Shown here: in pieces, positions 1 to 64,000 of the stretch
How positions within the stretch are numbered: position 1 is the stretch's first letter
Layout: each line of letters begins with the position of its first letter
NCBI GenBank assembly: GCA_963675295.2
Contig: CAXXKJ010000002.1
Coordinates: 3,360,001 to 3,424,000 of the forward strand
Reading direction: 5' to 3'
From: a bacterium
GTDB taxonomy: Bacteria; Electryoneota; Electryoneia; Electryoneales; Electryoneaceae
DNA: 64,000 nucleotides
Notes under the pieces: model-generated
Database searches by the model: none
The model's input: only the letters and a program-made list of their open reading frames with translations
What the model was told of the DNA's origin: nothing
Position numbers and translations under genes: made by a program

Positions 1-2113
1 GCGATCCTTCGAAACCCCAGCGGGAAAGCATTAAGCCTGAAATCAACTGAACGAATTCTGGAAGCTCTTTCAAACGAACAATCATTCCAGCGAGTACCAC
101 CTGTGGAATAAGTACTACCGGTACAAGTGCAAGTGCAGAATTTTCTGAGGATGCAAGGGACGATATCATCAATCCAAGTGCAGTTCCTGTGAAGCAGACG
201 GCAAACAGCATCAGGAAATGAGAAAACCATCCACCGGAGAAGTCAAGAACAGGAAAGACAAAAGCTAGGAGAACTCCTACCTGTAGAGCATCAATGACAG
301 CAAGTACCACTAGTTTGGAGAGCAGGTAATTGCTGGTCAGAAGGAAAACACCCCGCTCTCGACGAAAAATTGCTCGTTCCTGTACAATCTCCCTGGCTGC
401 GTTGGACGCTCCCAACCAGATCGCGGCAATGTTCAGCAGGAAGAGAGGTGTCGCAATGGGATAGGGTTGTTCTGCTGAAGAGTGTGTATCATAGAAAACA
501 GCCGCAATAAGAGCGCCTATGATCGGCGCCTGGAGAAGAAGAATTAATGTTTGCAAACGATCGCGAAGCTTGATCTCTCCGTATCTCGCGATAAGATGTG
601 TCAGCTGTGATAATCCGTGAACTGGTCTTGGCTCAGGATTTGTCGGCGATGTCCAGTTCTTACTGTGTTGACGTTTAGCCACGTAACTGTCGTGGAAACT
701 GGATTGCTGATAAGTTTCTGCCCACTGGGTTGCGTTTCGTGTTTGCAACTTTGAAAAGATATCTTCCGGTGAATCAACTTCGAAGTATTCGGCAGCCTTG
801 CTAGCAGGTCCAAAATACGCCAGATACCCGCTTTCAGTAAGCACAACTAACATGTCCAGCATTTCAAAATTACGCTTGGAGATGTTGTGCGTAGTCAGAA
901 AAACCGTTTTTCCGCGGCGGGTCAATGACCTGAGCATAGTCATGACTTCCTTGTCACTCTGCGGATCGAGACCGCTGCAAGGTTCATCAAGAAAAAGCAC
1001 TGATGGCTGGGTGATCAATTCCTGGGCGCTGTTTACACGTTTTCGTTGACCACCCGAAATCCCTTTCTTTACAGGGCTACCTATCTCCGTGTCACGAATT
1101 GCCTCGAGTCCAAGGTCATGGATGACACGGTTTACTTCACGGCGACGCTCATCCACGTTCAGTTCCGGTAACCGCAAAGCGGCATTGTGGTTCAGGGAGG
1201 ATTCCACTGTTAACTCTGGATGGATGATATCATCCTGGGGCACATAACCGATGAATCCACGGAAACGGGCACTTTCCTTGTGTAGGTTGATTGCATTGAT
1301 GTGTACAGAACCGTAAGCTGGGCGAAGATAACCATTCATTGCCATCATCAAGGTGGTCTTTCCGGATCCGCTCGGTCCGATCAACCCAACAAACTCACCT
1401 GGATTCAACACCACTGAAATGTCATACAGAAGTGTCTTCTCGCCACCTCGCACTGGTACTTTCACGGACAGCTTGCTGACCTCGATGCGAGCTTCTCCTT
1501 CAGCAGCTTCCTCTTCAACAATCTCCTTTTGCCTCGGGAATAATACAACCGGGAGGCCTGCAATTAGGACCCGATTGTTTTCATCAATAATGCGTCGAGA
1601 TATACGTTCGCCATCTACAAACGTACCATTGCTACTTCCTAAGTCTTCCAGCCACCATGCGTTTTCCTTTTCGCCCTTGAGCTGGGCGTGATAGCGAGAT
1701 ACACGTGGGTGGGAAATGACAAAATCGTTGTCTGCGGATCGTCCTATAGTGAGTGTGGTTTTCTTTTCTTCTTTGATGATGAACGTCCAGGCACCAGTAA
1801 TTCCGGTGCGATGGCTAGATTCCAAGTCACTGTCAGCCACTTCTGCATCAAGTGGCTGGTTCACCCAATGTGACAGTAGATCGTTTGACCAATCAAGTTC
1901 AACGGATACTGAGATCCGAACAGGATCCCCGATACGTATCTGTTTTCTATTGATTCGTTCCTGCCCGACATATGTACCGTTGGAAGAGTTCAGATCTTCG
2001 AGCCACAAACCATCGAGAGTTTTCGTGATGCGGGCATGGTGGCTTGAAACGTGTGGATCTGTAAGTACCAGATCGTTATCTGAAGAACGTCCAATTGTGA
2101 ACACCTTCTGCAT
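1..2113 (-). CDS. FHA-FHA-ABC ATPase-permease fusion exporter (Rv1747/ABCG-like), truncated by the window edge
   Basis: Absent from the ORF track because it runs off the left end. Segments translated by hand from ATG 2113: two FHA domains (TIGRSSDND..VSSHHA..DLNSSNGTYV; TIGRSADND..VSRYHA..DLGSSNGTF), Walker A GPSGSGKTT, signature ISGGQRKRV, Walker B LFLDEPCSGLD, permease motif WLGASNAAREIVQERAIFRRE. Confidence 0.88.
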   Translation of the reverse strand, partial: MQKVFTIGRSSDNDLVLTDPHVSSHHARITKTLDGLWLEDLNSSNGTYVGQERINRKQIRIGDPVRISVSVELDWSNDLLSHWVNQPLDAEVADSDLESSHRTGITGAWTFIIKEEKKTTLTIGRSADNDFVISHPRVSRYHAQLKGEKENAWWLEDLGSSNGTFVDGERISRRIIDENNRVLIAGLPVVLFPRQKEIVEEEAAEGEARIEVSKLSVKVPVRGGEKTLLYDISVVLNPGEFVGLIGPSGSGKTTLMMAMNGYLRPAYGSVHINAINLHKESARFRGFIGYVPQDDIIHPELTVESSLNHNAALRLPELNVDERRREVNRVIHDLGLEAIRDTEIGSPVKKGISGGQRKRVNSAQELITQPSVLFLDEPCSGLDPQSDKEVMTMLRSLTRRGKTVFLTTHNISKRNFEMLDMLVVLTESGYLAYFGPASKAAEYFEVDSPEDIFSKLQTRNATQWAETYQQSSFHDSYVAKRQHSKNWTSPTNPEPRPVHGLSQLTHLIARYGEIKLRDRLQTLILLLQAPIIGALIAAVFYDTHSSAEQPYPIATPLFLLNIAAIWLGASNAAREIVQERAIFRRERGVFLLTSNYLLSKLVVLAVIDALQVGVLLAFVFPVLDFSGGWFSHFLMLFAVCFTGTALGLMISSLASSENSALALVPVVLIPQVVLAGMIVRLKELPEFVQLISGLMLSRWGFEGS

Positions 2114-2121
2114 GCTGCTCC

Positions 2122-3006
2122 TCAGTAGCGTACGATTTCACCCCTGTCCTCGACGGGAACAGTAATCTTCAATTCACGGAACACAAGGTGTGCGGTACCC
2201 TCCACCCGCCACTCCCAGCCACGGTTTAGCACTCCGGATATGACGGACGAGCCCAGTTTCAACGAACCCACGCGCAGCTTCAGATCAGTATGGATTGGGC
2301 TTAGTGGGACAAGATGCAGCATTTCATGGGAGTGGATTTCACCAGTCATTGAATCGTTAATGAAAAGATCCAGATCCAGTGAATCGACGGTCAGGTCAGC
2401 GTCAAAAGGATTGATAAATCCAATCCTGACCGTCAATTCCTGTTCCTGCACTCCAAGTTTCCGTAGCCCGACCCGTTCTATTTCAATACCAGCTCGATCC
2501 ACTTGTTCACTGGCCCAGTCTCGTACCATCTGCTTAAACGGCAAGATCACGTCGAGCTCAAACTCTTGTTCAAGCTGGCCTATACCAGTACTCAACTCCA
2601 GCTTTACTGGTGCGGTGACGTTTACTGAATCCGCGCCAAGGACTGCCCGTTCCCAAACAGGCAGGTAGCTGTCGCGCAGAACCAGCGGAAGCGTTAAACG
2701 TATCGTATCGCGAGCTGCGATCTCTGTGTAACCAGTCCAGGTTCCTTTGCCGGCGAGTTCACCATCCAACAGCACGTCGTAATAAGCGCGTTCCAACGTA
2801 GCGCCAACACGATTGGGATTGTATAGAGCAATGCTGACCGCAAGAGAGGTTGAATCTTCGCCTATGGCATCTACTTCTACACGTTCGATTCCAGCGAACT
2901 GTGGTGGTTTGATCACACTGCAGGAGATCATTGTGACTGCCAATAAAACCCCTGCGAGGTTTTGAAACATTACTCCATTCTTAGTTGTCACCTCGCGCTG
3001 CTTCAT
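2122..3006 (-). CDS. LEA_2/WHy-domain lipoprotein (two domains)
   Basis: Lipobox-like MISC; two copies of an 'NPN/NPF..L.(L/V)..(Y/L)D(V/L).(L/I)(D/N)' pattern typical of LEA_2. Confidence 0.7.
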   Translation of the reverse strand: MKQREVTTKNGVMFQNLAGVLLAVTMISCSVIKPPQFAGIERVEVDAIGEDSTSLAVSIALYNPNRVGATLERAYYDVLLDGELAGKGTWTGYTEIAARDTIRLTLPLVLRDSYLPVWERAVLGADSVNVTAPVKLELSTGIGQLEQEFELDVILPFKQMVRDWASEQVDRAGIEIERVGLRKLGVQEQELTVRIGFINPFDADLTVDSLDLDLFINDSMTGEIHSHEMLHLVPLSPIHTDLKLRVGSLKLGSSVISGVLNRGWEWRVEGTAHLVFRELKITVPVEDRGEIVRY

Positions 3007-3809
3007 TTGAGACGCTCCAGCGCTTCTTCGGCGGCAGCGTGCCGCTCACGGAAATAAGGATGGCTGGTCAGGTAGCTATCCATCCTTCGTAGAATGGCAT
3101 CAATCTCATCGGTGGGTTCGTCATAGATGCCTTGTTCTTTTTCTATGTCAATCATCTTGTCCATGAATCTCAGCATGCCTTCTGGATCATATCCGGCCTC
3201 GTGCATCAACCGCATGCCTACTGTATCCGCCTCAATTTCCTGGTCCCTGGAAAATGGGTACGTCACAACAGAGTACCCGATTTGCGTCAGCACACCTGCC
3301 TCGATACCCGCAATACGCTCTGCTGCTGCCGCATGCTGAATTCGATGCACACAATGTTTTTGGTCCACATGCGTCATTTCGTGCGCGATCACAGCTGCAA
3401 GTTCATCCTCGTCAAGTTCTAAATCTAACAACCCGGTGTATATCCAGACCCATCCACCGGCCGAAGCAAAAGCGTTGGTAGTGCTGTCCTCCTCAACCAG
3501 TTGAAATGAATAAGGTCGTAATGAACCTCGTTGCAGTACTGCTTCCAGGCGAGAACCAATTGATTGGATACGTCTCTCCCGCTTGCCATGCAGTAGGGTG
3601 AGGTCACTATTGATCTGTTCCGCTATCCGCTCGCCGAGCTCTTTCTCCTCGTCATCTGTCATATTTGTCGCAGGACGGAGCGTCGAGTCAGCAGCTTGGA
3701 CAATTGTCTTCGCAGTGTTAAACAGATCATCTAAGAGTTGGGCTTTTACTGGCTGCATGATCAACAGAATAAGTGCAGCGAAAAACACTACTAATCTAAA
3801 TATCCGCAC
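3003..3809 (-). CDS. M48 family Zn metalloprotease, exported
   Basis: Signal peptide; NAFASAGG, ELAAVIAHEMTH (HExxH), SRDQEIEAD, AGYDP, TSHP motifs. Confidence 0.9.
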   Translation of the reverse strand: MRIFRLVVFFAALILLIMQPVKAQLLDDLFNTAKTIVQAADSTLRPATNMTDDEEKELGERIAEQINSDLTLLHGKRERRIQSIGSRLEAVLQRGSLRPYSFQLVEEDSTTNAFASAGGWVWIYTGLLDLELDEDELAAVIAHEMTHVDQKHCVHRIQHAAAAERIAGIEAGVLTQIGYSVVTYPFSRDQEIEADTVGMRLMHEAGYDPEGMLRFMDKMIDIEKEQGIYDEPTDEIDAILRRMDSYLTSHPYFRERHAAAEEALERLK

Positions 3810-3826
3810 TTCGACCTCCAGTTAAA

Positions 3827-5155
3827 CTATTGTTGTGAACAAAAACCGATTATTATACTTATAAAAGTAAATAGTAAAATTATTACAAATATTGCCGTTG
3901 CTCTACCATCAATATCCTTTTCCCTATCAACATTAAGATGGTCTCGTGCTGGAGGAAACTTCAAACTTACTGAGTGATTTAGATATTCTTTTGCTAATTC
4001 TCTTTCTTCTTGCGCCTCAAGTAGTCTTCCATACAAATAGGATGCCTGTTGTCCTCGTACTTTCAATAGCTTATGCACACCATTCATTATTTCCTTTTCA
4101 CTCTTATCTAGTAGCTGGCGACAAGGTTCTATAACATATTCTTTACTGAAATATTGTCTGTATTCTCCATTTTCCATTTCATCCACTAGTTCTCTTAGTC
4201 TTAACTGTACGGCATTTTCATATTCCTTTTGTTGACTCTCAAGAAGTGGTTCGGGCAGGTTACTACCTGAAAAACTGCTTTCATGAGCCGCTTCCTGGTA
4301 CGAAATAGTTTCTGATAAATCAGTGTCACTCAACAACTTGAAAAGTACGTCACAGTTTTGAATCCGTTGATCCAAATCGCGGGCTAGTGCATGATGGAGA
4401 ATCTCGACCAAAGATTCCGGGATATACGGATAAAACTCCCGTGGGTCAGGGATTGGATCTTCGAGGCAGGATTTCATGAACACAAACTCAGAGGTCTCGT
4501 CCTCATCGAAAGGCGCCCGTCCAGCGAGCATCACGTAAAGTGTCATACCGAGCGCGTAGATGTCAGCCCGATGATCGACCTGCTTACCGAGAATTTGTTC
4601 GGGTGCCATGTAAACTGGTGTGCCGAGGATGGTTCCTGTGCGCGTCAGCTTTGACTGGCCAGCTACCTTTGCGATCCCGAAATCGGTGACCTTAACAACG
4701 TTGTCCGTGGTGACGAGGACATTGGACGGCTTCAGATCACGATGCACCACGCCCTTGGCGTGTGCGTAATTGACTGCCTGCAGAAGCTGATTAAAAAGTC
4801 GGAGCGCTCGTTCGTGGGGGATCGGACCAACCTCTCGTCCGATCATTTGCTCGAGGTTACGACCCTCGACGTACTCCATAACCAACGCGATACCACCTTC
4901 AAACTGAATGAAATCGTGCACTTGGACGATATTCGGGTGGGTAAGTCTGGCCATGGTTTTGGCTTCACGAGCCATTCGTTCGCGCAACTCTGCAGCTCGC
5001 GCCGGCTGGTCAACCATAACTTTGAGGGCTGTCGGACGATCCAGCACCTCATGCTCAGCCAGATAGACCACACCCATTCCACCCCGTCCCAATTCTCGAA
5101 TTACTTTATAATTCGGAATGATCGGTAGCGGTATCTTGACTGCTTGTTTATCCAT
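3827..5155 (-). CDS. Ser/Thr protein kinase with TPR/Sel1-like helical tail and C-terminal TM helix
   Basis: GRGGMG, ALK, HRDLKPSN, DFG, YMAPE; hydrophobic C-terminus. Confidence 0.92.
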   Translation of the reverse strand: MDKQAVKIPLPIIPNYKVIRELGRGGMGVVYLAEHEVLDRPTALKVMVDQPARAAELRERMAREAKTMARLTHPNIVQVHDFIQFEGGIALVMEYVEGRNLEQMIGREVGPIPHERALRLFNQLLQAVNYAHAKGVVHRDLKPSNVLVTTDNVVKVTDFGIAKVAGQSKLTRTGTILGTPVYMAPEQILGKQVDHRADIYALGMTLYVMLAGRAPFDEDETSEFVFMKSCLEDPIPDPREFYPYIPESLVEILHHALARDLDQRIQNCDVLFKLLSDTDLSETISYQEAAHESSFSGSNLPEPLLESQQKEYENAVQLRLRELVDEMENGEYRQYFSKEYVIEPCRQLLDKSEKEIMNGVHKLLKVRGQQASYLYGRLLEAQEERELAKEYLNHSVSLKFPPARDHLNVDREKDIDGRATAIFVIILLFTFISIIIGFCSQQ

Positions 5156-5174
5156 CTATGTTACTCTGCATGAG

Positions 5175-6758
5175 TCAATCCAGTTTGGATTTACGTATAA
5201 GCCTAAAACCAACGTAAGGAAAATGAAAGCCTGGATAGAATTTTATTCTTGCCGCTGGCGAACATATTGCATGCCCATGCATATATGACCCTCCTCTCAC
5301 AGCCTTCACTCTGGATTTATCAGATCTAGCTTTCTTATCATCACCTTCTATCAATAGTTCATACCTCTTGTACCAATTATCACACCATTCCGCTACATTA
5401 CCTAACATATCATAAAGGCCCCATGGGTTAGGCTTTTTTGTACCAACATTATGTATTTTATTATCGCTGTTTGATTCATACCATGCATATAGATCCAATT
5501 TATCTTCTCTATCACCCCACCAATATCTTTGGTGATCTTTAGAAGCACGACATGCATACTCCCACTGAATTTCAGTTGGCAATGAATAGTAATATTCATC
5601 ATCTTCTAAATTAAGTTTATTTATAAAATCAATAATATCAAACCAAGTCACTTTTACAACAGGATAATCCTCATGATATATCTGTTCCTTATTTTTAGAA
5701 TTAAATGAATACCACATTTTATTAGTAACCAGTGTATTCATAATTTCAAATGCTGATACATAGGTTTCGTGACGAGGTTTTTCTGATTCTAAAGCATATT
5801 GATCTTCATCTGAGGAACCCATCATAAATTTTCCACCAGGTAGTGTAACGAAATTCATGTTCTCTAGTGGGCCCTCTTTCGTCACAAACCTATTATTACT
5901 GCTTACAGATATCAGATTATTCTTTTTTTCGGTTCTATCAATAATATTTACTAGATTATCACAGCTTTCGATCCTTGTTTCTATATTCCTATCTATTGTA
6001 GAGTAAATAATATCGACCATACGTTGAGGTATGTGCGGATAAAACTCTCTTGGATCGCGTATTGGATCCTCAAGACATGATTTCATTATCAGAAACTCGG
6101 ACGTTTCCTCATCATCGAATGGGGGTCTTCCAGCCAGCATCACATACAAAGTCATCCCCAACGCATAAATATCAGCCCGGTGATCGACCTCTTTCGCAAG
6201 AATCTGTTCTGGTGCCATGTAGATAGGCGAGCCAAGAACGGTTCCGGTTCGAGTCAGTTTTGAATCACCTACGGCTTTAGCAATACCGAAATCCGTCACC
6301 TTCACCCGGCCATCCTTGGCAACGAGGATGTTCGCCGGCTTAAGGTCCCTGTGTACTATGCCTTTCTCATGGGCGGCACCCACTGCACCAAGAATCTGCC
6401 TGAAAAGAGGCAACGCACGTTCATGGGGAATTGGGCCAACCTCTCGGCCAATCATCTCCTCCAGGGTACGGCCTTCCACGTATTCCATCACCAAGGCAAC
6501 ATTTTTACCATGATCGACTAGGTCAAAGATCCGAACGATGTTTTCGTGGTCGAGTGTCGCCATGACCCGTGCTTCGCGAAGAAAACGTTCGCGAATGGTC
6601 GCATCCCTCGCATACTGCTCGAGCATGAACTTGATGGCGACCTTACGCTGCAAAACCTCGTGTTCTGCCAGGTACACCACACCCATACCACCCCGACCGA
6701 TTTCCCTGATCAGGCGGTAATTCGGGATCACTGGGTACTGTCCATCAACCTCTATCAC
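5175..6758 (-). CDS. Ser/Thr protein kinase fused to FGE-sulfatase (SUMF1, C-type lectin fold) domain
   Basis: Kinase motifs, then FMMGS, LPTEIQWEYACRA, KPNPWGLYDMLGNVAEW, RGGS, GFRL. Confidence 0.92.
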   Translation of the reverse strand: MIEVDGQYPVIPNYRLIREIGRGGMGVVYLAEHEVLQRKVAIKFMLEQYARDATIRERFLREARVMATLDHENIVRIFDLVDHGKNVALVMEYVEGRTLEEMIGREVGPIPHERALPLFRQILGAVGAAHEKGIVHRDLKPANILVAKDGRVKVTDFGIAKAVGDSKLTRTGTVLGSPIYMAPEQILAKEVDHRADIYALGMTLYVMLAGRPPFDDEETSEFLIMKSCLEDPIRDPREFYPHIPQRMVDIIYSTIDRNIETRIESCDNLVNIIDRTEKKNNLISVSSNNRFVTKEGPLENMNFVTLPGGKFMMGSSDEDQYALESEKPRHETYVSAFEIMNTLVTNKMWYSFNSKNKEQIYHEDYPVVKVTWFDIIDFINKLNLEDDEYYYSLPTEIQWEYACRASKDHQRYWWGDREDKLDLYAWYESNSDNKIHNVGTKKPNPWGLYDMLGNVAEWCDNWYKRYELLIEGDDKKARSDKSRVKAVRGGSYMHGHAICSPAARIKFYPGFHFPYVGFRLIRKSKLD

Positions 6759-6838
6759 TCTTACTCACTTTCAAACGGTTTCAGGAAACTCAAATACCGA
6801 GACAACGTTTGATGCTGAAGGATATAGGGCAAACGTTG

Positions 6839-8179
6839 TCAAACACCACTAATTATTATTGCTAGTATAACAAGAATAACAATAGCTATAGTTATATACA
6901 TAATCTTGCTTTCTTCGGTGAAGACAAATTTTGCTTTTATATACTCTCTTGCATGACTAAACCCATCACTATACGAAATTTTATAATATTTTTGTGCTTG
7001 ATTTGGTAATCCTAACTTTTCCAATATTCTTGCTCTTAACCAAATGAATTCAGCGTCGCCTTCATTAATTTTATTGTCTATCTCTATAACTAAATCTAAA
7101 TATTCAAATGTTAACATAAAGTCAATTTCATTCATAAACTTTTGAGAAAATACGGCGGGATTCGCACTATGTATTTCATTATGTATTATATCTAATATCT
7201 CTCTGTAGACACTAAATCCACTATGATATTTTGTAGATTGCTTTGGAAATTGGTTTTTAAGTGATGTTCCTTTAGTCTTGCTATTTGATTTCTCCACGAT
7301 TAAATTCGAGTTGTCATCATATTCGTTATCTGGCTTATCAAGCATTATAGATATTCTATCACAATCACCATACCTTTTTCCTCTGTCTCTTTCCAACATT
7401 TTCATTGTTATTTTTACTAAACCTTTAGGTATATAGGGATAAAAATCGCGAGGATCAGGAATCGGATCCTCCAAACAGGCCTTCATGAAGGCAAATTCAG
7501 ATAGATCCTCATCATCAAATGGAGGCCTTCCAGCCAGCATCACGTAGAGCGTCATCCCCAGGGAGTAGATATCCGCCCGGTGATCGACTGCCCTACCGAG
7601 GATCTGTTCAGGTGGCATGTAGACCGGCGTTCCCAGCATGGTTCCGGTACGAGTCAGCTTGGACTGCCCAGCCACCTTAGCTATTCCAAAATCCGTCACC
7701 TTGATTTGATTGTCCTTTGTCACCAGGACATTGGATGGTTTCAGATCTCTGTGCACTATACCCCGCTTGTGAGCGTAGGTCACAGCGCCGAGGAGTTGTC
7801 TGAAAAGCGGCAGTGCACGTTCATACGGTATTGGCCCAACCTCTCTCCCGATCATCTGTTCAAGGTCGCGTCCCTCAACATATTCCAGCACGAGCGCGAT
7901 TCCGCCGGGGAACTGAAGATGATCCAGCACTTTTACGATATTCGGATGGTCCAGCTCTGACATCGTGCGAGCTTCACGAGCCATGCGTTCGCGAAGCTCG
8001 GAGTTCTTCGCAAACTGATCCAACATCACTTTGAGGGCGATCTGACGGTTCAGCACTTCGTGCTCCGCCAGATATACCGCCCCCATACCACCTCGGCCGA
8101 TTTCCCTGAGGATCCGATAATTCGGCACAATCGGCAGTGGGATTTGGATATCACCTTTCTGAGTTTGAGATTTGCTCAC
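6839..8179 (-). CDS. Ser/Thr protein kinase with TPR/Sel1-like tail and C-terminal TM helix
   Basis: Kinase motifs (YMPPE in place of APE); tail resembles that of 3827..5155. Confidence 0.92.
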   Translation of the reverse strand: MSKSQTQKGDIQIPLPIVPNYRILREIGRGGMGAVYLAEHEVLNRQIALKVMLDQFAKNSELRERMAREARTMSELDHPNIVKVLDHLQFPGGIALVLEYVEGRDLEQMIGREVGPIPYERALPLFRQLLGAVTYAHKRGIVHRDLKPSNVLVTKDNQIKVTDFGIAKVAGQSKLTRTGTMLGTPVYMPPEQILGRAVDHRADIYSLGMTLYVMLAGRPPFDDEDLSEFAFMKACLEDPIPDPRDFYPYIPKGLVKITMKMLERDRGKRYGDCDRISIMLDKPDNEYDDNSNLIVEKSNSKTKGTSLKNQFPKQSTKYHSGFSVYREILDIIHNEIHSANPAVFSQKFMNEIDFMLTFEYLDLVIEIDNKINEGDAEFIWLRARILEKLGLPNQAQKYYKISYSDGFSHAREYIKAKFVFTEESKIMYITIAIVILVILAIIISGV

Positions 8180-8253
8180 TTCAGATTCCTTTAGTATCCA
8201 TCCATCAAAGATTCAGCTGACCCGTCTTTGCTTACGTGGGTGAAAGCTATGGA

Positions 8254-11013
8254 TCAACGGTTCATTGGCACTCGAACGAGTCGAAATCCCAAGTAGAATT
8301 TCTTTTCTGAAGGATCCTCAAATCGACGACTCGCTGATCGACAAGAACTTGCCATAAATGCCCAATACCCACCGCGTGTAGATCGATATTTGCCACTGAT
8401 GGATCCACGTGGATTCGATACCGGGCTTGATTTGTAGTATTGATCGCTGTAGTAGTCCTGGCACCATTCTTGAACGTTTCCATGCATGTCGTACAACCCC
8501 CATTTGTTGGGAAGTTTGCTCGCTATTGCATGTGTAGTGCCTTGGCTATTGCTGTTATACCATGCATATGCAGGTAACCTGGAATAATCTAGGTCATCGC
8601 CCCAGCTGAAGCGGCTTCCATCTTCTCCAGCCCGGCAAGCATACTCCCATTCCGCCTCTGTCGGTAGGCGATAGGTATAGCTTGGATCATATTTGTTGAG
8701 TTCTTGAATGAATTCCTGAACATCATACCATGATACTTTTTCTACAGGCAGTCTATTTCCTTTGAAATGAGATGGATTATTCCTCATTAGAGTAGCCCAC
8801 GTTTCTTGTGTGACTTCTGTGGACATAATTTCAAATGATGAAACATGCACTTGATGTCGAGGATATTCATCGTATTTTGAATCCTTTTCATTGGCTAATG
8901 CTCCCATCGTGAAGTTTCCTTCGGGAATCTGGATAAAGGTTATTCCTAGCTTGGGCATACGTATTTTTGATGGAACACGAATTTCTTCTGGTAAATTTCG
9001 TTCTGTCTTATCCTCGTGTTTCGACGTGAGGTCCGCAGTTTTGGATTCGATCGAAACACGAGCAACCCGGAATCCCCATAGTACTGCGCTAAAGCTGGGA
9101 TAACTTGCGTATCGAACACTAGGTGAACATGCCTCTCTCGTACTTGTCCAATTCCCACCCCTTACAACTCTATATAGACCATTCAGAGGACCACTTGGAT
9201 CAATCTCATTACCTTTGGAATAATAATCTACGTCATACCAGTCATGGACCCACTCCCCAACATTTCCATGCATATCATATAGACCCCACGGATTAGAGGG
9301 TTTTATTGAAACAGCGTGTGTACCTATTGAATTACTATTATCGTAATACCATTCATAGTAGCTTAAATCATTTCCTGCTGCGTCGTTTCCCCACCAGAAT
9401 ATGGATTCTGCATTACCAGTTCTGCACGCATATTCCCATTCAGCCTCAGTAGGAAGACGATAATGCATCTGCGGATCACGAATATTGAGCCAGTCGATAA
9501 ATGCTATTACATCATTCCAGCTTACACAGACGACTGGGTATTGATCGGATTGAAGAAATCCTGGATGATTCCAATTCACTTCTGAATCGATTGCCCATTC
9601 TGTGCCATTCCATGCATAGGAACCAGAATTCTTCTCAGCGTCAGTATCATAACCAGTTGCATCAACAAACTCACCGAATTGGGATACTGTTACTTCTGTC
9701 GACATTAGCTCAAAGGCTGAGACTGTTACCTTATGACGCGGATACGAATCTCTTTTTAGCCCAGTCTCAATGGGCAATGCACCCATTATGTAGCTACCAG
9801 CTGGGATCTGAACGAAAGTCATACCAGCAATTGGTCCTCGCGAACTGGAATCAGTTTCTAGTTCAATTGATTTATCATTGTCTTCGTTTATTATTTCTCT
9901 AGAATTAATATCACTGCTTAGATTGCCATTATAGTTGTGTATAACCATAATTATAAAAAACACTCCAATTATTGCAATAATGAAAAGAAATGTCTTGACT
10001 CTTTTTTCCGATTCTTGCTGAGATTCGATTTCCTTTTTCCTTTGATTCTCTTCTAGCTGTCGAACTTTTTCTTGCCTGCGTTTTTCCTCTTCCTCATACT
10101 GTTTTTTCGAATGTTCCATCTGTTTCTCGTACTCTTCCTGTTCCCTCCTCTCTTCTTCAGCAGCCTCCATTTCCACTTGGTTGGTAAGACGATCTATTTC
10201 CTTAAGCTCATCTACACTTTTTAGAGATACTTTAAATGAAGCACAGTCTAGAAGACGTTTTTTCAAATCTCGCTCAAGGGCAGAGAATACTACTTTCACA
10301 ACTGGTTCAGGGATATATGGGTAATATTCTCGTGGGTCCGGGATTGTATCCTCAAGACATGCCTTCATAAATGCGAATTCAGAAGTTTCTTCTTCGTTAA
10401 ATGGTGTCCAGCCTGCCAGCATGACGTATAGCGTCATTCCCAGGGAATAGATGTCTGTCTGGTGATTAATCGGTTTCCCAAGAATCTGCTCAGGCGCCAT
10501 GTAGAGCGGTGTGCCTAACATTGTACCAGTTTTAGTCAGTTTCGACTGGCCTGCGGCTTTGGCGATACCAAAATCCGTAACCTTGACGATATTATCTTTC
10601 GATACCAGGATGTTTGATGGTTTCAGATCTCGATGAATCACTCCCTTGTCATGGGCAAAACCCACAGCAGCCAAGATTTGTTCGAATAGTGGCAGGGCTC
10701 TTTCATAGGGGATCGGTCCCATCTCGCGCCCGATCATCTGTTCCAGAGTCCGGCCTTCTACATATTCCATTACGAGAGCCGAACCACCTTCAAACTGGAT
10801 GTAATCGTGGATCTTTACGATGTTCGGATGGTCAAGCTGGGCAAGGGTTTGAGCCTCACGCTCCATTCGATAGCGTAAGTCAGTATTTCGAGTGTAGAGA
10901 TCGAGCATCACCTTTAGAGCATACCGACGTTTCAGCACCTCATGCTCTGCAAGGTAAACGATTCCCATTCCACCGCGACCTAACTCTTCTAAGATCTTGT
11001 AGCCAGGTACCAA
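8254..11013 (-). CDS. Ser/Thr protein kinase - coiled coil - TM - two FGE-sulfatase domains
   Basis: Kinase motifs; E/K/Q-rich coil; TM FLFIIAIIGVFFIIMVI; two LPTEAEWEYACR / WGLYDMHGNV.EW / GFR sets; GGAGGG upstream of the TTG start. Confidence 0.92.
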   Translation of the reverse strand: MVPGYKILEELGRGGMGIVYLAEHEVLKRRYALKVMLDLYTRNTDLRYRMEREAQTLAQLDHPNIVKIHDYIQFEGGSALVMEYVEGRTLEQMIGREMGPIPYERALPLFEQILAAVGFAHDKGVIHRDLKPSNILVSKDNIVKVTDFGIAKAAGQSKLTKTGTMLGTPLYMAPEQILGKPINHQTDIYSLGMTLYVMLAGWTPFNEEETSEFAFMKACLEDTIPDPREYYPYIPEPVVKVVFSALERDLKKRLLDCASFKVSLKSVDELKEIDRLTNQVEMEAAEEERREQEEYEKQMEHSKKQYEEEEKRRQEKVRQLEENQRKKEIESQQESEKRVKTFLFIIAIIGVFFIIMVIHNYNGNLSSDINSREIINEDNDKSIELETDSSSRGPIAGMTFVQIPAGSYIMGALPIETGLKRDSYPRHKVTVSAFELMSTEVTVSQFGEFVDATGYDTDAEKNSGSYAWNGTEWAIDSEVNWNHPGFLQSDQYPVVCVSWNDVIAFIDWLNIRDPQMHYRLPTEAEWEYACRTGNAESIFWWGNDAAGNDLSYYEWYYDNSNSIGTHAVSIKPSNPWGLYDMHGNVGEWVHDWYDVDYYSKGNEIDPSGPLNGLYRVVRGGNWTSTREACSPSVRYASYPSFSAVLWGFRVARVSIESKTADLTSKHEDKTERNLPEEIRVPSKIRMPKLGITFIQIPEGNFTMGALANEKDSKYDEYPRHQVHVSSFEIMSTEVTQETWATLMRNNPSHFKGNRLPVEKVSWYDVQEFIQELNKYDPSYTYRLPTEAEWEYACRAGEDGSRFSWGDDLDYSRLPAYAWYNSNSQGTTHAIASKLPNKWGLYDMHGNVQEWCQDYYSDQYYKSSPVSNPRGSISGKYRSTRGGYWAFMASSCRSASRRFEDPSEKKFYLGFRLVRVPMNR

Positions 11014-11077
11014 GTATCCAGACCCTCCAATTGATTGGACAAATCTATACTCAAGTTATTTCAAAGTTGCACAAGCT

Positions 11078-12187
11078 CTACCATAGAGATAAGAAAAAAA
11101 CGGGGACAGCGAACATTGCAATAATCGATACTACTATTGCTATTGCTAAAACAAGAGAAGTAAAGCTTTCACCAGAAGATGATTTCTCAAGCACGACATC
11201 GTATTCCTCACTTAAACCATGTTTTACATCTGACTTATTTTCAATCGATCCATAAGACGTGGTAATATATTCATTATCTTTATTTTCATTATTTATATCA
11301 TTTTTATTTAATATACTAACATTATACTCTTCATTCATTATAATATTATCATTCTTTTGCGTCTGGTATATTGCATAAATTATATCTATACATTTATTAT
11401 ATCTTAGCTTTATCGATCTTTCAAGTGCTTTATTGATTGCATGAATAAGATGATCCGGGATGTATGGATAAAACGTCCTTGGATCGGGAATCTCATCTTC
11501 CATGCAGGATTTCAATAGTACAAACTCCGATGTTTCATCTTCATCAAACGGCGCGCGTCCAGCCAGCATCACGTACAACGTCATTCCCAAGGCATAAATG
11601 TCCGCTCTGTGGTCCACAGCTTTACCGAGGATCTGTTCCGGCGCCATGTAAATGGGTGTTCCGAGGACAGTCCCTGTGCGCGTAAGCTTGGATGCTCCCG
11701 CCGCCTTGGCAATTCCGAAGTCCGTCACCTTGATCCGATTGTCTTTCGTGACCAGCACATTCGCTGGCTTCAGGTCACGGTGAATGATGCCTTGCTCATG
11801 CGCATACCCAACCGCATCCAACAATTGACGAAACAGGGGCAATGCCCGTTCGTGCGGAATTGGACCAACCTCGCGCCCAATCATTTGCTCGAGGCTGCGA
11901 CCATCAACGTACTCCATCACGAACGCGACATCATCCTCACGCTCAATCAGGTCGTGCACCTTGACTATGTTGGGATGATCCATTGTTGCCATCATGCGGG
12001 CTTCACGCAGAAATCTCTCGCGTACCGCTTCATCGCGGGCATGCTGTTCAAGAATAACTTTGATGGCTACTTGCCGATGTAGTCCCTTGTGATTTCCAAG
12101 GTAGACCACACCCATCCCGCCACGACCAATTTCTCGTTCGACCGTGTAGTTGGCAAACTCAGGTAGTCTTGTCGATGCAGGACTCAT
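11078..12187 (-). CDS. Ser/Thr protein kinase with C-terminal TM anchor
   Basis: Kinase motifs; N-rich linker; hydrophobic C-terminus. Confidence 0.92.
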   Translation of the reverse strand: MSPASTRLPEFANYTVEREIGRGGMGVVYLGNHKGLHRQVAIKVILEQHARDEAVRERFLREARMMATMDHPNIVKVHDLIEREDDVAFVMEYVDGRSLEQMIGREVGPIPHERALPLFRQLLDAVGYAHEQGIIHRDLKPANVLVTKDNRIKVTDFGIAKAAGASKLTRTGTVLGTPIYMAPEQILGKAVDHRADIYALGMTLYVMLAGRAPFDEDETSEFVLLKSCMEDEIPDPRTFYPYIPDHLIHAINKALERSIKLRYNKCIDIIYAIYQTQKNDNIIMNEEYNVSILNKNDINNENKDNEYITTSYGSIENKSDVKHGLSEEYDVVLEKSSSGESFTSLVLAIAIVVSIIAMFAVPVFFLSLW

Positions 12188-13323
12188 TCTTCAGACACGC
12201 TCTCTCTTCCGGGCTCAGATTCGGAGATTAAAGATGAACGACCAGAGTCTACTATGGTAACGCTCACTGCAATTAATGGTGGATGGAACATGGTATCTTT
12301 AGGAAATGCTTGGTCAATACTCTGTCGCGGATCGATTTCTTCAACAGTCAGGTCATGGGTGGGTTGCGAAAAAAAGGATCTGAGGAATTTCCCGGGAACT
12401 GTGTTAAGTAAAAGTAATGCTGCGACTACTGCCGCCAGGAGAATGATCACGGTACCGCCGTATAAAGCCACCCTGGGCAAGTGTTTGACTGGGGGTACAT
12501 CTATTTGTCGCGTTTGACGGTCTGCTCCATCCGATCGGAGCAAAGGTTTTCGTGGCTTCGGACCAATATGGCAGTCAACAATTTGCACGGTGGCGTTGTC
12601 GTCTCCACTTCGCTCATTCGCAAGTTTTACCAATCTTTCAGCCAGCACCTGAGGTGTTTGATCGATAGATTGCTGTTCCATATCGATTGCAGGAATTGGA
12701 CCAGAGATCCCATCCGTACACAGGATGAAGCGGTCGCCTTTGCAAACATCTACAGTTTCAATCTCGGGTTCAATTTCCTCGCGTACACCCAACGCCCGGG
12801 TAATCACATTTTTCTGTGGATGGTCTTCTGCTTCCTTCTCTGTGATCAATCCCCGGCGTTGCATCTCGCTAACCATGGAATGATCCTGGGTCAGCTGTTC
12901 GATATGATCCAATCGAATTCGATATAGCCGGCTGTCGCCAATGTGTACACGCCAGGCGGTGGGCTTTTTTGTTGTACTTACGAGGAGCAGGACACACGTT
13001 GTGCCCATTCCTTCCAGTTCGGAGTTCTGATCAATTTCCTGTCGGATAGCGCGGTTCGCACTTGCAAGTGCCCGCTTCAGTACTTTGGGGGCGTTCCTAT
13101 CGACAGATTCCGTGACAACTTTGGCAATTGTCTCCACGGCCAGTCGGCTGGCACGTTTACCACCAACATGCCCACCCATGCCATCACATACGATGAAAAG
13201 TGAACCCAATTCCGTTTCAAAAAAGCCATAGTAGTCTTCATTTTCGCTACGAACGGTCCCCACATCGGTAAAATTCCCGAACTCAATCGGCGACCGTTTA
13301 CCGAACGTTAGCAGCGGGATCAT
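12184..13323 (-). CDS. PP2C-family (PrpC/Stp1-like) Ser/Thr phosphatase with TM helix
   Basis: RSENED, VCDGMGGH, GMGTT, HIGDSRLY, NVITRALG, LCTDG, DDNAT. Confidence 0.93.
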   Translation of the reverse strand: MIPLLTFGKRSPIEFGNFTDVGTVRSENEDYYGFFETELGSLFIVCDGMGGHVGGKRASRLAVETIAKVVTESVDRNAPKVLKRALASANRAIRQEIDQNSELEGMGTTCVLLLVSTTKKPTAWRVHIGDSRLYRIRLDHIEQLTQDHSMVSEMQRRGLITEKEAEDHPQKNVITRALGVREEIEPEIETVDVCKGDRFILCTDGISGPIPAIDMEQQSIDQTPQVLAERLVKLANERSGDDNATVQIVDCHIGPKPRKPLLRSDGADRQTRQIDVPPVKHLPRVALYGGTVIILLAAVVAALLLLNTVPGKFLRSFFSQPTHDLTVEEIDPRQSIDQAFPKDTMFHPPLIAVSVTIVDSGRSSLISESEPGRESVSEE

Positions 13324-14924
13324 TCTTGCACCCCTTGGAACTGAAGTTCACAGCGTCCCATCTGAATGCGGTCACCATTGTTCAGCAGGACGGTATGAAT
13401 TTGTTCTCCGTTCACTCTTGTGCCGTTTGTAGAATCGTTGTCTGTCAGTTGGAACTGCCCACCGACAAATCGCAGTGTAGCGTGATGTCCAGAAACCGTC
13501 GGTTCCTCAAGCACAATGCGATTGTCGTCCGCAGCCCCGATCGTCACTTCCGCAGCGGTCACATCAAACTCAGATCCCGCCTGCGAGCCGCTGCTGATGA
13601 GAAAGCTTCCACTTTTATATACCTGTAAGGCCGGTTGGCCAATGATCGTTTTCCGTGACATCGATTGCGCGGGAGCCTGACCTGCAACCGAAGTGTGAGA
13701 TGGGATTCCCGTGTCGCGGCTTGATCCTGCTTCAACTTGATCGGACTCGGGAACAGGTTCAGCTTTCAACTTGGCAGCTTCCGCTTCCTGCTGTTTTCGT
13801 TTTTCTTCCAGCCGATGCTCCTCTTCCTGGCGTCGGCGCTCTTCTTCAAGCAATCTTTGTTCTTCTTCCCGGCGTTTCGCCCGATTCCGGGAGCTGACTA
13901 GAGCAATGACTACAACGACAATAACCACAACAGCACCGCCAGCGGCGACAGGAATGAAGGGGAATTCAGAATCGCTCCTTCCTCCGTGTCCGTCATCCGC
14001 TGTCACACGCGTTGAAACTGCCATGGATAGTACTGTCTGACCTGCAAAATTGCCCCGACTGGCAGCAATTGTGTAGCTGTGGGACCGGCCATCTGCCAAC
14101 TCGGACGGCGGATTGAAGGATAGCAAATATTGGCTCTTCAGGTAATCCAGCGAAAGTACAAACTGTTCGCTAAGATCTTCGGATTCACGCGCGCGGTGAT
14201 ATTGTCCATTTGTACGGTCACTCATCGCCTCCAGATTCCGCAAGAATCGTTCATCGATGTTTGTAAATCCTACCGTAAAAATCGGAACATCATTTTCGTT
14301 CGCTTTTTCAATGCAATTATCCAGGGAGTAAGCATTCGCCATACTTTCGTTCTTTCCATCTGAAAGCACCAGAACTAGCCGTCGATCAGGAATTCCTGTG
14401 CTTTCATCAAGGAAGGTGAGACTTCGGTAAACTCCATAAAACAACTCTGTGGTCGCACCTCTGGCCTGGATGGTCCCCGTTCGCTCTTTCAAATACGAAC
14501 GGTTCATGGAAAAGTCGGATACGATTTCCACCTCATCGCCAAAGGTGATAATGGCTACCCGGTCCTGGGGACGTAGCTGATCGATGTATTCATTCACTGC
14601 TTCTTTAGCATCTGCCATTGGATCTCCGGACATGGACAGAGATGCATCAAGGCAAAGGACAACCGCTACACCCTGGTCGGACTCATAGAAGGACTGCACG
14701 CGCGGTGAAATCGATGAATACCCTTCCGGGATCACATTGAAATGTGTCGAATCCAATCCCAGCACTCCCTCTCGGTTCGCATCGAGGACCGTTACCGCAG
14801 CAATCACAGCCGAGGTATGGGTTGAATCGATCTCGTCCAGTCTGACAGTCCAAGGCTCGACCGCGTTGGCAGTAGTAGCTAGGAACAGGATCATCATGAT
14901 CATCGCAAGATGATTGCTTTTCAT
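13320..14924 (-). CDS. Signal peptide - VWA - TM - coiled coil - FHA protein
   Basis: MIDAS DASLS and LSDG; TM VVVIVVVVIALV; FHA VSGHHA..DNDSTNGTRVNG. Confidence 0.88.
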   Translation of the reverse strand: MKSNHLAMIMMILFLATTANAVEPWTVRLDEIDSTHTSAVIAAVTVLDANREGVLGLDSTHFNVIPEGYSSISPRVQSFYESDQGVAVVLCLDASLSMSGDPMADAKEAVNEYIDQLRPQDRVAIITFGDEVEIVSDFSMNRSYLKERTGTIQARGATTELFYGVYRSLTFLDESTGIPDRRLVLVLSDGKNESMANAYSLDNCIEKANENDVPIFTVGFTNIDERFLRNLEAMSDRTNGQYHRARESEDLSEQFVLSLDYLKSQYLLSFNPPSELADGRSHSYTIAASRGNFAGQTVLSMAVSTRVTADDGHGGRSDSEFPFIPVAAGGAVVVIVVVVIALVSSRNRAKRREEEQRLLEEERRRQEEEHRLEEKRKQQEAEAAKLKAEPVPESDQVEAGSSRDTGIPSHTSVAGQAPAQSMSRKTIIGQPALQVYKSGSFLISSGSQAGSEFDVTAAEVTIGAADDNRIVLEEPTVSGHHATLRFVGGQFQLTDNDSTNGTRVNGEQIHTVLLNNGDRIQMGRCELQFQGVQE

Positions 14925-15550
14925 GACGCCTCCACTGTGTCGATAAGACGTAATTTCAAGTGTGTCCGGCCGATCAAGATGTTGTCGCCGTCTTGCAACA
15001 CACGTGGGACATCTCCTACGTCTTCACCATTTACAAACGTACCGTTTGTCGAGAAGTTGTCACGCAGTTTTAAGACACCTCCTCGGTACAACAATTCAGC
15101 ATGAAAGCCCGAGACCATACCGTCTGGCAGCTGGATTTCCACGTCATTACCACTGCCGATACGAGTTTTCCCAACATGTAGCCGGTAGTCTTGGCCATTC
15201 GGATTCCAGTCAAAGCTCACCAACCAGCCGATCAACTTTCCTTGAACGCCCGCCTTCGCAGCACCGCGTTGTTCCTCGGAAGCACCTGCAGGTTCTGGTT
15301 CGAGAATAACCGTCTTTCTGGCACCACCACTACCACCAGGTCTTGCTGTCTTCTCGACCGGCGCATCGAGCACGGTCTTTCGCTGCCCCGTTGGTTTATC
15401 GGCTTGTGGCCCCTTTGACTTGTCGGGTGTGTGCTTCACCGGTTTATCAAGAACCGTTTTGGCGGACGGATCGGTTTTAGGACAAAACGGGCATTCATCA
15501 AGATCTGCACGGTATCGATGTCCGTTCGGGCAAACTTTTGTTGCTTCCAT
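14921..15550 (-). CDS. Zn-ribbon + FHA domain protein
   Basis: CPNGH..CPFC; GWLV motif; VSGFHA..DNFSTNGTFVNG. Confidence 0.85.
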   Translation of the reverse strand: MEATKVCPNGHRYRADLDECPFCPKTDPSAKTVLDKPVKHTPDKSKGPQADKPTGQRKTVLDAPVEKTARPGGSGGARKTVILEPEPAGASEEQRGAAKAGVQGKLIGWLVSFDWNPNGQDYRLHVGKTRIGSGNDVEIQLPDGMVSGFHAELLYRGGVLKLRDNFSTNGTFVNGEDVGDVPRVLQDGDNILIGRTHLKLRLIDTVEAS

Positions 15551-15568
15551 CAGCCAGCCACCCTTGCT

Positions 15569-16966
15569 TTAAGTTTTAAACTCTTTACCGTAGGTGTTAC
15601 GTACACGCTTTGATTTCTTGAAATATAACCACCAAATAGTAAAATATATGATTGCATGAAAAATTGATTTTATAGTCTCAAACTGATATTCATGAAAAAT
15701 ATTACTTGATCCTGATGTTATTATTAAAGTAAGTAAATCACTACTGACCCATAATATTAAATTTCCCTTTAAAAAGGTACGTGCAGTAGATCTGCCAGTT
15801 TGTTTTCCCCTCCAAACAATAATTCCTGTAAAGAATCCCCAAATATTCAATATTAACGTGGATAATATATCTATTGACATAACGATATCTAATAGAGGGT
15901 CGATGTCAAACAAATCACCGTAGATAGAAATTGACCATAACGTTGCAATTGGAGTTAAAATTGTTAATGAAACACAAAAGAGTAGCAACCAACCACCCAC
16001 ACCGCGAGGATTGTTATCTTCTTCAATTGATGAATTTTCGGTAGTATCGTTAGTTAAGGAATCCACTTCAGGTGGTCTATTCATTTGACTCGAATCGTGA
16101 TGATCTGATTCATATCGAGTAGATGGACGCACGAAATCAACCTGACCGTTTAGAAAACTCTTGAATTGACTAGAAGAGGCAAACCGTAGTCCCGGATCCT
16201 TTTCCGTTGCCAATCGAATCGCATCGACTACTTGGTCGGGAATGTGAGGGTAATACTCTCTTGGATCAGGTAGATCGTGCTTCACGATCCAATCCATGAT
16301 CTTGTATTCGCTGGAAGTTGTCGCGTCGAACGGCACGCGACCGGTAACCATCTCGTATAGGGTTATCCCGAGCGAATAAATGTCGCTCCGTTCTGTCGCC
16401 TCAATTCCTTTCACCTGCTCCGGCGACATGTACCAAAGTGTTCCAAGCTTGGTCCCGGTCCGGGTCAGCCCTTGCTGCCCGATGATTTTTGCGATGCCCA
16501 GGTCGGTAACCTTTACAACGTCACTAGGTGTGACAATGGCATTGGAAGGCTTTATGTCTCGGTGAATTATACCGCGGGAATGTAGGTAATCGAAGGCGTC
16601 AAGAAGCTGGAAAAAGATCGGCAGGGCACGTTCGGATACAATCGGTCCAACTTCGCGACCGATAATTTGATCGAGGCTGCGCCCCTCGATGAATTCCATC
16701 ACCAGCGCAAGACGATCTTCCGTTTCGATGTAATCAAGGAGTGTGACGATGTTGGGATGACTGAGTGAGGCTTGTAGTCGGGCTTCGCGGGAAAAGCGTT
16801 CCCGCAATTGAGGATCTCGACTGTGATGTTCGTGGAGGATTTTTACTGCGACGGTCCGATCAAGCCGAGTGTCAGTCGCTCTCCAGACAACTCCCATCCC
16901 GCCTTCGCCGATGATCTCATGTAACTCATAGTGCAGCAAGCGCACCGCAACCTCCCTGGCATCCAC
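15569..16966 (-). CDS. Ser/Thr protein kinase with multi-TM DUF2569-like C-terminal domain
   Basis: GEGGMG, HRDIKPSN, DLG, YMSPE; tail GVGGWLLLF...WWLYFKKSKRVRNTY. Confidence 0.88.
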   Translation of the reverse strand: MDAREVAVRLLHYELHEIIGEGGMGVVWRATDTRLDRTVAVKILHEHHSRDPQLRERFSREARLQASLSHPNIVTLLDYIETEDRLALVMEFIEGRSLDQIIGREVGPIVSERALPIFFQLLDAFDYLHSRGIIHRDIKPSNAIVTPSDVVKVTDLGIAKIIGQQGLTRTGTKLGTLWYMSPEQVKGIEATERSDIYSLGITLYEMVTGRVPFDATTSSEYKIMDWIVKHDLPDPREYYPHIPDQVVDAIRLATEKDPGLRFASSSQFKSFLNGQVDFVRPSTRYESDHHDSSQMNRPPEVDSLTNDTTENSSIEEDNNPRGVGGWLLLFCVSLTILTPIATLWSISIYGDLFDIDPLLDIVMSIDILSTLILNIWGFFTGIIVWRGKQTGRSTARTFLKGNLILWVSSDLLTLIITSGSSNIFHEYQFETIKSIFHAIIYFTIWWLYFKKSKRVRNTYGKEFKT

Positions 16967-17414
16967 CGCGCACCTGAAATATTGTATCTGAACATCATGA
17001 TGCTAGTTATTAGAACAATGTATAAGTCCTGTTTTAAAATCCCCTTGTAGATAGATCGAGGTCAAAAGATGCGAACAAGGTAAGGCTTACGGTTGAGGAG
17101 TGTCAAACTCTTGTAGAGTAGTAGAAAACTAGAATCTCGATGATTCTTCGAGAATGTCAGTTCTCCGATATCCAAAAATCATTAAATAATGCATCTATTC
17201 CAGTTGAGCTCATTCTAGTTCAGACACCGATGAGGTTTATGCAGCGAACGAATACAATAACTTACCTTGCCTCATATAATCTGCGCTGCGGTCAAACAAC
17301 CTCCATACCCCACTATCGGATAGTCTGAATGGGTCCCTTTCGGTTTGTCGAGCACCTACTGACACGAGTAACGACCCTTGGTCGCTCAAACCAAGGGTTA
17401 TTAGTGATTCCAAT

Positions 17415-17435
17415 GGCACACTCACGGCACACTCA
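17415..17435. repeat. Tandem 10-bp direct repeat GGCACACTCA x2, candidate integrase arm-binding site
   Basis: ggcacactca-c-ggcacactca, about 110 bp from the tRNA fragment. Confidence 0.45.
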
Positions 17436-17542
17436 GGGCAACAAACAGCAACAAATCCCAAACAACCAAAGCGATTCACTTTGCAGAAACCATTGAATCC
17501 ATTACTGTTATGAATTGTGGCTTGTTGTGAATTTGGCCTTTA

Positions 17543-17589
17543 TGGGACTTTTAAGCCCAAGGCCGTGGGTTCGAGTCCCACCATCCTCA
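17543..17589 (+). pseudogene. 3' half of tRNA-Lys(UUU), probable att site
   Basis: tggga-CTTTTAA-gccca anticodon arm, gtggg-TTCGAGT-cccac T arm, acceptor 3' strand catcctc-a; no matching 5' strand or D arm upstream. Confidence 0.78.
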
Positions 17590-17596
17590 CAAGGAT

Positions 17597-17627
17597 ACGG
17601 CCATCCGTGATCACGGATGGCCGTTTG
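17597..17627 (+). terminator. Hairpin after the tRNA fragment
   Basis: Perfect 28-bp palindrome acggccatccgtgatcacggatggccgt followed by ttg. Confidence 0.65.
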
Positions 17628-17710
17628 TGATGGTGAAAGGCATTATTCAGGCACGATGAGACGTCAGCGTAAGCATTCACACCCGTAGTCACGTTTCGAA
17701 GCAATCCCCA

Positions 17711-20700
17711 TCAGCGCAGCACAGTCATTCGTTGCGGTGAACTCTGGCCACCGTTCCATGTCAGTTGGGCGAAATAGGTGCCGGAGGCGTGTGTGGCGGC
17801 GTTCCAGACCATCGTTTGCGTGCCTGAGCTGGAAGCAGCCAGCGGGACCGTCGCGACACGTTGCCCGAGCACATTGCTGATGACGACGCGCAAGTTCGCG
17901 CCGGACCAGCCGCCGGGCACCATCACCTGAAGCGTAACCGACGGATTAGCCGGGTTCGGAAAAACGGGTAGCAGCGTGGGGACTCCGGGCATTGTCGCAG
18001 AGTCTATGGATTCCGAACCTCGCAGTGGTCCGTCTGGCACACTCACGTACCCGCCCGCGAAGGTGAACACCGCTCCGGCGCCATACAATTCCTGCCCGAT
18101 CTGGCCGGACAGCTGGGAGCCGTCACGCAGGTCCTCGAGCGGGATGTACAGGTTGGGATCGTTGTAGCCGATTTCCGGGCTGTCGTCAATCATGGCTTGG
18201 GGTATGTTTGGCGGCAACGAGTACCAGACCGGCTCATTCATCCGGTCGAGGATGCGTCCGAGCAACGTGGCAACATTCGGATCGAGCTGGTTTCCGGCGG
18301 TTTCGTACGCTTCCCGCAGGTAGCGGTAGACTTCGTGCTGTTCCTTCGCCGCGATATAATGGATCGTGTGCATCGCGTTGAAGCCGCCCATGACGGTATA
18401 ATCGGCCGCATACCCGAAATCGGATTCGTACAGCCACGCATGCCGCAACAAATTCCCCAGCGACAGGTTGAGCAGGTCAAGGTACTCCGGATCGTCGGTG
18501 ATGTCGTAGAGTTTCGCGCACGCCGCCGCCGAAGCCGCGGTCATATGCATCTCGTACGTCATGTCCATGCCGGTGCCGCGCAAGGCCTGAATCGACGCCT
18601 CAGCCTCATTGAGGTACAGATCGTTATCGCTGTGATACCACAGGGCGAGCATCAGCCACGCGTACGCACCGGCGACATCGGGTTCACTACCGCTGATCGG
18701 CTCCCAGGTTCCATACTCGAAGAACACCGGGAAGTGGTAATCGACATGGCGTGCGAAGGCGATCACCGCCGGCACGGAATCATACAGCAGGTCGCGCGCG
18801 GTCGGGTTTCCCAGCAGCATCAACCGGGCGAGATCGCAGTGCAGTTGGATGGTGTACCAGCTATCACCACCGGAAATCCCGGTGTTTGGCGCGTTGTTGA
18901 CAAAGGTCTGGTGCTCTTCGTTCCAGAAATACGGCAGCGTCGCGGTCAAAGTGGACGCCAGTTGCTCGCCGTCCGGATCATCGTTGTACTCGAGCCATGA
19001 GCTCAACGCAACCAGTACATCGAGCTGGGCAATCGCCTCGGCTGCTCCGGGACGATCGGCGCCGACATACGCCCGCAGCATCGGCTGTGTGCCGACCGTG
19101 GTCCAGCAATCGTCCGTATTCAGCAGGTTGTCGATGGCCACACCGGCTGTGTTCGCCCAATCATGCTGTTCCGGTCCCTGCCACCAGCTTTCGACCTGCA
19201 GTGCCCGGGCCACTCCGGATGAATACCGTGAGGCGACGTCGATTTCATCCGCCGGATAACCGGGCTGCAGCTCGAGATGTGAGCGCGCCAGAGTAACGGA
19301 CGGGCTGGACACCGGTCCATTGGCCAACGGAGGCCGGAAACCGAAGCCGTTCTCGTTGCCCCCCACTCCCTGCACTGGCAATTCGTCGGCAAGTTGGAAC
19401 CATTCATCCCAGACCGTGAGGTACTCAAAAAGTAGAGCGGTGCCCTGGATCACCTCGGTGTCTTCAATCAACACGGCCGGAGTCGCGTACGGCTGCTGCA
19501 CACTGTGAACGGCTACTGTTGTTGGTACCGGGTCCCCATTCTCCGCAAACTGTACCGGCCAGGTGGACGTGGTGAACTCGGCCCCATCCATACCGCTAGC
19601 CTCACATTCCCACGAGAACCAGCCGGGCACGGCGGTCACATAGAGCGTCGTCGTGGTCGATCCCCAGGCATGATCCTTTTCCCAGACCAGGTTGTAGGTC
19701 GACCATTCTTCAGAAACGGTGAAACTGGTCGCGCCGGTCAGCAGATCGAGCCCAAACCCGTTCAACGGCAGCATCAGGTGACGATCCTGCCCCTGCGATG
19801 TGAGATAGACAACGTCTCCGGTTTCCGTCTCATGCCAGTAAATCGTGTAGCTGCCTGAGATCAGCTCGGCGTGGGTTGCCGACCAGTCCACGAGGATGAC
19901 ATCGCCTTCGCTGGCGGGCTCAATGCCGACTAAGATGTGTTCCGGGTCGCCGTCGATGCCGTCCGGATCGTCCAACACGACGCGCACGTCATACACCTGA
20001 TCCGTGAGTTCGCCGGTGTTGAGACGGAAGGTGCCGTCGACACGGTTCATCAGGCCGTGGTTGGTCCAATCCGACTGACCGGTGGGGCTGGTGAACAGGT
20101 CGGCGGTGGCGTTCTGGTTATCGTCTCCGCTGAAGGTCATGCGTGCGGAAATCGCGTCAACAATCCCGACGGCACTCAATTCGCCGGGCACCAGTTCATC
20201 TCCGAGCGGGATTGCTTCGATGTCGTCCACCCACACCTGTCCGGACGCCAGCGCACGTTTGCGCAGATCCCAGTCAGCGTAATGAGCATTCGCGGGCGCC
20301 TGCAACTCGACCATCACCTCGTACCAGCCTGCATTGCTCACGGACTGATCCAGCCAGACATAGTGGTCCGGCGCGATGAAGCCGCTCAGGTGTCCACTTG
20401 CCTGGCCGGTGCCGAAACGGATGACCATCGCCCAGCGGTGGTCGTCGTCGGAGGGGTTGGTGTTGACGTTTTCCTGCCACACCCACATCGAGAAACGGTA
20501 GTGTCCGCCGGGTTCGACGGGGAACGCATTGCTCACCCACCACGCTTCGCCCTGTGTGCCGGACTGCGCTTTCAGGCTGCGGTCGCCAGTGCGCGCGCGA
20601 TCGTCGGGCCAGGTGAGCGCGTTGGACGGGCCTTCCCGATAGAAATAGTCAGGTGTCGAACCGGAACCGTCCTCGACGGAACCGTTCGGGAGGACGGACT

Positions 20701-20767
20701 GCGCCCATGCTTGGGGAGTCATGAGCGCGAGTCCGAACAGCAACGAAAGGGTAATCGCGCGGGACAT
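17711..20767 (-). CDS. Secreted protein: CBM-like domain + unassigned helical (candidate glycosidase) domain + C-terminal sorting domain
   Basis: Signal peptide; NGSVE..GQVWVDD CBM-like module; FPNPANP..NVLGQRV..SGTYF tail. Confidence 0.7.
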   Translation of the reverse strand: MSRAITLSLLFGLALMTPQAWAQSVLPNGSVEDGSGSTPDYFYREGPSNALTWPDDRARTGDRSLKAQSGTQGEAWWVSNAFPVEPGGHYRFSMWVWQENVNTNPSDDDHRWAMVIRFGTGQASGHLSGFIAPDHYVWLDQSVSNAGWYEVMVELQAPANAHYADWDLRKRALASGQVWVDDIEAIPLGDELVPGELSAVGIVDAISARMTFSGDDNQNATADLFTSPTGQSDWTNHGLMNRVDGTFRLNTGELTDQVYDVRVVLDDPDGIDGDPEHILVGIEPASEGDVILVDWSATHAELISGSYTIYWHETETGDVVYLTSQGQDRHLMLPLNGFGLDLLTGATSFTVSEEWSTYNLVWEKDHAWGSTTTTLYVTAVPGWFSWECEASGMDGAEFTTSTWPVQFAENGDPVPTTVAVHSVQQPYATPAVLIEDTEVIQGTALLFEYLTVWDEWFQLADELPVQGVGGNENGFGFRPPLANGPVSSPSVTLARSHLELQPGYPADEIDVASRYSSGVARALQVESWWQGPEQHDWANTAGVAIDNLLNTDDCWTTVGTQPMLRAYVGADRPGAAEAIAQLDVLVALSSWLEYNDDPDGEQLASTLTATLPYFWNEEHQTFVNNAPNTGISGGDSWYTIQLHCDLARLMLLGNPTARDLLYDSVPAVIAFARHVDYHFPVFFEYGTWEPISGSEPDVAGAYAWLMLALWYHSDNDLYLNEAEASIQALRGTGMDMTYEMHMTAASAAACAKLYDITDDPEYLDLLNLSLGNLLRHAWLYESDFGYAADYTVMGGFNAMHTIHYIAAKEQHEVYRYLREAYETAGNQLDPNVATLLGRILDRMNEPVWYSLPPNIPQAMIDDSPEIGYNDPNLYIPLEDLRDGSQLSGQIGQELYGAGAVFTFAGGYVSVPDGPLRGSESIDSATMPGVPTLLPVFPNPANPSVTLQVMVPGGWSGANLRVVISNVLGQRVATVPLAASSSGTQTMVWNAATHASGTYFAQLTWNGGQSSPQRMTVLR

Positions 20768-20830
20768 GCTGTTTTCCTCCCTGACTGAAACGCGCCGGCA
20801 GTCCGGCGCGGGGGTGGTTAATCGTTGTGT

Positions 20831-21002
20831 GTCTTTGGTCTTTGGTCTGTGGTCTGTGGTCTTTAGTCAGTTGCCGAGGTCCGTAGTTCGCAGTCCGCCG
20901 TCCACAAAATGGTGCCCGTGATTGTCCGCCGGTCTGTTTCGGCGGCTATCGCGGGTCATCATCCCGCCAGAGCCTGGCTCCCGCAGTCCGCAGTCCGCAG
21001 CC
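20831..21002. repeat. Intergenic degenerate heptamer tandem repeats
   Basis: gtctttg x2, gtctgtg x2, gtcttta, gtccgta/gttcgca/gtccgcc; ccgcagt x2 + ccgcagc. Confidence 0.7.
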
Positions 21003-21249
21003 TATGTTGTGTGCACCGACCAGCTTGCTGGTCGGGATTTGCCGGTACTCGTCGACCACCGCAGCCCGCGACCGAGAACACCATGACACCCGACTTGGCA
21101 ACAGCACCATGCCAGGCCACACTCGCCCGGAAACGCCGTCACGCTTCATGTACCACGGACTCTAGTTTGTAGGTTTCTTTTTCAGTTTCGTCTTTTGCAT
21201 CTTTTGCGTCGGTTGCATCCGTTGCCTTGCCCATCGCCCACAGCCCCGT

Positions 21250-22284
21250 TCAGAACTGCACGCCGAGACTGTAGCGGAACACATTTTCCAGCCGCCCGAA
21301 GTCGGCGTAGGTGATGTCCGCGATGAATGCGACATTGCTGTGCAGACGATACCGCAGGCCGGCCCCGAGGGTCATGCCCTGCTCGCTGTCATCGAGGAAC
21401 AGGGTCTTGTAGCCGCCGCGCAGATACGCCCAATTGCGCATGTTGAGTTCGGCGCCAAGGTTGACGTACTCGTAGTTATTGTTCGGGTGCACGGCATCGA
21501 TCGCAGCGATCAGCTTGTATTCGGTACCGATATCCCACGGGTACGACAGCCCCGCCCGGAACGTCAGCGGCAACGACCACGTCTCGGTTTCCAGATTGCC
21601 CTGGATCTTGTCGTTATTTCCGGGATTGTTCGGATCGGTATCGTAGTAGATGCGGGTGTCACGGCCCGTCATCTGCATGTCACTGCCCCAGTTGCTGATC
21701 GACATGCCGAGCTTCAGCTTGTCGAACGGTGTGTCGAACAGCAGGCCCATGTCCAGCGCCACAGCGGACGCGTCCATGTGCCAGATGTACTGGCGCACGT
21801 ACTTCCCGGTGACACCGATACTCAGCTTGTCGGTCAGCATCGCGGCGAAGGACGCACCGAACGCCATGTCGCCAGCGTCGAAGTATTCACCCGTGCCGTC
21901 GGGCAGATCGACGGTACGAACCGCCATCTCGTCCATCGAGACCGTTGTCACGAACGCGCCGAACGCCATGTTGTTGCCCACCGGAATAACGCCGGAAACG
22001 TTGTCGAAGCTGATGTCGGCCAGCCACTCGGCGTGCACGAACATGGTTTCCGAATACGGCAGCCGTGCCATCCCGGCCGGGTTCCAGTAGATCGCGCTGG
22101 CGTCATTGGCGACCGCGACGAACGCGCCACCCATGGACGTTGCACGCGCTCCAACCCCGATCTCGAGGAATGTGGCGGCGGTGGTGCCGACCTTGGAGAC
22201 ATTGCTGACGAATTGTGCCTGTGCAATCGGAACGGCGAGCAGGACCGTCACCAGCACAGCGAGAATCAGGTACGTAGTTCTCAT
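21250..22284 (-). CDS. PorV/PorQ-family outer membrane protein
   Basis: FLEIGVGARATSMGGAFVAVANDASAIYWNPAG; C-terminal F. Confidence 0.88.
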   Translation of the reverse strand: MRTTYLILAVLVTVLLAVPIAQAQFVSNVSKVGTTAATFLEIGVGARATSMGGAFVAVANDASAIYWNPAGMARLPYSETMFVHAEWLADISFDNVSGVIPVGNNMAFGAFVTTVSMDEMAVRTVDLPDGTGEYFDAGDMAFGASFAAMLTDKLSIGVTGKYVRQYIWHMDASAVALDMGLLFDTPFDKLKLGMSISNWGSDMQMTGRDTRIYYDTDPNNPGNNDKIQGNLETETWSLPLTFRAGLSYPWDIGTEYKLIAAIDAVHPNNNYEYVNLGAELNMRNWAYLRGGYKTLFLDDSEQGMTLGAGLRYRLHSNVAFIADITYADFGRLENVFRYSLGVQF

Positions 22285-22295
22285 GGTCCCCTCCC

Positions 22296-25200
22296 CTATT
22301 TGATCACCGCGAATTTGCCGATGTGTTCACCAACTCCCGGCGCATCCACGTGGTACAGGTAGATGCCGTACGCGATGTCCATCCCGTCCTTGCTGACCAG
22401 GTTCCACGATTCCGCGCCGTTTTCCATCGGCTCGTTGTGGTAGATCGTGTCAACGAGATACCCCGCCATCGTGTAAATGCGGATCGTGCATTCCTTCGGC
22501 AGGTGGATGAAGTCGATTTTGCGTGGACCACGGCCTGAGGTAAAGTTCACCCGCGGTTCCCACTCCGCCGCGACGACATACGGATTCGGCACCACCGCGA
22601 TCCGGTCGAGCTGTTCCTTCTCGAGGCCGCGGTCCAGCTGTCCGTCATGCACGGTGAAGCGGTACCTGTCATCCGGGCTGAACGGGACAGGTGCGATGTA
22701 GCCCTGCCGGTCACCGGCGGAAGGCTCGAGAATCGGCGTATCGCCAAGCACGATCGTCGTGTCGAACCCAACCACAGTCGTGTCGATTGATCCGTTGTTG
22801 ACCAGGAAATAGTGGCCAAGGCCAAGGATGATCCGGCTCGGTTCTTCATCGAAAGTGAGTTTCGGCAGCACCCAGAAATCGTGCCGCACATCCACCGAAT
22901 CCCCTTGCCCGGTCGCGACTCGTACCGTGTCAGGCAGGTAAACGAAGTCGCAGGGCTCATCGAGTGTCAGGTTCCAGACCTGGAAATTGACAGGCACTTC
23001 CTTGAATGAGCCGAGCGTGGAGATGCTGGTGTCGACGATCTCGTCGCTGAACCGCACCTCGTAGGAATACGGCAGCTTCATCGACAGCATCAGACCGTTC
23101 TTGTCGCGGTAGAAATCGATGTTGCTGTGGTAGTTTGTCCCGCCAGCGTTCACGTACCAGGCGGTATCCAGCTCGATAGTTTCCATCTCGGCGTAGTCAA
23201 CGAAGCGATTGAACGGCAGCACGCTGATGCCATCGATCAATTCGGGTTCAAAGAATGACACCGCCTGATGCCAGTACTGCAACGTGTCGGCGTCCGGATC
23301 TTGGGTGAAGTACCGTCCGCGCCGCAACTGGTCGCTGATCCAGAAGATCGGATCGCCTTCCAAGTACGGGCCGAAATAGCCGAACACACCGGACGGGCTC
23401 TCGTATTTCAGCACGTCGTTGTTGCCGGTGATGTCATACAGCTGGAATCCATCGACGAAGTTGAGGAAGCTGTTGCCAAATGCCGTCGCAGGTGTGAACC
23501 GGACCTCGTAGGTGTGTCCATCGAGCAGCGAATCCGGATTCAGAATTTCGACCTGAATCTCGGCGTTCGAACTACCGTTGGCGTGTTCGACACCGTTCTC
23601 CAGTTGCGGAGGCGTATACCCGGCCGCGGGCGCATTGGGCGTGACCGTTGCCGTATTGATATCCAACGTGACCTCGCCGCCGACATCGCCGATGATCGTG
23701 CTCGTGCATTCGGTTGGCGCAATTCCGATGATGTTACCGCTCGGATCAAGTTCCGGCACGAAGCGGACGCGGACACTGTCGGACCCGTCGGCAGCGACCA
23801 GCGTATCGATCAGCGTCTCGCCCTCGATGTAGCCGTAATCGTACGAGACGACCGCGTAGTAATACGGCATCCCGTTGGTGACGTCGGTATCGACGAATGA
23901 GTGGCGCAGACCAGTATCTTCGCCGAGATCGAATGTCGCGCCGTACACGTTGACGGGATGTGGGCCGTAGCGTCCATCATCCAGGTCAAACTGCACGAGT
24001 GGGTTGCGGAAGGTCGGATTGCCGTACGCGTCAGTCACGATCTTCGAATCGATGAAACTCGGGTCGGTGCTGCGGTAGATCCGGTACCCTTCGAAATCGT
24101 ATTCCTGCAGGAACCGGTCGTACGAATCTTCCGCGCGGGTATCCCAGTACAACGTGACCTTGTTGTCACCAGCGTTCGCGGTGATTGTCGGCTTGTACGG
24201 CGGCTGCGCGAAGTTGTAATTCGCGTTGTAGATCGCCTGCACCGTTTTCTTGTTACGGATCAGGTCGTCTTCGTTATTGCCGAACAGCAGCGCCATGCTG
24301 AACCGTTCGGTCTGGCCAACCGCCAGCGGGAACTTGCCGGAGGCGAACAGCATCCCGAGGTTGACGCCTTCCAGCTGCTCATCCGTCGGCGGTGTCAAGC
24401 GCCCGAGTACTTCCCAATTCTGTTCCTCGTCGATCAACTGGTAGGCGTGCAGCGCGAAAATGAGGAACGCCGTCAGGCCGATCTGGTCAGATTCATCCTT
24501 ATCCAGCGCGTCGAAATCGGGTTCGCCGGGAGTCGGTAGACCGTCACCCTCGCCCTCGTCCGGCATGATGTAGCTGGGGTCGTTGGGACCGACGCCATCG
24601 AGGCCGACATCATCGTTCAGCGGTTCTGTTGGATCCCATTCGCCGTTCTCGTTGACATCGAGGTACGGATCCCAGTCGCCATCGTTGTCGATACCGTCCG
24701 CGCGGGATTCGTCAACAATGCCGTCTTCGTCGTTGTCGATGCCGTCGGTTTCGTTGCCCGGCGATTCGAGGTAGGCAAATCCAGCGTACCCGACCGGTGC
24801 CCAGCCGAGATCGCCCTCGCCATCACCGTCCCATGCATACGCCAGGTCGATGTCCGTGAAATAGGAACCGGCGTCATCGGAGGAGTTGTCCGTCCCCCCG
24901 AGTCCCCAGTCGATCAGGAAGCCGAAGATGGCTTTGTCGTAGTCGGTTTTCCCGATGTTCTCAATGTCGTAGTGCCAGAAGATGCAGTCTTCCGCGAGCA
25001 CGTGATTCCACTGGAACGCGCGCACGCCGACGTTCAACCCCAACCCACGCCGCAACTCATCGTCTGGATCGGGGTAAAACTCGTACTCGCTGTCCTTGGC
25101 GTCATCCATCCGGAAGTAGGTTTCCAGGTCAGCGTTGAACACCCCGCGCCCGAAGTACCCGTTCCAGTATCCGTCCCATGCCGCGTCGCGGTCCGGCCAG

Positions 25201-25649
25201 GTCCACGGCCAAGTCGACTCGAGATCCGACATCGCCGGTTCATCCTGGTTCGGGTTGGCGTAGCCGGGTAGCGGTTCCCAACCCATCGCCTCTCCGGTGA
25301 CCGGATCGTAGTCAATATCCTCGCGATACTGCGCCGACATCGGATGAATCAGGTTGCCATTGACGTCGTACGTTTCCGCCATCACCAGCATCGCGACGCC
25401 GTCGATGTAACTGTGGTTCGTGCCTTTCGGCCACACTCCGGACGGCTGCGTCGGCCAGTTGGCGATCATCCCGTAGTTGAAGAACTGGGTCACGACCTGG
25501 TTGCCGTCCATGATGCCGCGTTTGCGGTGTTGACGGCTACCGTAGGGTCCTTCCGCGTAAGCCTGCCCCAGCAGACCGGCTGCGAGCACCAGCGCCAGGA
25601 TGGAGGCCGGCGTCGCCCAACGGCTGATTCTGCGAACTGCTGCGCTCAT
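22296..25649 (-). CDS. Large secreted protein typical of TonB-PorV loci
   Basis: Signal peptide; DGIDND repeats; DFEGYRIYRS; VVPNPY..RIYTMAG..GIYLYHV tail. Confidence 0.8.
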   Translation of the reverse strand: MSAAVRRISRWATPASILALVLAAGLLGQAYAEGPYGSRQHRKRGIMDGNQVVTQFFNYGMIANWPTQPSGVWPKGTNHSYIDGVAMLVMAETYDVNGNLIHPMSAQYREDIDYDPVTGEAMGWEPLPGYANPNQDEPAMSDLESTWPWTWPDRDAAWDGYWNGYFGRGVFNADLETYFRMDDAKDSEYEFYPDPDDELRRGLGLNVGVRAFQWNHVLAEDCIFWHYDIENIGKTDYDKAIFGFLIDWGLGGTDNSSDDAGSYFTDIDLAYAWDGDGEGDLGWAPVGYAGFAYLESPGNETDGIDNDEDGIVDESRADGIDNDGDWDPYLDVNENGEWDPTEPLNDDVGLDGVGPNDPSYIMPDEGEGDGLPTPGEPDFDALDKDESDQIGLTAFLIFALHAYQLIDEEQNWEVLGRLTPPTDEQLEGVNLGMLFASGKFPLAVGQTERFSMALLFGNNEDDLIRNKKTVQAIYNANYNFAQPPYKPTITANAGDNKVTLYWDTRAEDSYDRFLQEYDFEGYRIYRSTDPSFIDSKIVTDAYGNPTFRNPLVQFDLDDGRYGPHPVNVYGATFDLGEDTGLRHSFVDTDVTNGMPYYYAVVSYDYGYIEGETLIDTLVAADGSDSVRVRFVPELDPSGNIIGIAPTECTSTIIGDVGGEVTLDINTATVTPNAPAAGYTPPQLENGVEHANGSSNAEIQVEILNPDSLLDGHTYEVRFTPATAFGNSFLNFVDGFQLYDITGNNDVLKYESPSGVFGYFGPYLEGDPIFWISDQLRRGRYFTQDPDADTLQYWHQAVSFFEPELIDGISVLPFNRFVDYAEMETIELDTAWYVNAGGTNYHSNIDFYRDKNGLMLSMKLPYSYEVRFSDEIVDTSISTLGSFKEVPVNFQVWNLTLDEPCDFVYLPDTVRVATGQGDSVDVRHDFWVLPKLTFDEEPSRIILGLGHYFLVNNGSIDTTVVGFDTTIVLGDTPILEPSAGDRQGYIAPVPFSPDDRYRFTVHDGQLDRGLEKEQLDRIAVVPNPYVVAAEWEPRVNFTSGRGPRKIDFIHLPKECTIRIYTMAGYLVDTIYHNEPMENGAESWNLVSKDGMDIAYGIYLYHVDAPGVGEHIGKFAVIK

Positions 25650-25658
25650 GCCACCTCC

Positions 25659-28508
25659 TTAGAATGAAAGGCTCACGCCGAGTTTGACCTGACGGGGCGC
25701 GCTGTACCAATCGGTGCGCGTGAAGTAGTCATCCAGCGAGTTTACCCCGCGCACACTCACCGGCTGCGTCGATTCAATGGTGTAGGTCGCTCGTCCCGTA
25801 TCCGTGTACACGTCGTTCTCGTTCTTTGTGTCGAACACGTTATACACCGACAGGATCACGGCGGCCTGCATCCGGTCGTTGATCGGGAACTGTTTTACCG
25901 CCTTGAGGTCAACGCTGTGCCGGACCGGTTTGCGCGAATCGTTCTCTTCGCCTTCCGGCGCCAGCCACGGGTTCGAGGTGTACGGCAGGCCGCTGCCCAG
26001 GCGTCCGATCAATCCCACCTGCCAGCTGCCGGGCTCGCCGATGGTCAGGGTGCCGTTCAGGGTATGGGTCTGGTCCCAGTCCAGCGGACGCACCTTCTTT
26101 TCCACCTCGCGCGGCGGATCGGTCTGGTTGTCGTAGAACGCGTCCAGCGGATCGCTGCTGTTGCCTTCCGCGATCTGGTAGGTGTAATCGACACCGAACG
26201 AGAAGCCGTCGATCATGCGGCGGTTGAAGGATAGCGTCAACCCGCGCACATTTCCGTAATCCTTGTTGATGTACCGGGCGTACATCGTTTGATCGTACTG
26301 CGTTTGGAGTTCGACACCCAGCAGGTTGCGAATATCCTTGTAGAACCCGGTTACTTCCATCCCGAGGTCGGGCGTGATCGCCTGCCGGAAGCCGATTTCA
26401 TACATCACCGTCTTCTGCGGCTTCAGCTCGGCGTTTCCGATGATCGTTGACAGGTTGCCCGAAACGACTTCGAAATCCGGATTGTAGTACAGGTACTGGA
26501 ATGGCGGCACCTGAAAGAAGTGCCCGTAGCTGAAGTGGATTACTCCGGACTCAGTCAACGGGAAGGCGACACCGATTCGCGGGCTGAACTGCGTGTGCCC
26601 CTTCGCCTGGCGGTACTTGTAGTGCCAGTAGTTGTAGCTGCCGTCTTCGTTGGTCGGGTTCACCGGATCCAACCCGTCCACGTTCTGGCCCGTGTTGTAA
26701 TCGTAGATCGACAGCAGGTCATTGCCGGGGTCCTTCAGGTCGGTCGGCACCAGCGCGTCCGGGTGGAAGTAATCGAGACGCACGCCGAGATTCACCACCA
26801 TCGACTTGTATTCGATCTTGTCCTGCAGGTAGCTGGCGAAACTCAGCGGCCGGTGGCCCTTATCGTCGAACGGAAATCCGCCGAGCGGGCTATCCGCATC
26901 GCCACCGGGGTAGGTGTTGAAGTAGACTGACTGCCGTTCGATCACCTGGCGGTCGAGGTCATCATCCCAGATCAGCTTGAACTCGCGCAGTTCCATCTGA
27001 TACTGCGACAGGTCGAGGCCGAACTTGAACTGATTCAGACGGTCAAGTTGATGATTCAGGTCGAACTTGAGTCCGGCCTTCCGCGTTTTCCGCCAGTGGT
27101 TCCACATCCCCTGCCCGCCGGTGTAGAACGCGTAGTTCTGTGCGTCCTCCAGCCGGTCCGGGTTGACATACGCCGGATCAAAGGGATCTTCGTGGACATA
27201 GTAGCGGTGTTCGTTCTCGGTGTACGACAGGTTGAGGTTGTAGAACGTGCGCGAACCGAGCACATGGTTGATCCCGAGCACGTTGTTCCAGCCCTCGCTG
27301 AAGCGGTAGTACAAGCCGTCCGGATTGTACTTGAACAAGCGCGGATCTTCGAACGTTTCGTCGGAACGGCCGTCCAGGTTGCGGAACTCGATGTGGTCGC
27401 GCATGAACGAATACGTCAGCTTCAATTCCGGCGTCATGAACCAGCTCAGCTTCAGCTGGCCGCTGAGTTTGTCGAGCGGATTCAGGCTGACAAGCTCCTC
27501 GTCGCCGCTGGATTCGACGTACCACTCATCCGGGTTGGTGCTGGAGAAATCGCTGGAATCCGAGGGCACAAAAACCCGTTCGCCATAGAGATGTCCGTTG
27601 TCGGACAACATCCGGCCGGTGGCGAAAAAGGTCACCCTGTCATTGGTGAACGGGACCGGTCCATCGAGGCTCAGCTTGTAATCCTGCAGGTGGCCGGCGC
27701 TGAGATCGTCCATCCACGTCTCGCCCTGGTTCGGTCCGAGACCGATGTCGAGCGAGCGGGTGGAAACGTAGTCGCCGATGGCCATCTGCACCGAGCCTCC
27801 GTACTCCTTCCGGCTGCCATCCTTGGTCACCACGTTGACCACGCCGCTCATCGCCTGGCCGTATTCGGCGTTGAACGTACCGGCGATCACCTGGATTTCC
27901 TGGATCGCGGCGTTCTCAACCTGGTTGGACGTTTCCCGTCCAAACGGGTCGCCGGCGCTGTAAGGGTCGGAGATGATGACGCCGTCCACCATGTACACCA
28001 CTTCGCTCGACCGGCCGCCACGGAAGTGTCCATCGACAACACCGGCCTGCAGCTGGACGACATCGCCGAAGTTTTCCGCCGGGATCGCTTCGATCTCCTC
28101 CGATCCGACCGAGACTTCGGTTGAGGTGACGTCCATCCTGACCACCGGTTTTTCCGCGATCAGGGTCACCGCCTCAGCTTGGATGGCCTGCGACTGCAAC
28201 TCCACGTTGAGGGTCACCGTCCGGTCGATGGATACCTGCACGTTCGACAGTTCCAGCGTGTTGTAGCCGAGGTAACTGTAGCGAACGGTGTAGGTTCCGG
28301 GGGACACGTTGAGAATGATGTACTCACCGTCGAGATCGGTCGTACCTCCGCGGTACGTGTCGACCACGAGCACATTGGCTCCGATGATCGGTTCTCCAGT
28401 CTCGGCATCTATGACGGTACCGGCAATTTTGCCGGTGGTACCCGCGAACACGGACACCAGCGGTAACATTGCAACCAGTACCAGGATGGGGATGAGTTTT
28501 CGTTTCAT
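25659..28508 (-). CDS. TonB-dependent receptor
   Basis: GTTGKIAG carboxypeptidase-like N-domain; RGGRSSE..YMVDG, GTFNAEYGQAMSGVVN plug; terminal F. Confidence 0.93.
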   Translation of the reverse strand: MKRKLIPILVLVAMLPLVSVFAGTTGKIAGTVIDAETGEPIIGANVLVVDTYRGGTTDLDGEYIILNVSPGTYTVRYSYLGYNTLELSNVQVSIDRTVTLNVELQSQAIQAEAVTLIAEKPVVRMDVTSTEVSVGSEEIEAIPAENFGDVVQLQAGVVDGHFRGGRSSEVVYMVDGVIISDPYSAGDPFGRETSNQVENAAIQEIQVIAGTFNAEYGQAMSGVVNVVTKDGSRKEYGGSVQMAIGDYVSTRSLDIGLGPNQGETWMDDLSAGHLQDYKLSLDGPVPFTNDRVTFFATGRMLSDNGHLYGERVFVPSDSSDFSSTNPDEWYVESSGDEELVSLNPLDKLSGQLKLSWFMTPELKLTYSFMRDHIEFRNLDGRSDETFEDPRLFKYNPDGLYYRFSEGWNNVLGINHVLGSRTFYNLNLSYTENEHRYYVHEDPFDPAYVNPDRLEDAQNYAFYTGGQGMWNHWRKTRKAGLKFDLNHQLDRLNQFKFGLDLSQYQMELREFKLIWDDDLDRQVIERQSVYFNTYPGGDADSPLGGFPFDDKGHRPLSFASYLQDKIEYKSMVVNLGVRLDYFHPDALVPTDLKDPGNDLLSIYDYNTGQNVDGLDPVNPTNEDGSYNYWHYKYRQAKGHTQFSPRIGVAFPLTESGVIHFSYGHFFQVPPFQYLYYNPDFEVVSGNLSTIIGNAELKPQKTVMYEIGFRQAITPDLGMEVTGFYKDIRNLLGVELQTQYDQTMYARYINKDYGNVRGLTLSFNRRMIDGFSFGVDYTYQIAEGNSSDPLDAFYDNQTDPPREVEKKVRPLDWDQTHTLNGTLTIGEPGSWQVGLIGRLGSGLPYTSNPWLAPEGEENDSRKPVRHSVDLKAVKQFPINDRMQAAVILSVYNVFDTKNENDVYTDTGRATYTIESTQPVSVRGVNSLDDYFTRTDWYSAPRQVKLGVSLSF

Positions 28509-28536
28509 CGCAACCCCCTCGTTGGTCCAGCAACGG

Positions 28537-28572
28537 AAAAGCCCCGGGCGGGAACATCCATTCCCGCCCGGG
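28537..28572 (-). terminator. Intercistronic stem-loop
   Basis: 12-bp inverted repeat cccgggcgggaa/ttcccgcccggg with a short T run on the minus strand. Confidence 0.65.
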
Positions 28573-28592
28573 TTCAGCGTGCATGCAACAGC

Positions 28593-31061
28593 TTACTTGA
28601 TGTAGGTCATCTTGCGAATCTGGGCGCCTTCGGTCGTGTTCAACCGGTAGAAATAGACGCCGGACGCAGTCATGCCCAACTCATCCGCGTTCACCGCTAC
28701 CTGGTGCAGACCAGCCGTGAGGCGGTCATCCACCAGACGCGCGATGCGGCGGCCGAGCAGGTCGTAAATCTCGAGCTGCACCTTGCCGGGCGTCGGCAGG
28801 TTGAACTCGATCACCGACTGCGCGTTGAACGGATTCGGATAGTTCTGCGCGAGCTTGACCTCGCTCGGCAGGTTTGCCGGACCCTGGCCCACGGCGAACG
28901 GCGGTTCGTCGACGCCGGTATTCACAACATCCATCGGGAAAATGTGGAAGTTGTCATACCACACTTCACCCTGAACGAGGGAGTTGAAACGTGCGCGGAT
29001 GCTGGCGCCGGTCGCATCGCTCGGAGCCATCGCCACCGCGCGGTAGACGTTCCAGCCCGGCGTAATTTCACGCTGCTGGAAGTAGACGAACTGGTCGCCA
29101 CCCGTCAGGTTCCACGAATTCTCGATGTCACCGTTGTGGAAGAAGTAGCAGATGTTGGCACGATCCGCGATGTTTTCGTACATCACCGGGGATGGCCACA
29201 GGTTGTTGTCCATCGGAGCGATATCAGCGATCTTCACCGCCGCTTCAAACAGGTAGTACATGTCCGGTTCAACCGCAGCCGGCGTGCTGTAGAACACCAT
29301 CTCGTCGCCGAGATCGTCGTTCTCGATCAGCTTCGCGACATAGTCACCACTGTACGCGCCACTTTCCATCGAGTAATCCGCTACACCAACATCACCTTCG
29401 CTGGCCCAATGCATCCATCCGTTCGGCGTTTCGAAATCACTGCCGAACGCACCCGCGGTCCACGGATCGGACCCGAGATTGACGTCATCGAAGTAGACCG
29501 TACCGGTCGCGTCTGTACCCATCATCAATTCGATGTAGCACTGCGCCGGGGCTTCGGTGAGCAGCACCTGGCTGGTCGCTTCATGCCAGTCCATGCTCGC
29601 CGCAGACTGATCCGCCGCCACGAACACCGGATCGACGATATCGTTGCCACCGGCATCCTGGAAGTGGTACATCACGCCGATCATCTCATCCTGGTTCGCC
29701 GGATCGGTGTTCACGCCATCCGTCATCATCCAGGCGCTGAGGTCGTACAGCACGGCGTCCATGTTGTTCCAGAACGTCGTCGCCTGGTTCTCAGACATCC
29801 AGGAAGCCACGCCGGTGCCGGTCTTGGAGATCATCGCGGAACGGTTGCCCATGTGCGCTTCGGCGTCCGTCCACACCAGATCGCCGTTCATTTCGCCTTC
29901 AGCGTAGAAGAATGGGCTGTTGTCTTCCAGGTCACCGTTGACAAGCAGGTCCGCGTCGCCGTGATCCAGCTGCACGCAAGAGAAGTTGTCGAAGTAGACG
30001 GTACCTTCCACCGTCGAATTGAACCGTGCACGCATCGAGAAGCCGGTCGCCTCGACAGGGGATTTCGAGATGGTCCAGTACATCGACCAGCCATCACTCA
30101 TCGCAACCCGTTGATCGAAGTACATGAACTGGTCGCCACCGGTCAGGTTCCATCCTTCCCAGATGTTGCCCGTGTGGTAGAAGAAGCACAGGTTCGCACG
30201 ATCGCCGATGTTCTCACCGACCTGGCTGGTCTGGTAATACATCTCGTTCGTGTTCATGTCTTCGGTCTTGACCATCACGCTGATCAGGTACCAGTGCCCC
30301 GCGTAGACCGGAGTCGGCTCCGAGTAGAACACCATCTCGTCGCCGTCGCTGTCGCCTTCCATAAGCTTCGCGACATACTCACCGCTGTACGCGTCGTCGC
30401 TCCACACCTGTTCCGCGAAACCGTTGTCGCCGTCCGACCAGCTCATCCAGCCGGCGGGCTCTTCCATGCTACCGGCGAAGATGCCGGCGGTCCACGGATC
30501 CGAGCTCAGGTCGACCATGTCGTACCACGCGGTACCGGTCGCATCGCCACCCATCCAGCAGTAGATGATCACTTCCGCCGGTTCCTCGGTCAGCAGCACG
30601 TCCGCGGTCACTTCGTGCCAGTCCATCGTCGCGGCAGACTGGTCCGCATACAACGCGAGCGGGCTGACGATGTCGTTGCCGTCCCCATCCTTGAATGTGA
30701 ACGTCACCGCGACACGGTGGCCGTCATCACTCGGATTGACCGGTACGTTTGCGGTCTTGAAGTGCGCGGTCAGGGTGTAGAACACGGCGTCCACGTTGTT
30801 CCAGTACAGGTTGGCGTTGTTCGCGCTCATCCAGGACGCCGACGCACCCGCGTTCGGCTTGTCGATCTTCAGGGACTTGTTGCCCATGTAGGCTTCGGTC
30901 CAGTCCCAGATCAGGTCGCCACCGGTTTCGTTCTCATACCAGAACGCCGGCGACAGATCTTCGAGGTCACCATTTTCGATGAGGTTCTGCGCGACCGCTG
31001 CCGACGCTACCATCATCATCATGATGACCAACATCCAGACAACATGCTTTCTCAAAAACAT
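28593..31061 (-). CDS. Secreted protein with duplicated CBM-like modules and C-terminal sorting domain
   Basis: AGGAGG before ATG 31061; two long repeats starting NGDLED; LAQNYPNPFN..YDLLGR..SGVYFYRL tail. Confidence 0.85.
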   Translation of the reverse strand: MFLRKHVVWMLVIMMMMVASAAVAQNLIENGDLEDLSPAFWYENETGGDLIWDWTEAYMGNKSLKIDKPNAGASASWMSANNANLYWNNVDAVFYTLTAHFKTANVPVNPSDDGHRVAVTFTFKDGDGNDIVSPLALYADQSAATMDWHEVTADVLLTEEPAEVIIYCWMGGDATGTAWYDMVDLSSDPWTAGIFAGSMEEPAGWMSWSDGDNGFAEQVWSDDAYSGEYVAKLMEGDSDGDEMVFYSEPTPVYAGHWYLISVMVKTEDMNTNEMYYQTSQVGENIGDRANLCFFYHTGNIWEGWNLTGGDQFMYFDQRVAMSDGWSMYWTISKSPVEATGFSMRARFNSTVEGTVYFDNFSCVQLDHGDADLLVNGDLEDNSPFFYAEGEMNGDLVWTDAEAHMGNRSAMISKTGTGVASWMSENQATTFWNNMDAVLYDLSAWMMTDGVNTDPANQDEMIGVMYHFQDAGGNDIVDPVFVAADQSAASMDWHEATSQVLLTEAPAQCYIELMMGTDATGTVYFDDVNLGSDPWTAGAFGSDFETPNGWMHWASEGDVGVADYSMESGAYSGDYVAKLIENDDLGDEMVFYSTPAAVEPDMYYLFEAAVKIADIAPMDNNLWPSPVMYENIADRANICYFFHNGDIENSWNLTGGDQFVYFQQREITPGWNVYRAVAMAPSDATGASIRARFNSLVQGEVWYDNFHIFPMDVVNTGVDEPPFAVGQGPANLPSEVKLAQNYPNPFNAQSVIEFNLPTPGKVQLEIYDLLGRRIARLVDDRLTAGLHQVAVNADELGMTASGVYFYRLNTTEGAQIRKMTYIK

Positions 31062-31125
31062 TGTCTCTTTCCTCCTGCTTGCCACCCTTTTCTCGGGGTC
31101 GTTTTTTTACATCCAACGGTTTGGT

Positions 31126-32514
31126 TCAGTTGGTTGAGTCCGTTTCGGATCTATCGTCAATCGTTAAACTCCACGTGTTCGCTGCGTTTGTCAGCGAGAT
31201 AACTTCGTCGCTCGGCGTGACAAATCGTGCGGCCTCACCCGTGCCTGCTTCTACGCGTCTTGCCAGCGCGGCCTGGCGAGCCTGCGGGATGCTCCGCAGT
31301 TCCTGCAACGCCAGCAGCCCTTCAATCGTCGATTCCGCGCCGGAATTACGGTTGATCTCGTGAGGGTTGTTGATGCCGTCGTATACGCGGCCGGTTGCCG
31401 GGTCGTATACCGCCGCACCCGCCGGATTCAGGCCCACCAGCCACCCGGCGGCAAGCCCGCAACCCACGGCGAACATTTCGTCACCCGTGATTTCGTACAG
31501 CGCGCGCTGGCAGGCTGCCAGCGAGTTTGCGCCATAGGCGATCTGTGAATACCAGCCGACATCGACGGTGTCACCGTCCTCGATCTTGAACTCGATCGGG
31601 CCGTTGTTCGCCAGCAGCATGCGTTGGAAGTTCGCAGCTTCGTCCCGGGCGGTTTCGATCCACTCCGGACGACTCATCGCCTGCCCGGCATAGGCCAACG
31701 CCTCCACCTGCTGCATTCCCCACTGGTGCCAGACATTACGCCAGCTCAGGTGCACGCGATACGGGAAGGCGTCACTGCCCGCGAACGTATTCTCATGGAT
31801 CCGTTCGGCGAGATGCACGATCAGCGAATCCTCGGCCGGCGATCTGGCAATTTTCCTGCGTTCGAGCAGCGCCAATGTGAACAGCGCGGCGATGTCGGAA
31901 CCAGCGTCGATTCCGATGGCGCTGCGGCGGTGGATGAACTCAATCGTGAGATTTTCGATCGTGGGTGCCACCGCGGTATCGATTTCGTGAACGAATTCCG
32001 GATCGTAGTCCGCCAGCACTCGTTGGCCGATGGCGAGGGCGTGCATCGCACGGGCCGCCCAGAAATTCAGCGACGGTTTCGAGGTGCGTCCGTCGAGGTT
32101 CAACGTGCGATCCGGCCAGATGAAGTTGGCAAAGTGGCCGGTGTCAGTCTGCATCGCGAGCACGAACTGCAGCATCCGGATCGCGCGGGCAGCGTACATC
32201 GTGTCGCCGGTCGCTTCGTATTCGCGCAGGTACACCCGTGCCGCCCGGGCGACATCATCAACGCAGGCGTTCCCCTCGTCGTCGTCGCCGGTCCAGTCGT
32301 AGCTCGGCGCGTTGGCGTAGATGTGGACGATGTCGCAGTCGCGCCCGTTGACCGTCACCGATTCCGTCAGGTGCTCGAGGTGCGCGAAATTGATCGCTAG
32401 GGGATCGGCCGGTGCCGGTTCCCGTCCACACCCACCGAACAGCGTGAGCGAACCGACCGCGGCCAGAATCATGAAAATCAGGACGATATGTCGCGTCGTT
32501 TTCATCGTCATCAC
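31126..32514 (-). CDS. Lipoprotein of unassigned glycosidase-like helical family
   Basis: Lipobox FGGC; ACVDDVARA, GHFANF, NRNSGAEST motifs. Confidence 0.65.
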   Translation of the reverse strand: MMTMKTTRHIVLIFMILAAVGSLTLFGGCGREPAPADPLAINFAHLEHLTESVTVNGRDCDIVHIYANAPSYDWTGDDDEGNACVDDVARAARVYLREYEATGDTMYAARAIRMLQFVLAMQTDTGHFANFIWPDRTLNLDGRTSKPSLNFWAARAMHALAIGQRVLADYDPEFVHEIDTAVAPTIENLTIEFIHRRSAIGIDAGSDIAALFTLALLERRKIARSPAEDSLIVHLAERIHENTFAGSDAFPYRVHLSWRNVWHQWGMQQVEALAYAGQAMSRPEWIETARDEAANFQRMLLANNGPIEFKIEDGDTVDVGWYSQIAYGANSLAACQRALYEITGDEMFAVGCGLAAGWLVGLNPAGAAVYDPATGRVYDGINNPHEINRNSGAESTIEGLLALQELRSIPQARQAALARRVEAGTGEAARFVTPSDEVISLTNAANTWSLTIDDRSETDSTN

Positions 32515-33332
32515 TCCTTCAGGCCGGATGTGGCCATGCTTTCAATGAAGTAACGTTGCAGGAAAACGAACACGATCACGACGGGTAGCGTCATCAACGC
32601 CGCCGCCGACAGTTGCACCCCGAATTGCCCTTCCGCCTGGCCCGCGACCGCGAACAATGCCACCATCTGCGGCATCGTCATCAGCATCTCGTCACGAATC
32701 ACGATCAACGGCCACAGCGCCTCGTTCCAGATCCCCATGAAGTGGACAATGCCCACCGTGATCAGGATCGGCTTGCTTAGCGGCCAGAAGATTCGGAACA
32801 GGATGCTCAGTTCGCCGAGACCGTCGATGCGGGCCGCGTCGATCAGATCTTGCGGCATCTGCAGGAAGAACTGGCGGAACAGCAGAATGGCGAACGCGCT
32901 CATCGTGTATGGCAGGATCAGTGCGGCATAGGTGTCGACCCAACCGAACTTGACCATTAGCACGTACAGCGGAATCAGCGTCAACTGGAACGGCATCACC
33001 ATCGTGAACAGGATCAGGTTGTGGATGAAACCGCGCCCGGGGAACCGCAGGCGTGCCAACGCATACCCCGCCAGCGAACAGAAAATCAGCACCGCGACCG
33101 TGGACGCAACCGACACGATCAGGCTGTTCAGCAACGCCCGCAGGATCGGAATTCGTTCGAACAGCACCCTGTAATTGTCCACGTTGTAACTGCTCGCCAG
33201 CAGGCCAACCTCGGTGATCTCGGTTTCCGGCTTGATCGTGGCGACAAACATCCACAGAAACGGGTACAGGAAGCTGAACGCCACCAGCGCCATCACGGTA
33301 AAACCGATCCATTTCATCCAGCGGTTGGTCAT
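32511..33332 (-). CDS. Carbohydrate ABC transporter permease (MalG-like)
   Basis: DLIDAARIDG motif; start moved to MTNRW at 33332. Confidence 0.92.
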   Translation of the reverse strand: MTNRWMKWIGFTVMALVAFSFLYPFLWMFVATIKPETEITEVGLLASSYNVDNYRVLFERIPILRALLNSLIVSVASTVAVLIFCSLAGYALARLRFPGRGFIHNLILFTMVMPFQLTLIPLYVLMVKFGWVDTYAALILPYTMSAFAILLFRQFFLQMPQDLIDAARIDGLGELSILFRIFWPLSKPILITVGIVHFMGIWNEALWPLIVIRDEMLMTMPQMVALFAVAGQAEGQFGVQLSAAALMTLPVVIVFVFLQRYFIESMATSGLKE

Positions 33333-33334
33333 AA

Positions 33335-34249
33335 TCAGTCCTCCCGCTCGACGATTCGGCGCTGGATCAGTACCACCCCGATCACCAGAACCGCCAATGC
33401 CAGACCGACGGTTGCGGCATATCCCATCCGGAAGAAGCCGAACGCCTGCCGGTAGATGTACAGCACTCCGGAGAGTGTCGAATTCATCGGCCCGCCGCCG
33501 GTCAGCACGTACGGTTCGATGAACAGGCTGAACCCGCCAAGCGTGCTCAGGATCAACACGATCACTACCACCGGGTTGATCGCGGGGACGGTGATGTAGC
33601 GGAATTTGTCCCACCATCCGGCGCCGTCCATTTCGGCAGCTTCATACAGGCTGCGCGGCACATTCTGCAAGCCCGCGAGGAACAGGATCACATACAGCCC
33701 GACATTCTTCCACGTCGCCATCACTGCAATCGACGGCATCGCCCAGTCCGGGTTCGACAGCCACGGCACCCGCGCGATATTGAACCATGCCAGCACCTGG
33801 TTGAACAGGCCGGCGTCCGTGCTGAATAGCTGCTTCCACAGCACCGTCACCGCGACACCACTGACCACTACCGGGAGGAAGAAACTGGCACGGAAGAACC
33901 CGCGCGCCGGGATGTTTTCGTTCAGGATCGCCGCCAGGAACAACGCCACCACCACCTGCAGCGGCACATGGATGATGATGAACAGCAGCGTGTTGGTGAT
34001 CGCCTTCCAGAACACGTCGTCGGTGAACAGTTCGGCGAAGTTGTCCAGTCCGGCCCATTCGAGCGGTCCGACAATCGACCAGTGATGAAACACCAGCACC
34101 AGCGAAAAGATCAGCGGGTACGCGGAGAAAATGAGGAAGAAGATCACGTACGGCGCGATCAGAATCCTACCTGCACGCGCTTCCTTGGCAGCCAGGCCGG
34201 GGTGTTTCGTCGCCGTCGCTCCGTGGTCGACTGAGGTGAACAGGCTCAT
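33335..34249 (-). CDS. Carbohydrate ABC transporter permease (MalF-like)
   Basis: LYEAAEMDGA; LTGGGP. Confidence 0.93.
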   Translation of the reverse strand: MSLFTSVDHGATATKHPGLAAKEARAGRILIAPYVIFFLIFSAYPLIFSLVLVFHHWSIVGPLEWAGLDNFAELFTDDVFWKAITNTLLFIIIHVPLQVVVALFLAAILNENIPARGFFRASFFLPVVVSGVAVTVLWKQLFSTDAGLFNQVLAWFNIARVPWLSNPDWAMPSIAVMATWKNVGLYVILFLAGLQNVPRSLYEAAEMDGAGWWDKFRYITVPAINPVVVIVLILSTLGGFSLFIEPYVLTGGGPMNSTLSGVLYIYRQAFGFFRMGYAATVGLALAVLVIGVVLIQRRIVERED

Positions 34250-35559
34250 CCGTCCCCCCTCAGCCGTAAGGCGGTCCCGCTTCGTTCCGCCGCCTTGGCA
34301 ACTCCCTCTTCCGGTGTACGGCGGCTGTGGATGCAGACAGCGTCAAACTGCGTCGCCAGTGCGTCAAACACTTCCTGCATCACCGGATTCTGGTCAAACC
34401 CGCGCGTGTACGGCACCTGCTCCGCGAACTGCACCATGCGCGGGTGCTTGGCGAAATACTCGGCGTACAACGTATCCGCCAGCAAACCATCTCGTAGCGG
34501 CAACTGGCTGGTGTATTCGAGCAGTTTCAGGTCGGCGGACCGGGATGTGTAGAATTTGATGAACTCCCACGCCACGTCCGGGTGCTTCGTCGTCGAGAAG
34601 ATGCCGATGCTCTTCGGATCTCCGAACGTGTACTTCGGGCCTTCGTAATCATCCGGCACGGGAATCGGCCCGAACTCATACGTGAAGTCCGGCCCCTTGA
34701 AACGTTCGGTGTAGGCGATGTTCCACGGGCCGGTAACCCGGCTGGCGAACCGTTCGCCAACCACGAACGCATCCCCGGCGAACACCGAACGGCTGAACCA
34801 TTTCTGTTCGAATCCGTGCTGAAAAAACGCAAAAACCTGCTCGGTTTCCGGCCGGTCGAAGTTGATCTGGCCATCCTTGAGCAGGGTTTCACCGCCGGTC
34901 GCGGCAATGAAGAACGGGTAAAAATCAAACAGGCGCTGCCGCCATTCGGACACCGGGTTGATAATGTTCATCCAGCGATCAATGCCGCCGTCCCCATCCA
35001 GGTCAGCGACAACCATCTCCGCCGCTGTGGCAAACTCACTCCAGGTTTCCGGCAGCTTCTCGACTCCGCACCTTCGCAGCATCGTCGTGTTGTACTGAAT
35101 CAGGATCGGGTTGCCCTTCCACGGCACCTGGTACAACAAGCCGTCGTCGTCGACGAACGTCTCGAACAGTTCCCCGGGCATGCGTGCACGGATCGACTCA
35201 CGCGCGCCGGGGATGGAATCGAGTGGCACCAGCGCACCGGCGTCGGCCAGCAACGGCGCAATCACCGGCGGAATGTTGGTGCAGATGTCTGGGGCGGTCT
35301 TGCCCGCGGCGGCGATGATCAACACTTCCTCGCCGGAGCGGCCTTCGGGCAGGGGTTGCAGCTCGATCAGAGTATCGGGGTGGGCTTCATTCCAGGCGTT
35401 AACGAGCGCACGGGCGTGGTCGATTTCCTGCGGGTTGGTGGCGGACCACATCAGCAGACGTACTCCGTCGCTCTCCTGCGTCCGGCCGCAACCCAGCATC
35501 AGCAGGCTGGCCGCTGCGAGAAGCAGCAGTGTGCACGTCGACTTCAACCATCGCCGCAT
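34246..35559 (-). CDS. Sugar ABC transporter solute-binding lipoprotein
   Basis: Lipobox MLGC; APDI, PETWSEF, AWEFIKF; adjacent to permeases. Confidence 0.9.
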   Translation of the reverse strand: MRRWLKSTCTLLLLAAASLLMLGCGRTQESDGVRLLMWSATNPQEIDHARALVNAWNEAHPDTLIELQPLPEGRSGEEVLIIAAAGKTAPDICTNIPPVIAPLLADAGALVPLDSIPGARESIRARMPGELFETFVDDDGLLYQVPWKGNPILIQYNTTMLRRCGVEKLPETWSEFATAAEMVVADLDGDGGIDRWMNIINPVSEWRQRLFDFYPFFIAATGGETLLKDGQINFDRPETEQVFAFFQHGFEQKWFSRSVFAGDAFVVGERFASRVTGPWNIAYTERFKGPDFTYEFGPIPVPDDYEGPKYTFGDPKSIGIFSTTKHPDVAWEFIKFYTSRSADLKLLEYTSQLPLRDGLLADTLYAEYFAKHPRMVQFAEQVPYTRGFDQNPVMQEVFDALATQFDAVCIHSRRTPEEGVAKAAERSGTALRLRGDG

Positions 35560-35715
35560 CGTTTGTCTCCTTCAACCGGTTCTCAACTGCGAGTTCCGGT
35601 TCCCCTTGATCCCGCATTCAGCCGCGGGCCGGCATCAACTCATCCTCTGCAAGCTTCGATCTATCGCCCTCACGTCTTTCCTGTCTGCGTCACTCTGTGG
35701 AACAGCTTTTGTCAA

Positions 35716-35784
35716 GGGACACTTACTCCGTTATGTGTCCCCACATCAATCATTTCGGGACACTTTGTCCCCAAAGTGTCCCGA
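35716..35784. repeat. Two tandem GGGACAC...GTGTCCC hairpins (REP-like)
   Basis: gggacac..gtgtccc (35716-35741) and 13-bp IR tcgggacactttg/caaagtgtcccga (35755-35784). Confidence 0.6.
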
Positions 35785-35797
35785 CCTCAATAATCTT

Positions 35798-36841
35798 CTA
35801 CTTCTTCACCGCCGCGTCGGTCTTCAGGTAATCCAGCAGTTGATCCATCATGACGCTGATCACGCCGATCACCCGGTCCGCGCCGCCGTAGAACATGTCC
35901 AGCCGGCCATCATGCACGACGGTCCCTTCCGGGAAGACGACGTTGTCCACATCGCCCTTCAGCTCCCAGTCTTCCGTCGGCTCGAACAACGGCACCGGCG
36001 TATGGCCGATCACCTTGGACGGATCATCCAGATCCAGTAACGCCGCCCCGGCGCGGTAGGAGCGCACGCCCCAGTCGTCGTTGCCGTGGTTGACGCCATG
36101 AATGATCAACAGCCAGCCCTCCGGCGTTTCAATCGGTGCCGGACCGAGACCCATGTGGCTCGATTGCCAGCCGAAATCGCGTTCCAGCAACACGTACTGG
36201 TCCATGTTGCGGATGTAATCTTCCCAGAACGCCTGGTCGCCGAGTTGTTCCATGCTGTCGACGTAGACGAGCTGCATGTCCGGACGGAGACGGTGGATCG
36301 CCGCGATCTTGCCGTTAATGCGTTTCGGGAAAATGCAGAAGTCCTTCTCCCACATCAGTTGCTTCGGATCGTCCTCACCCCAGCGGTCGGCGTAACGCTT
36401 CAACGCCGGCTTATCCTTGACCAGCTTGATCGCGTCTTCGTTGCGGAACAACGGACCGATCCGGAATGCGTCCTCCCAGTCCGTCGGACTGCTGCCATAG
36501 GCGAGCGCCGTGGTCGCGTTGAAACCATCGTATGCGGTGTGGAACATCCAGTATTTGCCTTCGAACTTGATCACACGTGGGTCTTCGACACCGTATTTGT
36601 CCCACTCGTGGCGCGGTTGATAAACCGGTTCCGGCGCACGGTGCACGATTACCGGCTGGTCGTTTTCATAGCGAACGATCGCGTGGCCAACCGTGGACAA
36701 CCAGTCCGGATTGACAGCGCGGTAGTGCATGTGGTGGCCATCCGGCTCGTCAATCATGCTCGGGTTGAGCACGGCACGCCGTTCCCACAAGCCTTCCCCG
36801 GGTTCCATGAACAGTCGGCGATTGAATAGTTCAGGTTTCAT
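35798..36841 (-). CDS. GH130-family glycosidase/phosphorylase
   Basis: VLNP, YRA, GVEDPRV, PIETPEGWLLIIHG, GDVDNVVFP, YGGAD. Confidence 0.88.
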   Translation of the reverse strand: MKPELFNRRLFMEPGEGLWERRAVLNPSMIDEPDGHHMHYRAVNPDWLSTVGHAIVRYENDQPVIVHRAPEPVYQPRHEWDKYGVEDPRVIKFEGKYWMFHTAYDGFNATTALAYGSSPTDWEDAFRIGPLFRNEDAIKLVKDKPALKRYADRWGEDDPKQLMWEKDFCIFPKRINGKIAAIHRLRPDMQLVYVDSMEQLGDQAFWEDYIRNMDQYVLLERDFGWQSSHMGLGPAPIETPEGWLLIIHGVNHGNDDWGVRSYRAGAALLDLDDPSKVIGHTPVPLFEPTEDWELKGDVDNVVFPEGTVVHDGRLDMFYGGADRVIGVISVMMDQLLDYLKTDAAVKK

Positions 36842-37877
36842 CGCTCGTGTTCCTTATCAAATGGTTTACGAATGAGCTTTTTCGCGCGATAAATTCGACG
36901 CCGACACGCGAGGTCACCGGTTTGCGATCCGGATGATCGATCATGTCGGTGATCGTCTGCACCGCAGCCACGCCAAGTTCCTCCTTGAACACGCGCACGG
37001 TGCTCAGCGACGGATTGACCAAGCCGGCGACCTCGACATCGTCGAAGCCAACTACCGCCAGATCGTCAGGCACATGCACCGCTAACCGATCCGCCGCACG
37101 CATCACACCGAGCGCGATGGCGTCGTTGAAGCAGACCAGCGCCTGTGGCCGTGCTCCCCGGTTCCACATGCGTTCGAATGCCGCGATACCGTTTTCGGTA
37201 CGCGTGTCATTTTCCTCGTGATCGATCCAGTCGGCGTGGAGCGGCAATCCCGCCTCGTTGATAGCTTCCGTGAAGCCGGAAAACCGTTCCCGTTCGCTGG
37301 GGTGGCCGTCCGACGCACCGATGTAGCCGATGTTTTCAATGCCTTGTTCGATCAGATGTTGTGTCGCACGCTTGGTGCCGAGCCGGTTTTCGATCAGCAC
37401 CCGCGACACGTTCATCTCGTCATCACCGAAATCGACCAGCACCATCGGCAGCTTGTAGTTTGTCACGTCGAGGATGACTTTGCGTGGCACGCTGCCGGCG
37501 ATGATGATCCCGTCCACATTGTGTTCCAGCAGAAAGCGCGGCAGGTCATTGCGTGCCGAATAACGTTCCGGCACGGTCGACAGCAGCACGTAAAGGTCGT
37601 ATTCCCGTGCCTTCAGCTCCGCGCCGAGGAACACGCGTGTGTAGAACGGTTCCGCCTGGTTGAAGTGGGCGTCATGAACGATGAAACCGATGTTTCCGGA
37701 CACTTGCTGGGTAAGGTTGCGCGCGCTTCGCCGCGGGGTGTACTCGAGATCACGGATGGCTTTCTGCACCCTGGCAAAGGTGTCAGGATGGATGTAGCCC
37801 TTGCTGTTAAGGACAGCGGACACGGTGGACGGGGCCACATTCGCACGCTTGGCGACGTCTCGGATGGTCGGCGCCAT
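36831..37877 (-). CDS. LacI-family transcriptional regulator
   Basis: TIRDVAKRANVAPSTVSAVLN; CFNDAIALG; VVGFDD. Confidence 0.95.
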   Translation of the reverse strand: MAPTIRDVAKRANVAPSTVSAVLNSKGYIHPDTFARVQKAIRDLEYTPRRSARNLTQQVSGNIGFIVHDAHFNQAEPFYTRVFLGAELKAREYDLYVLLSTVPERYSARNDLPRFLLEHNVDGIIIAGSVPRKVILDVTNYKLPMVLVDFGDDEMNVSRVLIENRLGTKRATQHLIEQGIENIGYIGASDGHPSERERFSGFTEAINEAGLPLHADWIDHEENDTRTENGIAAFERMWNRGARPQALVCFNDAIALGVMRAADRLAVHVPDDLAVVGFDDVEVAGLVNPSLSTVRVFKEELGVAAVQTITDMIDHPDRKPVTSRVGVEFIARKSSFVNHLIRNTSDET

Positions 37878-38016
37878 GGACTGCCCTTCGGTTTACCCTC
37901 TGGATCTCAATCGTTCGCGCCCGCCGGTCCGTGGGGGGAACTACTCTTGTGTCAACGGTGGCTGGTATTCCCCGGGTGAGCTGTGTGTCCAGCGCGGCTA
38001 ACACGATCGAAACGAG

Positions 38017-38034
38017 TATCGAACCGGTTCGATA
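38017..38034. promoter_or_regulatory. Candidate LacI-type operator
   Basis: Perfect palindrome TATCGAACCGGTTCGATA with central CG upstream of lacI. Confidence 0.65.
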
Positions 38035-38133
38035 TAAGATCGACAGAGAAAACGCCACACGCAAGAGCGACTTCGTTCAGAATAACTATTTCGGATTCAC
38101 TTGAGAGACAGCGATATGTGGCGAAATTCTCAG

Positions 38134-39273
38134 TCAACCACTTGTCACCGCTGAACTTGTCGCCCTCTCCGCCACATCTACCGCGCTTAAGCCGATTTCC
38201 AGTGGAACACGTACCTTGTGCGAAGCGTCACGAACCGCTTTCACGACATCGAGCATCGAAGCACGCACCAAGTCAGCGTAAACCTCCATCTTGCTCCGGT
38301 CCATCCGGAACGTACCGAACACCTCATGCGTCGCGGCGTACGGTTCACCCGTCGCTGCGAAGTGCTTTACGTTGCCGTTGTCGAGGGGTGCTATCGTGCG
38401 TTCGGTCCAGTTCGGCAGAGATCTGATCAGCTCATACGTGGTTTCATCCACCAGCGCATGCAGGTGGCCGTAAGTGGGAATCCAGCCGTGCAGACGCATC
38501 CGCAGCTTGTCGAACGCCAGGCGGATGTGCGTTTCCTCAAACGAGTTCAGGCCAGAGAAATGGTGGTAGTGAGTGGCGATTAAACCGTCTTCATATTCGA
38601 CGGACGCCAGCACCCGGTCCCGTTGCCCGGATCGTCTGTCCGCCGCAGCACCGGTTACACGTGTGACCGGCGCGGCCGCGAGCGTGTCAACCAGGTCGAT
38701 GAAATGGACCGCATGTTCGATCAAGATGCCGCCGGATTGGTAACGATCCCAGAACCAGTGGTTCGGCGGCAGGGTTTCGTCCTGGGCGTAATTCTCAACC
38801 GACGCATGCCGTAGGGGGCCGAAAGTGCCTTCCTTGACCCAGGATTGGAAGGTCTCGAGCAGCGGATGAAGCCGCAGCATGTGGTTCACCGCGACGACAA
38901 CCCCGGCATCATCACGCGCACGCAGCAACCGCTCGGTGTCCGCTTTCGCTGACAGGGCGACCGGCTTCTCCACCAGCAGGTGCTTGCCCGCCTGCATCAA
39001 CGCCACCGCCAGGTCGGCGTGCGTGGACGGCGGTGAGGCGATCGCGACGATGGCCACCTCGGGGTCGTCCGCCAGCTTTTGCCAGTCGTCATAAAAACGG
39101 ATATCGCCGGGATTTGCCTCCGCACGGCTGTCCGCCGCTGCGACGACGAGAACCTCATCCAGCTGCGACCAGCTCTGGTGCAGAAAGCGGGCGAATCCGC
39201 CGTACCCGAGAATCCCAATGCCGAGCTTGTCCATACCTGCCCCCTGTTGGATTCTGGTAACGTAGCGGTTCAC
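38134..39273 (-). CDS. Gfo/Idh/MocA family oxidoreductase
   Basis: GILGYGGF, AGKHLLVEKP, GGILIEHAVHFID; start may be 39234. Confidence 0.9.
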   Translation of the reverse strand: MNRYVTRIQQGAGMDKLGIGILGYGGFARFLHQSWSQLDEVLVVAAADSRAEANPGDIRFYDDWQKLADDPEVAIVAIASPPSTHADLAVALMQAGKHLLVEKPVALSAKADTERLLRARDDAGVVVAVNHMLRLHPLLETFQSWVKEGTFGPLRHASVENYAQDETLPPNHWFWDRYQSGGILIEHAVHFIDLVDTLAAAPVTRVTGAAADRRSGQRDRVLASVEYEDGLIATHYHHFSGLNSFEETHIRLAFDKLRMRLHGWIPTYGHLHALVDETTYELIRSLPNWTERTIAPLDNGNVKHFAATGEPYAATHEVFGTFRMDRSKMEVYADLVRASMLDVVKAVRDASHKVRVPLEIGLSAVDVAERATSSAVTSG

Positions 39274-39293
39274 ATTATGTCAGGACAAGAGTC

Positions 39294-39307
39294 TCGAACC
39301 GATTCGA
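39294..39307. promoter_or_regulatory. Second candidate LacI operator
   Basis: TCGAACCGATTCGA, one mismatch to the 38019-38032 core, in a divergent intergenic gap. Confidence 0.55.
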
Positions 39308-39428
39308 CAAAATCGAGTATTTCGTGTTTGACTCTGGCGGAGCCGCGCACTACTGTCTACCTTCTCAGTGGCAACAGGGCAGCGCATCCGGGGGAATCAC
39401 GTTGGCACGTTCGACCGTACCTCAGGCT

Positions 39429-40940
39429 ATGAAACCGGTTCAGGGGAAGTGTGTCTCTCCAGCGAGCCGAGTCGCTGCGCGATTCCGAGTAGTATGGACC
39501 GTGCTGCTTGCTTCTCTTGCGGTTGGCCTCATTGCCTGTTCGGACTCCACGCAACAAGAAGCCGGGGACACCTGGCTGGCAATTGCCGGTGACGACACCA
39601 TCACGGTCAACCAGTACACCTACCGTTACGAGACCGCTCCGCACACCGGTTTCGGCACCACCGCCCGCCGGGATTTCCTCGACGCCCTGATCATCGAACG
39701 CCTGCTCGCACACCTCTCCCCCGACACCTCGGAGCGTTACACCGCCCTGCGTGCGCAACTGGCCGCCGAGGCCCGTGTGGAGAGTTTCCTCATCGACCGG
39801 ATTGAGGCCGAGGTCAATATCCCGGAAACGGAGGTGCGTGCCAACGTGCTGCGCGCCATCCGCACATTGACTGTACAAGCGTGGGCCGCCCCGGACTCGA
39901 ACACCGCCGCACGAATCCTCGTCGCATACCTGGGCGGGACCTCATTTGAACGGGCCGGCAATCAGACGTTCAGCGGCGCGGTGTATCTCGATACGGTCGT
40001 GGTGCAGTGGAACACGACCGATCCGGCGCTGGAGGATCTGGCGTATTCGCTCGAGCTGGACGAGGCCGGCGGACCGGTTGAGGTCGAGGGACGCTGGTGG
40101 GTATTGCGGCTGATTCGTTTCGAGCAGGACCGCATCCCCAGTGAGTCGGTGTATCTCGAGCTGGGACCGTGGGTGCGTGACGCCCTCGAAGCCCGGCAGG
40201 CGCGTGCCCGGCAGCCCGAGATCATCGCTGCTGTGATGCGTGGCCACACGATGAACATCGACCCGGACGGCTGGCGCTGGCTGGTTGATGCCCTCCGCGA
40301 ACGGCTGGATTCCGGCGACGATCCGGCGTTGCAATTGCCGTTCACCGCGCTGGAGGAGAACTCACTGCGCGGACTGGATGATACCCCTGACCTCGACCTG
40401 CCGCTGCTGAGTGTTGATGGCCCGGCATACTCGGCCGATTGGACCCGCGCGGACGTGTTGCGCCGCCTCGAGGTCGCGCCGAAACCGGTTCCACGCTTTG
40501 ACGATCCGCGTCGCTTTGAGCACGACCTCCACGCGCACCTGCGCTGGCTGGTCGAATTCGAGGTGCTGGACCAACTGGCGACAGAAGCGGGCTACGATGA
40601 CAACCCGCGCGTGATGCGTGACCGCCGGATGTGGTCCACTCACCTCTCCGCCCGTGAGGAATTGAACCGGCAACTTTCGTTGATCACGGACCACCCTCCG
40701 GATACCACAGCCCGGATCGGCCTCCCGAGGGACGCCTCAGCGGAAGAGCAACTGCTCGCCCTGTTCCGTGACGCTGCGGCGCGGGAAGGGGTGCGTATCA
40801 ATACAGCACTGCTCGACTCGTTGACGTTGGTTGACGTGCCGGTGTTTGTCCGCAAACGGCATTTTCCCAACCGTCCAGCGACTCCATTGCCCGTGGGTCA
40901 ACCTTGGGCGGCCGAACTCGATTTTCCACCTCAGCCCTGA
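39429..40940 (+). CDS. SurA/PrsA-like (parvulin-fold, degenerate) lipoprotein
   Basis: Lipobox LIAC; AIAGDDTIT, FLDALIIERLL, LEDLAYSLELDEAGGPV; start uncertain. Confidence 0.6.
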   Translation: MKPVQGKCVSPASRVAARFRVVWTVLLASLAVGLIACSDSTQQEAGDTWLAIAGDDTITVNQYTYRYETAPHTGFGTTARRDFLDALIIERLLAHLSPDTSERYTALRAQLAAEARVESFLIDRIEAEVNIPETEVRANVLRAIRTLTVQAWAAPDSNTAARILVAYLGGTSFERAGNQTFSGAVYLDTVVVQWNTTDPALEDLAYSLELDEAGGPVEVEGRWWVLRLIRFEQDRIPSESVYLELGPWVRDALEARQARARQPEIIAAVMRGHTMNIDPDGWRWLVDALRERLDSGDDPALQLPFTALEENSLRGLDDTPDLDLPLLSVDGPAYSADWTRADVLRRLEVAPKPVPRFDDPRRFEHDLHAHLRWLVEFEVLDQLATEAGYDDNPRVMRDRRMWSTHLSAREELNRQLSLITDHPPDTTARIGLPRDASAEEQLLALFRDAAAREGVRINTALLDSLTLVDVPVFVRKRHFPNRPATPLPVGQPWAAELDFPPQP

Positions 40941-40962
40941 TCGAAGTACGTGAGGACAGATC

Positions 40963-41910
40963 ATGAACATGAACCCGACAGCCCTGGTCACCCGGTATCC
41001 GCACAACCCGATCCTGACGAAGGATGACATCCCCTACCCCGTTGTCACGGTGCACAACGCTGGCGCAACGCTGTTCGAGGGCCGGACGTTGCTGCTGTTC
41101 CGCTCGCACCTGCGCACCGGCCGTTCGATCCTCGGCCTGGCGGAGAGCGAGGACGGGTACAACTTTACCGTTCGGCCGGAACCGTTCATGACCGCCGACC
41201 CGCATGGCCCGTTTGCGGAGTACGAGGAATACGGCGTCGAGGACCCGCGGATTTGTTTCATTGACGACGAGTACCTGATCACCTACAGCGCGTACTCCCG
41301 GCATGGAGTCCGCATCGGGCTGGCGAAAACTCGGGATTGGGAATCCGTGGAACGCGTTTCGATGATCACCCAGGCGGACATGCGCAACGTGGTCATCTTC
41401 CCGCAGAAATTTGAGGGGCGGTATGCCCGTCTCGACCGTCCGCATTCGGAAATCTCGCCGTGGTCAATGTGGATCTCGTACTCGCCGGACCTCGTGCACT
41501 GGGGTGATTCCAAGGTGGTGATGAAGCCGGTGACGTATCACTGGGACGAGATGAAAATCGGCCCCGGCGCGACACCGATCCGCACGGATAAGGGCTGGCT
41601 GAACATCTACCACGGGGTGTTTCCGACGATGGACGGGTCGGTCTACCGGCTCGGCGTTGCGCTGCATGACCTCGACGATCCATCCCGCATCATCGGTGTC
41701 GCGGACGAGTGGATTCTGCAGCCGGAAGATCCGTGGGAGATCAGCGGCTACGTGCACAACGTGGTCTTCACCTGCGGCGCGGTGGAGGTTGGGGACGGCA
41801 CGATCCGCCTCTACTGGGGCGGTGCGGACACGGTGATGTGCGCGGGCACGGCCAGAATTGACGATCTGGTCGAGCTTTGTCTCAACAATTCCCGCCCACC
41901 GATGGGCTGA
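40963..41910 (+). CDS. GH130-family glycoside phosphorylase/hydrolase
   Basis: RYPHNPIL, VHNAG, GVEDPRI, MRNVVIFP, KIGPG, GYVHNVVF, WGGAD. Confidence 0.92.
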   Translation: MNMNPTALVTRYPHNPILTKDDIPYPVVTVHNAGATLFEGRTLLLFRSHLRTGRSILGLAESEDGYNFTVRPEPFMTADPHGPFAEYEEYGVEDPRICFIDDEYLITYSAYSRHGVRIGLAKTRDWESVERVSMITQADMRNVVIFPQKFEGRYARLDRPHSEISPWSMWISYSPDLVHWGDSKVVMKPVTYHWDEMKIGPGATPIRTDKGWLNIYHGVFPTMDGSVYRLGVALHDLDDPSRIIGVADEWILQPEDPWEISGYVHNVVFTCGAVEVGDGTIRLYWGGADTVMCAGTARIDDLVELCLNNSRPPMG

Positions 41911-42031
41911 ACCTGTCGGGTTGGCGGGAATCGCGTTCCCTGCCTGTCCGTTCGCACACGACATCCGTAGAAAAGAATAGCGCCGGTTCCTTCTCAGGGA
42001 CCGGCGTTGCTCGCATCTGGTTCAACTGGCC

Positions 42032-43657
42032 TCAGCGGCGTTCGGTCAACCATAGCACCAGCCGGATGAACGTGAACGATCGCCGCTCCGGATGACGCAC
42101 CGCAGTCATCAGCAGCCCCACCACGAGCCCGGGCACAGTCAACCCGCGGCGAATGATGTAGCGGAGCCCGAACGTGGGTCCAGCGTTGTCTGATCCCGAA
42201 CCGGACTTCACACTCTCAGCTCTCCCCTGCACCAGCAAGCGCTGCAACGTTTTCCGCGTAAATAGCAGGTAATCCCGCCCGGCATACAATCGTAGCAACG
42301 CCGTCCGGTGGATCACTGGACCGACTTCGCTGACCCAGCGCGTGAAGGCCTCCGGGACGGGCTGCGATGTCACGATTTCGTCAAAATCCAGCGGCCCGAA
42401 CACAGCCTCGGTGGCCGTGCGTGTCAATCCAGCAGCCCGCTGCAAACCGGCCCGGGCAACTGTTTCGTTGAACGCATGTGGATCGAGTTCCGCGCCCCAG
42501 GTTTTCCACGCCAACCGCGCGTCCAGCATCACCTTCAACGGCTGCAGCAGGTGTTCCACGCCACCGTGCAGCAGCAGGTGGATCAATTGATCCTCCGGCG
42601 CAAGCACGTTAAGCAGCAGTCCATCAACCGTGACCTCCACGGCACGATCCCACACTCCTGCCACATCCCAGTCGAAATCCGCGTAGTACGGCAGCAGGCC
42701 GACATGCAGATCGACCTTGATCCGCCGCTGCGGATCGTACAGCCAGATCTCCTTGCTCTCCGCGATGCCGCCGCCCCCGCCCTGCCGCTGGAATCCGAGT
42801 GACTGGAAAATCACGAGCGCAGCGTTGACGTCCGGTTCACGCACGAGTAAATCCAGATCGGTCATCGGACGTGTCGCCGGATCCGGGTACAGGCTGTGCG
42901 TGAAATACAACCCCTTGAGCACAATCAGGTCGATATCACGTTCACGGAAGGCCGAACTGATTCGCCGTTGCGCGGCAAACAGCCGCTGGTATTGCACCCA
43001 TGCCTGGCGGTAGTAACGTTGCAAGCGTTCCCGGCTCTCAATCGGCACTGTGTCAAGCAGGCTCGCGCGATTCAGCTGCCAGCACAGGTACGGCGCCAGT
43101 TCATGCTGATCTGCGAGCGTAACAATCGCCGGCCATAACGCCTCGTCCGCCGGCAGTGCCCCGTTGAACAACGCCCCTTTTTCGCCGGCAGCCAGCATCT
43201 GGTACAGGGACCCTAGCGCAACGCGGATCGTCCCGCTGCTTCGCGGTCCCTGATAGCGTCCGGTCAGCCTCAGCGCCAGCAGGTGGACACCCCGGATCGT
43301 ATACCACAACTGCCCGCGAACCCATCCGGCCGTCCCACCTCGCACCGTCTTCCACACCCCTCGCCGCTGTTGGGCCACTACCCTGCCGATGAAACGGTCG
43401 GGTGTCACCGGCCGCACATCAACTGTCACCAGATCATCACCCCGAGTCAGCAGCGCCGTGTCCTCGCGACGGATAACCCGGTGAACGATCTGCCGTTCTT
43501 CACCGCTGGCACGGAACACGATTACATCTCCGGCACGCACGGCATCCATCGGACAGGCACGCACTCGCAGCCGTTCCCCGTCACGGAACAGCGAGCGCAT
43601 GCTCCCGCCATGGTAGATAATCTCGTGCAGTTCGCCGGATGATGAGGGTTGGTTCAT
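42032..43657 (-). CDS. S24/S26-type peptidase fused to NTP_transf_5-type nucleotidyltransferase
   Basis: GGSM..GDVIVF..VHRV..TRGD; LKG..LYPDPATRPMTDLDLLV..VDLH. Confidence 0.82.
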   Translation of the reverse strand: MNQPSSSGELHEIIYHGGSMRSLFRDGERLRVRACPMDAVRAGDVIVFRASGEERQIVHRVIRREDTALLTRGDDLVTVDVRPVTPDRFIGRVVAQQRRGVWKTVRGGTAGWVRGQLWYTIRGVHLLALRLTGRYQGPRSSGTIRVALGSLYQMLAAGEKGALFNGALPADEALWPAIVTLADQHELAPYLCWQLNRASLLDTVPIESRERLQRYYRQAWVQYQRLFAAQRRISSAFRERDIDLIVLKGLYFTHSLYPDPATRPMTDLDLLVREPDVNAALVIFQSLGFQRQGGGGGIAESKEIWLYDPQRRIKVDLHVGLLPYYADFDWDVAGVWDRAVEVTVDGLLLNVLAPEDQLIHLLLHGGVEHLLQPLKVMLDARLAWKTWGAELDPHAFNETVARAGLQRAAGLTRTATEAVFGPLDFDEIVTSQPVPEAFTRWVSEVGPVIHRTALLRLYAGRDYLLFTRKTLQRLLVQGRAESVKSGSGSDNAGPTFGLRYIIRRGLTVPGLVVGLLMTAVRHPERRSFTFIRLVLWLTERR

Positions 43658-43793
43658 GATGAAATGTCGTCAGCCGCGTGAATGATCGGATGCCTCTCCC
43701 CCCTCGCAAAGGTAAAGCCGTACGCCGTACAAGAGAAAACCCGCTCCCGGTCAAGTTGCCGGAAGCGGGCGAGAAGAGTGCAGTCGCGCGCCC

Positions 43794-45761
43794 CTATTTC
43801 ACCAACGTCAATTTGCGACTCATCTCCTGATTCTGCCAATTCACCCGCAGCAGGTACGTCCCGGACGCGACATCGTCCGCATTCCACACCACCTGGTGCG
43901 TCCCCGCATGTAGCGGTCCCCGTTGCAGCTGCGCCACTTCCCGGCCAAGCACGTCGAACACACAAATCGCCGTGTTTCCGGCCTGTGGAATCGCAACTTC
44001 CACCGACACGCTCGAGTTGAACGGGTTCGGATAGGCACTCACAATCCGGAACTCATCCGGAATCGGAATCGTCTCATCCTCCACGCTCAACAGCGCGTCG
44101 GATTCTGGTTCACGAACGACGCGGAACGCGAACCAGTAACTTTGCGACGCTTCGTCGCCGGAGGTGAAGACAAACTCATCCATCTCATCGAGGAAACCGA
44201 TCACCTGCGGTTGGTTGCCTTCGAGCATGATCAGCTTCACCCGGATGCGTGGCGGCAGATTACTCAGGTCCGGCCAGTAGAGCCGGATATCCGTATTTGG
44301 CAAGTTCTTCACCCGAACTTCCGCCACCCAGTATTCCCAGATCGAATCCCAGTCGCGCAGATCCCACGCGTACCGTCCCGGGACATCCCAGTTGTCGTGC
44401 GGGAACGACATGTTGACATACTGGGTGATCGGCGGCGTGAACTCGAACGCGTCCCACGGGTCGTAATCGTCCTCGCTGCCTTCCCGGACACCGATCTTGT
44501 TGTAGTGGTCCACGTGCTCACCGTCAACCGTCTCGATCGGGATGTCGACAAACCAGTAATAGCGTGGATCTTCCTCGAGATCATCCGGGCTCGGACCATG
44601 CGACCCACCATCGTAGCTGAATTCAAGCTCAGCGTCGCCGGTGGTCGTTTTGATCACCCAGAATCCCTGCCACGGGAAGAGGTAGGACGTCGCCAGTGTG
44701 GCATCCAGCACCTCGTAGGATGACCCGTTGAACGTGTACACGTTGGAGTTGATCCCGTCCTGTCCCCAGCCTGAGGGGTTGCCGCCCACGGTAATGGTTG
44801 ACGTGTTCAACTGGTACGTTCCGTAGAATGGATTCGCCAGCATCGTCATCCCGTTGATATCATTCTGATACCCCGTGATGGTCTGGCTCACGTTCACCTC
44901 CGGCGCGCCCGTTGTCTGCGCCGAGACAACATCGAGCCACGGGTCTTCGACTCCGGGCTCGACATTCTGTACAAACCAGTACCCCAGACCGGGTTCAATG
45001 TCCGGTGGTTCTATGTTCGGATCGTTATCCCCCAATCCGAACCGGTCATAGTTCAGGGTTGCCGGGTTCCACCGGCTCATCACCCATGTTCCGGGCGAAC
45101 TGAGCCCGCCAAGATCGTCTGAGAACAGCGAGTCCGCGACTCGATTTTCGGCCAGGGTTACCAGTGATGGTACCCCGAGCAGATACCAGCGGTTGTTCGT
45201 TGACACGTCGCAGGTGTACGCCGTGACGTTGAACTCCGCCAGGTCGACGTAAACGTTTTGCGTCCGCCCGGCGACAACGTTGTATTCCTGCTCCACGATG
45301 AACCGGACCGCGTCCGCCGTGTCTGGAGCCTGCCCCTCAATGGTGTGTAACGACCAGAACGCTCCCGCCGAGGAAACGTTGTTTTCGACCGGATCGCCTG
45401 CCGGGTTCTCACCCGTGTAGAACTGCAGGTACAGCTTCAGAGTCGACGAATTTCCGTTTCGCAGGTACACCGAGAATTGCACCGAATCCCGTGGCCACAC
45501 CACCAGGTCCTGATATAATAGGTTCGGCCCTTCCAGCGAGTCGAGCACCATCTTCACCGAGTACGTGCCGCTCAATACCGTGCTCAATTCGCGGACAATC
45601 CCGCCCTCGGGTTCAACCTCGATCCAATCCGACACATCGTCAGAGTTCCATGTTTCGAAATCGTTGTTCTGTAGGCTTGCCGGGTTCTGGGCATGGACCA
45701 TCACTGCGGGGAGCCACACCAGCAGCAACAGTCCGATCAGCTTCAGCATCTGTGTTCGCAT
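43794..45761 (-). CDS. Secreted protein with CBM-like module and C-terminal sorting domain
   Basis: GGAGG before ATG 45761; NNDFETW; SAYPNPFN..FDVLGREV..SGTY; paralogue of 46104..48521. Confidence 0.82.
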   Translation of the reverse strand: MRTQMLKLIGLLLLVWLPAVMVHAQNPASLQNNDFETWNSDDVSDWIEVEPEGGIVRELSTVLSGTYSVKMVLDSLEGPNLLYQDLVVWPRDSVQFSVYLRNGNSSTLKLYLQFYTGENPAGDPVENNVSSAGAFWSLHTIEGQAPDTADAVRFIVEQEYNVVAGRTQNVYVDLAEFNVTAYTCDVSTNNRWYLLGVPSLVTLAENRVADSLFSDDLGGLSSPGTWVMSRWNPATLNYDRFGLGDNDPNIEPPDIEPGLGYWFVQNVEPGVEDPWLDVVSAQTTGAPEVNVSQTITGYQNDINGMTMLANPFYGTYQLNTSTITVGGNPSGWGQDGINSNVYTFNGSSYEVLDATLATSYLFPWQGFWVIKTTTGDAELEFSYDGGSHGPSPDDLEEDPRYYWFVDIPIETVDGEHVDHYNKIGVREGSEDDYDPWDAFEFTPPITQYVNMSFPHDNWDVPGRYAWDLRDWDSIWEYWVAEVRVKNLPNTDIRLYWPDLSNLPPRIRVKLIMLEGNQPQVIGFLDEMDEFVFTSGDEASQSYWFAFRVVREPESDALLSVEDETIPIPDEFRIVSAYPNPFNSSVSVEVAIPQAGNTAICVFDVLGREVAQLQRGPLHAGTHQVVWNADDVASGTYLLRVNWQNQEMSRKLTLVK

Positions 45762-46103
45762 TGTACAATCCTCCACTCTCCTTCAGCGACCGCGTTCGCC
45801 GGATAACGAAAAACCGAATTATTCGTAAACTACAATTCATATTATGTATTAAGCTAAGTATACAAATTATTTTTGGTTTCCGTCTGTGATCTGCATCACA
45901 TCATGAGTCCATTTCCAGAAAAATGCGCGTCAACGGAGCACCAATACCGCAAAACTGAGTTTTCTGGCGATTGCTTGTTTTTCCGGAAGTTGTAGCTATC
46001 AATGGTCGGGCAATTCAGCGTGAATTTGTGCGAGGATCCGGTGGAGAGAGAGAAAGCGCTCACACCCGGATGGATGTGAGCGCTTGAGGTCGTTGGATCA
46101 GGA

Positions 46104-48521
46104 TTACTGCAGCAGCGTGATCTTGCGATGCGCAACCTTGCCGCCAGCCTTCAACTGCAGGAAGTAGGTACCGGACGCGTAGTCCTGCGCGTTCCAGGTG
46201 AAGGTGTGCAGCCCGGCGGTCAGCTGACCGTCGTGGATGCGGGCAACTTCGCGACCGAGGACATCGTAGACCTTCAGCGTCGTCTCGCCAGCTTCCGGGA
46301 TACCCATCTTGACCGAAATCTGTGCGTTGAACGGGTTCGGATAGGCGTTGCTGATCCCGAACTCAACCGGGAGCGCGGCGCCGGACTCATCCGCGACATC
46401 CGTCGAACGGCTCACATCGTACGCGCGCACGTAGAAGTGCTCAACTTCCGACTGGCTGTCGCCAACGTTAAACACGTACTCTCCACCCATCTCGTGCAGG
46501 CGGCCGACCGGCTGAATACCGTTCGGGGTGATGTGCATTAGTTCGAACTCAACATTCTGCGGACCACCCTGAAGCGTCGGCCAGTGAAGACGCAGGGTGC
46601 TGTTCGGCAGACGGTTGGCCTTGACATCGAAGAACCAGACTTCTTCGTCGAAATCGCGATCACGGTAGTCCCACGCGAAGCGGGTACCTTCTCGCCAGTC
46701 ATCATGCACAAACGCGAGGCTGACGTAACGGGAATCCGGCGGAGTCAGCTCGAAGGCATCGTAGCCATCGTAACCGTCGCGGGAACGATCCCGGACACCA
46801 AACTCGTTGTAGTTATCCTGGTATTCGCCATCAACGGTTTCGACGCGAAGGTTGATGCCCCAACCGGTGTCGGTGAACTCATCGACTTCTTCAACATCAT
46901 CGATAACCGGACCGTGTTCATCAGGGTTGTACACGAATTCAATCTGGCCATCGCTTGCGGTCGTCTTGACCACCCAGAAGCCATCCCACGGGTCCAGCAC
47001 GGCTGAAGTCGCCAACTGAATCAGGTACTGACGAGTCTGACCGTTGTACTTGTAGATGTTTGCGTTGATGCCGTTCTGGCCCCAGCCGGAGGCGAAACCA
47101 CCGACCGTCAGGTTCGCGGTAGCGAGTTCGTAGTCACCGTAGAACGGGTTCGCCAGCATGGTTTCGCCGTTGGCAACGATCGTCTGCGTAACGTTCGAAC
47201 TCGGTGCACCAGAAGTCTGCGAAGAGGTGATATCCAACCGCGGGTCCGGAGTGCCCGGTTCAACTGCCTGGACGAACCAGTAGCCGAGGCCCGGCTCGAT
47301 GTCCGGCGGTTCCGTGCCCGGATCACCGTCGCCGTTGCCGAAGCGTTCGTACTGCTGCGTGCTGTTGTTCCAGCGGCTCATCACCCACGTGCTTGCGGTG
47401 CTGTTTCCGCCAAGGTCATCCGCGAACAGGGCATCGGCGTTACGATCAGCCTGGTCGTCGATAATAGTCGGAACACCGATCAGATACCAGACATTCTCGT
47501 CGGATACATCTTCGGTGTACGTGTCGATCCAGTAGTCCACATCATCCACGTAGACCGTCCTCAATTCATCGGGGTCTGTCGTGTTGATCTGCTGAAGTTC
47601 GTAACGCACCCATGCGGTTGAAGAAGGCGTTTCCAAGGTAGCCGACACCTGGGTAAAGCTCGTTGTGTTGGCCGAGTTGGCGTAGCCTTGCTGAATGAAG
47701 TTGTTGTTCGCGTCGTAGGCTTTGAGGTACAGACGCGACAGCTGGCCGGAGGTGATATCCTCAGCGAAGTACGCGCTGCCACCGACGGTATCGCCCGGGC
47801 GCACGTACAGGTACTGGATCAACCGGGGTCGCGAAAGCGCCGCCGAGCTCAAGGCTGCCGAAGCTGAACCGGAGTTCACAATGACATTTTCTTCGTCAAC
47901 CGCTGCATCGCTGACCAGTAGTGCTTCCCAGTAATCGGGTGCTCCACCGGTCCAGTCCTCGAAGCTCTCGTTCACCACCGAAACGTACGTCGGCTGCGTG
48001 ATTACGATATCAGCGTAATCAACGTAGCACACCTGGGGTAACGGCTGCGAATCGTTCTTGAAATGCAGGATTTCGTACTTGATCTGCGTCGTCGAAGCCG
48101 GCGTGACAAAGTCCAGTACCAGGGCCTGCCACGACGTCGTGTTGATCGACTGCGTGAATTCCTGGTACAGAAGGTTGTTGCTCTCATCGTACACCTTTAC
48201 GTAGACGCGAACGAACGAATCGTCGTTGTCGTACACGAAGATGGAAGCTTCAACCTGTTCGTTCGGATCAACGCTGAAGTACTGCACGAGTCGCGGACGA
48301 GTCGAACCGACGTTGTTGATCTTCACCGAAGATCCGCCGCTGTACGCGAACGAATTTTCCTGAATCTCGTTGTTCCCGGATTCAACAACCGTCCAGTCAT
48401 CCGGGTTGTCATCTGTCCAGTTTTCAAAATCTGCGTTTAACAGGTTTTGCCCCGAGGCAGGGAAAACCAGCAACCCAAGAAGCAAAACCAGAAGCGTAGA
48501 AAACAGAACCGAAGACCTCAT
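46104..48521 (-). CDS. Secreted protein with two CBM-like modules and C-terminal sorting domain
   Basis: NADFENW and NESFEDW modules; NAYPNPFN tail. Confidence 0.85.
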   Translation of the reverse strand: MRSSVLFSTLLVLLLGLLVFPASGQNLLNADFENWTDDNPDDWTVVESGNNEIQENSFAYSGGSSVKINNVGSTRPRLVQYFSVDPNEQVEASIFVYDNDDSFVRVYVKVYDESNNLLYQEFTQSINTTSWQALVLDFVTPASTTQIKYEILHFKNDSQPLPQVCYVDYADIVITQPTYVSVVNESFEDWTGGAPDYWEALLVSDAAVDEENVIVNSGSASAALSSAALSRPRLIQYLYVRPGDTVGGSAYFAEDITSGQLSRLYLKAYDANNNFIQQGYANSANTTSFTQVSATLETPSSTAWVRYELQQINTTDPDELRTVYVDDVDYWIDTYTEDVSDENVWYLIGVPTIIDDQADRNADALFADDLGGNSTASTWVMSRWNNSTQQYERFGNGDGDPGTEPPDIEPGLGYWFVQAVEPGTPDPRLDITSSQTSGAPSSNVTQTIVANGETMLANPFYGDYELATANLTVGGFASGWGQNGINANIYKYNGQTRQYLIQLATSAVLDPWDGFWVVKTTASDGQIEFVYNPDEHGPVIDDVEEVDEFTDTGWGINLRVETVDGEYQDNYNEFGVRDRSRDGYDGYDAFELTPPDSRYVSLAFVHDDWREGTRFAWDYRDRDFDEEVWFFDVKANRLPNSTLRLHWPTLQGGPQNVEFELMHITPNGIQPVGRLHEMGGEYVFNVGDSQSEVEHFYVRAYDVSRSTDVADESGAALPVEFGISNAYPNPFNAQISVKMGIPEAGETTLKVYDVLGREVARIHDGQLTAGLHTFTWNAQDYASGTYFLQLKAGGKVAHRKITLLQ

Positions 48522-49151
48522 GAGAAAGTCTCCTCGAAAGTGTTAGCACTACATTCCGTGACCGAACCCCGCCGCCCCGACAAATCTCAGGAAGTGAGTG
48601 TCCCCGGAGAAGAGACTCAGGGTGCTACAAGGCTACAATACTAATGATAGTTTCAGCGCATCAATCTAACGTCTCAGGAACCGAAAAATCTACGTACTGA
48701 GATATTAGAATGCTATGCGGGAGGTCACACGGCGGAGCACGTCTTGGAGTACCCTTGCCCCGCTGAGGCCCGCAACAGCAAACGCCGTCTTGCGAAGTAT
48801 GGTGACTTCTGCCTATCTATGACAAGTCTATCGGACGGTACTCGGAGTTCCTTGAAGTTTGCAGCTTCTGGCTCGAGCCTCTCAAGTAATCTCCGGTTTT
48901 TGCGGATATGTGATTTGTGTCATTGCAAACCCCTTGTCCGGGCAGCGACTTTATCGGTCCGCGAGCGAAATACCAAACATTCAGCGCGCCCGTAGTGCTT
49001 TTTCGGGCTCTGAGTGGAGAGTCCTCTCGGGTTCGGGGGGGTGCATTGGGCTCCTTTTCGCCGCATATTCGGTGCTGATGTGTGTTATAATTCTTAGCAC
49101 ACTGATTTTCGAGATAACGACATCGCTTTGTTTGACTTTTTGGAGGCACTC

Positions 49152-49319
49152 GTGGAGAAGAGCGTGGGATATGAAAAGCCCTTGCTTGTCGAGCTGTCCT
49201 TGTTGCTGGATACCGCGCACGGTTTCTCTGAACCTGACCCGCCGGGTGGCACGGATGCAGGGAATAACGACAAGGAACACGAAGACCAGCAGGAGTCCGA
49301 TTCTTTCGATTGGTTGTGA
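49152..49319 (+). CDS. Putative RiPP precursor peptide
   Basis: GGAGG then GTG; YEKPLLVEL (YxxPxL leader motif); directly upstream of a PqqD/RRE gene. Confidence 0.65.
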   Translation: MEKSVGYEKPLLVELSLLLDTAHGFSEPDPPGGTDAGNNDKEHEDQQESDSFDWL

Positions 49320-49334
49320 TTGGGCGTTGTTCCC

Positions 49335-49622
49335 ATGTCCTTGAGTGCACCCGTCTATGTGACGGACCCGGCCGTGGTTTTCCGAGAAGACATGAAGGAC
49401 GGCGGGGTGTTGTACCACCCGGAAACTGACCGGGCCTACAGTCTCAATCGTCTCGGAGCTCGTATCTGGGCAATGCTGAGTGAAGGGGAAACCCAAGCCC
49501 GCATTGTTGACCGGTTACGAGCTTCTTTCGCTCCCGGTGAGGTCCCCTCTCTCGACGAGGACGTCGATGAGTTTCTCGCTCACCTCGTCAGAAACAACCT
49601 CGCAAGCGTCGAGGATGCCTGA
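49335..49622 (+). CDS. PqqD-family RiPP recognition element (ScmD-like)
   Basis: VVFRE..GGVLYHPET..YSLNRLGARIWAML..DVDEFLAHL. Confidence 0.88.
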   Translation: MSLSAPVYVTDPAVVFREDMKDGGVLYHPETDRAYSLNRLGARIWAMLSEGETQARIVDRLRASFAPGEVPSLDEDVDEFLAHLVRNNLASVEDA

Positions 49623-50502
49623 CTACTCCCTTCACCTGGCCGACGGATCGCGTTGGCGCTTCTCAAGTACTCCCGACCGTGCCGGCTGGCTCAAACAGTT
49701 CGCGTACACGCTGACTCTCCCATCCGAGGTCTCCGCACCAGCATCCACGACCACTCCTTCACACATCCGCGTTTGTTCGCCGATCGAGACTGAACAGCAG
49801 ATCGGATCTCTCTGGGGAGACACCCGGCCCGCGAACTTCGACCTCGGACCGTTGCAGGTTTACACGCGCCGTGGCTCCACGGAGATGCTGTTTGTCACGC
49901 CCGATAACAGCGACCGGCACCAATGGCTGATGAGCATGTGGTATAGCCTTTACCCGTTGTACCCGGCATTGCTGAAGCGCGGCATCCTCCCGGTTCATGC
50001 CGGGCTGGCAGAGTGGAACGGCCACGGCGTGCTCTTTGCCGCCCCGGGAGGCACGGGTAAATCGACCACGCTGCGTCGATTGCCGGAGAGTTGGCGAACT
50101 GTCTGCGATGACGAAACCTGGCTGGTACCGGCCGACACCGGCCTGCGGACGCATCCCCTGCCGACGTGGAGCGACCTGGTCTTGCGCGGCAAACAGGATC
50201 GTTGGCCATCAGCGACCTCCCTCCCGCTGGGTCACGTGGTCTTCCTGCGTCAGGCGGAACAAGTTTCCGTACGGCCTCTCGACCACGCCGAAACCGCTGC
50301 ACTGCTCAACCAGGCAGTGGAACAGATTCTCCGGCGTGCGTGGACGGTGCTGGTTCCGCCGGACCTTGCGGCGGTCAAGGTGCGCATGTTCGAGCTGGCG
50401 GAAGAACGCACCCGCACTCTCAGCGGCATCCTGCTCGACCTGAACCTGCATGATCCGTTCGCGGACCAACTGCAGGAGATCATCCTCGCGATGGATCGGT
50501 AA
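49615..50502 (+). CDS. ScmC-like HPr-kinase-related P-loop protein
   Basis: VHAGLAE..GVLFAAPGGTGKST..VCDD..HPLPTWSD. Confidence 0.75.
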   Translation: MPDYSLHLADGSRWRFSSTPDRAGWLKQFAYTLTLPSEVSAPASTTTPSHIRVCSPIETEQQIGSLWGDTRPANFDLGPLQVYTRRGSTEMLFVTPDNSDRHQWLMSMWYSLYPLYPALLKRGILPVHAGLAEWNGHGVLFAAPGGTGKSTTLRRLPESWRTVCDDETWLVPADTGLRTHPLPTWSDLVLRGKQDRWPSATSLPLGHVVFLRQAEQVSVRPLDHAETAALLNQAVEQILRRAWTVLVPPDLAAVKVRMFELAEERTRTLSGILLDLNLHDPFADQLQEIILAMDR

Positions 50503-50611
50503 TCCCTCCAGCCCGTCGGCATGTTGGCCGGGGTCGCGTGAGGTCGATTCGCGCCGTACCTTTGCCTGAGATAGATTCACGGCAGCTTTGCAGCCCAGTC
50601 TCCGGAGAGTC

Positions 50612-52423
50612 ATGACGGCCCATCAGCAACAGGGACGTGGTTCCTCGTTGAAACCCCTTCTGCGCATGTTGCGCATGATGGGCCGCTACGCGCCCCGCCA
50701 GAGCGCGTTGTATCTCGGCTTTTCCGTCATCAGGGGCGTGCTGCCGTTAATCCAACTGGTGCTCTTCAAGTGGATTGTCGACGCGATCGTGGTCGCGGTG
50801 GACGCGCCCGACCCGACCACTGAGCTGCCGAACGTGATGATGTATGTCATCGCCGCCGGGTTCACCTACTGGCTGCTGATCTCATCGACCACGGCGGACA
50901 ACTGGCTGCGGCAGCATCTCGTTCAGCATTTCACCGATCACCTGTTCGACCGGATCCATCGCAAGTCGATCACCGTCGGCCTCGCATACTACGAGAACAG
51001 CGAGTTCCGTGACAGCCTGCACCTCGCGCAACGGGAAGCGCTGACCCGTCCCGCTCGATTGATTCAGGAAACCAGCAGCCTCTTCCAGAACCTGATCTCG
51101 ATCACTGGCATCGCCGGTTTGTTGATCACCGTCCACTGGCTGCTCGGTCCGGTCTTACTCCTGGCGGCATTGCCCGACGTATTCCTCCGATTCTTCTTTT
51201 CGCGGCAGTGGTACAAGTGGGAACGCAGCCGCACGCACGACGAACGCCGCGCCCGCTATTCGAGCTGGGTGTTGACCAGCACGTATTACGCCAAGGAGCT
51301 TCTGCTCTACGGGCTTGGAGACCTGTTCTCCGACCGCTTCCGTGAACAACGGGAGCAGTTGCGCGAGGAGAAGCTGGAGATTGTCGAACGGCAGTCGGCG
51401 TTCGAGTTGATCGCGAAGACGGTCTCCGCGCTGCTCATCTTCGGATTGTACGCCTTCGTCGCGTTCAAGGCCGCAATGGGCGCGATCACACTCGGCGCGC
51501 TGGTGCTGGTAATCCAGGGCCTGGCACGTGGCGGGTCGATGATCCAGCGTGTGCTCACCGGCATCGCGGCGATGTATCAGAACAACCTTTTCCTCACAAA
51601 CCTGTTCGAGTTCCTCGACCGTAAGCCGCAGCTTACGGCGCCCCCCTCACCAGTCGCGGTTCCATCGGACCTGACCCGGAGCCTCGCCGTCGAGAATCTG
51701 TCGTTCCAGTATCCGAACCGGCAGGACTGGGCGCTGCGGGACGTGTCCTTCGAACTCCACCCCAACGAAGTGCTGGCGGTAATCGGCACCAACGGGTCCG
51801 GCAAGACGACGCTGGTCAAGCTGCTGACCCGGCTTTACGACCCCACCGAAGGCCGGATCACGTTGGATGGGACCGACCTGCGCGACTTCGATCCGGACCG
51901 GCTGCGCACATTGTACAGCGTCATCTTCCAGGACTTCGCCAAATTCCACGACAGCGTGCGCGAAAACATTGCTCTAGGCGATCCGTCCGCAGAAGTAAGC
52001 GAGGAGGCGATTCTCGCCGCTGCCCGGGACGCCGGTGTCGACGAATACATCGACCGTCTCCCCAACGGTTACGACACGTTGCTCGGGACCTGGTTCGCGA
52101 ACAGCGTCGACCTCAGCGAAGGTCAGTGGCAACGGCTCGCGCTGGCTCGTGCGTTGGTTCGTCCCTCACGGATCGTTATTCTCGACGAACCTTCCAGCTC
52201 GCTCGATGTCCAGAGCGAACACGCGCTCGTCTCCCGACTGAAGCAGGTGCTCAACGACCGAGCGGCGATCCTGATCAGCCACCGTCTCTCCACCATCCAA
52301 ACCGCCGACCGGGTACTGATCCTCGAGGACGGGCGGGTCAAGGGATTCGGCACCCCCGCCGATTTGCTGACCACGGACAGTGACCTGCTGACCATTCTCG
52401 ATTCCAATCGCAACCGTATCTAG
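50612..52423 (+). CDS. ABC exporter, permease + ATPase
   Basis: GTNGSGKTT, LSEGQWQRLALAR, ILDEP, ISHR; type seen in RiPP clusters. Confidence 0.92.
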   Translation: MTAHQQQGRGSSLKPLLRMLRMMGRYAPRQSALYLGFSVIRGVLPLIQLVLFKWIVDAIVVAVDAPDPTTELPNVMMYVIAAGFTYWLLISSTTADNWLRQHLVQHFTDHLFDRIHRKSITVGLAYYENSEFRDSLHLAQREALTRPARLIQETSSLFQNLISITGIAGLLITVHWLLGPVLLLAALPDVFLRFFFSRQWYKWERSRTHDERRARYSSWVLTSTYYAKELLLYGLGDLFSDRFREQREQLREEKLEIVERQSAFELIAKTVSALLIFGLYAFVAFKAAMGAITLGALVLVIQGLARGGSMIQRVLTGIAAMYQNNLFLTNLFEFLDRKPQLTAPPSPVAVPSDLTRSLAVENLSFQYPNRQDWALRDVSFELHPNEVLAVIGTNGSGKTTLVKLLTRLYDPTEGRITLDGTDLRDFDPDRLRTLYSVIFQDFAKFHDSVRENIALGDPSAEVSEEAILAAARDAGVDEYIDRLPNGYDTLLGTWFANSVDLSEGQWQRLALARALVRPSRIVILDEPSSSLDVQSEHALVSRLKQVLNDRAAILISHRLSTIQTADRVLILEDGRVKGFGTPADLLTTDSDLLTILDSNRNRI

Positions 52424-52456
52424 CAGCGAATCAGCAGTGGCCCGTCCGTCGCTGCC

Positions 52457-52493
52457 AAAAACACAAGACCCCCGCCGGATGGCGAGGGTTTGT
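52457..52493. terminator. Hairpin between convergent genes
   Basis: Imperfect stem acaagacccccgcc/ggcgagggtttgt with a T tract on the minus strand. Confidence 0.5.
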
Positions 52494-52518
52494 CACTCTG
52501 GGAAACCGCTGTCTGCGG

Positions 52519-53814
52519 CTACAACTCGTCTGTCATCACTTCGATGTAGACATCCTTGTGCTGGTCGGCGAGCCAGTTGGTGTACTCGATTTCCTGCTTC
52601 TCGCGCAATGCCATTTGGCTGATGCGATCCCAATCGCGTTGCAACTCGAGCTCACGGGCATCGTCGTGCTCGGTCACCGTCACCAGGTGCACACCAACTC
52701 GCGACAGAAACGGCTCGCTGATTTCGCCAACGTCGAGATCACGCGCGACCTGCTGGAACTGGTCGGGAATCGAGTTCAGGTCAAACCAACCAAGGTCACC
52801 GCCTAGCTTGGCGGTTTCATCGTCCGCCGAAGCCTCTTTCGCCACATCGGCAAAACTCTCGCCGTCCATGATCCGGTCACGCAGCAGGCGGGCTTTCTCG
52901 ACCGCACGTTCTTCGTCGGCGTCGGTGGCCTGCAGCATCACGAGAATGTGGTTGGTGTTGATTTTCTCACCACGTCGCCAGTTGAGGCGGATGATGTGAT
53001 AGCCGAAACGGGTGCGGATCGGTTCGCTGATCTCGCCTTCTTCGAGGTTGTACGCGACCGCTTCGAAGTCCGGCACGAGGTCGCCACGCTGAGTCGTGCC
53101 GAGCAATCCGCCTTTCGGCGCGCTCGCACGGTCATCCGAGTATTCCATCGCCAGCGAATCGAAATTCGCACCGTTCGCGATCAGGTTGAACAGGCTGTCC
53201 GCCTTGGCCAACGCCTGGTCGCGGGCTTCTTCCGCCGGTTCGACTTCGATCAGGATGTGCGCAAGCCGGACACGTTCCGGCATGGTTGGCAAATCCTCCT
53301 CGACCCGTGCATAGAAATCCTCGACCTCTTTTTTAGTCAGGGTGGTCTTACGGGTTTGCGACGCGCGCACGCGCTCGATCAGCAGGCTGTTGCGCACCTG
53401 GTCACGGAAATCTCGGCGAATCTGGCGAATCGGCTTACCGTAATACTCCTCCAGCGCTTCCTCGCCGCCGACCTCACGGGTAACCTGGTTGATGCGATCA
53501 TCGAGGGTCATGTCGACCTGGCGGTCTTCGACGACGATGTTCGTGTCTTCCTCTGCAATTGCCAGCAGGATTTTCTGGTTGATCAGCTCTTCCAGCACGG
53601 ACGCCTTCAACTGGGCAATCGCGGTTTCGGTGCGATACTGATCGCGGTTGCGCAGCACGATGTCCTGAACATACTGCAGCACTTCGGATTCGAGAATGAT
53701 TTCGTCATCGACGACGGCGATGACGCGATCGACGACCTGGGCGTCCTGTGCGAAGGCCTGGGTTACGAACAGGGCCAGCAACAGGGCCAGAATCGCGATA
53801 CGAGGGGTGCTCAC
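52519..53814 (-). CDS. surA: SurA-like chaperone/peptidylprolyl isomerase
   Basis: VDRVIAVVDDEIILESE; two parvulin domains (HILI..GGLLG..FGYHII; GGDLGWF). Confidence 0.85.
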   Translation of the reverse strand: MSTPRIAILALLLALFVTQAFAQDAQVVDRVIAVVDDEIILESEVLQYVQDIVLRNRDQYRTETAIAQLKASVLEELINQKILLAIAEEDTNIVVEDRQVDMTLDDRINQVTREVGGEEALEEYYGKPIRQIRRDFRDQVRNSLLIERVRASQTRKTTLTKKEVEDFYARVEEDLPTMPERVRLAHILIEVEPAEEARDQALAKADSLFNLIANGANFDSLAMEYSDDRASAPKGGLLGTTQRGDLVPDFEAVAYNLEEGEISEPIRTRFGYHIIRLNWRRGEKINTNHILVMLQATDADEERAVEKARLLRDRIMDGESFADVAKEASADDETAKLGGDLGWFDLNSIPDQFQQVARDLDVGEISEPFLSRVGVHLVTVTEHDDARELELQRDWDRISQMALREKQEIEYTNWLADQHKDVYIEVMTDEL

Positions 53815-53818
53815 TTGC

Positions 53819-54739
53819 TTACTCCTCCGTGACCGGGGACGGGGTGTCAACATCCACACTGTCCACGGTTTCTTCGTGACTGGGTACAGATTCAGGTTCG
53901 GCGAATCCATCGCCGAGCCGGATGCGGACGAGTCCGCTTTGACGGGCTTCCCGGCGCAGGGCTTCGACGTAGTCAAGTTTGCTCCGGCTCCGCAGTTCCG
54001 CCATCATCCGGTCGCGTACGACATCCGCGACCTCTTCGAATGGACGAGTGCGTCCCTCCTGGAAACGATCCAGCAGTTTGACGATCATCCACTCCCCATG
54101 ATACTCGACAGGCAGGCTGGAGTGTCCAGAGCGGAGAGGCTGGATCGCAGTCGAGATTTCCCGGGGCAACCGGCTGACGCTGATGTTGGTCAACGTATCA
54201 ATTCGGCTGACACCAATTTCCTCGACCATTTGCGCCGCTGTTGCGGATTGATCGAACGCTTCGCGCAACCGCCAGGCGCTGTTCTTCGAATCAACGTACG
54301 CGACGACGAGATTCACTTCCTTCGCGACTCGGGTATACTCACCGGTATGATTCTTCCAGTACTCGACAACATCCGACGATGACGGCGTATCGACAACCGT
54401 ATTCACTTCGATCAACGAGTTGATCAGTAAGTCGTCTTCGAGCGCAGCGATCCGGCGTTTGAAATCCGGATCACGCTGCAGCTTGTTCTGCCGGGCTTCG
54501 TACACCAGCAGCCGAGTGTCGACCCAGTTGTTGACATAGCGGGCGATGTCCTGCTCGCGCGGGTACTCGATCCCCATTTGCCGGAGCACGTCGAGTACGT
54601 CCTCCTCGGTGATCCATTCGTCACCGACGACGGCGAGTGCATCCGCCGGGGGTTCGGATTTGAACAGGCCGCACCCGGCAGTCAGCAACAAGAGAAAGAC
54701 GGCCAGCGCAGCGCCGGCCGTCTTGATTGCCACTTGCAT
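53819..54739 (-). CDS. PrsA/parvulin-like lipoprotein
   Basis: Lipobox TAGC; LAVVGDEWIT, WVDTRLL, PFEEV. Confidence 0.75.
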   Translation of the reverse strand: MQVAIKTAGAALAVFLLLLTAGCGLFKSEPPADALAVVGDEWITEEDVLDVLRQMGIEYPREQDIARYVNNWVDTRLLVYEARQNKLQRDPDFKRRIAALEDDLLINSLIEVNTVVDTPSSSDVVEYWKNHTGEYTRVAKEVNLVVAYVDSKNSAWRLREAFDQSATAAQMVEEIGVSRIDTLTNISVSRLPREISTAIQPLRSGHSSLPVEYHGEWMIVKLLDRFQEGRTRPFEEVADVVRDRMMAELRSRSKLDYVEALRREARQSGLVRIRLGDGFAEPESVPSHEETVDSVDVDTPSPVTEE

Positions 54740-54740
54740 C

Positions 54741-56498
54741 TTAACCGGCGGACGAATCATTGCCCCCTTCGCCAGCCCAGGTGGTGTTCGGGAAGGTGAT
54801 GTCAATCGCGCGTTTGTTCAGCTGCCAGTCGATGGCGCTCTTGATGCTGTCCATGTACGTGGTCTTGCGCGTTTCACGGCTCCACGCACGCCAGTCGACA
54901 TTCACCTTGTCCTTGACGTTCTCGAATTCATCCGGCTTCGGCTCTTCCTTCGAGATCACCTTGAACACCGACCACTTACCCTGCACACGCAGCGGCCCGA
55001 CGATCTCGCCGATTTCCGCTTCGGCGGCATTGCGGCCAATGGCACCGTACTGAGCCTTCCGGATCGGGCCGAAGATACCTTCCTTCTCCTTCACGCCCGG
55101 ACGAGTGGTGTATTCAATCGCCAGCTCCTTCAGCGACTTGTCACCGCGTTCGGCCATCGCCTTGACGCTGTCCGCCATCTCGCGATCTTCGAGGAAGACT
55201 TCGATCAATGTGTACTGCGCGTCAAGCATGTAGTCTTCCATGTGTTGGTCGAAGTACTTCTGCAGGTCTTCGTCCGTCGGTTCCGGAATCTCATTGATAT
55301 CCTGGTTCACGATCTGACGAATGCGGATGTCTGCCGCCATCTTGGCCTGTTCCAGCACTTCCGGCAGGCTGAGGAAACCGCGTTTCTTGGCGTCATCCGG
55401 CAACAGCACCTTTTCGGTGATGTAGTTCTCAACGATCGCCTTGACCATCTCCGCATCTTCGAACTTGCGATTTGCCATGTGACGCTGCACATACGGCTTC
55501 AGGTCGGCGGCGGTAAACGAACCGTCATCGTATGTCACCAGGTCCCATTTCAGCTGTTTTTCAGTGAGGAAGCTGAACGGATCGGCGGCCGGCTGACGCG
55601 ATTCAATAATGTCGTAGACCTTGTTGATGTTACTCATCTGGAATTCAACATTGCGGGAAGTTTCCAGGTCCTTGACATACTGCCGCGCCATGTCTACCAG
55701 CTCCTGGCCGTGTTCACGCATCGCCAGCTGCTTGATCCGTTCCTTGTCCTCTTCATAGCTCGGACGGTCCGGAATCGGACGGACTTCGTGCGTGAAGATC
55801 AGGTGCCAACCGAATGGCGTGTACACCGGATCGGACATGTGACCCGGCTCTGTTGCGAATGCAACGTTCTCGAACGACGGAACCATCTCACCACGGCGGA
55901 ACCAGCCCAGCTCACCGTTCTGCGAGTTGGTGTCTTCGCTGTTCTCGAGGGCGGCGTTGGAGAAGACCGTGCTGTCAACGGTCTCGTTGTTGTCGAGGAT
56001 CTCCTTGCGGATCTCTACGATCGCGTCATGCGCCTGGACCGAATCCGTGTCCTGGTCGATGCGGATCAGGATGTGGGATGCGTTGACTTCGAACCCGTCA
56101 CGCTCGTAGTAGGCTTTGAGGCTGTCTTCCGGAATCAGCGAGTCGACGATGGTCCGTGTGTACAGCTCGCCGATCGCGGCCATGTTCCGCGCCTCTTCGT
56201 ACGAGGACAACACTTCCGGACGGTTGGCGTAACCCTTCGCGCGGCCGTCCGCGGCCTTCAACTCACCTTCGAGAACCTCGGTGACATAATTATCCATCGC
56301 TTCACGAGTCTGCGTCGCGAGCATCATCTCACCGCCGAACCTGCGCAGCGCGAGATTTTTAAACTCATCCGTGGTCATTTCGTCGCCGTCGACAACCATC
56401 ACCACATCGTTGCCGAGTTTTTCACCGCAGCCCCAGATCAGGGTCAGCGCGGCCAGAGCGAGAAACAGCGCCATCAACTTGGTCTTCATCGGTCTCAC
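54741..56498 (-). CDS. Peptidylprolyl isomerase (parvulin) lipoprotein
   Basis: ASHILI, GELGWFRRGEMVPSFENVAF, TPFGWHLI. Confidence 0.9.
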   Translation of the reverse strand: MRPMKTKLMALFLALAALTLIWGCGEKLGNDVVMVVDGDEMTTDEFKNLALRRFGGEMMLATQTREAMDNYVTEVLEGELKAADGRAKGYANRPEVLSSYEEARNMAAIGELYTRTIVDSLIPEDSLKAYYERDGFEVNASHILIRIDQDTDSVQAHDAIVEIRKEILDNNETVDSTVFSNAALENSEDTNSQNGELGWFRRGEMVPSFENVAFATEPGHMSDPVYTPFGWHLIFTHEVRPIPDRPSYEEDKERIKQLAMREHGQELVDMARQYVKDLETSRNVEFQMSNINKVYDIIESRQPAADPFSFLTEKQLKWDLVTYDDGSFTAADLKPYVQRHMANRKFEDAEMVKAIVENYITEKVLLPDDAKKRGFLSLPEVLEQAKMAADIRIRQIVNQDINEIPEPTDEDLQKYFDQHMEDYMLDAQYTLIEVFLEDREMADSVKAMAERGDKSLKELAIEYTTRPGVKEKEGIFGPIRKAQYGAIGRNAAEAEIGEIVGPLRVQGKWSVFKVISKEEPKPDEFENVKDKVNVDWRAWSRETRKTTYMDSIKSAIDWQLNKRAIDITFPNTTWAGEGGNDSSAG

Positions 56499-56802
56499 AA
56501 TCTCCTTCGTCGTCCCGGTTCACACGGTCAGCGGCAGCAGAGTAGAAATGTCCCAGTCTGCGTAACGGACCGCGCCCTCCCTCCGGGAAGGAAAACTTCG
56601 TTTACGTTAAAGGTCGTCTCAGAGCGGGGAAGGTAGCCTCACCCCCGCGCGGTTGCAAGGTTTATTTCCCTCGCACGTACAGGGTACCCATGTACTACTC
56701 ATCACCACAATGACAGTTTCCACGGGCTCTCTGGTGTTTACTATATTCCTGCACAGGCCGGTACACTGTATCCACCGGAAAATTCAACCACGGAGCCTGT
56801 TC

Positions 56803-57597
56803 ATGCCACGCGTCGGGATCCTCTCCCTGTTGTCGTGTATTCTGCTGACGCTCACCCTGTCCAGCCCGTCCCCCGCTCAGACTCCGGACGATACCCGGTA
56901 CCTCGAACTGCAGGAACTGGCACTGAATCCGACGGCAGGCACATTGAAACAGGGGCAGTATGGAGTAGACATCCGGGCGTACGGGGACGGCGGCCTGCTC
57001 GCCGGTGTCGGCGTCGGATTATTCCACCGTTTCATGTTCGGCATCTCCTATGGCGGGCAGAACATGCTCGGCTACGATGAGTTCAAGGGCAATGATCTGC
57101 CGGGCGTGCAGGTACGTTATCGTGTCATCGAGGAGTCGATGCGCATGCCGGCGGTGACGGTTGGCTACCAGATGCAGGGGTACGGCTCGTGGGACAAGGA
57201 GGTCGAGCGCTACCTGTACAAGGCGCCGGGCGCGTTCGCGGTCATTTCCCGCAATTTCGGGTCGCCCTATGGTCACTTCGGCATTCACGCCGGCATCAAC
57301 TACAACACCATCGAGACCAATGACCAGCGCGGCTGGGACGGCTACTTCGGGGTCGACTTCAGCCTCAACGAGCAGCTGACCATCGTCGGCGAGTACGACC
57401 TCGGCCTCGACGACAACATCGACGACAACGGCTATGGCGAGGGCGAGTACGGCTATTTCAATGCCGCGGTGCGCTTCTCGTTTGCCCAGTCGTTCGCGAT
57501 TCAGGTTGATGTCTACGATTTGCTCAACACCAGCGACCGCACCGAGGGCTTTGGCCGGGCGCTGAAGGTGTTCTACGTCGAAACGTTCAGCCTGTAA
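56803..57597 (+). CDS. Outer membrane beta-barrel protein (YjbH-like)
   Basis: Signal peptide; PTAGTL motif; amphipathic strands. Confidence 0.6.
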   Translation: MPRVGILSLLSCILLTLTLSSPSPAQTPDDTRYLELQELALNPTAGTLKQGQYGVDIRAYGDGGLLAGVGVGLFHRFMFGISYGGQNMLGYDEFKGNDLPGVQVRYRVIEESMRMPAVTVGYQMQGYGSWDKEVERYLYKAPGAFAVISRNFGSPYGHFGIHAGINYNTIETNDQRGWDGYFGVDFSLNEQLTIVGEYDLGLDDNIDDNGYGEGEYGYFNAAVRFSFAQSFAIQVDVYDLLNTSDRTEGFGRALKVFYVETFSL

Positions 57598-57619
57598 TGG
57601 GCTTCACTCAGGGATACGG

Positions 57620-58723
57620 ATGACCATGCGGCAAGTTCTTATCGTGGCAGTAATCTGCCTGCTGATGCTGGCGGGTTCACCGCAGGCCAGCGAAATCAGC
57701 GTCTACGGGACATTCATGAACGGCGGCACGGTGCTCAACACGGCCACCGCCAACAGCATGATGATCCTCGACGACGGCCTGCTGTCATTGTGGACCAACC
57801 CGGCCGGTATCCTCAGCGAGCGACACCAGATCTTCGCCGGCGGTAGTTTGCAGACGGCGTACAGCACTCAATCGCAGGTGTCTCCGGCCAACGTAAAAGC
57901 CGGAATCGGCATGATCGGCTACCTCTACACCTTCCCGACCAGCGCGTTCGCGCTCGCTTTCACTCCTCGAAATTCCGTTGAGGCCAGCGCGGAATACAAT
58001 CTTAGCACCACGTCCTACGAGATCCGCAACACGTTCACGTATTCCGAGCTGACGGCAACCTACGCTCGCAAAATCGGGCGGGGCTACAGCCTCGGTGTCA
58101 GCGCCGGTCCAATCCTCGGACAAGGCAAGGCGGGTGCCATCACGCAGAGCAATCCGCAGGAGACTCTGTACAATCCGCTACTGTGGTTTGCCCGTATCGG
58201 CCTGAAGCAGAAAACCGGTGTCATGAGCTGGGGTCTCGCGCTGGAAACGCCGTCGATTGGCAAATTCACCATCGAGGAACCGACCCTGGTTGGATACCAG
58301 CGCACCAAGACCGACATCGACTATTCCGGTGCGCTGGGTGTGCGGGCCGGTGTCGGCTGGGACATGCGCTTCATGGGCGTCGAGGCGGACTTGCTGTACT
58401 ACAACACTGACATGATCCAGGTGGACGGCGAGAGTGCCGACTTTGACGCGCCAGTGCTCAGCGTTGGTGCCGCCGCCCAGATGCAGGTGCATGAGCTGGT
58501 CCGGGCGCGGATGGGTTTGCGTGTCCGGGTTGAGGATCCGAACGATCGCTCGTTCCTGCAATTGGGTCTCGGCGGATCGTACACCATCAGCGATGAACTG
58601 CTGGTCTACGGTTCCGGTGGGCTCATGTTCCCGAACGGGGACGGGATCAAAGGCACGGCGTTGGAAGACCTGCTGCCGTTTACCTTGCGTGCCGGAGTCA
58701 TCTACCAGAACTTGCCGGAATAG
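57620..58723 (+). CDS. Outer membrane beta-barrel protein (FadL/PorV-like)
   Basis: Signal peptide; WTNPAG; alternating strand pattern. Confidence 0.55.
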   Translation: MTMRQVLIVAVICLLMLAGSPQASEISVYGTFMNGGTVLNTATANSMMILDDGLLSLWTNPAGILSERHQIFAGGSLQTAYSTQSQVSPANVKAGIGMIGYLYTFPTSAFALAFTPRNSVEASAEYNLSTTSYEIRNTFTYSELTATYARKIGRGYSLGVSAGPILGQGKAGAITQSNPQETLYNPLLWFARIGLKQKTGVMSWGLALETPSIGKFTIEEPTLVGYQRTKTDIDYSGALGVRAGVGWDMRFMGVEADLLYYNTDMIQVDGESADFDAPVLSVGAAAQMQVHELVRARMGLRVRVEDPNDRSFLQLGLGGSYTISDELLVYGSGGLMFPNGDGIKGTALEDLLPFTLRAGVIYQNLPE

Positions 58724-58745
58724 GGCTAACTAGACCGGGGGACGG

Positions 58746-59780
58746 ATGTTTCGCGTCGATCTTCGCAGCGACACGGTAACCAAACCGACGGCGACCATGC
58801 GCCGGGTGATGTTTGACGCCGAGGTCGGGGATGATGTGTTCGGAGAAGATCCATCGATCCGCGCCCTCGAGGAACGGGTCGCCGAAATCCTCGGCAAGGA
58901 AGCTGCCCTGTTCGTGCCCTCCGGCACCATGGCGAACCAGATTTCACTGGCGGTAATTGCCAATACCGGTAGTGAGATCTACTGCAGCGAAAAAGCTCAC
59001 ATCTTCAACTACGAGTCCGGCGGGATTTCCGTCATCGCCCGGGCTCAGCTGCACACCATCCCCGGCGACCGGGGCATCTTCAGCGCTGATGAGGTCGCGA
59101 AACGCCTGCGTCCCGTGGATGATCACTTCCCCGTCTCACGCATCATCGAGATCGAGAACACGATGAACGGTGGCGGTGGTGCGATCTGGCCATTGGACTT
59201 GGTCGCCGCACACCGTGAACTCGCGAATCAGCACGGCATGTGGATCCACCTCGACGGCGCCCGGCTGTGGAATGCAGCGGTTGGCAGCGGTGTGCGAGAG
59301 GAAACCTGGGCATCGTACGCTGACACCGTCTCGGTCTGTTTCAGCAAAGGCCTCGGCGCTCCGGTCGGCAGCGCGATTGCGGGTAGCCGTTCGTTCATCG
59401 AGGAAGCCCACCGCTGGCGAAAACGGCTCGGCGGCGGTGTGCGTCAGGCCGGCATCATCGCGGCGGGCGCGTTGTACGCCATCGAGCACCACCGCGACCG
59501 GTTGCACGACGATCACCAGCGCGCGAAACGGCTGGCGGAGGAATTGAACCAGTACGATGTGATCGACGTTGACATGGAAGGGGTGCAGACGAACATCGTG
59601 TGGCTTACCTTCAAGGACGATTCCGCGTTGACGATGATGAACTCGTTGAAAGAACGAGGAATCGGCACGATTGCGTTTGACGGGCAGCGCATGCGCTTGG
59701 TCACCCACCTCGACGTGGACGACAAAGGCATTGACGCAGCCCTGCTCGCGTTCCGTGAACTACTTTCGGCGACACCATGA
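58746..59780 (+). CDS. ltaE: Low-specificity L-threonine aldolase
   Basis: DLRSDTVT, PSGTMANQ, HLDGARLWNA, CFSKGLGAPVGS. Confidence 0.95.
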   Translation: MFRVDLRSDTVTKPTATMRRVMFDAEVGDDVFGEDPSIRALEERVAEILGKEAALFVPSGTMANQISLAVIANTGSEIYCSEKAHIFNYESGGISVIARAQLHTIPGDRGIFSADEVAKRLRPVDDHFPVSRIIEIENTMNGGGGAIWPLDLVAAHRELANQHGMWIHLDGARLWNAAVGSGVREETWASYADTVSVCFSKGLGAPVGSAIAGSRSFIEEAHRWRKRLGGGVRQAGIIAAGALYAIEHHRDRLHDDHQRAKRLAEELNQYDVIDVDMEGVQTNIVWLTFKDDSALTMMNSLKERGIGTIAFDGQRMRLVTHLDVDDKGIDAALLAFRELLSATP

Positions 59781-59959
59781 GTTCATTGATCCTGATTATC
59801 GCACTGGTGGTTTCCATTTTCACTCTCGGAGTGCTGACGAAGCTGCTTCGCGAGGTGAACCGGCACGCGTCCAGCGAGCTGGAGGAAACCGAACGGCGGA
59901 TCGAGGAACTGGAAGCTCAGATGGACAAGCTGGAACAGCTGGAAAAGGAAGACGATTAG
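59777..59959 (+). CDS. Small TM + coiled-coil protein
   Basis: ATGA overlap with ltaE; hydrophobic N-terminus; acidic coil. Confidence 0.6.
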   Translation: MSSLILIIALVVSIFTLGVLTKLLREVNRHASSELEETERRIEELEAQMDKLEQLEKEDD

Positions 59960-59960
59960 A

Positions 59961-60168
59961 CAGTTGTCAGATGTCAGATGTCAGATGTCAGTTGTCAGTG
60001 GTATTTGGTATTTGGTATTTGGTATTTGGTATTTGGGTGTTGCCATTGCCCACAGCCTATAGCCCATAGCCCGAATTCAGTTGTCAGTGGTCTGTTACTC
60101 ATCACTCACCACTCATCACTCATAACTGATGTCGGTGCCAGAGCCCCGCGCCCCAAGCCCGGAGCCCG
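59961..60168. repeat. Composite heptamer tandem repeat array
   Basis: (CAGWTGT)5, (TGGTATT)5, (CCYAYAG)3, NNACTCA-like x5, gagcccc-like x4. Confidence 0.85.
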
Positions 60169-60193
60169 TATTTTCAGCACACGGACGAACGCC

Positions 60194-61189
60194 ATGGCAG
60201 ACGAAGCCGCCTTAAATCCCCTGTACGCCTGGCCCTACCTCGACGAACTCAACCCCGGTGAACAGGTCGACACCTTTCTCGCGGTGCGCAAGGCCGAACT
60301 GCGGCGCACCCGTGACAACAAACCGTTCCTGCTGCTTGACCTCGGCGACCGCACCGGGCACATGAAGGCGAATGTCTGGGACGACGCCGAGACCTTCCTC
60401 AAGGCCCTGCCGGTGGGCACACTGGTCAAGGTTCGCGCCACCCCGCAGGAATACCAGGGCAAGCTCGAGCTGAAGCTGCATTTGATCCGTCCAGTCACCG
60501 ACGCCGACGAGTTCGAGCCGGACCGTTTCGTGCCGAAAACCGACCGTGATCCGGAGCTGGACTGGACCGTGATCCGTGACGCGGTGAAGGCCGTCGAACA
60601 CAAGGGCATCAAGCAGCTGTTGGATGGCCTCCTTGCGGATGAGGAGTTGATCGACAAGTTCACCCTCGCCCCCGCCGGCAAAATGTGGCATCACGGCTAC
60701 CTTGGCGGCCTGCTCGAACACACCGCCTCGATCATGGGGCTGGTGCTCAAGCTGTGCGAGCATTATCCGAAGCTGAACCGTGACTTGCTCGTCGCCGGCA
60801 CGCTCTGCCATGACATCGGCAAGCTGTGGGAGTTGCAGACCGATTCGGTGATTGATTACACGGTCCGTGGACGCCTGGAAGGGCACATCGTCATTGGCGC
60901 CGAATTCCTGCAACGCCGGATGGACGAGATCGAGGAACTGGACTTCGAGACGAAGGTCCAGATCAAGCATCTGGTCCTCAGCCATCAGGGTATGCTCGAG
61001 CAGAGCAGCCCTGTGGTGCCGATGACTCGCGAAGCGTTCGTCTTGTATTACCTCGACGAGATCGATAGCAAGCTCAACGCGCTTGATCGCATCTACGACA
61101 AGAACTCCGGTCAACCCGGCGACTTCACGGAATGGGTGAACCTGCTCGGGCGGCATTTGTACAAGAGTGATTCACAAGCTGGTGACTGA
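60194..61189 (+). CDS. YhaM/Cbf1-like 3'-5' exoribonuclease (OB + HD)
   Basis: LGDRTG; APAGKMWHHGYLGGLLEHT; CHDIGK; GHI; LSHQG. Confidence 0.9.
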   Translation: MADEAALNPLYAWPYLDELNPGEQVDTFLAVRKAELRRTRDNKPFLLLDLGDRTGHMKANVWDDAETFLKALPVGTLVKVRATPQEYQGKLELKLHLIRPVTDADEFEPDRFVPKTDRDPELDWTVIRDAVKAVEHKGIKQLLDGLLADEELIDKFTLAPAGKMWHHGYLGGLLEHTASIMGLVLKLCEHYPKLNRDLLVAGTLCHDIGKLWELQTDSVIDYTVRGRLEGHIVIGAEFLQRRMDEIEELDFETKVQIKHLVLSHQGMLEQSSPVVPMTREAFVLYYLDEIDSKLNALDRIYDKNSGQPGDFTEWVNLLGRHLYKSDSQAGD

Positions 61190-61199
61190 CTTACAGGTT

Positions 61200-61266
61200 T
61201 GTCATCCTGAACGAAGTGAAGGATCTCCAGATTATCCAACGCCAGATCATTTGGAGATTCTTCACG
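61200..61266. repeat. REP-like palindromic element between convergent genes
   Basis: tgtcatcctgaacgaagtgaaggatctcca ... tggagattcttcac imperfect inverted repeat. Confidence 0.55.
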
Positions 61267-61295
61267 TCACCAAGTGACTTTCAGAAGGACACCAT

Positions 61296-61769
61296 TCAAC
61301 CTTCCCCGTTCCTATCCTTCCTCTTCTTCGCGAAAAACTCGCGCAACAGCTCCGCCGACTGTTCCTCAAGGATACCGGCGGTCACCGGATACCGATGATT
61401 CAGGCGCGGATTGTCATGCATCCGATACAGCGACTCAACCGCTCCGGCTTTCGGGTCACGGGCTGCGTAGACCAACCGTTCGATCCGTGCCAGCCATAAT
61501 GCTCCGGCGCACATCGGACAGGGTTCCAGTGTCACATACAACGTCGCGCCGTTGAGGTAGCGTTGCCCGATCGTGTTCGCGGCGGCGGTGATCGCTTCCA
61601 TCTCGGCGTGCGCGGTCGGATCGTTGAGCGTGATTGTCCGGTTGCGTCCTTTGCCGATCACCCTGCCGTCCTTGACCACGACCGCGCCGATGGGGACTTC
61701 GTCGTCCCGCGCGGCTTCCTCGGCGAGGTGCAGCGCCATATCCATGTAGAGCCGATCCAAGTCGATCAT
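61296..61769 (-). CDS. tadA: tRNA adenosine(34) deaminase
   Basis: EVPIGAV, DPTAHAE, TLEPCPMCAGA, DPKAGA, LNH. Confidence 0.93.
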   Translation of the reverse strand: MIDLDRLYMDMALHLAEEAARDDEVPIGAVVVKDGRVIGKGRNRTITLNDPTAHAEMEAITAAANTIGQRYLNGATLYVTLEPCPMCAGALWLARIERLVYAARDPKAGAVESLYRMHDNPRLNHRYPVTAGILEEQSAELLREFFAKKRKDRNGEG

Positions 61770-62053
61770 CCAGCGTTCCGGGTTGTCGTCAGGTTGTTCG
61801 GAAGGTAGTTCTCAGGGTACTCCTGATCCAAGGAAACAGCACCAGGGCCGTGCCGGGACTGTAGCGGCGCTCACCATGCGGGAGTCGTCTTCGGCGATTC
61901 CATGAAATAGACGGATCTTGCGAATTCATTCCGGATACAGGCTTCATCTCTCCTGAGTTGTCGTTTTCACGGGTTCTCGGTACCTTACGACGAATGGGAG
62001 TTCCCACTGTTTTTGAACGTGAGTCCCCCGGACACACAAGCGAGGATCCAGCG

Positions 62054-63805
62054 ATGGCCACCTTGGGCAAAGATGCCAGCACTGCGACCCCTTTCCGTCG
62101 TCTCCAATCGACTGCGGAACACCGGTACCGGTATATCGGCGAGGGCGATTTTGGTGGAAAAGCGTTGGGACTTGCGTTCATGGACGAACTCCTGCGTGAC
62201 CGCTTTGATCCCGCCGAATTCCCCGGCATCCACGTCGCGATTCCGAAACTGGTCGTGTTGCGGACCTCGATGTTCCGCAACTTCATCCAGTTCAACAACC
62301 TCACCGAGCTGCTGAACGACCCACCGTCGGATGATCGCATCGGGCGGGCGTTCCAGCGCGCGACATTCCCCGGCACGTTTACCGGCGACCTGATGAGCCT
62401 CGCGGAAACACTGCGCGGCCCGTTGGCGGTGCGATCCTCGAGCCGTCTCGAGGACGCGATGTTCCAGCCGTTCGCCGGAGTGTACGCGACGAAGATGATC
62501 CCGAACAATCAGGATGGCACCACCGCGCGGTTCCACAAGCTGATCGAGGCGATCAAGTTTGTCTGGGCGTCGACATGGTTTCGTGAAGCCCGGTTGTACA
62601 TGGAAAAGGCCGGCGTCAACCCGATGGAAGAAGAAATGGCGGTGATCATCCAGGAGGTGGCCGGGGTTAAACACGGCGAGCGTTTCTACCCGACGATGTC
62701 CGGTGTCGGGCGGTCGTTTAACTATTACGCGTTCGGACGTGCGCGTCCGGAACAGGGCGTGATCGACCTTGCGCTCGGGTTGGGCAAGCACATTGTGGAC
62801 GGCGGCCTGGTCTGGACTTACTGCCCGGCCTACCCGAAGTTGCCACCGCCGGTCGCCTCACCCCGGGACTTGCTGAAGACCACGCAGAGCCGGTTCTGGT
62901 CGGTGAACCTCGGTGATATTCCCACATTTGACCCGCTTCGCGAAGCGGAGTACCTGCTCAAAAACGAGGTAGACGTCGCAGAGAAAGACGGCGAGCTGAA
63001 CCACATCGCGTCAACATACGACGGCCAGTCCGACCGTATCCTGCCGGGCATTGCGAACCCCGGGCCGCGGGTGCTCGACTTCGGGCCGATCCTGCAATAC
63101 AACGTGTTCCCGTTGAACAAGCTGATCACGCACCTGCTCAAATTGTGTGAGGACGAGCTGAAGCAGGAAGTCGAAATAGAGTTCGCGATCCAGTTGCCGG
63201 AAAAATCCGGCGACACGGTTGAATTCAGTTTCCTGCAGGTGCGTCCGATGGTCGCGTTTGAGGAGAAGGTGACTATCCATGAGGCCGACTTCAGCAACGC
63301 CGACCTGTTGATTTCGTCTGACCGTGTGCTCGGCAACGGCGTCGCCCGTAATGTGGAAGATGTGGTCTACGTCAAGCCGGAAACGTTCACCGCGGCGAAA
63401 ACCTCGCAGATCGCGCAGGAGATCGACAAGATCAACCTCAGCCTGATGCGCGACAAGAAGCCGTGCCTGTTGATCGGGTTTGGCCGTTGGGGCAGCAGCG
63501 ATTCGTGGCTCGGAATCCCGGTGGTCTGGAGCCAGATCTCATCCGCGAGCAACATCGTCGAGGTAACGACCCCGGAGATGAATGTCGACCTCAGCCAGGG
63601 CTCGCATTTCTTCCACAACCTGTCCTCCTTCCAGGTGAACTACTTTGCCGTGTCGCACAACAGCCCGAACGTGGTTGATTTCGACTGGTTGAACACGCGT
63701 GAAGTGGTGCAGGAGACGGACTTTGTACGTCACGTCCGGCTGAAGAAACCGTTATGCATCAAAGTGGATGGCCGCAGCGCGCGGGGAGTGATCATACATG
63801 GTTGA
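62054..63805 (+). CDS. PEP/pyruvate-binding (PPDK_N) domain protein
   Basis: GGKALGL, PLAVRSSSRLED, FAGVY, MAVIIQ, FLQVRP, GRWGSSD, SQGSHFFHN. Confidence 0.88.
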   Translation: MATLGKDASTATPFRRLQSTAEHRYRYIGEGDFGGKALGLAFMDELLRDRFDPAEFPGIHVAIPKLVVLRTSMFRNFIQFNNLTELLNDPPSDDRIGRAFQRATFPGTFTGDLMSLAETLRGPLAVRSSSRLEDAMFQPFAGVYATKMIPNNQDGTTARFHKLIEAIKFVWASTWFREARLYMEKAGVNPMEEEMAVIIQEVAGVKHGERFYPTMSGVGRSFNYYAFGRARPEQGVIDLALGLGKHIVDGGLVWTYCPAYPKLPPPVASPRDLLKTTQSRFWSVNLGDIPTFDPLREAEYLLKNEVDVAEKDGELNHIASTYDGQSDRILPGIANPGPRVLDFGPILQYNVFPLNKLITHLLKLCEDELKQEVEIEFAIQLPEKSGDTVEFSFLQVRPMVAFEEKVTIHEADFSNADLLISSDRVLGNGVARNVEDVVYVKPETFTAAKTSQIAQEIDKINLSLMRDKKPCLLIGFGRWGSSDSWLGIPVVWSQISSASNIVEVTTPEMNVDLSQGSHFFHNLSSFQVNYFAVSHNSPNVVDFDWLNTREVVQETDFVRHVRLKKPLCIKVDGRSARGVIIHG

Positions 63806-64000
63806 AAAGAAGAAGGCCACGTCGGCCGAGCATCTGATCGAAGCGTTGCAGGAACGCGCCAAGGAGCTCAACTGCTTGTACGAGGTGGAAGAGCTGCTCA
63901 ACGACAGCGAGGCCAGCGTAGAGGAAATCTTCAGCGGCGTTACCGCAGTTATCCCCCCCGGCTGGCAGTATCCAGACTACTGCTTCGCCCGCATCTCCTA
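63798..64000 (+). CDS. Partial CDS, probably a second PEP/pyruvate-binding-domain or sensor protein
   Basis: MVEKK..LQERAKELNCLYEVEELL..IPPGWQYPD; runs off the window. Confidence 0.55.
   Translation, partial: MVEKKKATSAEHLIEALQERAKELNCLYEVEELLNDSEASVEEIFSGVTAVIPPGWQYPDYCFARIS

Follow-up and report, generated by a model that had tools for sequence, protein, structure and literature searches.

The 12 genes at positions 1 to 16966 of the analysed stretch of DNA (the window, 64,000 nt) are a new combination of known modules, in which a widespread FHA/vWA/PP2C/kinase cassette is joined to an Rv1747-like FHA-gated ABC exporter. The cluster is probably, though by no means certainly, a membrane-bound Ser/Thr phospho-signalling system on mobile DNA with a phospho-gated exporter that changes the envelope, and phospho-gated export with envelope remodelling is its most likely function. 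A full-text literature search found no paper describing this combination of modules. The preliminary description as an undescribed system is therefore kept for the combination but not for its parts, as the cassette and the FHA-gated exporter are both of already described kinds.

All 12 genes are co-directional on the minus strand and code for a Hanks kinase with DUF2569 (K1), a Zn-ribbon-FHA protein (Zn-FHA), a VWA-TM-FHA protein with signal peptide (VWA-FHA), a PP2C phosphatase with a TM helix, five further Hanks kinases (K2 to K6), a secreted M48 protease, a LEA_2 lipoprotein, and an FHA-FHA-ABCG exporter. The gene run, strand, coordinates, and domains given earlier were confirmed by ORF check and Pfam, as were four 4-bp ATGA overlaps, Zn-FHA/VWA-FHA, VWA-FHA/PP2C, PP2C/K2, and M48/LEA_2. 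Intergenic gaps in the cluster are 8-80 nt. Promoter and terminator scans of the cluster gave scores no better than those of shuffled sequences. Domains are present and catalytic or binding motifs intact in all parts, and every component except Zn-FHA and K5 has a membrane or export signal (signal peptide, lipobox, TM, or membrane transporter). The 4.8-Mb genome (G000) has all four of its FHA domains, its only PP2C_2 match, and six of its seven Hanks kinases in the cluster.

The cluster is horizontally acquired and accessory. It is located at the far end of a composite 50.9-kb island in tRNA-Lys, with GC of about 0.42-0.52 against 0.577 for the genome. The island extends beyond the left edge of the window by about 33 kb. 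Copies of a 43-bp stretch from the 3' end of tRNA-Lys bound it as direct repeats, and a tyrosine integrase is coded on the tRNA side, in agreement with the mobility proposed earlier. The repeat copy identified as attR (17548-17590, plus strand) exactly matches L001:4678-4720 inside the tRNA-Lys(TTT) at L001:4647-4720. The island arm beside attR (17406-17541, no strand assigned) has a second copy inside the island (L002:12959-13093), and 112 of 129 aligned bases of the two copies are identical (86.8%). Defence genes of the island beside the cluster include a type I R-M system, DrmD (830 bits), and McrBC; a DpdF-like helicase, a DUF4238-Pers match, and a T5orf172-CSD gene are also coded on the island. 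The term 'self-contained island' thus holds for the pThr toolkit, but the cluster itself is part of a far larger island.

The syntenic core was found in three of 79 genomes of the phylum (G000, G037, and G043), and the cluster in none of three genomes of the same genus. The conserved core consists of Zn-ribbon-FHA, VWA-TM-FHA, PP2C-TM, at least one Hanks kinase, M48, LEA_2, and FHA-FHA-ABCG. G037 and G043 retain the order FHA, VWA-FHA, PP2C, M48, LEA_2, FHA-FHA-ABC, while the slot between PP2C and M48 holds five, one, or two kinases across the three loci, with different tails (FGE-sulfatase, Sel1, or none). A conserved core with kinases variable in number and tails, as anticipated earlier, was thus observed in this sample of three loci from one phylum, two of them on cut contigs. 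In the three genomes, FHA matches are on the cluster contigs only (4/4, 5/5, and 4/4). In G037 and G043, the GC of the cluster equals that of the host, and no defence or phage family was matched among the visible neighbours of the cluster, including the six ORFs upstream of it in G037 (0/6). The McrBC adjacency is not conserved in either of them. The G043 cluster has additional OmpA-like, coiled-coil, and small membrane proteins.

The six kinases have distinctive motifs in common, as was noted earlier; the three motif sets were identified in all six, but not in the seventh kinase of G000. In the six kinases of the related loci, GRE.GP was present in 2/6, LT[RK]TG in 2/6, and DPR..YP.IP in 3/6. 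Kinase-domain identity is 56-70% within K2-K6 and 45-47% between these and K1. In the kinase tree, K2-K6 form one clade (support 98/100), and K1 (15569-16966, minus; Pkinase 188 bits, polytopic DUF2569 membrane domain 43.9 bits) is sister to the upstream kinase-DUF975 of G037 (support 100/100). K2-K6 are one lineage-specific tandem expansion. K2 (11078-12187, minus; 369 aa, Pkinase 201 bits), K4 (6839-8179, minus; 446 aa, 188 bits), and K6 (3827-5155, minus; 442 aa, 194 bits) are predicted to be C-terminally tail-anchored, with TM anchors at 345-363, 426-444, and 421-439, respectively, and with cytoplasmic tails and no ectodomain. The K2 tail is short and of low complexity. The K4 and K6 tails are helical; the AF2 model of the former has low confidence (pLDDT 51), and that of the latter (pLDDT 70) consists of helices only and matched no PDB fold at E<=0.001.

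K3 (8254-11013, minus; 919 aa) is a receptor-type kinase with Pkinase (182 bits) and FGE-sulfatase (351 bits in two stretches) matches, and the order is kinase, coiled coil, predicted TM at 341-359, and two extracytoplasmic FGE-sulfatase domains. K5 (5175-6758, minus; 527 aa, Pkinase 196 bits) also has an FGE-sulfatase domain (154 bits), and prediction of hydrophobic segments gave no TM for it. The kinase tails were originally considered all different. Several are distinct, but the FGE-sulfatase domains common to K3 and K5 are 37-40% identical. The second such domain of K3 and the one in the G037 slot kinase share 54% identity. A C-terminal FGE-sulfatase (FGS) architecture, as in these three kinases, is given for the 'Proteo1' family of kinases (bioRxiv 10.1101/2025.01.12.632604); unlike other FGS kinases, K3 and K5 are in a tandem array with differently tailed paralogues. 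The FGE domains have no diversity-generating retroelement in linkage with them. According to predicted topology, K3 is the only kinase with an extracytoplasmic sensor domain, and K1 with its polytopic DUF2569 perhaps senses outside too. The 'multi-receptor' label therefore fits K3 and perhaps K1, but not the tail-anchored K2, K4, and K6 or the soluble K5. Matches of the kinases to class III/IV lanthionine synthetases span the kinase domain only, with scores far under the cut-offs.

The phosphatase (12184-13323, minus) is a PP2C with a predicted C-terminal TM helix at 291-309 and 243.3 bits to NCBIfam Stp1_PP2C_phos (cut-off 230). VWA-FHA (13320-14924, minus; Pfam VWA and FHA) is predicted to consist of a signal peptide, an extracytoplasmic VWA domain with intact MIDAS, a TM at 326-344, a charged coiled coil, and a cytoplasmic FHA domain. 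Its signal peptide, DxSx(S/T), T159, and D189 are retained across aligned relatives. Zn-FHA (14921-15550, minus; Pfam FHA 61 bits) has a Zn-ribbon, a linker, and an FHA domain. C7/H11/C20/C23, T32, T59, and K79-T80-V81-I82 are invariant in three orthologues, and three Thr of the linker are invariant although the rest of it varies. The best solved match of Zn-FHA is the Rv1747 FHA domain 6cah (E 1.4e-10), in which the Gly-Arg arginine is aligned with a Ser of Zn-FHA; in VWA-FHA it is replaced by Ala. This canonical arginine is missing from the Zn-FHA and VWA-FHA domains of both G000 and G037, so some of the supposed reading of pThr may follow a non-canonical mode or be independent of phosphorylation. 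The earlier idea that FHA domains read pThr is canonical for the exporter only, whose two FHA domains are of canonical type.

The exporter gene (1-2113, minus; Pfam FHA twice, ABC_tran, ABC2_membrane) codes for 767 aa, of which the N-terminal 704 aa are in the window; the coding sequence runs on for another 190 nt beyond the window start and stops at L002:18810. Walker A, signature, and Walker B are intact, and at least five TM segments are predicted. Among solved structures, ABCG2, CDR1, and ABCG25, and also ABCA1, are closest to the exporter. The G043 and G037 orthologues are 50-54% identical, and the linker Thr is kept in two of three orthologues. Compared by architecture, Rv1747 of Mycobacterium tuberculosis also has two N-terminal FHA domains, an NBD, an ABC-2 membrane domain, and adjoining Hanks kinase genes. 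Rv1747 is reported to be positively regulated by the neighbouring kinase PknF, which phosphorylates linker threonines (PMC3138270, PMC8339232). Unlike Rv1747/PknF, the cluster has six kinases, PP2C, two more FHA proteins, a VWA ectodomain, M48, and LEA_2, and its setting is a mobile island of an FCB-group diderm. The two-domain LEA_2 (WHy) lipoprotein (2122-3006, minus; Pfam LEA_2 46 bits) has a weak second LEA_2 match in its C-terminal half, and its lipobox Cys is kept in all three full-length orthologues. The secreted M48 zinc metalloprotease (3003-3809, minus; Pfam Peptidase_M48 99.8 bits) has invariant H143-E144-xx-H147 and a signal-like N-terminal helix. NCBIfam matches to BepA and LoiP were far under cut-offs.

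The best surviving alternative, although an unlikely one, is anti-phage or anti-invader immunity. Here, the varied kinase tails (FGE-sulfatase/C-type-lectin fold, TPR/Sel1-like helices, membrane domains) would each respond to an invader signal or a breach of the envelope of its own kind, and phosphorylation would lead the exporter and protease to restructure the surface or to cause cell shutdown. The island shared with defence genes, the patchy distribution, and the lineage-specific expansion and tail swapping of putative sensors are consistent with it, and FGS domains have been described as invader-binding modules of conflict systems (PMC7159879). Kinase-phosphatase modules (KKP) on mobile elements are reported as anti-phage (PMC11341870), and so is TerY-P, stand-alone or linked to McrBC-type CoCoNuT (PMC11090510). 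Like TerY-P, the cluster has a vWA protein, PP2C, and Hanks kinases in one putative operon adjoining restriction-type systems, including McrBC. However, its vWA is exported, membrane-anchored, and FHA-fused, its kinases have no zinc-ribbon or OB-fold tail, and it has FHA proteins and an exporter; with the McrBC adjacency unconserved as well, membership in TerY-P was rejected. The defence check with PADLOC, proposed earlier, gave domain-level matches only (kinase, PP2C, ATPase) and none for Zn-FHA, VWA-FHA, M48, or LEA_2. Usual effectors such as a nuclease, a pore-former, or an NADase are absent from the cluster, and the FGE domains have no linked retroelement. The host-like GC of the cluster and its neighbours free of defence or phage matches in G037 and G043 argue against immunity too. 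A defence or recognition role is suggested by gene order and neighbouring genes only.

Still less probable is envelope-stress surveillance akin to Pseudomonas TagQRST-PpkA-Fha1-PppA with an exporter, not a type VI apparatus, as output. The periplasmic VWA head, lipoprotein, and protease would detect damage to the outer layer, and the kinases would relay it to the FHA proteins. All components are at the envelope, and both systems have a kinase, a periplasmic VWA, PP2C, an FHA protein, an ABC-type complex, and a lipoprotein. But type VI genes are absent from the cluster, the VWA is carried by the FHA protein and not by a kinase, and the TagH/VI_FHA match has 45.5 bits (NCBIfam cut-off 120). The ABC protein is of ABCG/ABC2 type and itself has FHA domains, while TagTS is presumably of Lol-like type, and the cluster has multiple kinases rather than a single one. 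A housekeeping pathway would also not be expected on an island or in so few genomes. In P. aeruginosa, the counterpart parts are reported to cooperate at the envelope (PMC7817224) and to sense membrane damage (PMC7817224, PMC13713981). Assignment to the type VI threonine-phosphorylation pathway was rejected on the missing type VI genes and the VWA placement.

An export or self-protection module for a secreted peptide, lipid, or polysaccharide, used for competition or surface decoration and with kinases as ordinary regulators, is highly improbable: ABC2/ABCG-type exporters, including the solved relatives ABCG2, CDR1, and ABCA1, commonly carry lipids, glycans, or xenobiotics, the secreted M48 could process a product, and G043 adds envelope-type proteins, but no biosynthetic gene or precursor-like ORF was found in any of the three loci, signalling proteins account for as much as half of the coding capacity, and the lanthionine-synthetase matches are confined to the kinase domain.

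In Sulfolobus acidocaldarius, a zinc-finger-FHA gene likewise adjoins a vWA gene in the ArnA/ArnB module, whose two proteins are under the control of Hanks-type kinases and of a phosphatase (PMC7472852, PMC6509490); the pair in the cluster has a 4-bp overlap. ArnB is cytoplasmic and regulates archaellum genes, whereas the vWA of the cluster is predicted as extracytoplasmic with signal peptide and TM; ArnA is reported to keep canonical pThr-binding residues, whereas Zn-FHA has lost the Gly-Arg arginine. Identity with this module was rejected because of these two differences.

In the favoured reading of phospho-gated export, the biochemical steps and the biological role that we infer are as follows. 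Tail anchors, a TM helix, or a polytopic domain would fix the kinases to the inner membrane, and the kinases would be activated via their differing tails, or via VWA-FHA, whose MIDAS-bearing head would face the periplasm. They would phosphorylate linker threonines of the FHA proteins and the exporter, and the two FHA domains of the exporter would recognise the phosphorylated sites and thereby switch the transporter or bring about its clustering, by analogy with Rv1747/PknF of Mycobacterium; PP2C would reset the system. Gene order and neighbours suggest convergence on the exporter and protease, and the exporter, periplasmic M48, and lipoprotein may together alter the envelope, with a lipid, glycolipid, or protein exported or trimmed. 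The K2-K6 array arose in this lineage through tandem duplication, after which tails were replaced, and thus several inputs may feed one output.

The phospho-signalling cluster in the first 17 kb of the window consists of an unbroken run of twelve ORFs on the minus strand, as the preliminary description had claimed, and their Pfam domains are exactly those given there. First in transcription order is kinase K1 with a DUF2569 domain (15569-16966), followed by a Zn-ribbon FHA protein (Zn-FHA; 14921-15550), a protein with VWA and FHA domains (VWA-FHA; 13320-14924), and a PP2C phosphatase (12184-13323; Stp1_PP2C_phos at 243.3 bits, cut-off 230). Five more kinases come next, namely K2 (11078-12187), K3 with two FGE-sulfatase domains (8254-11013), K4 (6839-8179), K5 with one FGE-sulfatase domain (5175-6758), and K6 (3827-5155). 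The run ends with Peptidase_M48 (3003-3809), LEA_2 (2122-3006), and an FHA-FHA-ABC_tran-ABC2_membrane exporter (2-2113), which is 767 aa long in the genome and has its stop codon 190 nt left of the window. The described ATGA overlaps are present at four gene junctions, and the remaining gaps are 8-80 nt long. Scans for promoters (34 sites vs 29.0±4.4 in shuffles) and for terminators (16 vs 14.6±4.2) were uninformative. Four DNA sequencing runs, all from one study, and no RNA run were listed for the sequence. Two of the DNA runs agreed with it and showed no strain variation, one giving a 30-kb piece with 0 differences and the second low-depth fragments.

Topology was assigned using a simple hydropathy scan and alignments. 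Kinases K2, K4, and K6 have a single TM helix at the C-terminal end with nothing past it. In K3, both FGE-sulfatase domains are predicted to lie outside, behind a TM helix at 341-359, K5 is without a TM helix, and the C-terminal part of K1 is the polytopic DUF2569 domain. A TM helix is also present in the PP2C (291-309). In VWA-FHA, a cleavable-looking signal peptide precedes the VWA domain, which is separated from the FHA domain by a TM helix (326-344) and then a highly charged coiled stretch. The N-terminus of the M48 protease is signal-like, and the lipobox cysteine of the LEA_2 protein is conserved.

A genome-wide kinase census was done with an HMM built from the six cluster kinase domains against all ORFs of at least 200 aa, and a Pfam recount gave the same result. 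The genome codes for seven Hanks kinases in total, six of them in the cluster. All four of its Pfam FHA matches lie inside the cluster, and its sole PP2C_2 match is the phosphatase of the cluster, so the earlier designation of the locus as self-contained proved correct. Likewise, in G037 and G043, the two genomes of the same phylum with related loci, all FHA matches are on the cluster contigs (5/5 and 4/4, respectively). As FHA domains are confined to the cluster in these genomes, FHA-dependent signalling from its kinases can end nowhere else.

All six kinases retain the catalytic motifs and the three distinctive motif sets ascribed to them in the preliminary description. Over the first 300 residues, K2-K6 are 56-70% identical to one another, and K1 is 45-47% identical to them. 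In a maximum-likelihood tree of 13 kinase domains (six from the cluster, six from relatives, and the seventh kinase of the genome), K2-K6 are monophyletic with support of 98/100, and the array therefore arose by lineage-specific expansion. K1 pairs with the upstream kinase of G037 at 100/100, with differing membrane tails (DUF2569 vs DUF975), and the kinases located after the exporter in G037 and G043 cluster together (86/87). The placement of the G037 kinase with FGE-sulfatase domain and of the outgroup is unsure because of long branches.

Among the tails, identity between the FGE domains of K3 and those of K5 is 37-40%, and the G037 FGE domain shares 54% identity with the second one of K3. 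No BLASTP similarity was found between the tails of K4 and K6. Both have sub-threshold TPR_8 signals only, at an equal relative place, and protein-atlas leads for them are TPR proteins at 0.82. Single-sequence AF2 models of the two tails are helical (pLDDT 70 for the better and 51 for the other), and no PDB fold match to the better one was found in Foldseek at E<=0.001. As a lead only, the two tails may have a TPR-like fold in common. The kinase-domain DNA of K1, K2, K4, K5, and K6 (window 3827-16966) has a GC content of 0.49-0.52 vs 0.29-0.36 in the tails; K3 is an exception, with 0.46 in the kinase domain and 0.42 in the tail. This gap fits a separate history of the tails, or fast-evolving low-complexity sequence. 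A diversity-generating retroelement acting on the FGE-sulfatase domains was considered and rejected, as no template-like repeat of K3 or K5 was found elsewhere in the genome: in blastn, the two genes matched only paralogous kinase domains and 48-74-bp conserved motifs, and the sole RVT_1 match of the genome (G000:C2:3515028-3515576, in a 321-aa frame) is about 140 kb away and unlinked to the FGE-sulfatase kinases.

Not every FHA reader is canonical, as the arginines of the Gly-Arg and Ser-Arg motifs are not uniformly kept. When Zn-FHA was aligned to the Rv1747 FHA domain (6cah) and FhaA, Ser replaced the arginine of Gly-Arg and Gly replaced the arginine that follows the conserved Ser. The FHA domain of VWA-FHA has Gly-Ala and Ser-Gly at the places of Gly-Arg and Ser-Arg. 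Gly-Arg is kept in Zn-FHA and VWA-FHA of G043 and missing from both proteins in the window's own genome and G037, where a substitute arginine is found a few residues away. In the exporter, FHA2 has Gly-Arg and Ser-Arg, and FHA1 has Gly-Arg and Ser-Ser. The linker of Zn-FHA is variable except for three invariant threonines, T32, T59, and T80 (part of K-T-V-I), which are candidate phospho-acceptor or docking sites. Other residues are conserved as well: C7/H11/C20/C23 of the Zn-ribbon in Zn-FHA and HExxH of the M48 protease are invariant, and MIDAS DxSx(S/T), T159, and D189 of the VWA domain are present in all six aligned proteins. The Thr of 'KKT' in the inter-FHA linker of the exporter is present in two of three orthologues, and neighbouring kinases occur in all three loci.

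Over roughly the first 17 kb of the window the GC content is 0.42-0.51, and in the rest it is 0.54-0.63, with a genome average of 0.577-0.588; the low-GC stretch reaches about 33 kb further left of the window. A tRNA-Lys(TTT) gene is located at its left end, and the last 43 bases of this gene are exactly repeated at window 17548-17590, which delimits an element of 50.9 kb. From the tRNA side, this island codes for a tyrosine integrase, a DUF3987 primase/helicase-like protein, a complete type I R-M set with an inserted T5orf172-CSD gene, and a DUF4238 protein. On L002, a stretch left of the window, there is a DpdF-like helicase (DUF559/DEAD; L002:146-4952), apparently split into an N-terminal part (2901-4952) and a Helicase_C part (146-1804) and interrupted by an IS30-like transposase (L002:1808-2800). 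A full-length DrmD match (830 bits) and an adjoining 540-aa protein are at L002:5105-9776; the latter had no match in Pfam, PADLOC, or PHROG, and the island has no further recognised DISARM gene. On the plus strand (L002:9920-12764), the gene of a MerR-family regulator runs into the start of a gene for a 709-aa VWA protein. This is a second VWA gene in the island, unrelated to VWA-FHA. McrC (L002:14120-15490) and a 1087-aa McrB-like protein (L002:15487-18750), with AAA_5 at 821-929 only and a long N-terminal region without assignment, are coded on the same strand as the exporter and 59 nt downstream of it. McrBC was rejected as a core part of the system, since in G043 and G037 kinases or a small lipocalin-like gene come after the exporter instead.

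A 136-bp arm adjoining attR, the right island end (window 17406-17541), recurs at L002:12959-13093 with identity at 112 of 129 aligned bases. The internal copy is followed by a decayed IS481-like transposase gene and not by a tRNA fragment. A 19-base motif of the attR arm is also found just inside attL, the left end (L001:4772-4790, on a further stretch left of the window). The island probably represents two related integrative elements in tandem, with McrBC and the phospho-cluster as a distal segment of about 23.5 kb without integrase. Just outside the island (window 17711-22284), two proteins are coded at host GC, one of 1018 aa whose C-terminus carries a weak T9SS sorting signal and one a PorV-like protein of the outer membrane; the host therefore belongs to the group using type IX secretion.

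A word-based search of 5.8 billion proteins yielded only six VWA-FHA relatives of the same build, with 76-42% identity. In an exhaustive HMM search, 1464 representatives were found at E<=1e-30, with more than 100 full-length proteins (about 500-550 aa), of which just two are close (>850 bits). The VWA-TM-FHA build is therefore widespread, and the lineage present here is rare. FHA/VWA clusters of the protein atlas, as leads only, are from Myxococcota, Spirochaetota, Acidobacteriota, Pseudomonadota, Bacteroidota, and Chloroflexota. Among 79 species genomes of the phylum, a full-length match occurs in three, namely the window's own genome, G037, which is of the same family but a different genus, and G043, which is of a different family. 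Partial matches to the VWA only, at E<=1e-20, come from two more genomes. No full-length match was found in the three genomes of the same genus. The plasmid collection had no relative covering at least 80% of VWA-FHA and two partial matches, and one weak metagenome locus (L006) was left out of the comparison.

The G037 locus has the order kinase-DUF975, Zn-FHA, VWA-FHA, PP2C, kinase-FGE-sulfatase, M48, LEA_2, FHA-FHA-ABC (divided between two contigs), small lipocalin-like gene, and kinase. The G043 locus begins at a contig start with Zn-FHA, VWA-FHA, PP2C, kinase-Sel1, kinase, ZnR-CD225, DUF2752, and M48, and continues with LEA_2, a coiled-coil protein, an OmpA-like protein, ZnR-DUF2569, FHA-FHA-ABC, and kinase-Sel1. 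The core order is thus retained in both relatives, in agreement with the proposal of a conserved core and a variable kinase number, and the slot between PP2C and M48 holds five kinases in the window, one in G037, and two in G043. The Zn-FHA gene adjoins the VWA-FHA gene in all three loci. Sample contigs of G037 and G043 have a GC content of 0.37-0.42 and their clusters 0.41-0.44, so the cluster looks resident there and foreign in the genome of the window. The G037 cluster is directly preceded by six co-directional ORFs of 1298, 370, 478, 219, 663, and 277 aa (L003:11-7639 and L014:16089-19985), none with a Pfam, PADLOC, or PHROG match. Extra small membrane proteins of G043 (L004:6411-7238 and L004:11384-11947) are Zn-ribbon-CD225 (IFITM-like), DUF2752, and Zn-ribbon-DUF2569. 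As DUF2569 is free in G043 and fused to K1 in the window, it is a recurrent membrane part of the system.

The exporter has the architecture of the Rv1747 type, with two N-terminal FHA domains, ABC ATPase, and ABC-2 membrane domain on one polypeptide, and the G043 exporter of 766 aa has the same FHA x2-ABC_tran-ABC2_membrane order. Rv1747 is reported to be positively regulated by a neighbouring kinase via threonines in its linker, which are recognised by the FHA domains of the exporter itself (PMC3138270, PMC8339232). The cluster was also compared with four other systems. The cluster shares a PP2C in the same operon with TerY-P, but its VWA protein is not a stand-alone cytoplasmic one, having a signal peptide, TM helix, and fused FHA domain; no PADLOC family matched this protein, and PADLOC includes TerY-P models. 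The kinase tails differ too, being DUF2569, FGE-sulfatase, helical with TM, or short with TM, whereas the TerY-P kinase is described with a C-terminal zinc ribbon or OB fold (PMC11090510). Regarding the threonine-phosphorylation pathway of T6SS, none of the 12 cluster genes codes for a type VI component, TIGR03354 VI_FHA scored 45.5 and 39.9 bits vs a cut-off of 120.25 for TagH/Fha1-type FHA, and the VWA domain is on an FHA protein and not on a kinase as in PpkA. As in ArnA/ArnB, a zinc-finger-FHA gene is beside a vWA gene, but the VWA is predicted to be extracytoplasmic instead of cytoplasmic, and the pThr-binding FHA is not canonical, with the Gly-Arg arginine replaced in the window's own genome and G037 and present in G043. 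The MotA/ExbB/TolQ gene beside a membrane vWA, characteristic of TolQ-like/TPH-vWA motor cassettes (PMC12204202), is absent from the 12 cluster genes and both related loci. The cluster is thus none of these four systems, as defining features of each are missing. Full-text searches, covering few subscription journals, found no paper in which FHA, vWA, PP2C, and kinases are combined with M48, LEA_2, and an FHA-ABC exporter. A vWA/kinase/FHA/PP2C operon of Deinococcus is described in a 2026 preprint (10.64898/2026.01.23.701218), and the cassette itself is therefore already known.

The best-supported reading of the cluster is a membrane-bound phosphothreonine switch gating an ABCG/ABC2-type exporter, together with a periplasmic protease and a lipoprotein, because an exporter of Rv1747 build lies beside the kinases, FHA domains are confined to the cluster, and all parts are at the envelope. 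Lipids, sterols, and xenobiotics are the substrates of the closest transporters with a solved structure. By analogy, an envelope-damage pathway like TagQRST-PpkA-Fha1-PppA would be a close functional counterpart. A defence system is suggested by the restriction and defence genes beside the cluster in the island, by the patchy distribution, and by analogy with TerY-P and KKP. It is weakened by the lack of a classical effector, by the uninformative neighbours of the cluster in G037 and G043, and by PADLOC matches that stay at domain level. All six kinases match PD-T4-6, a single-gene kinase defence model, with 283-302 bits over the kinase domain only (residues ~10-290), and they likewise match the mad6, MkoA, and PglW kinase models, so the PD-T4-6 match indicates no more than the presence of a Hanks kinase domain. 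It is rather unlikely that the cluster is a 'receptor-kinase immune locus' that is both modular and transferable. In such a locus, new kinase sensors gained by tandem duplication and tail capture would be joined to a fixed phosphothreonine core, made up of FHA scaffolds, a PP2C for reset, an FHA-gated exporter, a protease, and a lipoprotein, and the output would be a hitherto undescribed kind of defence through envelope remodelling or export; sensor diversification would resemble plant and animal receptor-kinase arrays, and its own writers, readers, and eraser would make an insulated network in a host with almost none otherwise. The switch-gated export, envelope-damage, and defence readings overlap and are not mutually exclusive. 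The preliminary observation stands and is extended, and its interpretation, a mobile circuit of kinase sensors converging on an exporter/protease output and possibly serving envelope surveillance, cell-cell recognition, or defence, is supported in part.

The cluster is assembled from known modules, and its function is predicted from sequence; what distinguishes it is the six-kinase array, the complete insulation in the host genome, and the carriage on a defence island. It represents a complete Ser/Thr phospho-network moved as one block, with six writers, four reader domains, one eraser, and one predicted gated output. Outside this block, the recipient genome has a single Hanks kinase and neither FHA nor PP2C_2 domains, which makes the cluster a clean system for network insulation and for the growth of kinase repertoires. 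It also extends FHA-gated ABC export, the Rv1747 principle, past Actinobacteria and joins it to widespread FHA/vWA/PP2C/kinase cassettes. If the defence reading were true, an envelope-level, kinase-sensed mechanism would be added to bacterial immunity.

Follow-up and report, generated by a model that had tools for sequence, protein, structure and literature searches.

Conserved kinase heads and AT-rich variable tails in a six-gene array on a tRNA-Lys-integrated island

Six Hanks-type Ser/Thr kinases, predicted from their sequences to be active, are encoded with FHA, vWA-FHA, and PP2C proteins in an operon on a mobile island. The explanation that best accommodates the data, and that as a whole we consider somewhat probable, is that the heads and tails of these kinases have been re-paired and that a step in silent-site GC marks the boundary between the two modules. 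Each kinase would combine a conserved catalytic head with a tail that behaves as a separate evolutionary unit and is (i) a membrane anchor, (ii) one or two FGE/C-type-lectin-like domains, or (iii) a DUF2569 membrane domain. During the history of the family, heads and tails would have been re-paired, replaced, or extended at a join that lies at, or no more than about 30 residues past, the motif DPR.(F/Y)YP(Y/H)IP. The tandem array, two apparent natural chimeras, and the silent-site step all indicate one junction. Bacterial Ser/Thr kinases carry many different C-terminal domains; to our knowledge, direct evidence for the origin of these combinations is scarce.

The kinase array, its operon, and its island

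The features in the window (the whole stretch of 64,000 nucleotides that was analysed) are the following:

2..2113, minus strand: ABC exporter (two FHA domains, ABC_tran, ABC2_membrane), cut by the window start
2122..3006, minus strand: LEA_2 protein, an operon member kept in relatives
3003..3809, minus strand: M48 peptidase, an operon member kept in relatives
3827..5155, minus strand: K1, Ser/Thr kinase (Pkinase E 3.8e-57); clade A head 4418-5155; AT-rich tail 3827-4417 of linker, helical region, and C-terminal hydrophobic anchor
5175..6758, minus strand: K2, kinase; clade B head 6027-6758; tail 5175-6026 with one FGE-sulfatase domain (E 7.6e-45) and no hydrophobic segment
6839..8179, minus strand: K3, kinase; clade A head 7427-8179; AT-rich helical tail with C-terminal anchor 6839-7426
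8254..11013, minus strand: K4, kinase; clade A head 10309-11013; tail 8254-10308 of coiled coil, one membrane helix, and two FGE-sulfatase domains (E 4.2e-105)
11078..12187, minus strand: K5, kinase; clade B head 11456-12187; low-complexity AT-rich tail with C-terminal anchor 11078-11455
12184..13323, minus strand: PP2C phosphatase (PP2C_2 E 1.3e-17)
13320..14924, minus strand: vWA-FHA protein (VWA E 1.6e-16, FHA E 2.5e-18)
14921..15550, minus strand: FHA protein with an N-terminal Cys-rich segment (FHA E 1.4e-16)
15569..16966, minus strand: K6, sixth kinase paralogue; head 16238-16966; DUF2569 multi-pass membrane tail 15569-16237
17548..17590, plus strand: right island end, a 43-nt perfect repeat of the tRNA-Lys 3' end

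All six kinase genes match Pkinase (PF00069) with E values of 2.5e-53 to 3.1e-59, far over the 31.7-bit cut-off, and the heads do not vary at the catalytic Lys, HRD Asp, DFG Asp, APE Glu, or subdomain XI Arg. The invariant columns (G23/G25/G26/G28, K45, E64, D140, N145, D158, E186, and R264 in K1 numbering) were assigned to the Gly-rich loop, the VAIK Lys, the helix C Glu, HRD, and the remaining elements by reading of the alignment. K6 lies outside the span that was first flagged (3827..12187).

The operon consists of kinase, FHA, vWA-FHA, PP2C, kinase slot, M48, LEA_2, and FHA-ABC exporter, with spacers of 17-80 nt that contain no small ORFs. Its vWA, Ser/Thr kinase, FHA, and PP2C genes are co-directional, and the genomes G009 and G016 keep the same order; the G016 copy has AT-rich accessory genes inserted (GC3 0.20-0.25). 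Operon and kinases are present in 3 of the 79 genomes of the phylum, the same three that have the vWA-FHA protein, and are absent from all three same-genus genomes searched.

The island is about 51 kb long, is integrated in tRNA-Lys, and has the kinase operon as its right-hand third. The 43-nt repeat is a 100% match to L217:6678-6720, within tRNA-Lys (L217:6647-6720), which is adjoined by an integrase (L217:6834-7928; Phage_integrase E 3e-31), and the att repeats are intact. Other island content comprises Type I R-M, DrmD (E 7.5e-250), DpdF-like genes, and McrBC. GC per kb is 0.39-0.59 inside the island (mostly 0.40-0.53) versus about 0.59 past its right end.

Silent-site composition of heads and tails

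A preliminary description of this DNA had reported an AT-rich shift just after the DPR.(F/Y)YP(Y/H)IP motif, and both 300-nt sliding GC and GC3 bear it out at the coordinates given there. GC is 0.52-0.56 over heads versus 0.28-0.39 over tails in 300-nt windows, while GC3, split at the motif end, falls from 0.57 to 0.27 in K1, 0.54 to 0.26 in K2, 0.57 to 0.23 in K3, 0.49 to 0.35 in K4, 0.56 to 0.21 in K5, and 0.58 to 0.28 in K6. Fourfold-degenerate sites drop too, from a GC of 0.43-0.61 in the heads to 0.22-0.28 in all six tails (0.28 in K4); amino-acid composition is therefore not the cause of the step. Overall tail GC is 0.28-0.37 in five of the six kinases and 0.42 in K4. The core intergenic GC of the genome has a mean of 0.534 and a 5th percentile of 0.44, which puts five tails under the native non-coding range and the K4 tail slightly under its 5th percentile.

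Within heads, GC3 is 0.52 at invariant versus 0.57 at variable codons, so the step does not track residue conservation. Nor is low GC3 a property of the FGE fold, as four chromosomal FGE paralogues have values of 0.74-0.84. The best single GC3 change-points in K1-K6 fall after codons 277, 225, 239, 202, 244, and 230, and the motif ends at codons 246, 244, 251, 235, 244, and 243; the change-points are -33 to +31 codons from the motif, and the step is therefore near the motif with no single fixed codon. The change-point of K4 is weak (dlnL 10.5). GC3 falls by more than 0.2 from head to tail in 151 of 2426 genome ORFs (at least 250 aa), among which five of the kinases rank 2, 3, 4, 6, and 7; K4 lies outside the top 25 of genome ORFs ranked by this drop. 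A GC3 step is present as well in type IX secretion cargo of this genome.

HsdS in this genome has a GC3 of 0.25-0.45 over two blocks taken as recognition domains and of 0.53 (N-terminal), 0.70-0.82 (central), and 0.62 (C-terminal) outside them. For the Type ISP enzyme, the C-terminal block that overlaps the specificity-domain match has a GC3 of 0.12-0.38, and the values are 0.40-0.68 ahead of this block and 0.60 beyond it. The kinase tails carry the same GC signature as these recombinationally shuffled specificity domains. Conserved scaffolds may go on recombining with similar alleles, so that local composition is held, and fast-evolving variable modules with few or no partners may stay at, or drift to, a silent-site GC of about 25%. 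When AT-ward drift was examined in the K2 tail by a polarised comparison of amino acids, the result was not significant (18 vs 10, p = 0.19). Silent sites no more than about 100 codons apart in one gene differ strongly in GC here, in a genome with core non-coding DNA of 53% GC, and such a contrast within one gene bears on the question of what maintains bacterial GC content. If the GC3 step proves a reliable mark of swappable specificity modules, modular sensors in GC-rich genomes could be screened for from sequence alone.

Histories of heads and tails

The two head subtypes of the preliminary description are supported as clades in a head tree of 43 rows, A (K1, K3, and K4) with 100/97 and B (K2 and K5) with 96/86, and the motifs quoted for each are found in the translations. 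Its label of TPR-like for the K1 and K3 tails did not hold, as these score 16.4 and 12.7 bits with TPR_8, under the cut-off of 25.7. Both tails are all-helical in AlphaFold models of low confidence (mean pLDDT 59.6 and 51.4) and alike in layout (linker, helices, and anchor); they share no significant similarity (BLASTP E = 21), and a homologue search with the K1 tail found none. FGE domains do occur on an A head (K4) and a B head (K2), as had been noted, but their grouping in one clade is rejected (p-AU 0.043); the two tails are separate lineages, and their presence on both head types is therefore no sign of a swap between K2 and K4. The K4 domains are closest to the FGE of a G009 kinase (48-55%). 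The K2 domain is at most 43% identical to any compared FGE domain, versus 74% between the K2 head and that of the relative P0005; the best database identity of the K2 tail is at most 42%, with no close donor among 5.8 billion proteins.

Two relatives resemble chimeras in which a head of one type gives way to a tail of another at the motif. P0028 would join a K3-type head to a K2-type FGE tail. Its head is sister to K3 (99/94), and its windows are 60-97% identical to K3 (best or joint-best match) as far as the motif, beyond which the best match switches to P0005/K2; its FGE tail clusters with K2 and P0005 (91/90), and placement with the K4 FGE domains is rejected (p-AU 0.005). A search of 1.84 billion representatives with the K3 tail gave a single homologue, P0240 (42% identity, E 4e-38), which would join a K5-type head end to a K3-type tail. 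Of 64 residues in its head end, 59 agree with K5 and 47 with K3; placement with K3 is rejected (p-AU 0.012), and grouping with K5 is weakly supported (44/87), the head type resting on those 64 residues only. Both AU-test groups were named post hoc, with the data already seen. P0028, P0240, and P0012 come from short metagenome contigs as incomplete proteins, for which assembly chimeras are possible; exact matches of no more than 18 nt between the heads of the present array argue against such an artefact only if the arrays of the relatives are equally diverged. Both chimeras pair a head with the tail of a gene downstream in the order of this array (K3 to K2 and K5 to K3), which is exactly what a head-to-head deletion would yield. 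The route was probably recombination among heads, whether paralogous or orthologous, and would include deletions from one tandem head to another.

The K6 head is sister to a G009 kinase in the head tree; K6 and its G009 orthologue G009a_1 have heads that are 66% identical and unrelated tails (DUF2569 and DUF975, respectively). K4 and P0002 are collinear as far as the membrane helix, where P0002 stops, and K4 differs only by its two FGE domains past that helix. Tails stay collinear in two of five orthologue pairs, namely K2/P0005, over the full length including the tail (56% identity), and K5/P0012, through the tail. Incongruence between head and tail is found for P0028 and P0240. The tails in the two collinear pairs are equally AT-rich, and re-pairing by itself therefore does not explain the composition.

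The idea that tails are exchanged through the conserved head fares well at the level of the family (P0028, P0240, and K6/G009a_1) and poorly as an ongoing process in this genome. Here DNA identity between heads is 43-82%, with 82% also the ceiling for 90-nt windows of every head pair, and exact matches reach 18 nt at most; the heads are now too diverged for recombination between them to be active. Three head-segment trees gave no supported conflict and hence no supported mosaicism among these heads. Searches of the genome with the six tails (blastn and tblastn) returned only self matches and distant FGE paralogues, with no second or orphan copies, and there were no spare cassettes or variant reads that would point to current shuffling. 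Re-pairing of heads and tails in the evolution of the family, though not recently in this genome, is partly supported by these comparisons.

Exchange may not have been needed at all if the tails diverged in place after tandem duplication under weak constraint, with AT-biased mutation not offset in fast-evolving, seldom-recombining segments. We regard this as possible but rather doubtful. It would suit the collinear pairs K2/P0005 and K5/P0012, in which tails are far more diverged than heads, as well as the common layout of the K1 and K3 tails, the K1 tail without a homologue, the K2 tail without a close donor, and the single fourfold-site GC level (0.22-0.28) of all six tails. It also agrees with a positive correlation between recombination rate and GC in 119 of 146 species, as reported in the available part of PMC11879095. 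The head/tail incongruence of P0240 and P0028, the unrelated tails of K6 and G009a_1, and the independence of GC3 from conservation within heads all speak against it, and since core intergenic GC stays at 0.53, relaxed codon selection alone cannot bring a segment to 0.3.

Recent import of tails into the genome or island from AT-rich donors, through recombination anchored in the head, is unlikely. By the usual relations between codon position and GC, the three-codon-position composition of the tails resembles what we take to be a genome of about 30-38% GC, versus 57.7% in the host; the att repeats of the mobile island are intact, and AT-rich accessory insertions occur in the G016 operon copy. 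However, similar donor sequences were not found, the K2 and K5 tails are common to head-orthologues, and tails would have to have been imported six times independently at one junction. The protein sequences of relatives' tails are AT-shifted in amino-acid make-up as well, so the state is old. Active programmed diversification, whether through cassette switching, through a diversity-generating retroelement that targets the FGE tails, or through phase variation, is very improbable. FGE/C-type-lectin domains are classic targets of such retroelements, according to the accessible portion of PMC7159879, and the genome has a single reverse transcriptase (RVT_1). That gene lies about 138 kb past the last kinase gene, however, and the 12 kb around it contain tandem arrays as their only repeats, with no repeat pair; positions 1-20000 contain neither template/variable repeat pairs nor inverted repeats, and no tail has a second copy anywhere in the genome.

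Putative function and related systems

Several differently localised or liganded kinases may phosphorylate shared targets that would be read by the FHA proteins (vWA-FHA and the FHA-ABC exporter), with PP2C resetting the system. We infer this signalling model and a role in defence from domain content and neighbourhood only. A tentative extension is that the array could be a threat-sensing receptor-kinase repertoire, in which the head would act as signalling output and recombination anchor and the sensor/localisation tails (FGE/lectin-like, helical anchors, and membrane domains) would be re-paired and turn over in a mobile defence gene pool. With this vWA/FHA/PP2C multi-kinase operon located on an integrative defence island, a role in sensing threats can be tested.

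The available parts of PMC7159879 and PMC13622651 describe related vWA/kinase/PP2C/FHA modules as threat-sensing or conflict-linked. As far as the accessible text of the sources goes, D. radiodurans DRA0331-0334, the kinase-PP2C-vWA theme of Kaur et al. 2020, and the Esr threat-sensing pathway combine the same four domains in their gene sets; a kinase and a phosphatase act as a pair on FHA proteins, and divergence is greatest in the sensor parts (10.64898/2026.01.23.701218, PMC7159879, PMC13622651). The present operon differs in that no MoxR ATPase was seen, in having six kinases rather than one and the extra M48, LEA_2, and FHA-ABC exporter genes, and in its setting, a tRNA-integrated defence island in a different phylum. 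PADLOC models match the kinases (PD-T4-6 E ~1e-90, mad6 ~1e-77) almost wholly over the generic kinase domain; these profile matches and the defence-island setting recall the PADLOC kinase systems PD-T4-6, Stk2, and mad6, which, in contrast, consist of one kinase or of another set of genes. In Mycobacterium tuberculosis, PknF is found with Rv1747, an FHA-regulated ABC exporter. Here, too, an ABC-2 exporter with two N-terminal FHA domains lies beside Ser/Thr kinase genes, in an unrelated lineage and with many kinases and extra partners.

Rhs and other polymorphic toxins, to which the array had been likened, have a conserved N-terminal core, a short conserved junction motif, and a C-terminal extension that is variable, AT-rich, and in GC contrast to the core, as set out in the available part of PMC7259588. 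The likeness stands for the conserved N-terminal part, junction motif, variable C-terminal part, and GC contrast of the kinases but does not extend to toxin tips, immunity genes, or orphan tips, none of which occur in the array; every kinase gene there is complete, and its kinase domain is intact. The target-recognition domains of Type I HsdS and Type ISP enzymes are likewise variable specificity modules between conserved segments, in which recombination swaps them, and in this genome their variable blocks have a GC3 of about 0.12-0.45 versus 0.40-0.82 in the conserved parts. Kinase tails, in contrast, are no DNA-recognition domains and have a conserved anchor (the head) on one side only, and their exchange is deduced from two chimeric relatives rather than directly observed. 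If the repertoire reading is true, the array would be a kinase counterpart of restriction-enzyme specificity-domain shuffling and of polymorphic toxin tips, and one could then search for swappable modules in general by their sharp step in silent-site GC.

Kinase genes, operon and island

Each of the six kinase paralogues K1-K6 has an N-terminal protein-kinase domain (the head; Pkinase E 2.5e-53 to 3.1e-59) and, past the motif DPR.(F/Y)YP(Y/H)IP, a tail. K1-K5 fill the span first flagged, are all co-directional, and are transcribed in the order K5, K4, K3, K2, K1.

Kinase genes of the window, with GC3 of head and tail split at the end of the DPR.(F/Y)YP(Y/H)IP motif
K1: 3827-5155, minus strand, kinase in the flagged span; head 0.57, tail 0.27
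K2: 5175-6758, minus strand, kinase in the flagged span; head 0.54, tail 0.26
K3: 6839-8179, minus strand, kinase in the flagged span; head 0.57, tail 0.23
K4: 8254-11013, minus strand, kinase in the flagged span; head 0.49, tail 0.35
K5: 11078-12187, minus strand, kinase in the flagged span; head 0.56, tail 0.21
K6: 15569-16966, upstream of K5, sixth paralogue outside the flagged span; head 0.58, tail 0.28

Between K6 and K5 lie three genes, which encode a PP2C phosphatase, a vWA-FHA protein, and an FHA protein; an M48 peptidase, an LEA_2 protein, and a two-FHA-domain ABC exporter are encoded 3′ of K1. The Gly-rich loop, K45, E64, D140, N145, D158, E186, and R264 (K1 numbering) are invariant in all six kinases and, on our reading of the alignment, constitute the catalytic set; activity is accordingly predicted for every one of them. 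Judging from sequence, K1, K3, and K5 are probably membrane-anchored via a C-terminal hydrophobic helix, K4 is predicted to carry two FGE domains past its membrane helix, K6 appears to have a multi-pass membrane tail, and K2 would have an FGE tail without a hydrophobic segment. From the domains, the kinases would pass phosphorylation to three readers with FHA domains, namely the FHA-ABC exporter and the FHA and vWA-FHA proteins, and the PP2C phosphatase would return the system to its starting state. Three publications describe similar vWA/kinase/PP2C/FHA modules as linked to conflict or as sensing threats (PMC7159879; PMC13622651; 10.64898/2026.01.23.701218). The PADLOC kinase matches (PD-T4-6, ~1e-90) are nearly confined to the generic kinase domain and do not establish a defence role.

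A search of the whole genome gives these six as the only family members, with one distant kinase besides (37% identity). The kinases and vWA-FHA occur together in just three of the 79 genomes of the phylum and are absent from all three same-genus genomes (86-96% complete). The operon order is kept in two other genomes, G009 and G016, with one and two kinases, respectively, in the slot after PP2C. Within the G016 copy (L038:3640-6624), three AT-rich genes (GC3 0.20-0.25) encoding zinc-ribbon-DUF2569, OmpA-like, and MotA/ExbB-like proteins stand amid conserved genes at GC3 0.37-0.45. DUF2569 is a separate gene there and is fused to kinase K6 in the window; a kinship of the K6 tail with the stand-alone gene was not borne out, the two giving just a weak local match.

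The operon is the right-hand third of an integrative, mobile defence island of ~50.9 kb in tRNA-Lys (G000:C2:3326647-3377590, from position 6647 of the separately numbered stretch L217 to window 17590). A tyrosine integrase gene comes after the tRNA-Lys (L217:6647-6720), and the last 43 nt of the tRNA are repeated perfectly at window 17548-17590 as the att repeat. A 19-nt exact repeat also lies just inside both island ends (L217:6772-6790 and window 17417-17435). Besides the integrase, the island carries DUF3987, a Type I R-M system (HsdR/M/S with a T5orf172 gene), DUF4238, McrBC, a MerR and vWA pair, a DrmD homologue (E 7.5e-250), and DpdF-like helicase pieces. Its GC per kb is 0.39-0.59, mostly 0.40-0.53, against ~0.59 in the chromosome past the right end and 0.577 in the genome. 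At L218:1146-5952, two ORFs match successive DpdF parts (profile positions 5-207 and 273-388) with a helix-turn-helix gene of high GC (0.61) between them at L218:2808-3800, as if an element resembling the host in composition had inserted into a helicase gene and divided it. Directly outside the island, window 17711-20767 holds a 1018-aa ORF of native composition (GC3 0.75) without a Pfam match, followed by a PorV-like gene at 21250-22284.

The GC step within the kinases

The drop in GC reported near the motif in each kinase is large and real. The preliminary description had allowed for its being wholly due to amino-acid composition, which is ruled out by GC3 and by GC at fourfold-degenerate sites (0.43-0.61 in the heads against 0.22-0.28, strikingly uniform, across the six tails). 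Conservation-linked codon bias is ruled out within the heads, where GC3 does not track conservation (0.52 at columns invariant in the six genes versus 0.57 at variable columns). Nor does the FGE fold require AT-rich codons, because four chromosomal FGE paralogues have GC3 of 0.74-0.84.

The junction described as common to these genes is approximate: maximum-likelihood GC3 change-points lie near the motif but scatter around its end, from -33 to +31 codons, the support interval of K1 leaves the motif out, and the K4 step is weak. The AT-rich block terminates at the stop codon, with GC back up within ~50-100 nt. A head-to-tail GC3 drop above 0.2 occurs in 151 of the 2426 genome ORFs of at least 250 aa; among these, five kinases rank 2, 3, 4, 6, and 7, and a Type ISP restriction enzyme ranks first. 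Tail GC is 0.28-0.37 in five of the six kinases, below the range of native non-coding DNA (intergenic DNA between GC-rich ORFs; mean 0.534, 5th percentile 0.44, n = 832), and the K4 tail (0.42) is just under the 5th percentile. The step is small in G009 and G016 (heads GC3 0.42-0.50 versus tails 0.33-0.39 in the three kinases measured).

Pairing of heads and tails

The proposal that tails are exchanged by recombination through the head is partly supported by the sequences, which point to historical re-pairing at the family level and not to an active shuffling array. Head subtypes A and B are both recovered as clades in a 43-row tree that unites K1-K5 and four metagenomic proteins (99/97). Clade A (100/97) contains K3 with P0028 (99/94) and K1 with the pair K4 and P0002 (100/99), while clade B (96/86) contains K2 with P0005 (100/96) and K5 with P0012 (100/99). 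The A/B signal resides mostly within the first 95 head residues.

Tail content differs in three of five orthologue pairs. K2 and P0005 are collinear from end to end, at 56% identity, and both have the FGE tail, and K5 and P0012 are collinear through the tail. K4 and P0002 are collinear as far as the membrane helix, where P0002 ends; K4 has two FGE domains more. The K6 head is 66% identical to that of its G009 orthologue, and their tails are DUF2569 and DUF975, respectively. The alignment of K3 with P0028 stops ~35 residues past the motif, giving way to a helical anchor tail in K3 versus an FGE tail in P0028.

Two metagenomic proteins carry the case for re-pairing at the junction; P0028 and P0240, like P0012, are partial proteins from short contigs. 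Up to the motif, windows of P0028 are 60-97% identical to K3, its best or joint-best match; past the motif, it is closest to P0005. Its FGE domain clusters with those of K2 and P0005 (91/90), and a clade with the K4 FGE domains is rejected (p-AU 0.005, the groups in this and the other AU tests having been named after the data were seen). Among 1.84 billion representatives, a single homologue of the K3 tail is found, P0240 (42% identity, E 4e-38); its head end shares 59 of 64 residues with K5 and 47 of 64 with K3. A placement of this segment beside K3 and P0028 is rejected (p-AU 0.012), and the grouping with K5 is itself weak (44/87). In both chimeras, a head is joined to the tail of a gene further downstream in the transcription order of this array. 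Recombination between tandem heads with deletion would yield such products, as these two cases suggest.

FGE tails do occur on both A and B heads, as first described, but those of K2 and K4 are of different lineages (single clade rejected, p-AU 0.043) and so lend the exchange argument no support. The K4 FGE domains are nearest the FGE of a G009 kinase (48-55%). The label "TPR-like" given to other tails is not supported: TPR_8 Pfam matches of the K1 and K3 tails are below threshold, their models are helical but of low confidence, and the two tails have no significant similarity (E = 21). No homologue of the K1 tail was detected.

No sign of ongoing exchange is visible in this genome, where the heads have diverged and spare tails are lacking. 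Head pairs share 43-82% DNA identity in every 90-nt window, the longest exact match among heads is 18 nt, and the trees built from the middle and C-terminal parts of the head reveal no supported conflict. Sliding identity, exact-match lengths, and the three head-segment trees thus give no support for recent gene conversion or for mosaic heads. Searches found no second genomic copy of any kinase tail, and no silent cassettes or template-variable repeat pairs. The sole RVT_1 reverse transcriptase of the genome (L219:5764-6723, G000:C2:3514764-3515723; a 319-aa ORF in an AT-rich patch) lies ~138 kb past the last kinase gene and has no template/variable repeat pair within 12 kb; tandem repeats (105-nt x2 and 15-nt x6) occur near it at L219:8202-8534. 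One sequencing run beyond the source sample's three gave the same sequence with zero differences, on few data (short low-depth contigs). The listed candidate joints for strain-level alternative tails are cross-matches inside FGE regions, with 80% likeness. Genome and metagenome contig scans for loci of close relatives gave at most 57% identity among the matches listed.

AT-rich tails and swappable modules

Re-pairing inside the family cannot create the GC step. Relaxed codon selection is an unlikely source of the AT-rich tails because intergenic DNA remains at GC 0.53. That the tails are a recent import is also improbable: no donor sequences for them were found, the K2 and K5 tails are common to orthologues, and the tails of relatives are AT-shifted too at the amino-acid level. 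We prefer a reading in which conserved scaffolds would keep recombining with similar alleles, holding local GC, and fast-evolving modules without partners would stay at or drift to ~25% silent-site GC. A polarised test of the K2 tail for AT-ward drift is not significant. In a genome-wide survey, recombination rate is linked to GC in 119 of 146 species, and its authors prefer selection to biased conversion (PMC11879095).

These kinases represent known kinds in a new form, namely modular bacterial kinases and AT-rich swappable specificity modules. Among the papers listed on Rhs composition, recombination and GC, kinase defence, and vWA/FHA/PP2C modules, none dealt with kinase arrays that have an intragenic GC step, which is weak evidence of novelty from searches directed at those four subjects.

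Low GC3 in variable blocks is common to the kinase tails and to two restriction enzymes of the genome. Along the island HsdS (L217:16686-18452), GC3 runs 0.53, 0.28-0.45, 0.82 and 0.70, 0.25-0.40, 0.62, and the low stretches, which overlap specificity-domain matches, are interpreted as its two recognition domains. The Type ISP enzyme (L119, G000:C2:1480500-1483832) has a C-terminal block at GC3 0.12-0.38, with 0.40-0.68 before and 0.60 after, that overlaps the specificity-domain match. Recombination in the conserved flanks is the classical way in which such specificity modules are swapped. The mirror image appears in four type IX secretion cargo genes, whose N-terminal passenger is AT-rich (GC3 0.26-0.38) and whose C-terminal part, including Por_Secre_tail, is GC-rich (0.64-0.82).

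Type IX cargo genes with the mirror-image step
L127: G000:C2:1833434-1835800
L128: G000:C2:1467806-1470466
L133: G000:C2:794231-795037
L135: G000:C2:175302-177722

The HsdS, Type ISP, and cargo patterns therefore indicate that the kinase tails share the signature of recombination-swapped modules. The same contrast in composition separates core from extension in Rhs loci, as set out in one study (PMC7259588).
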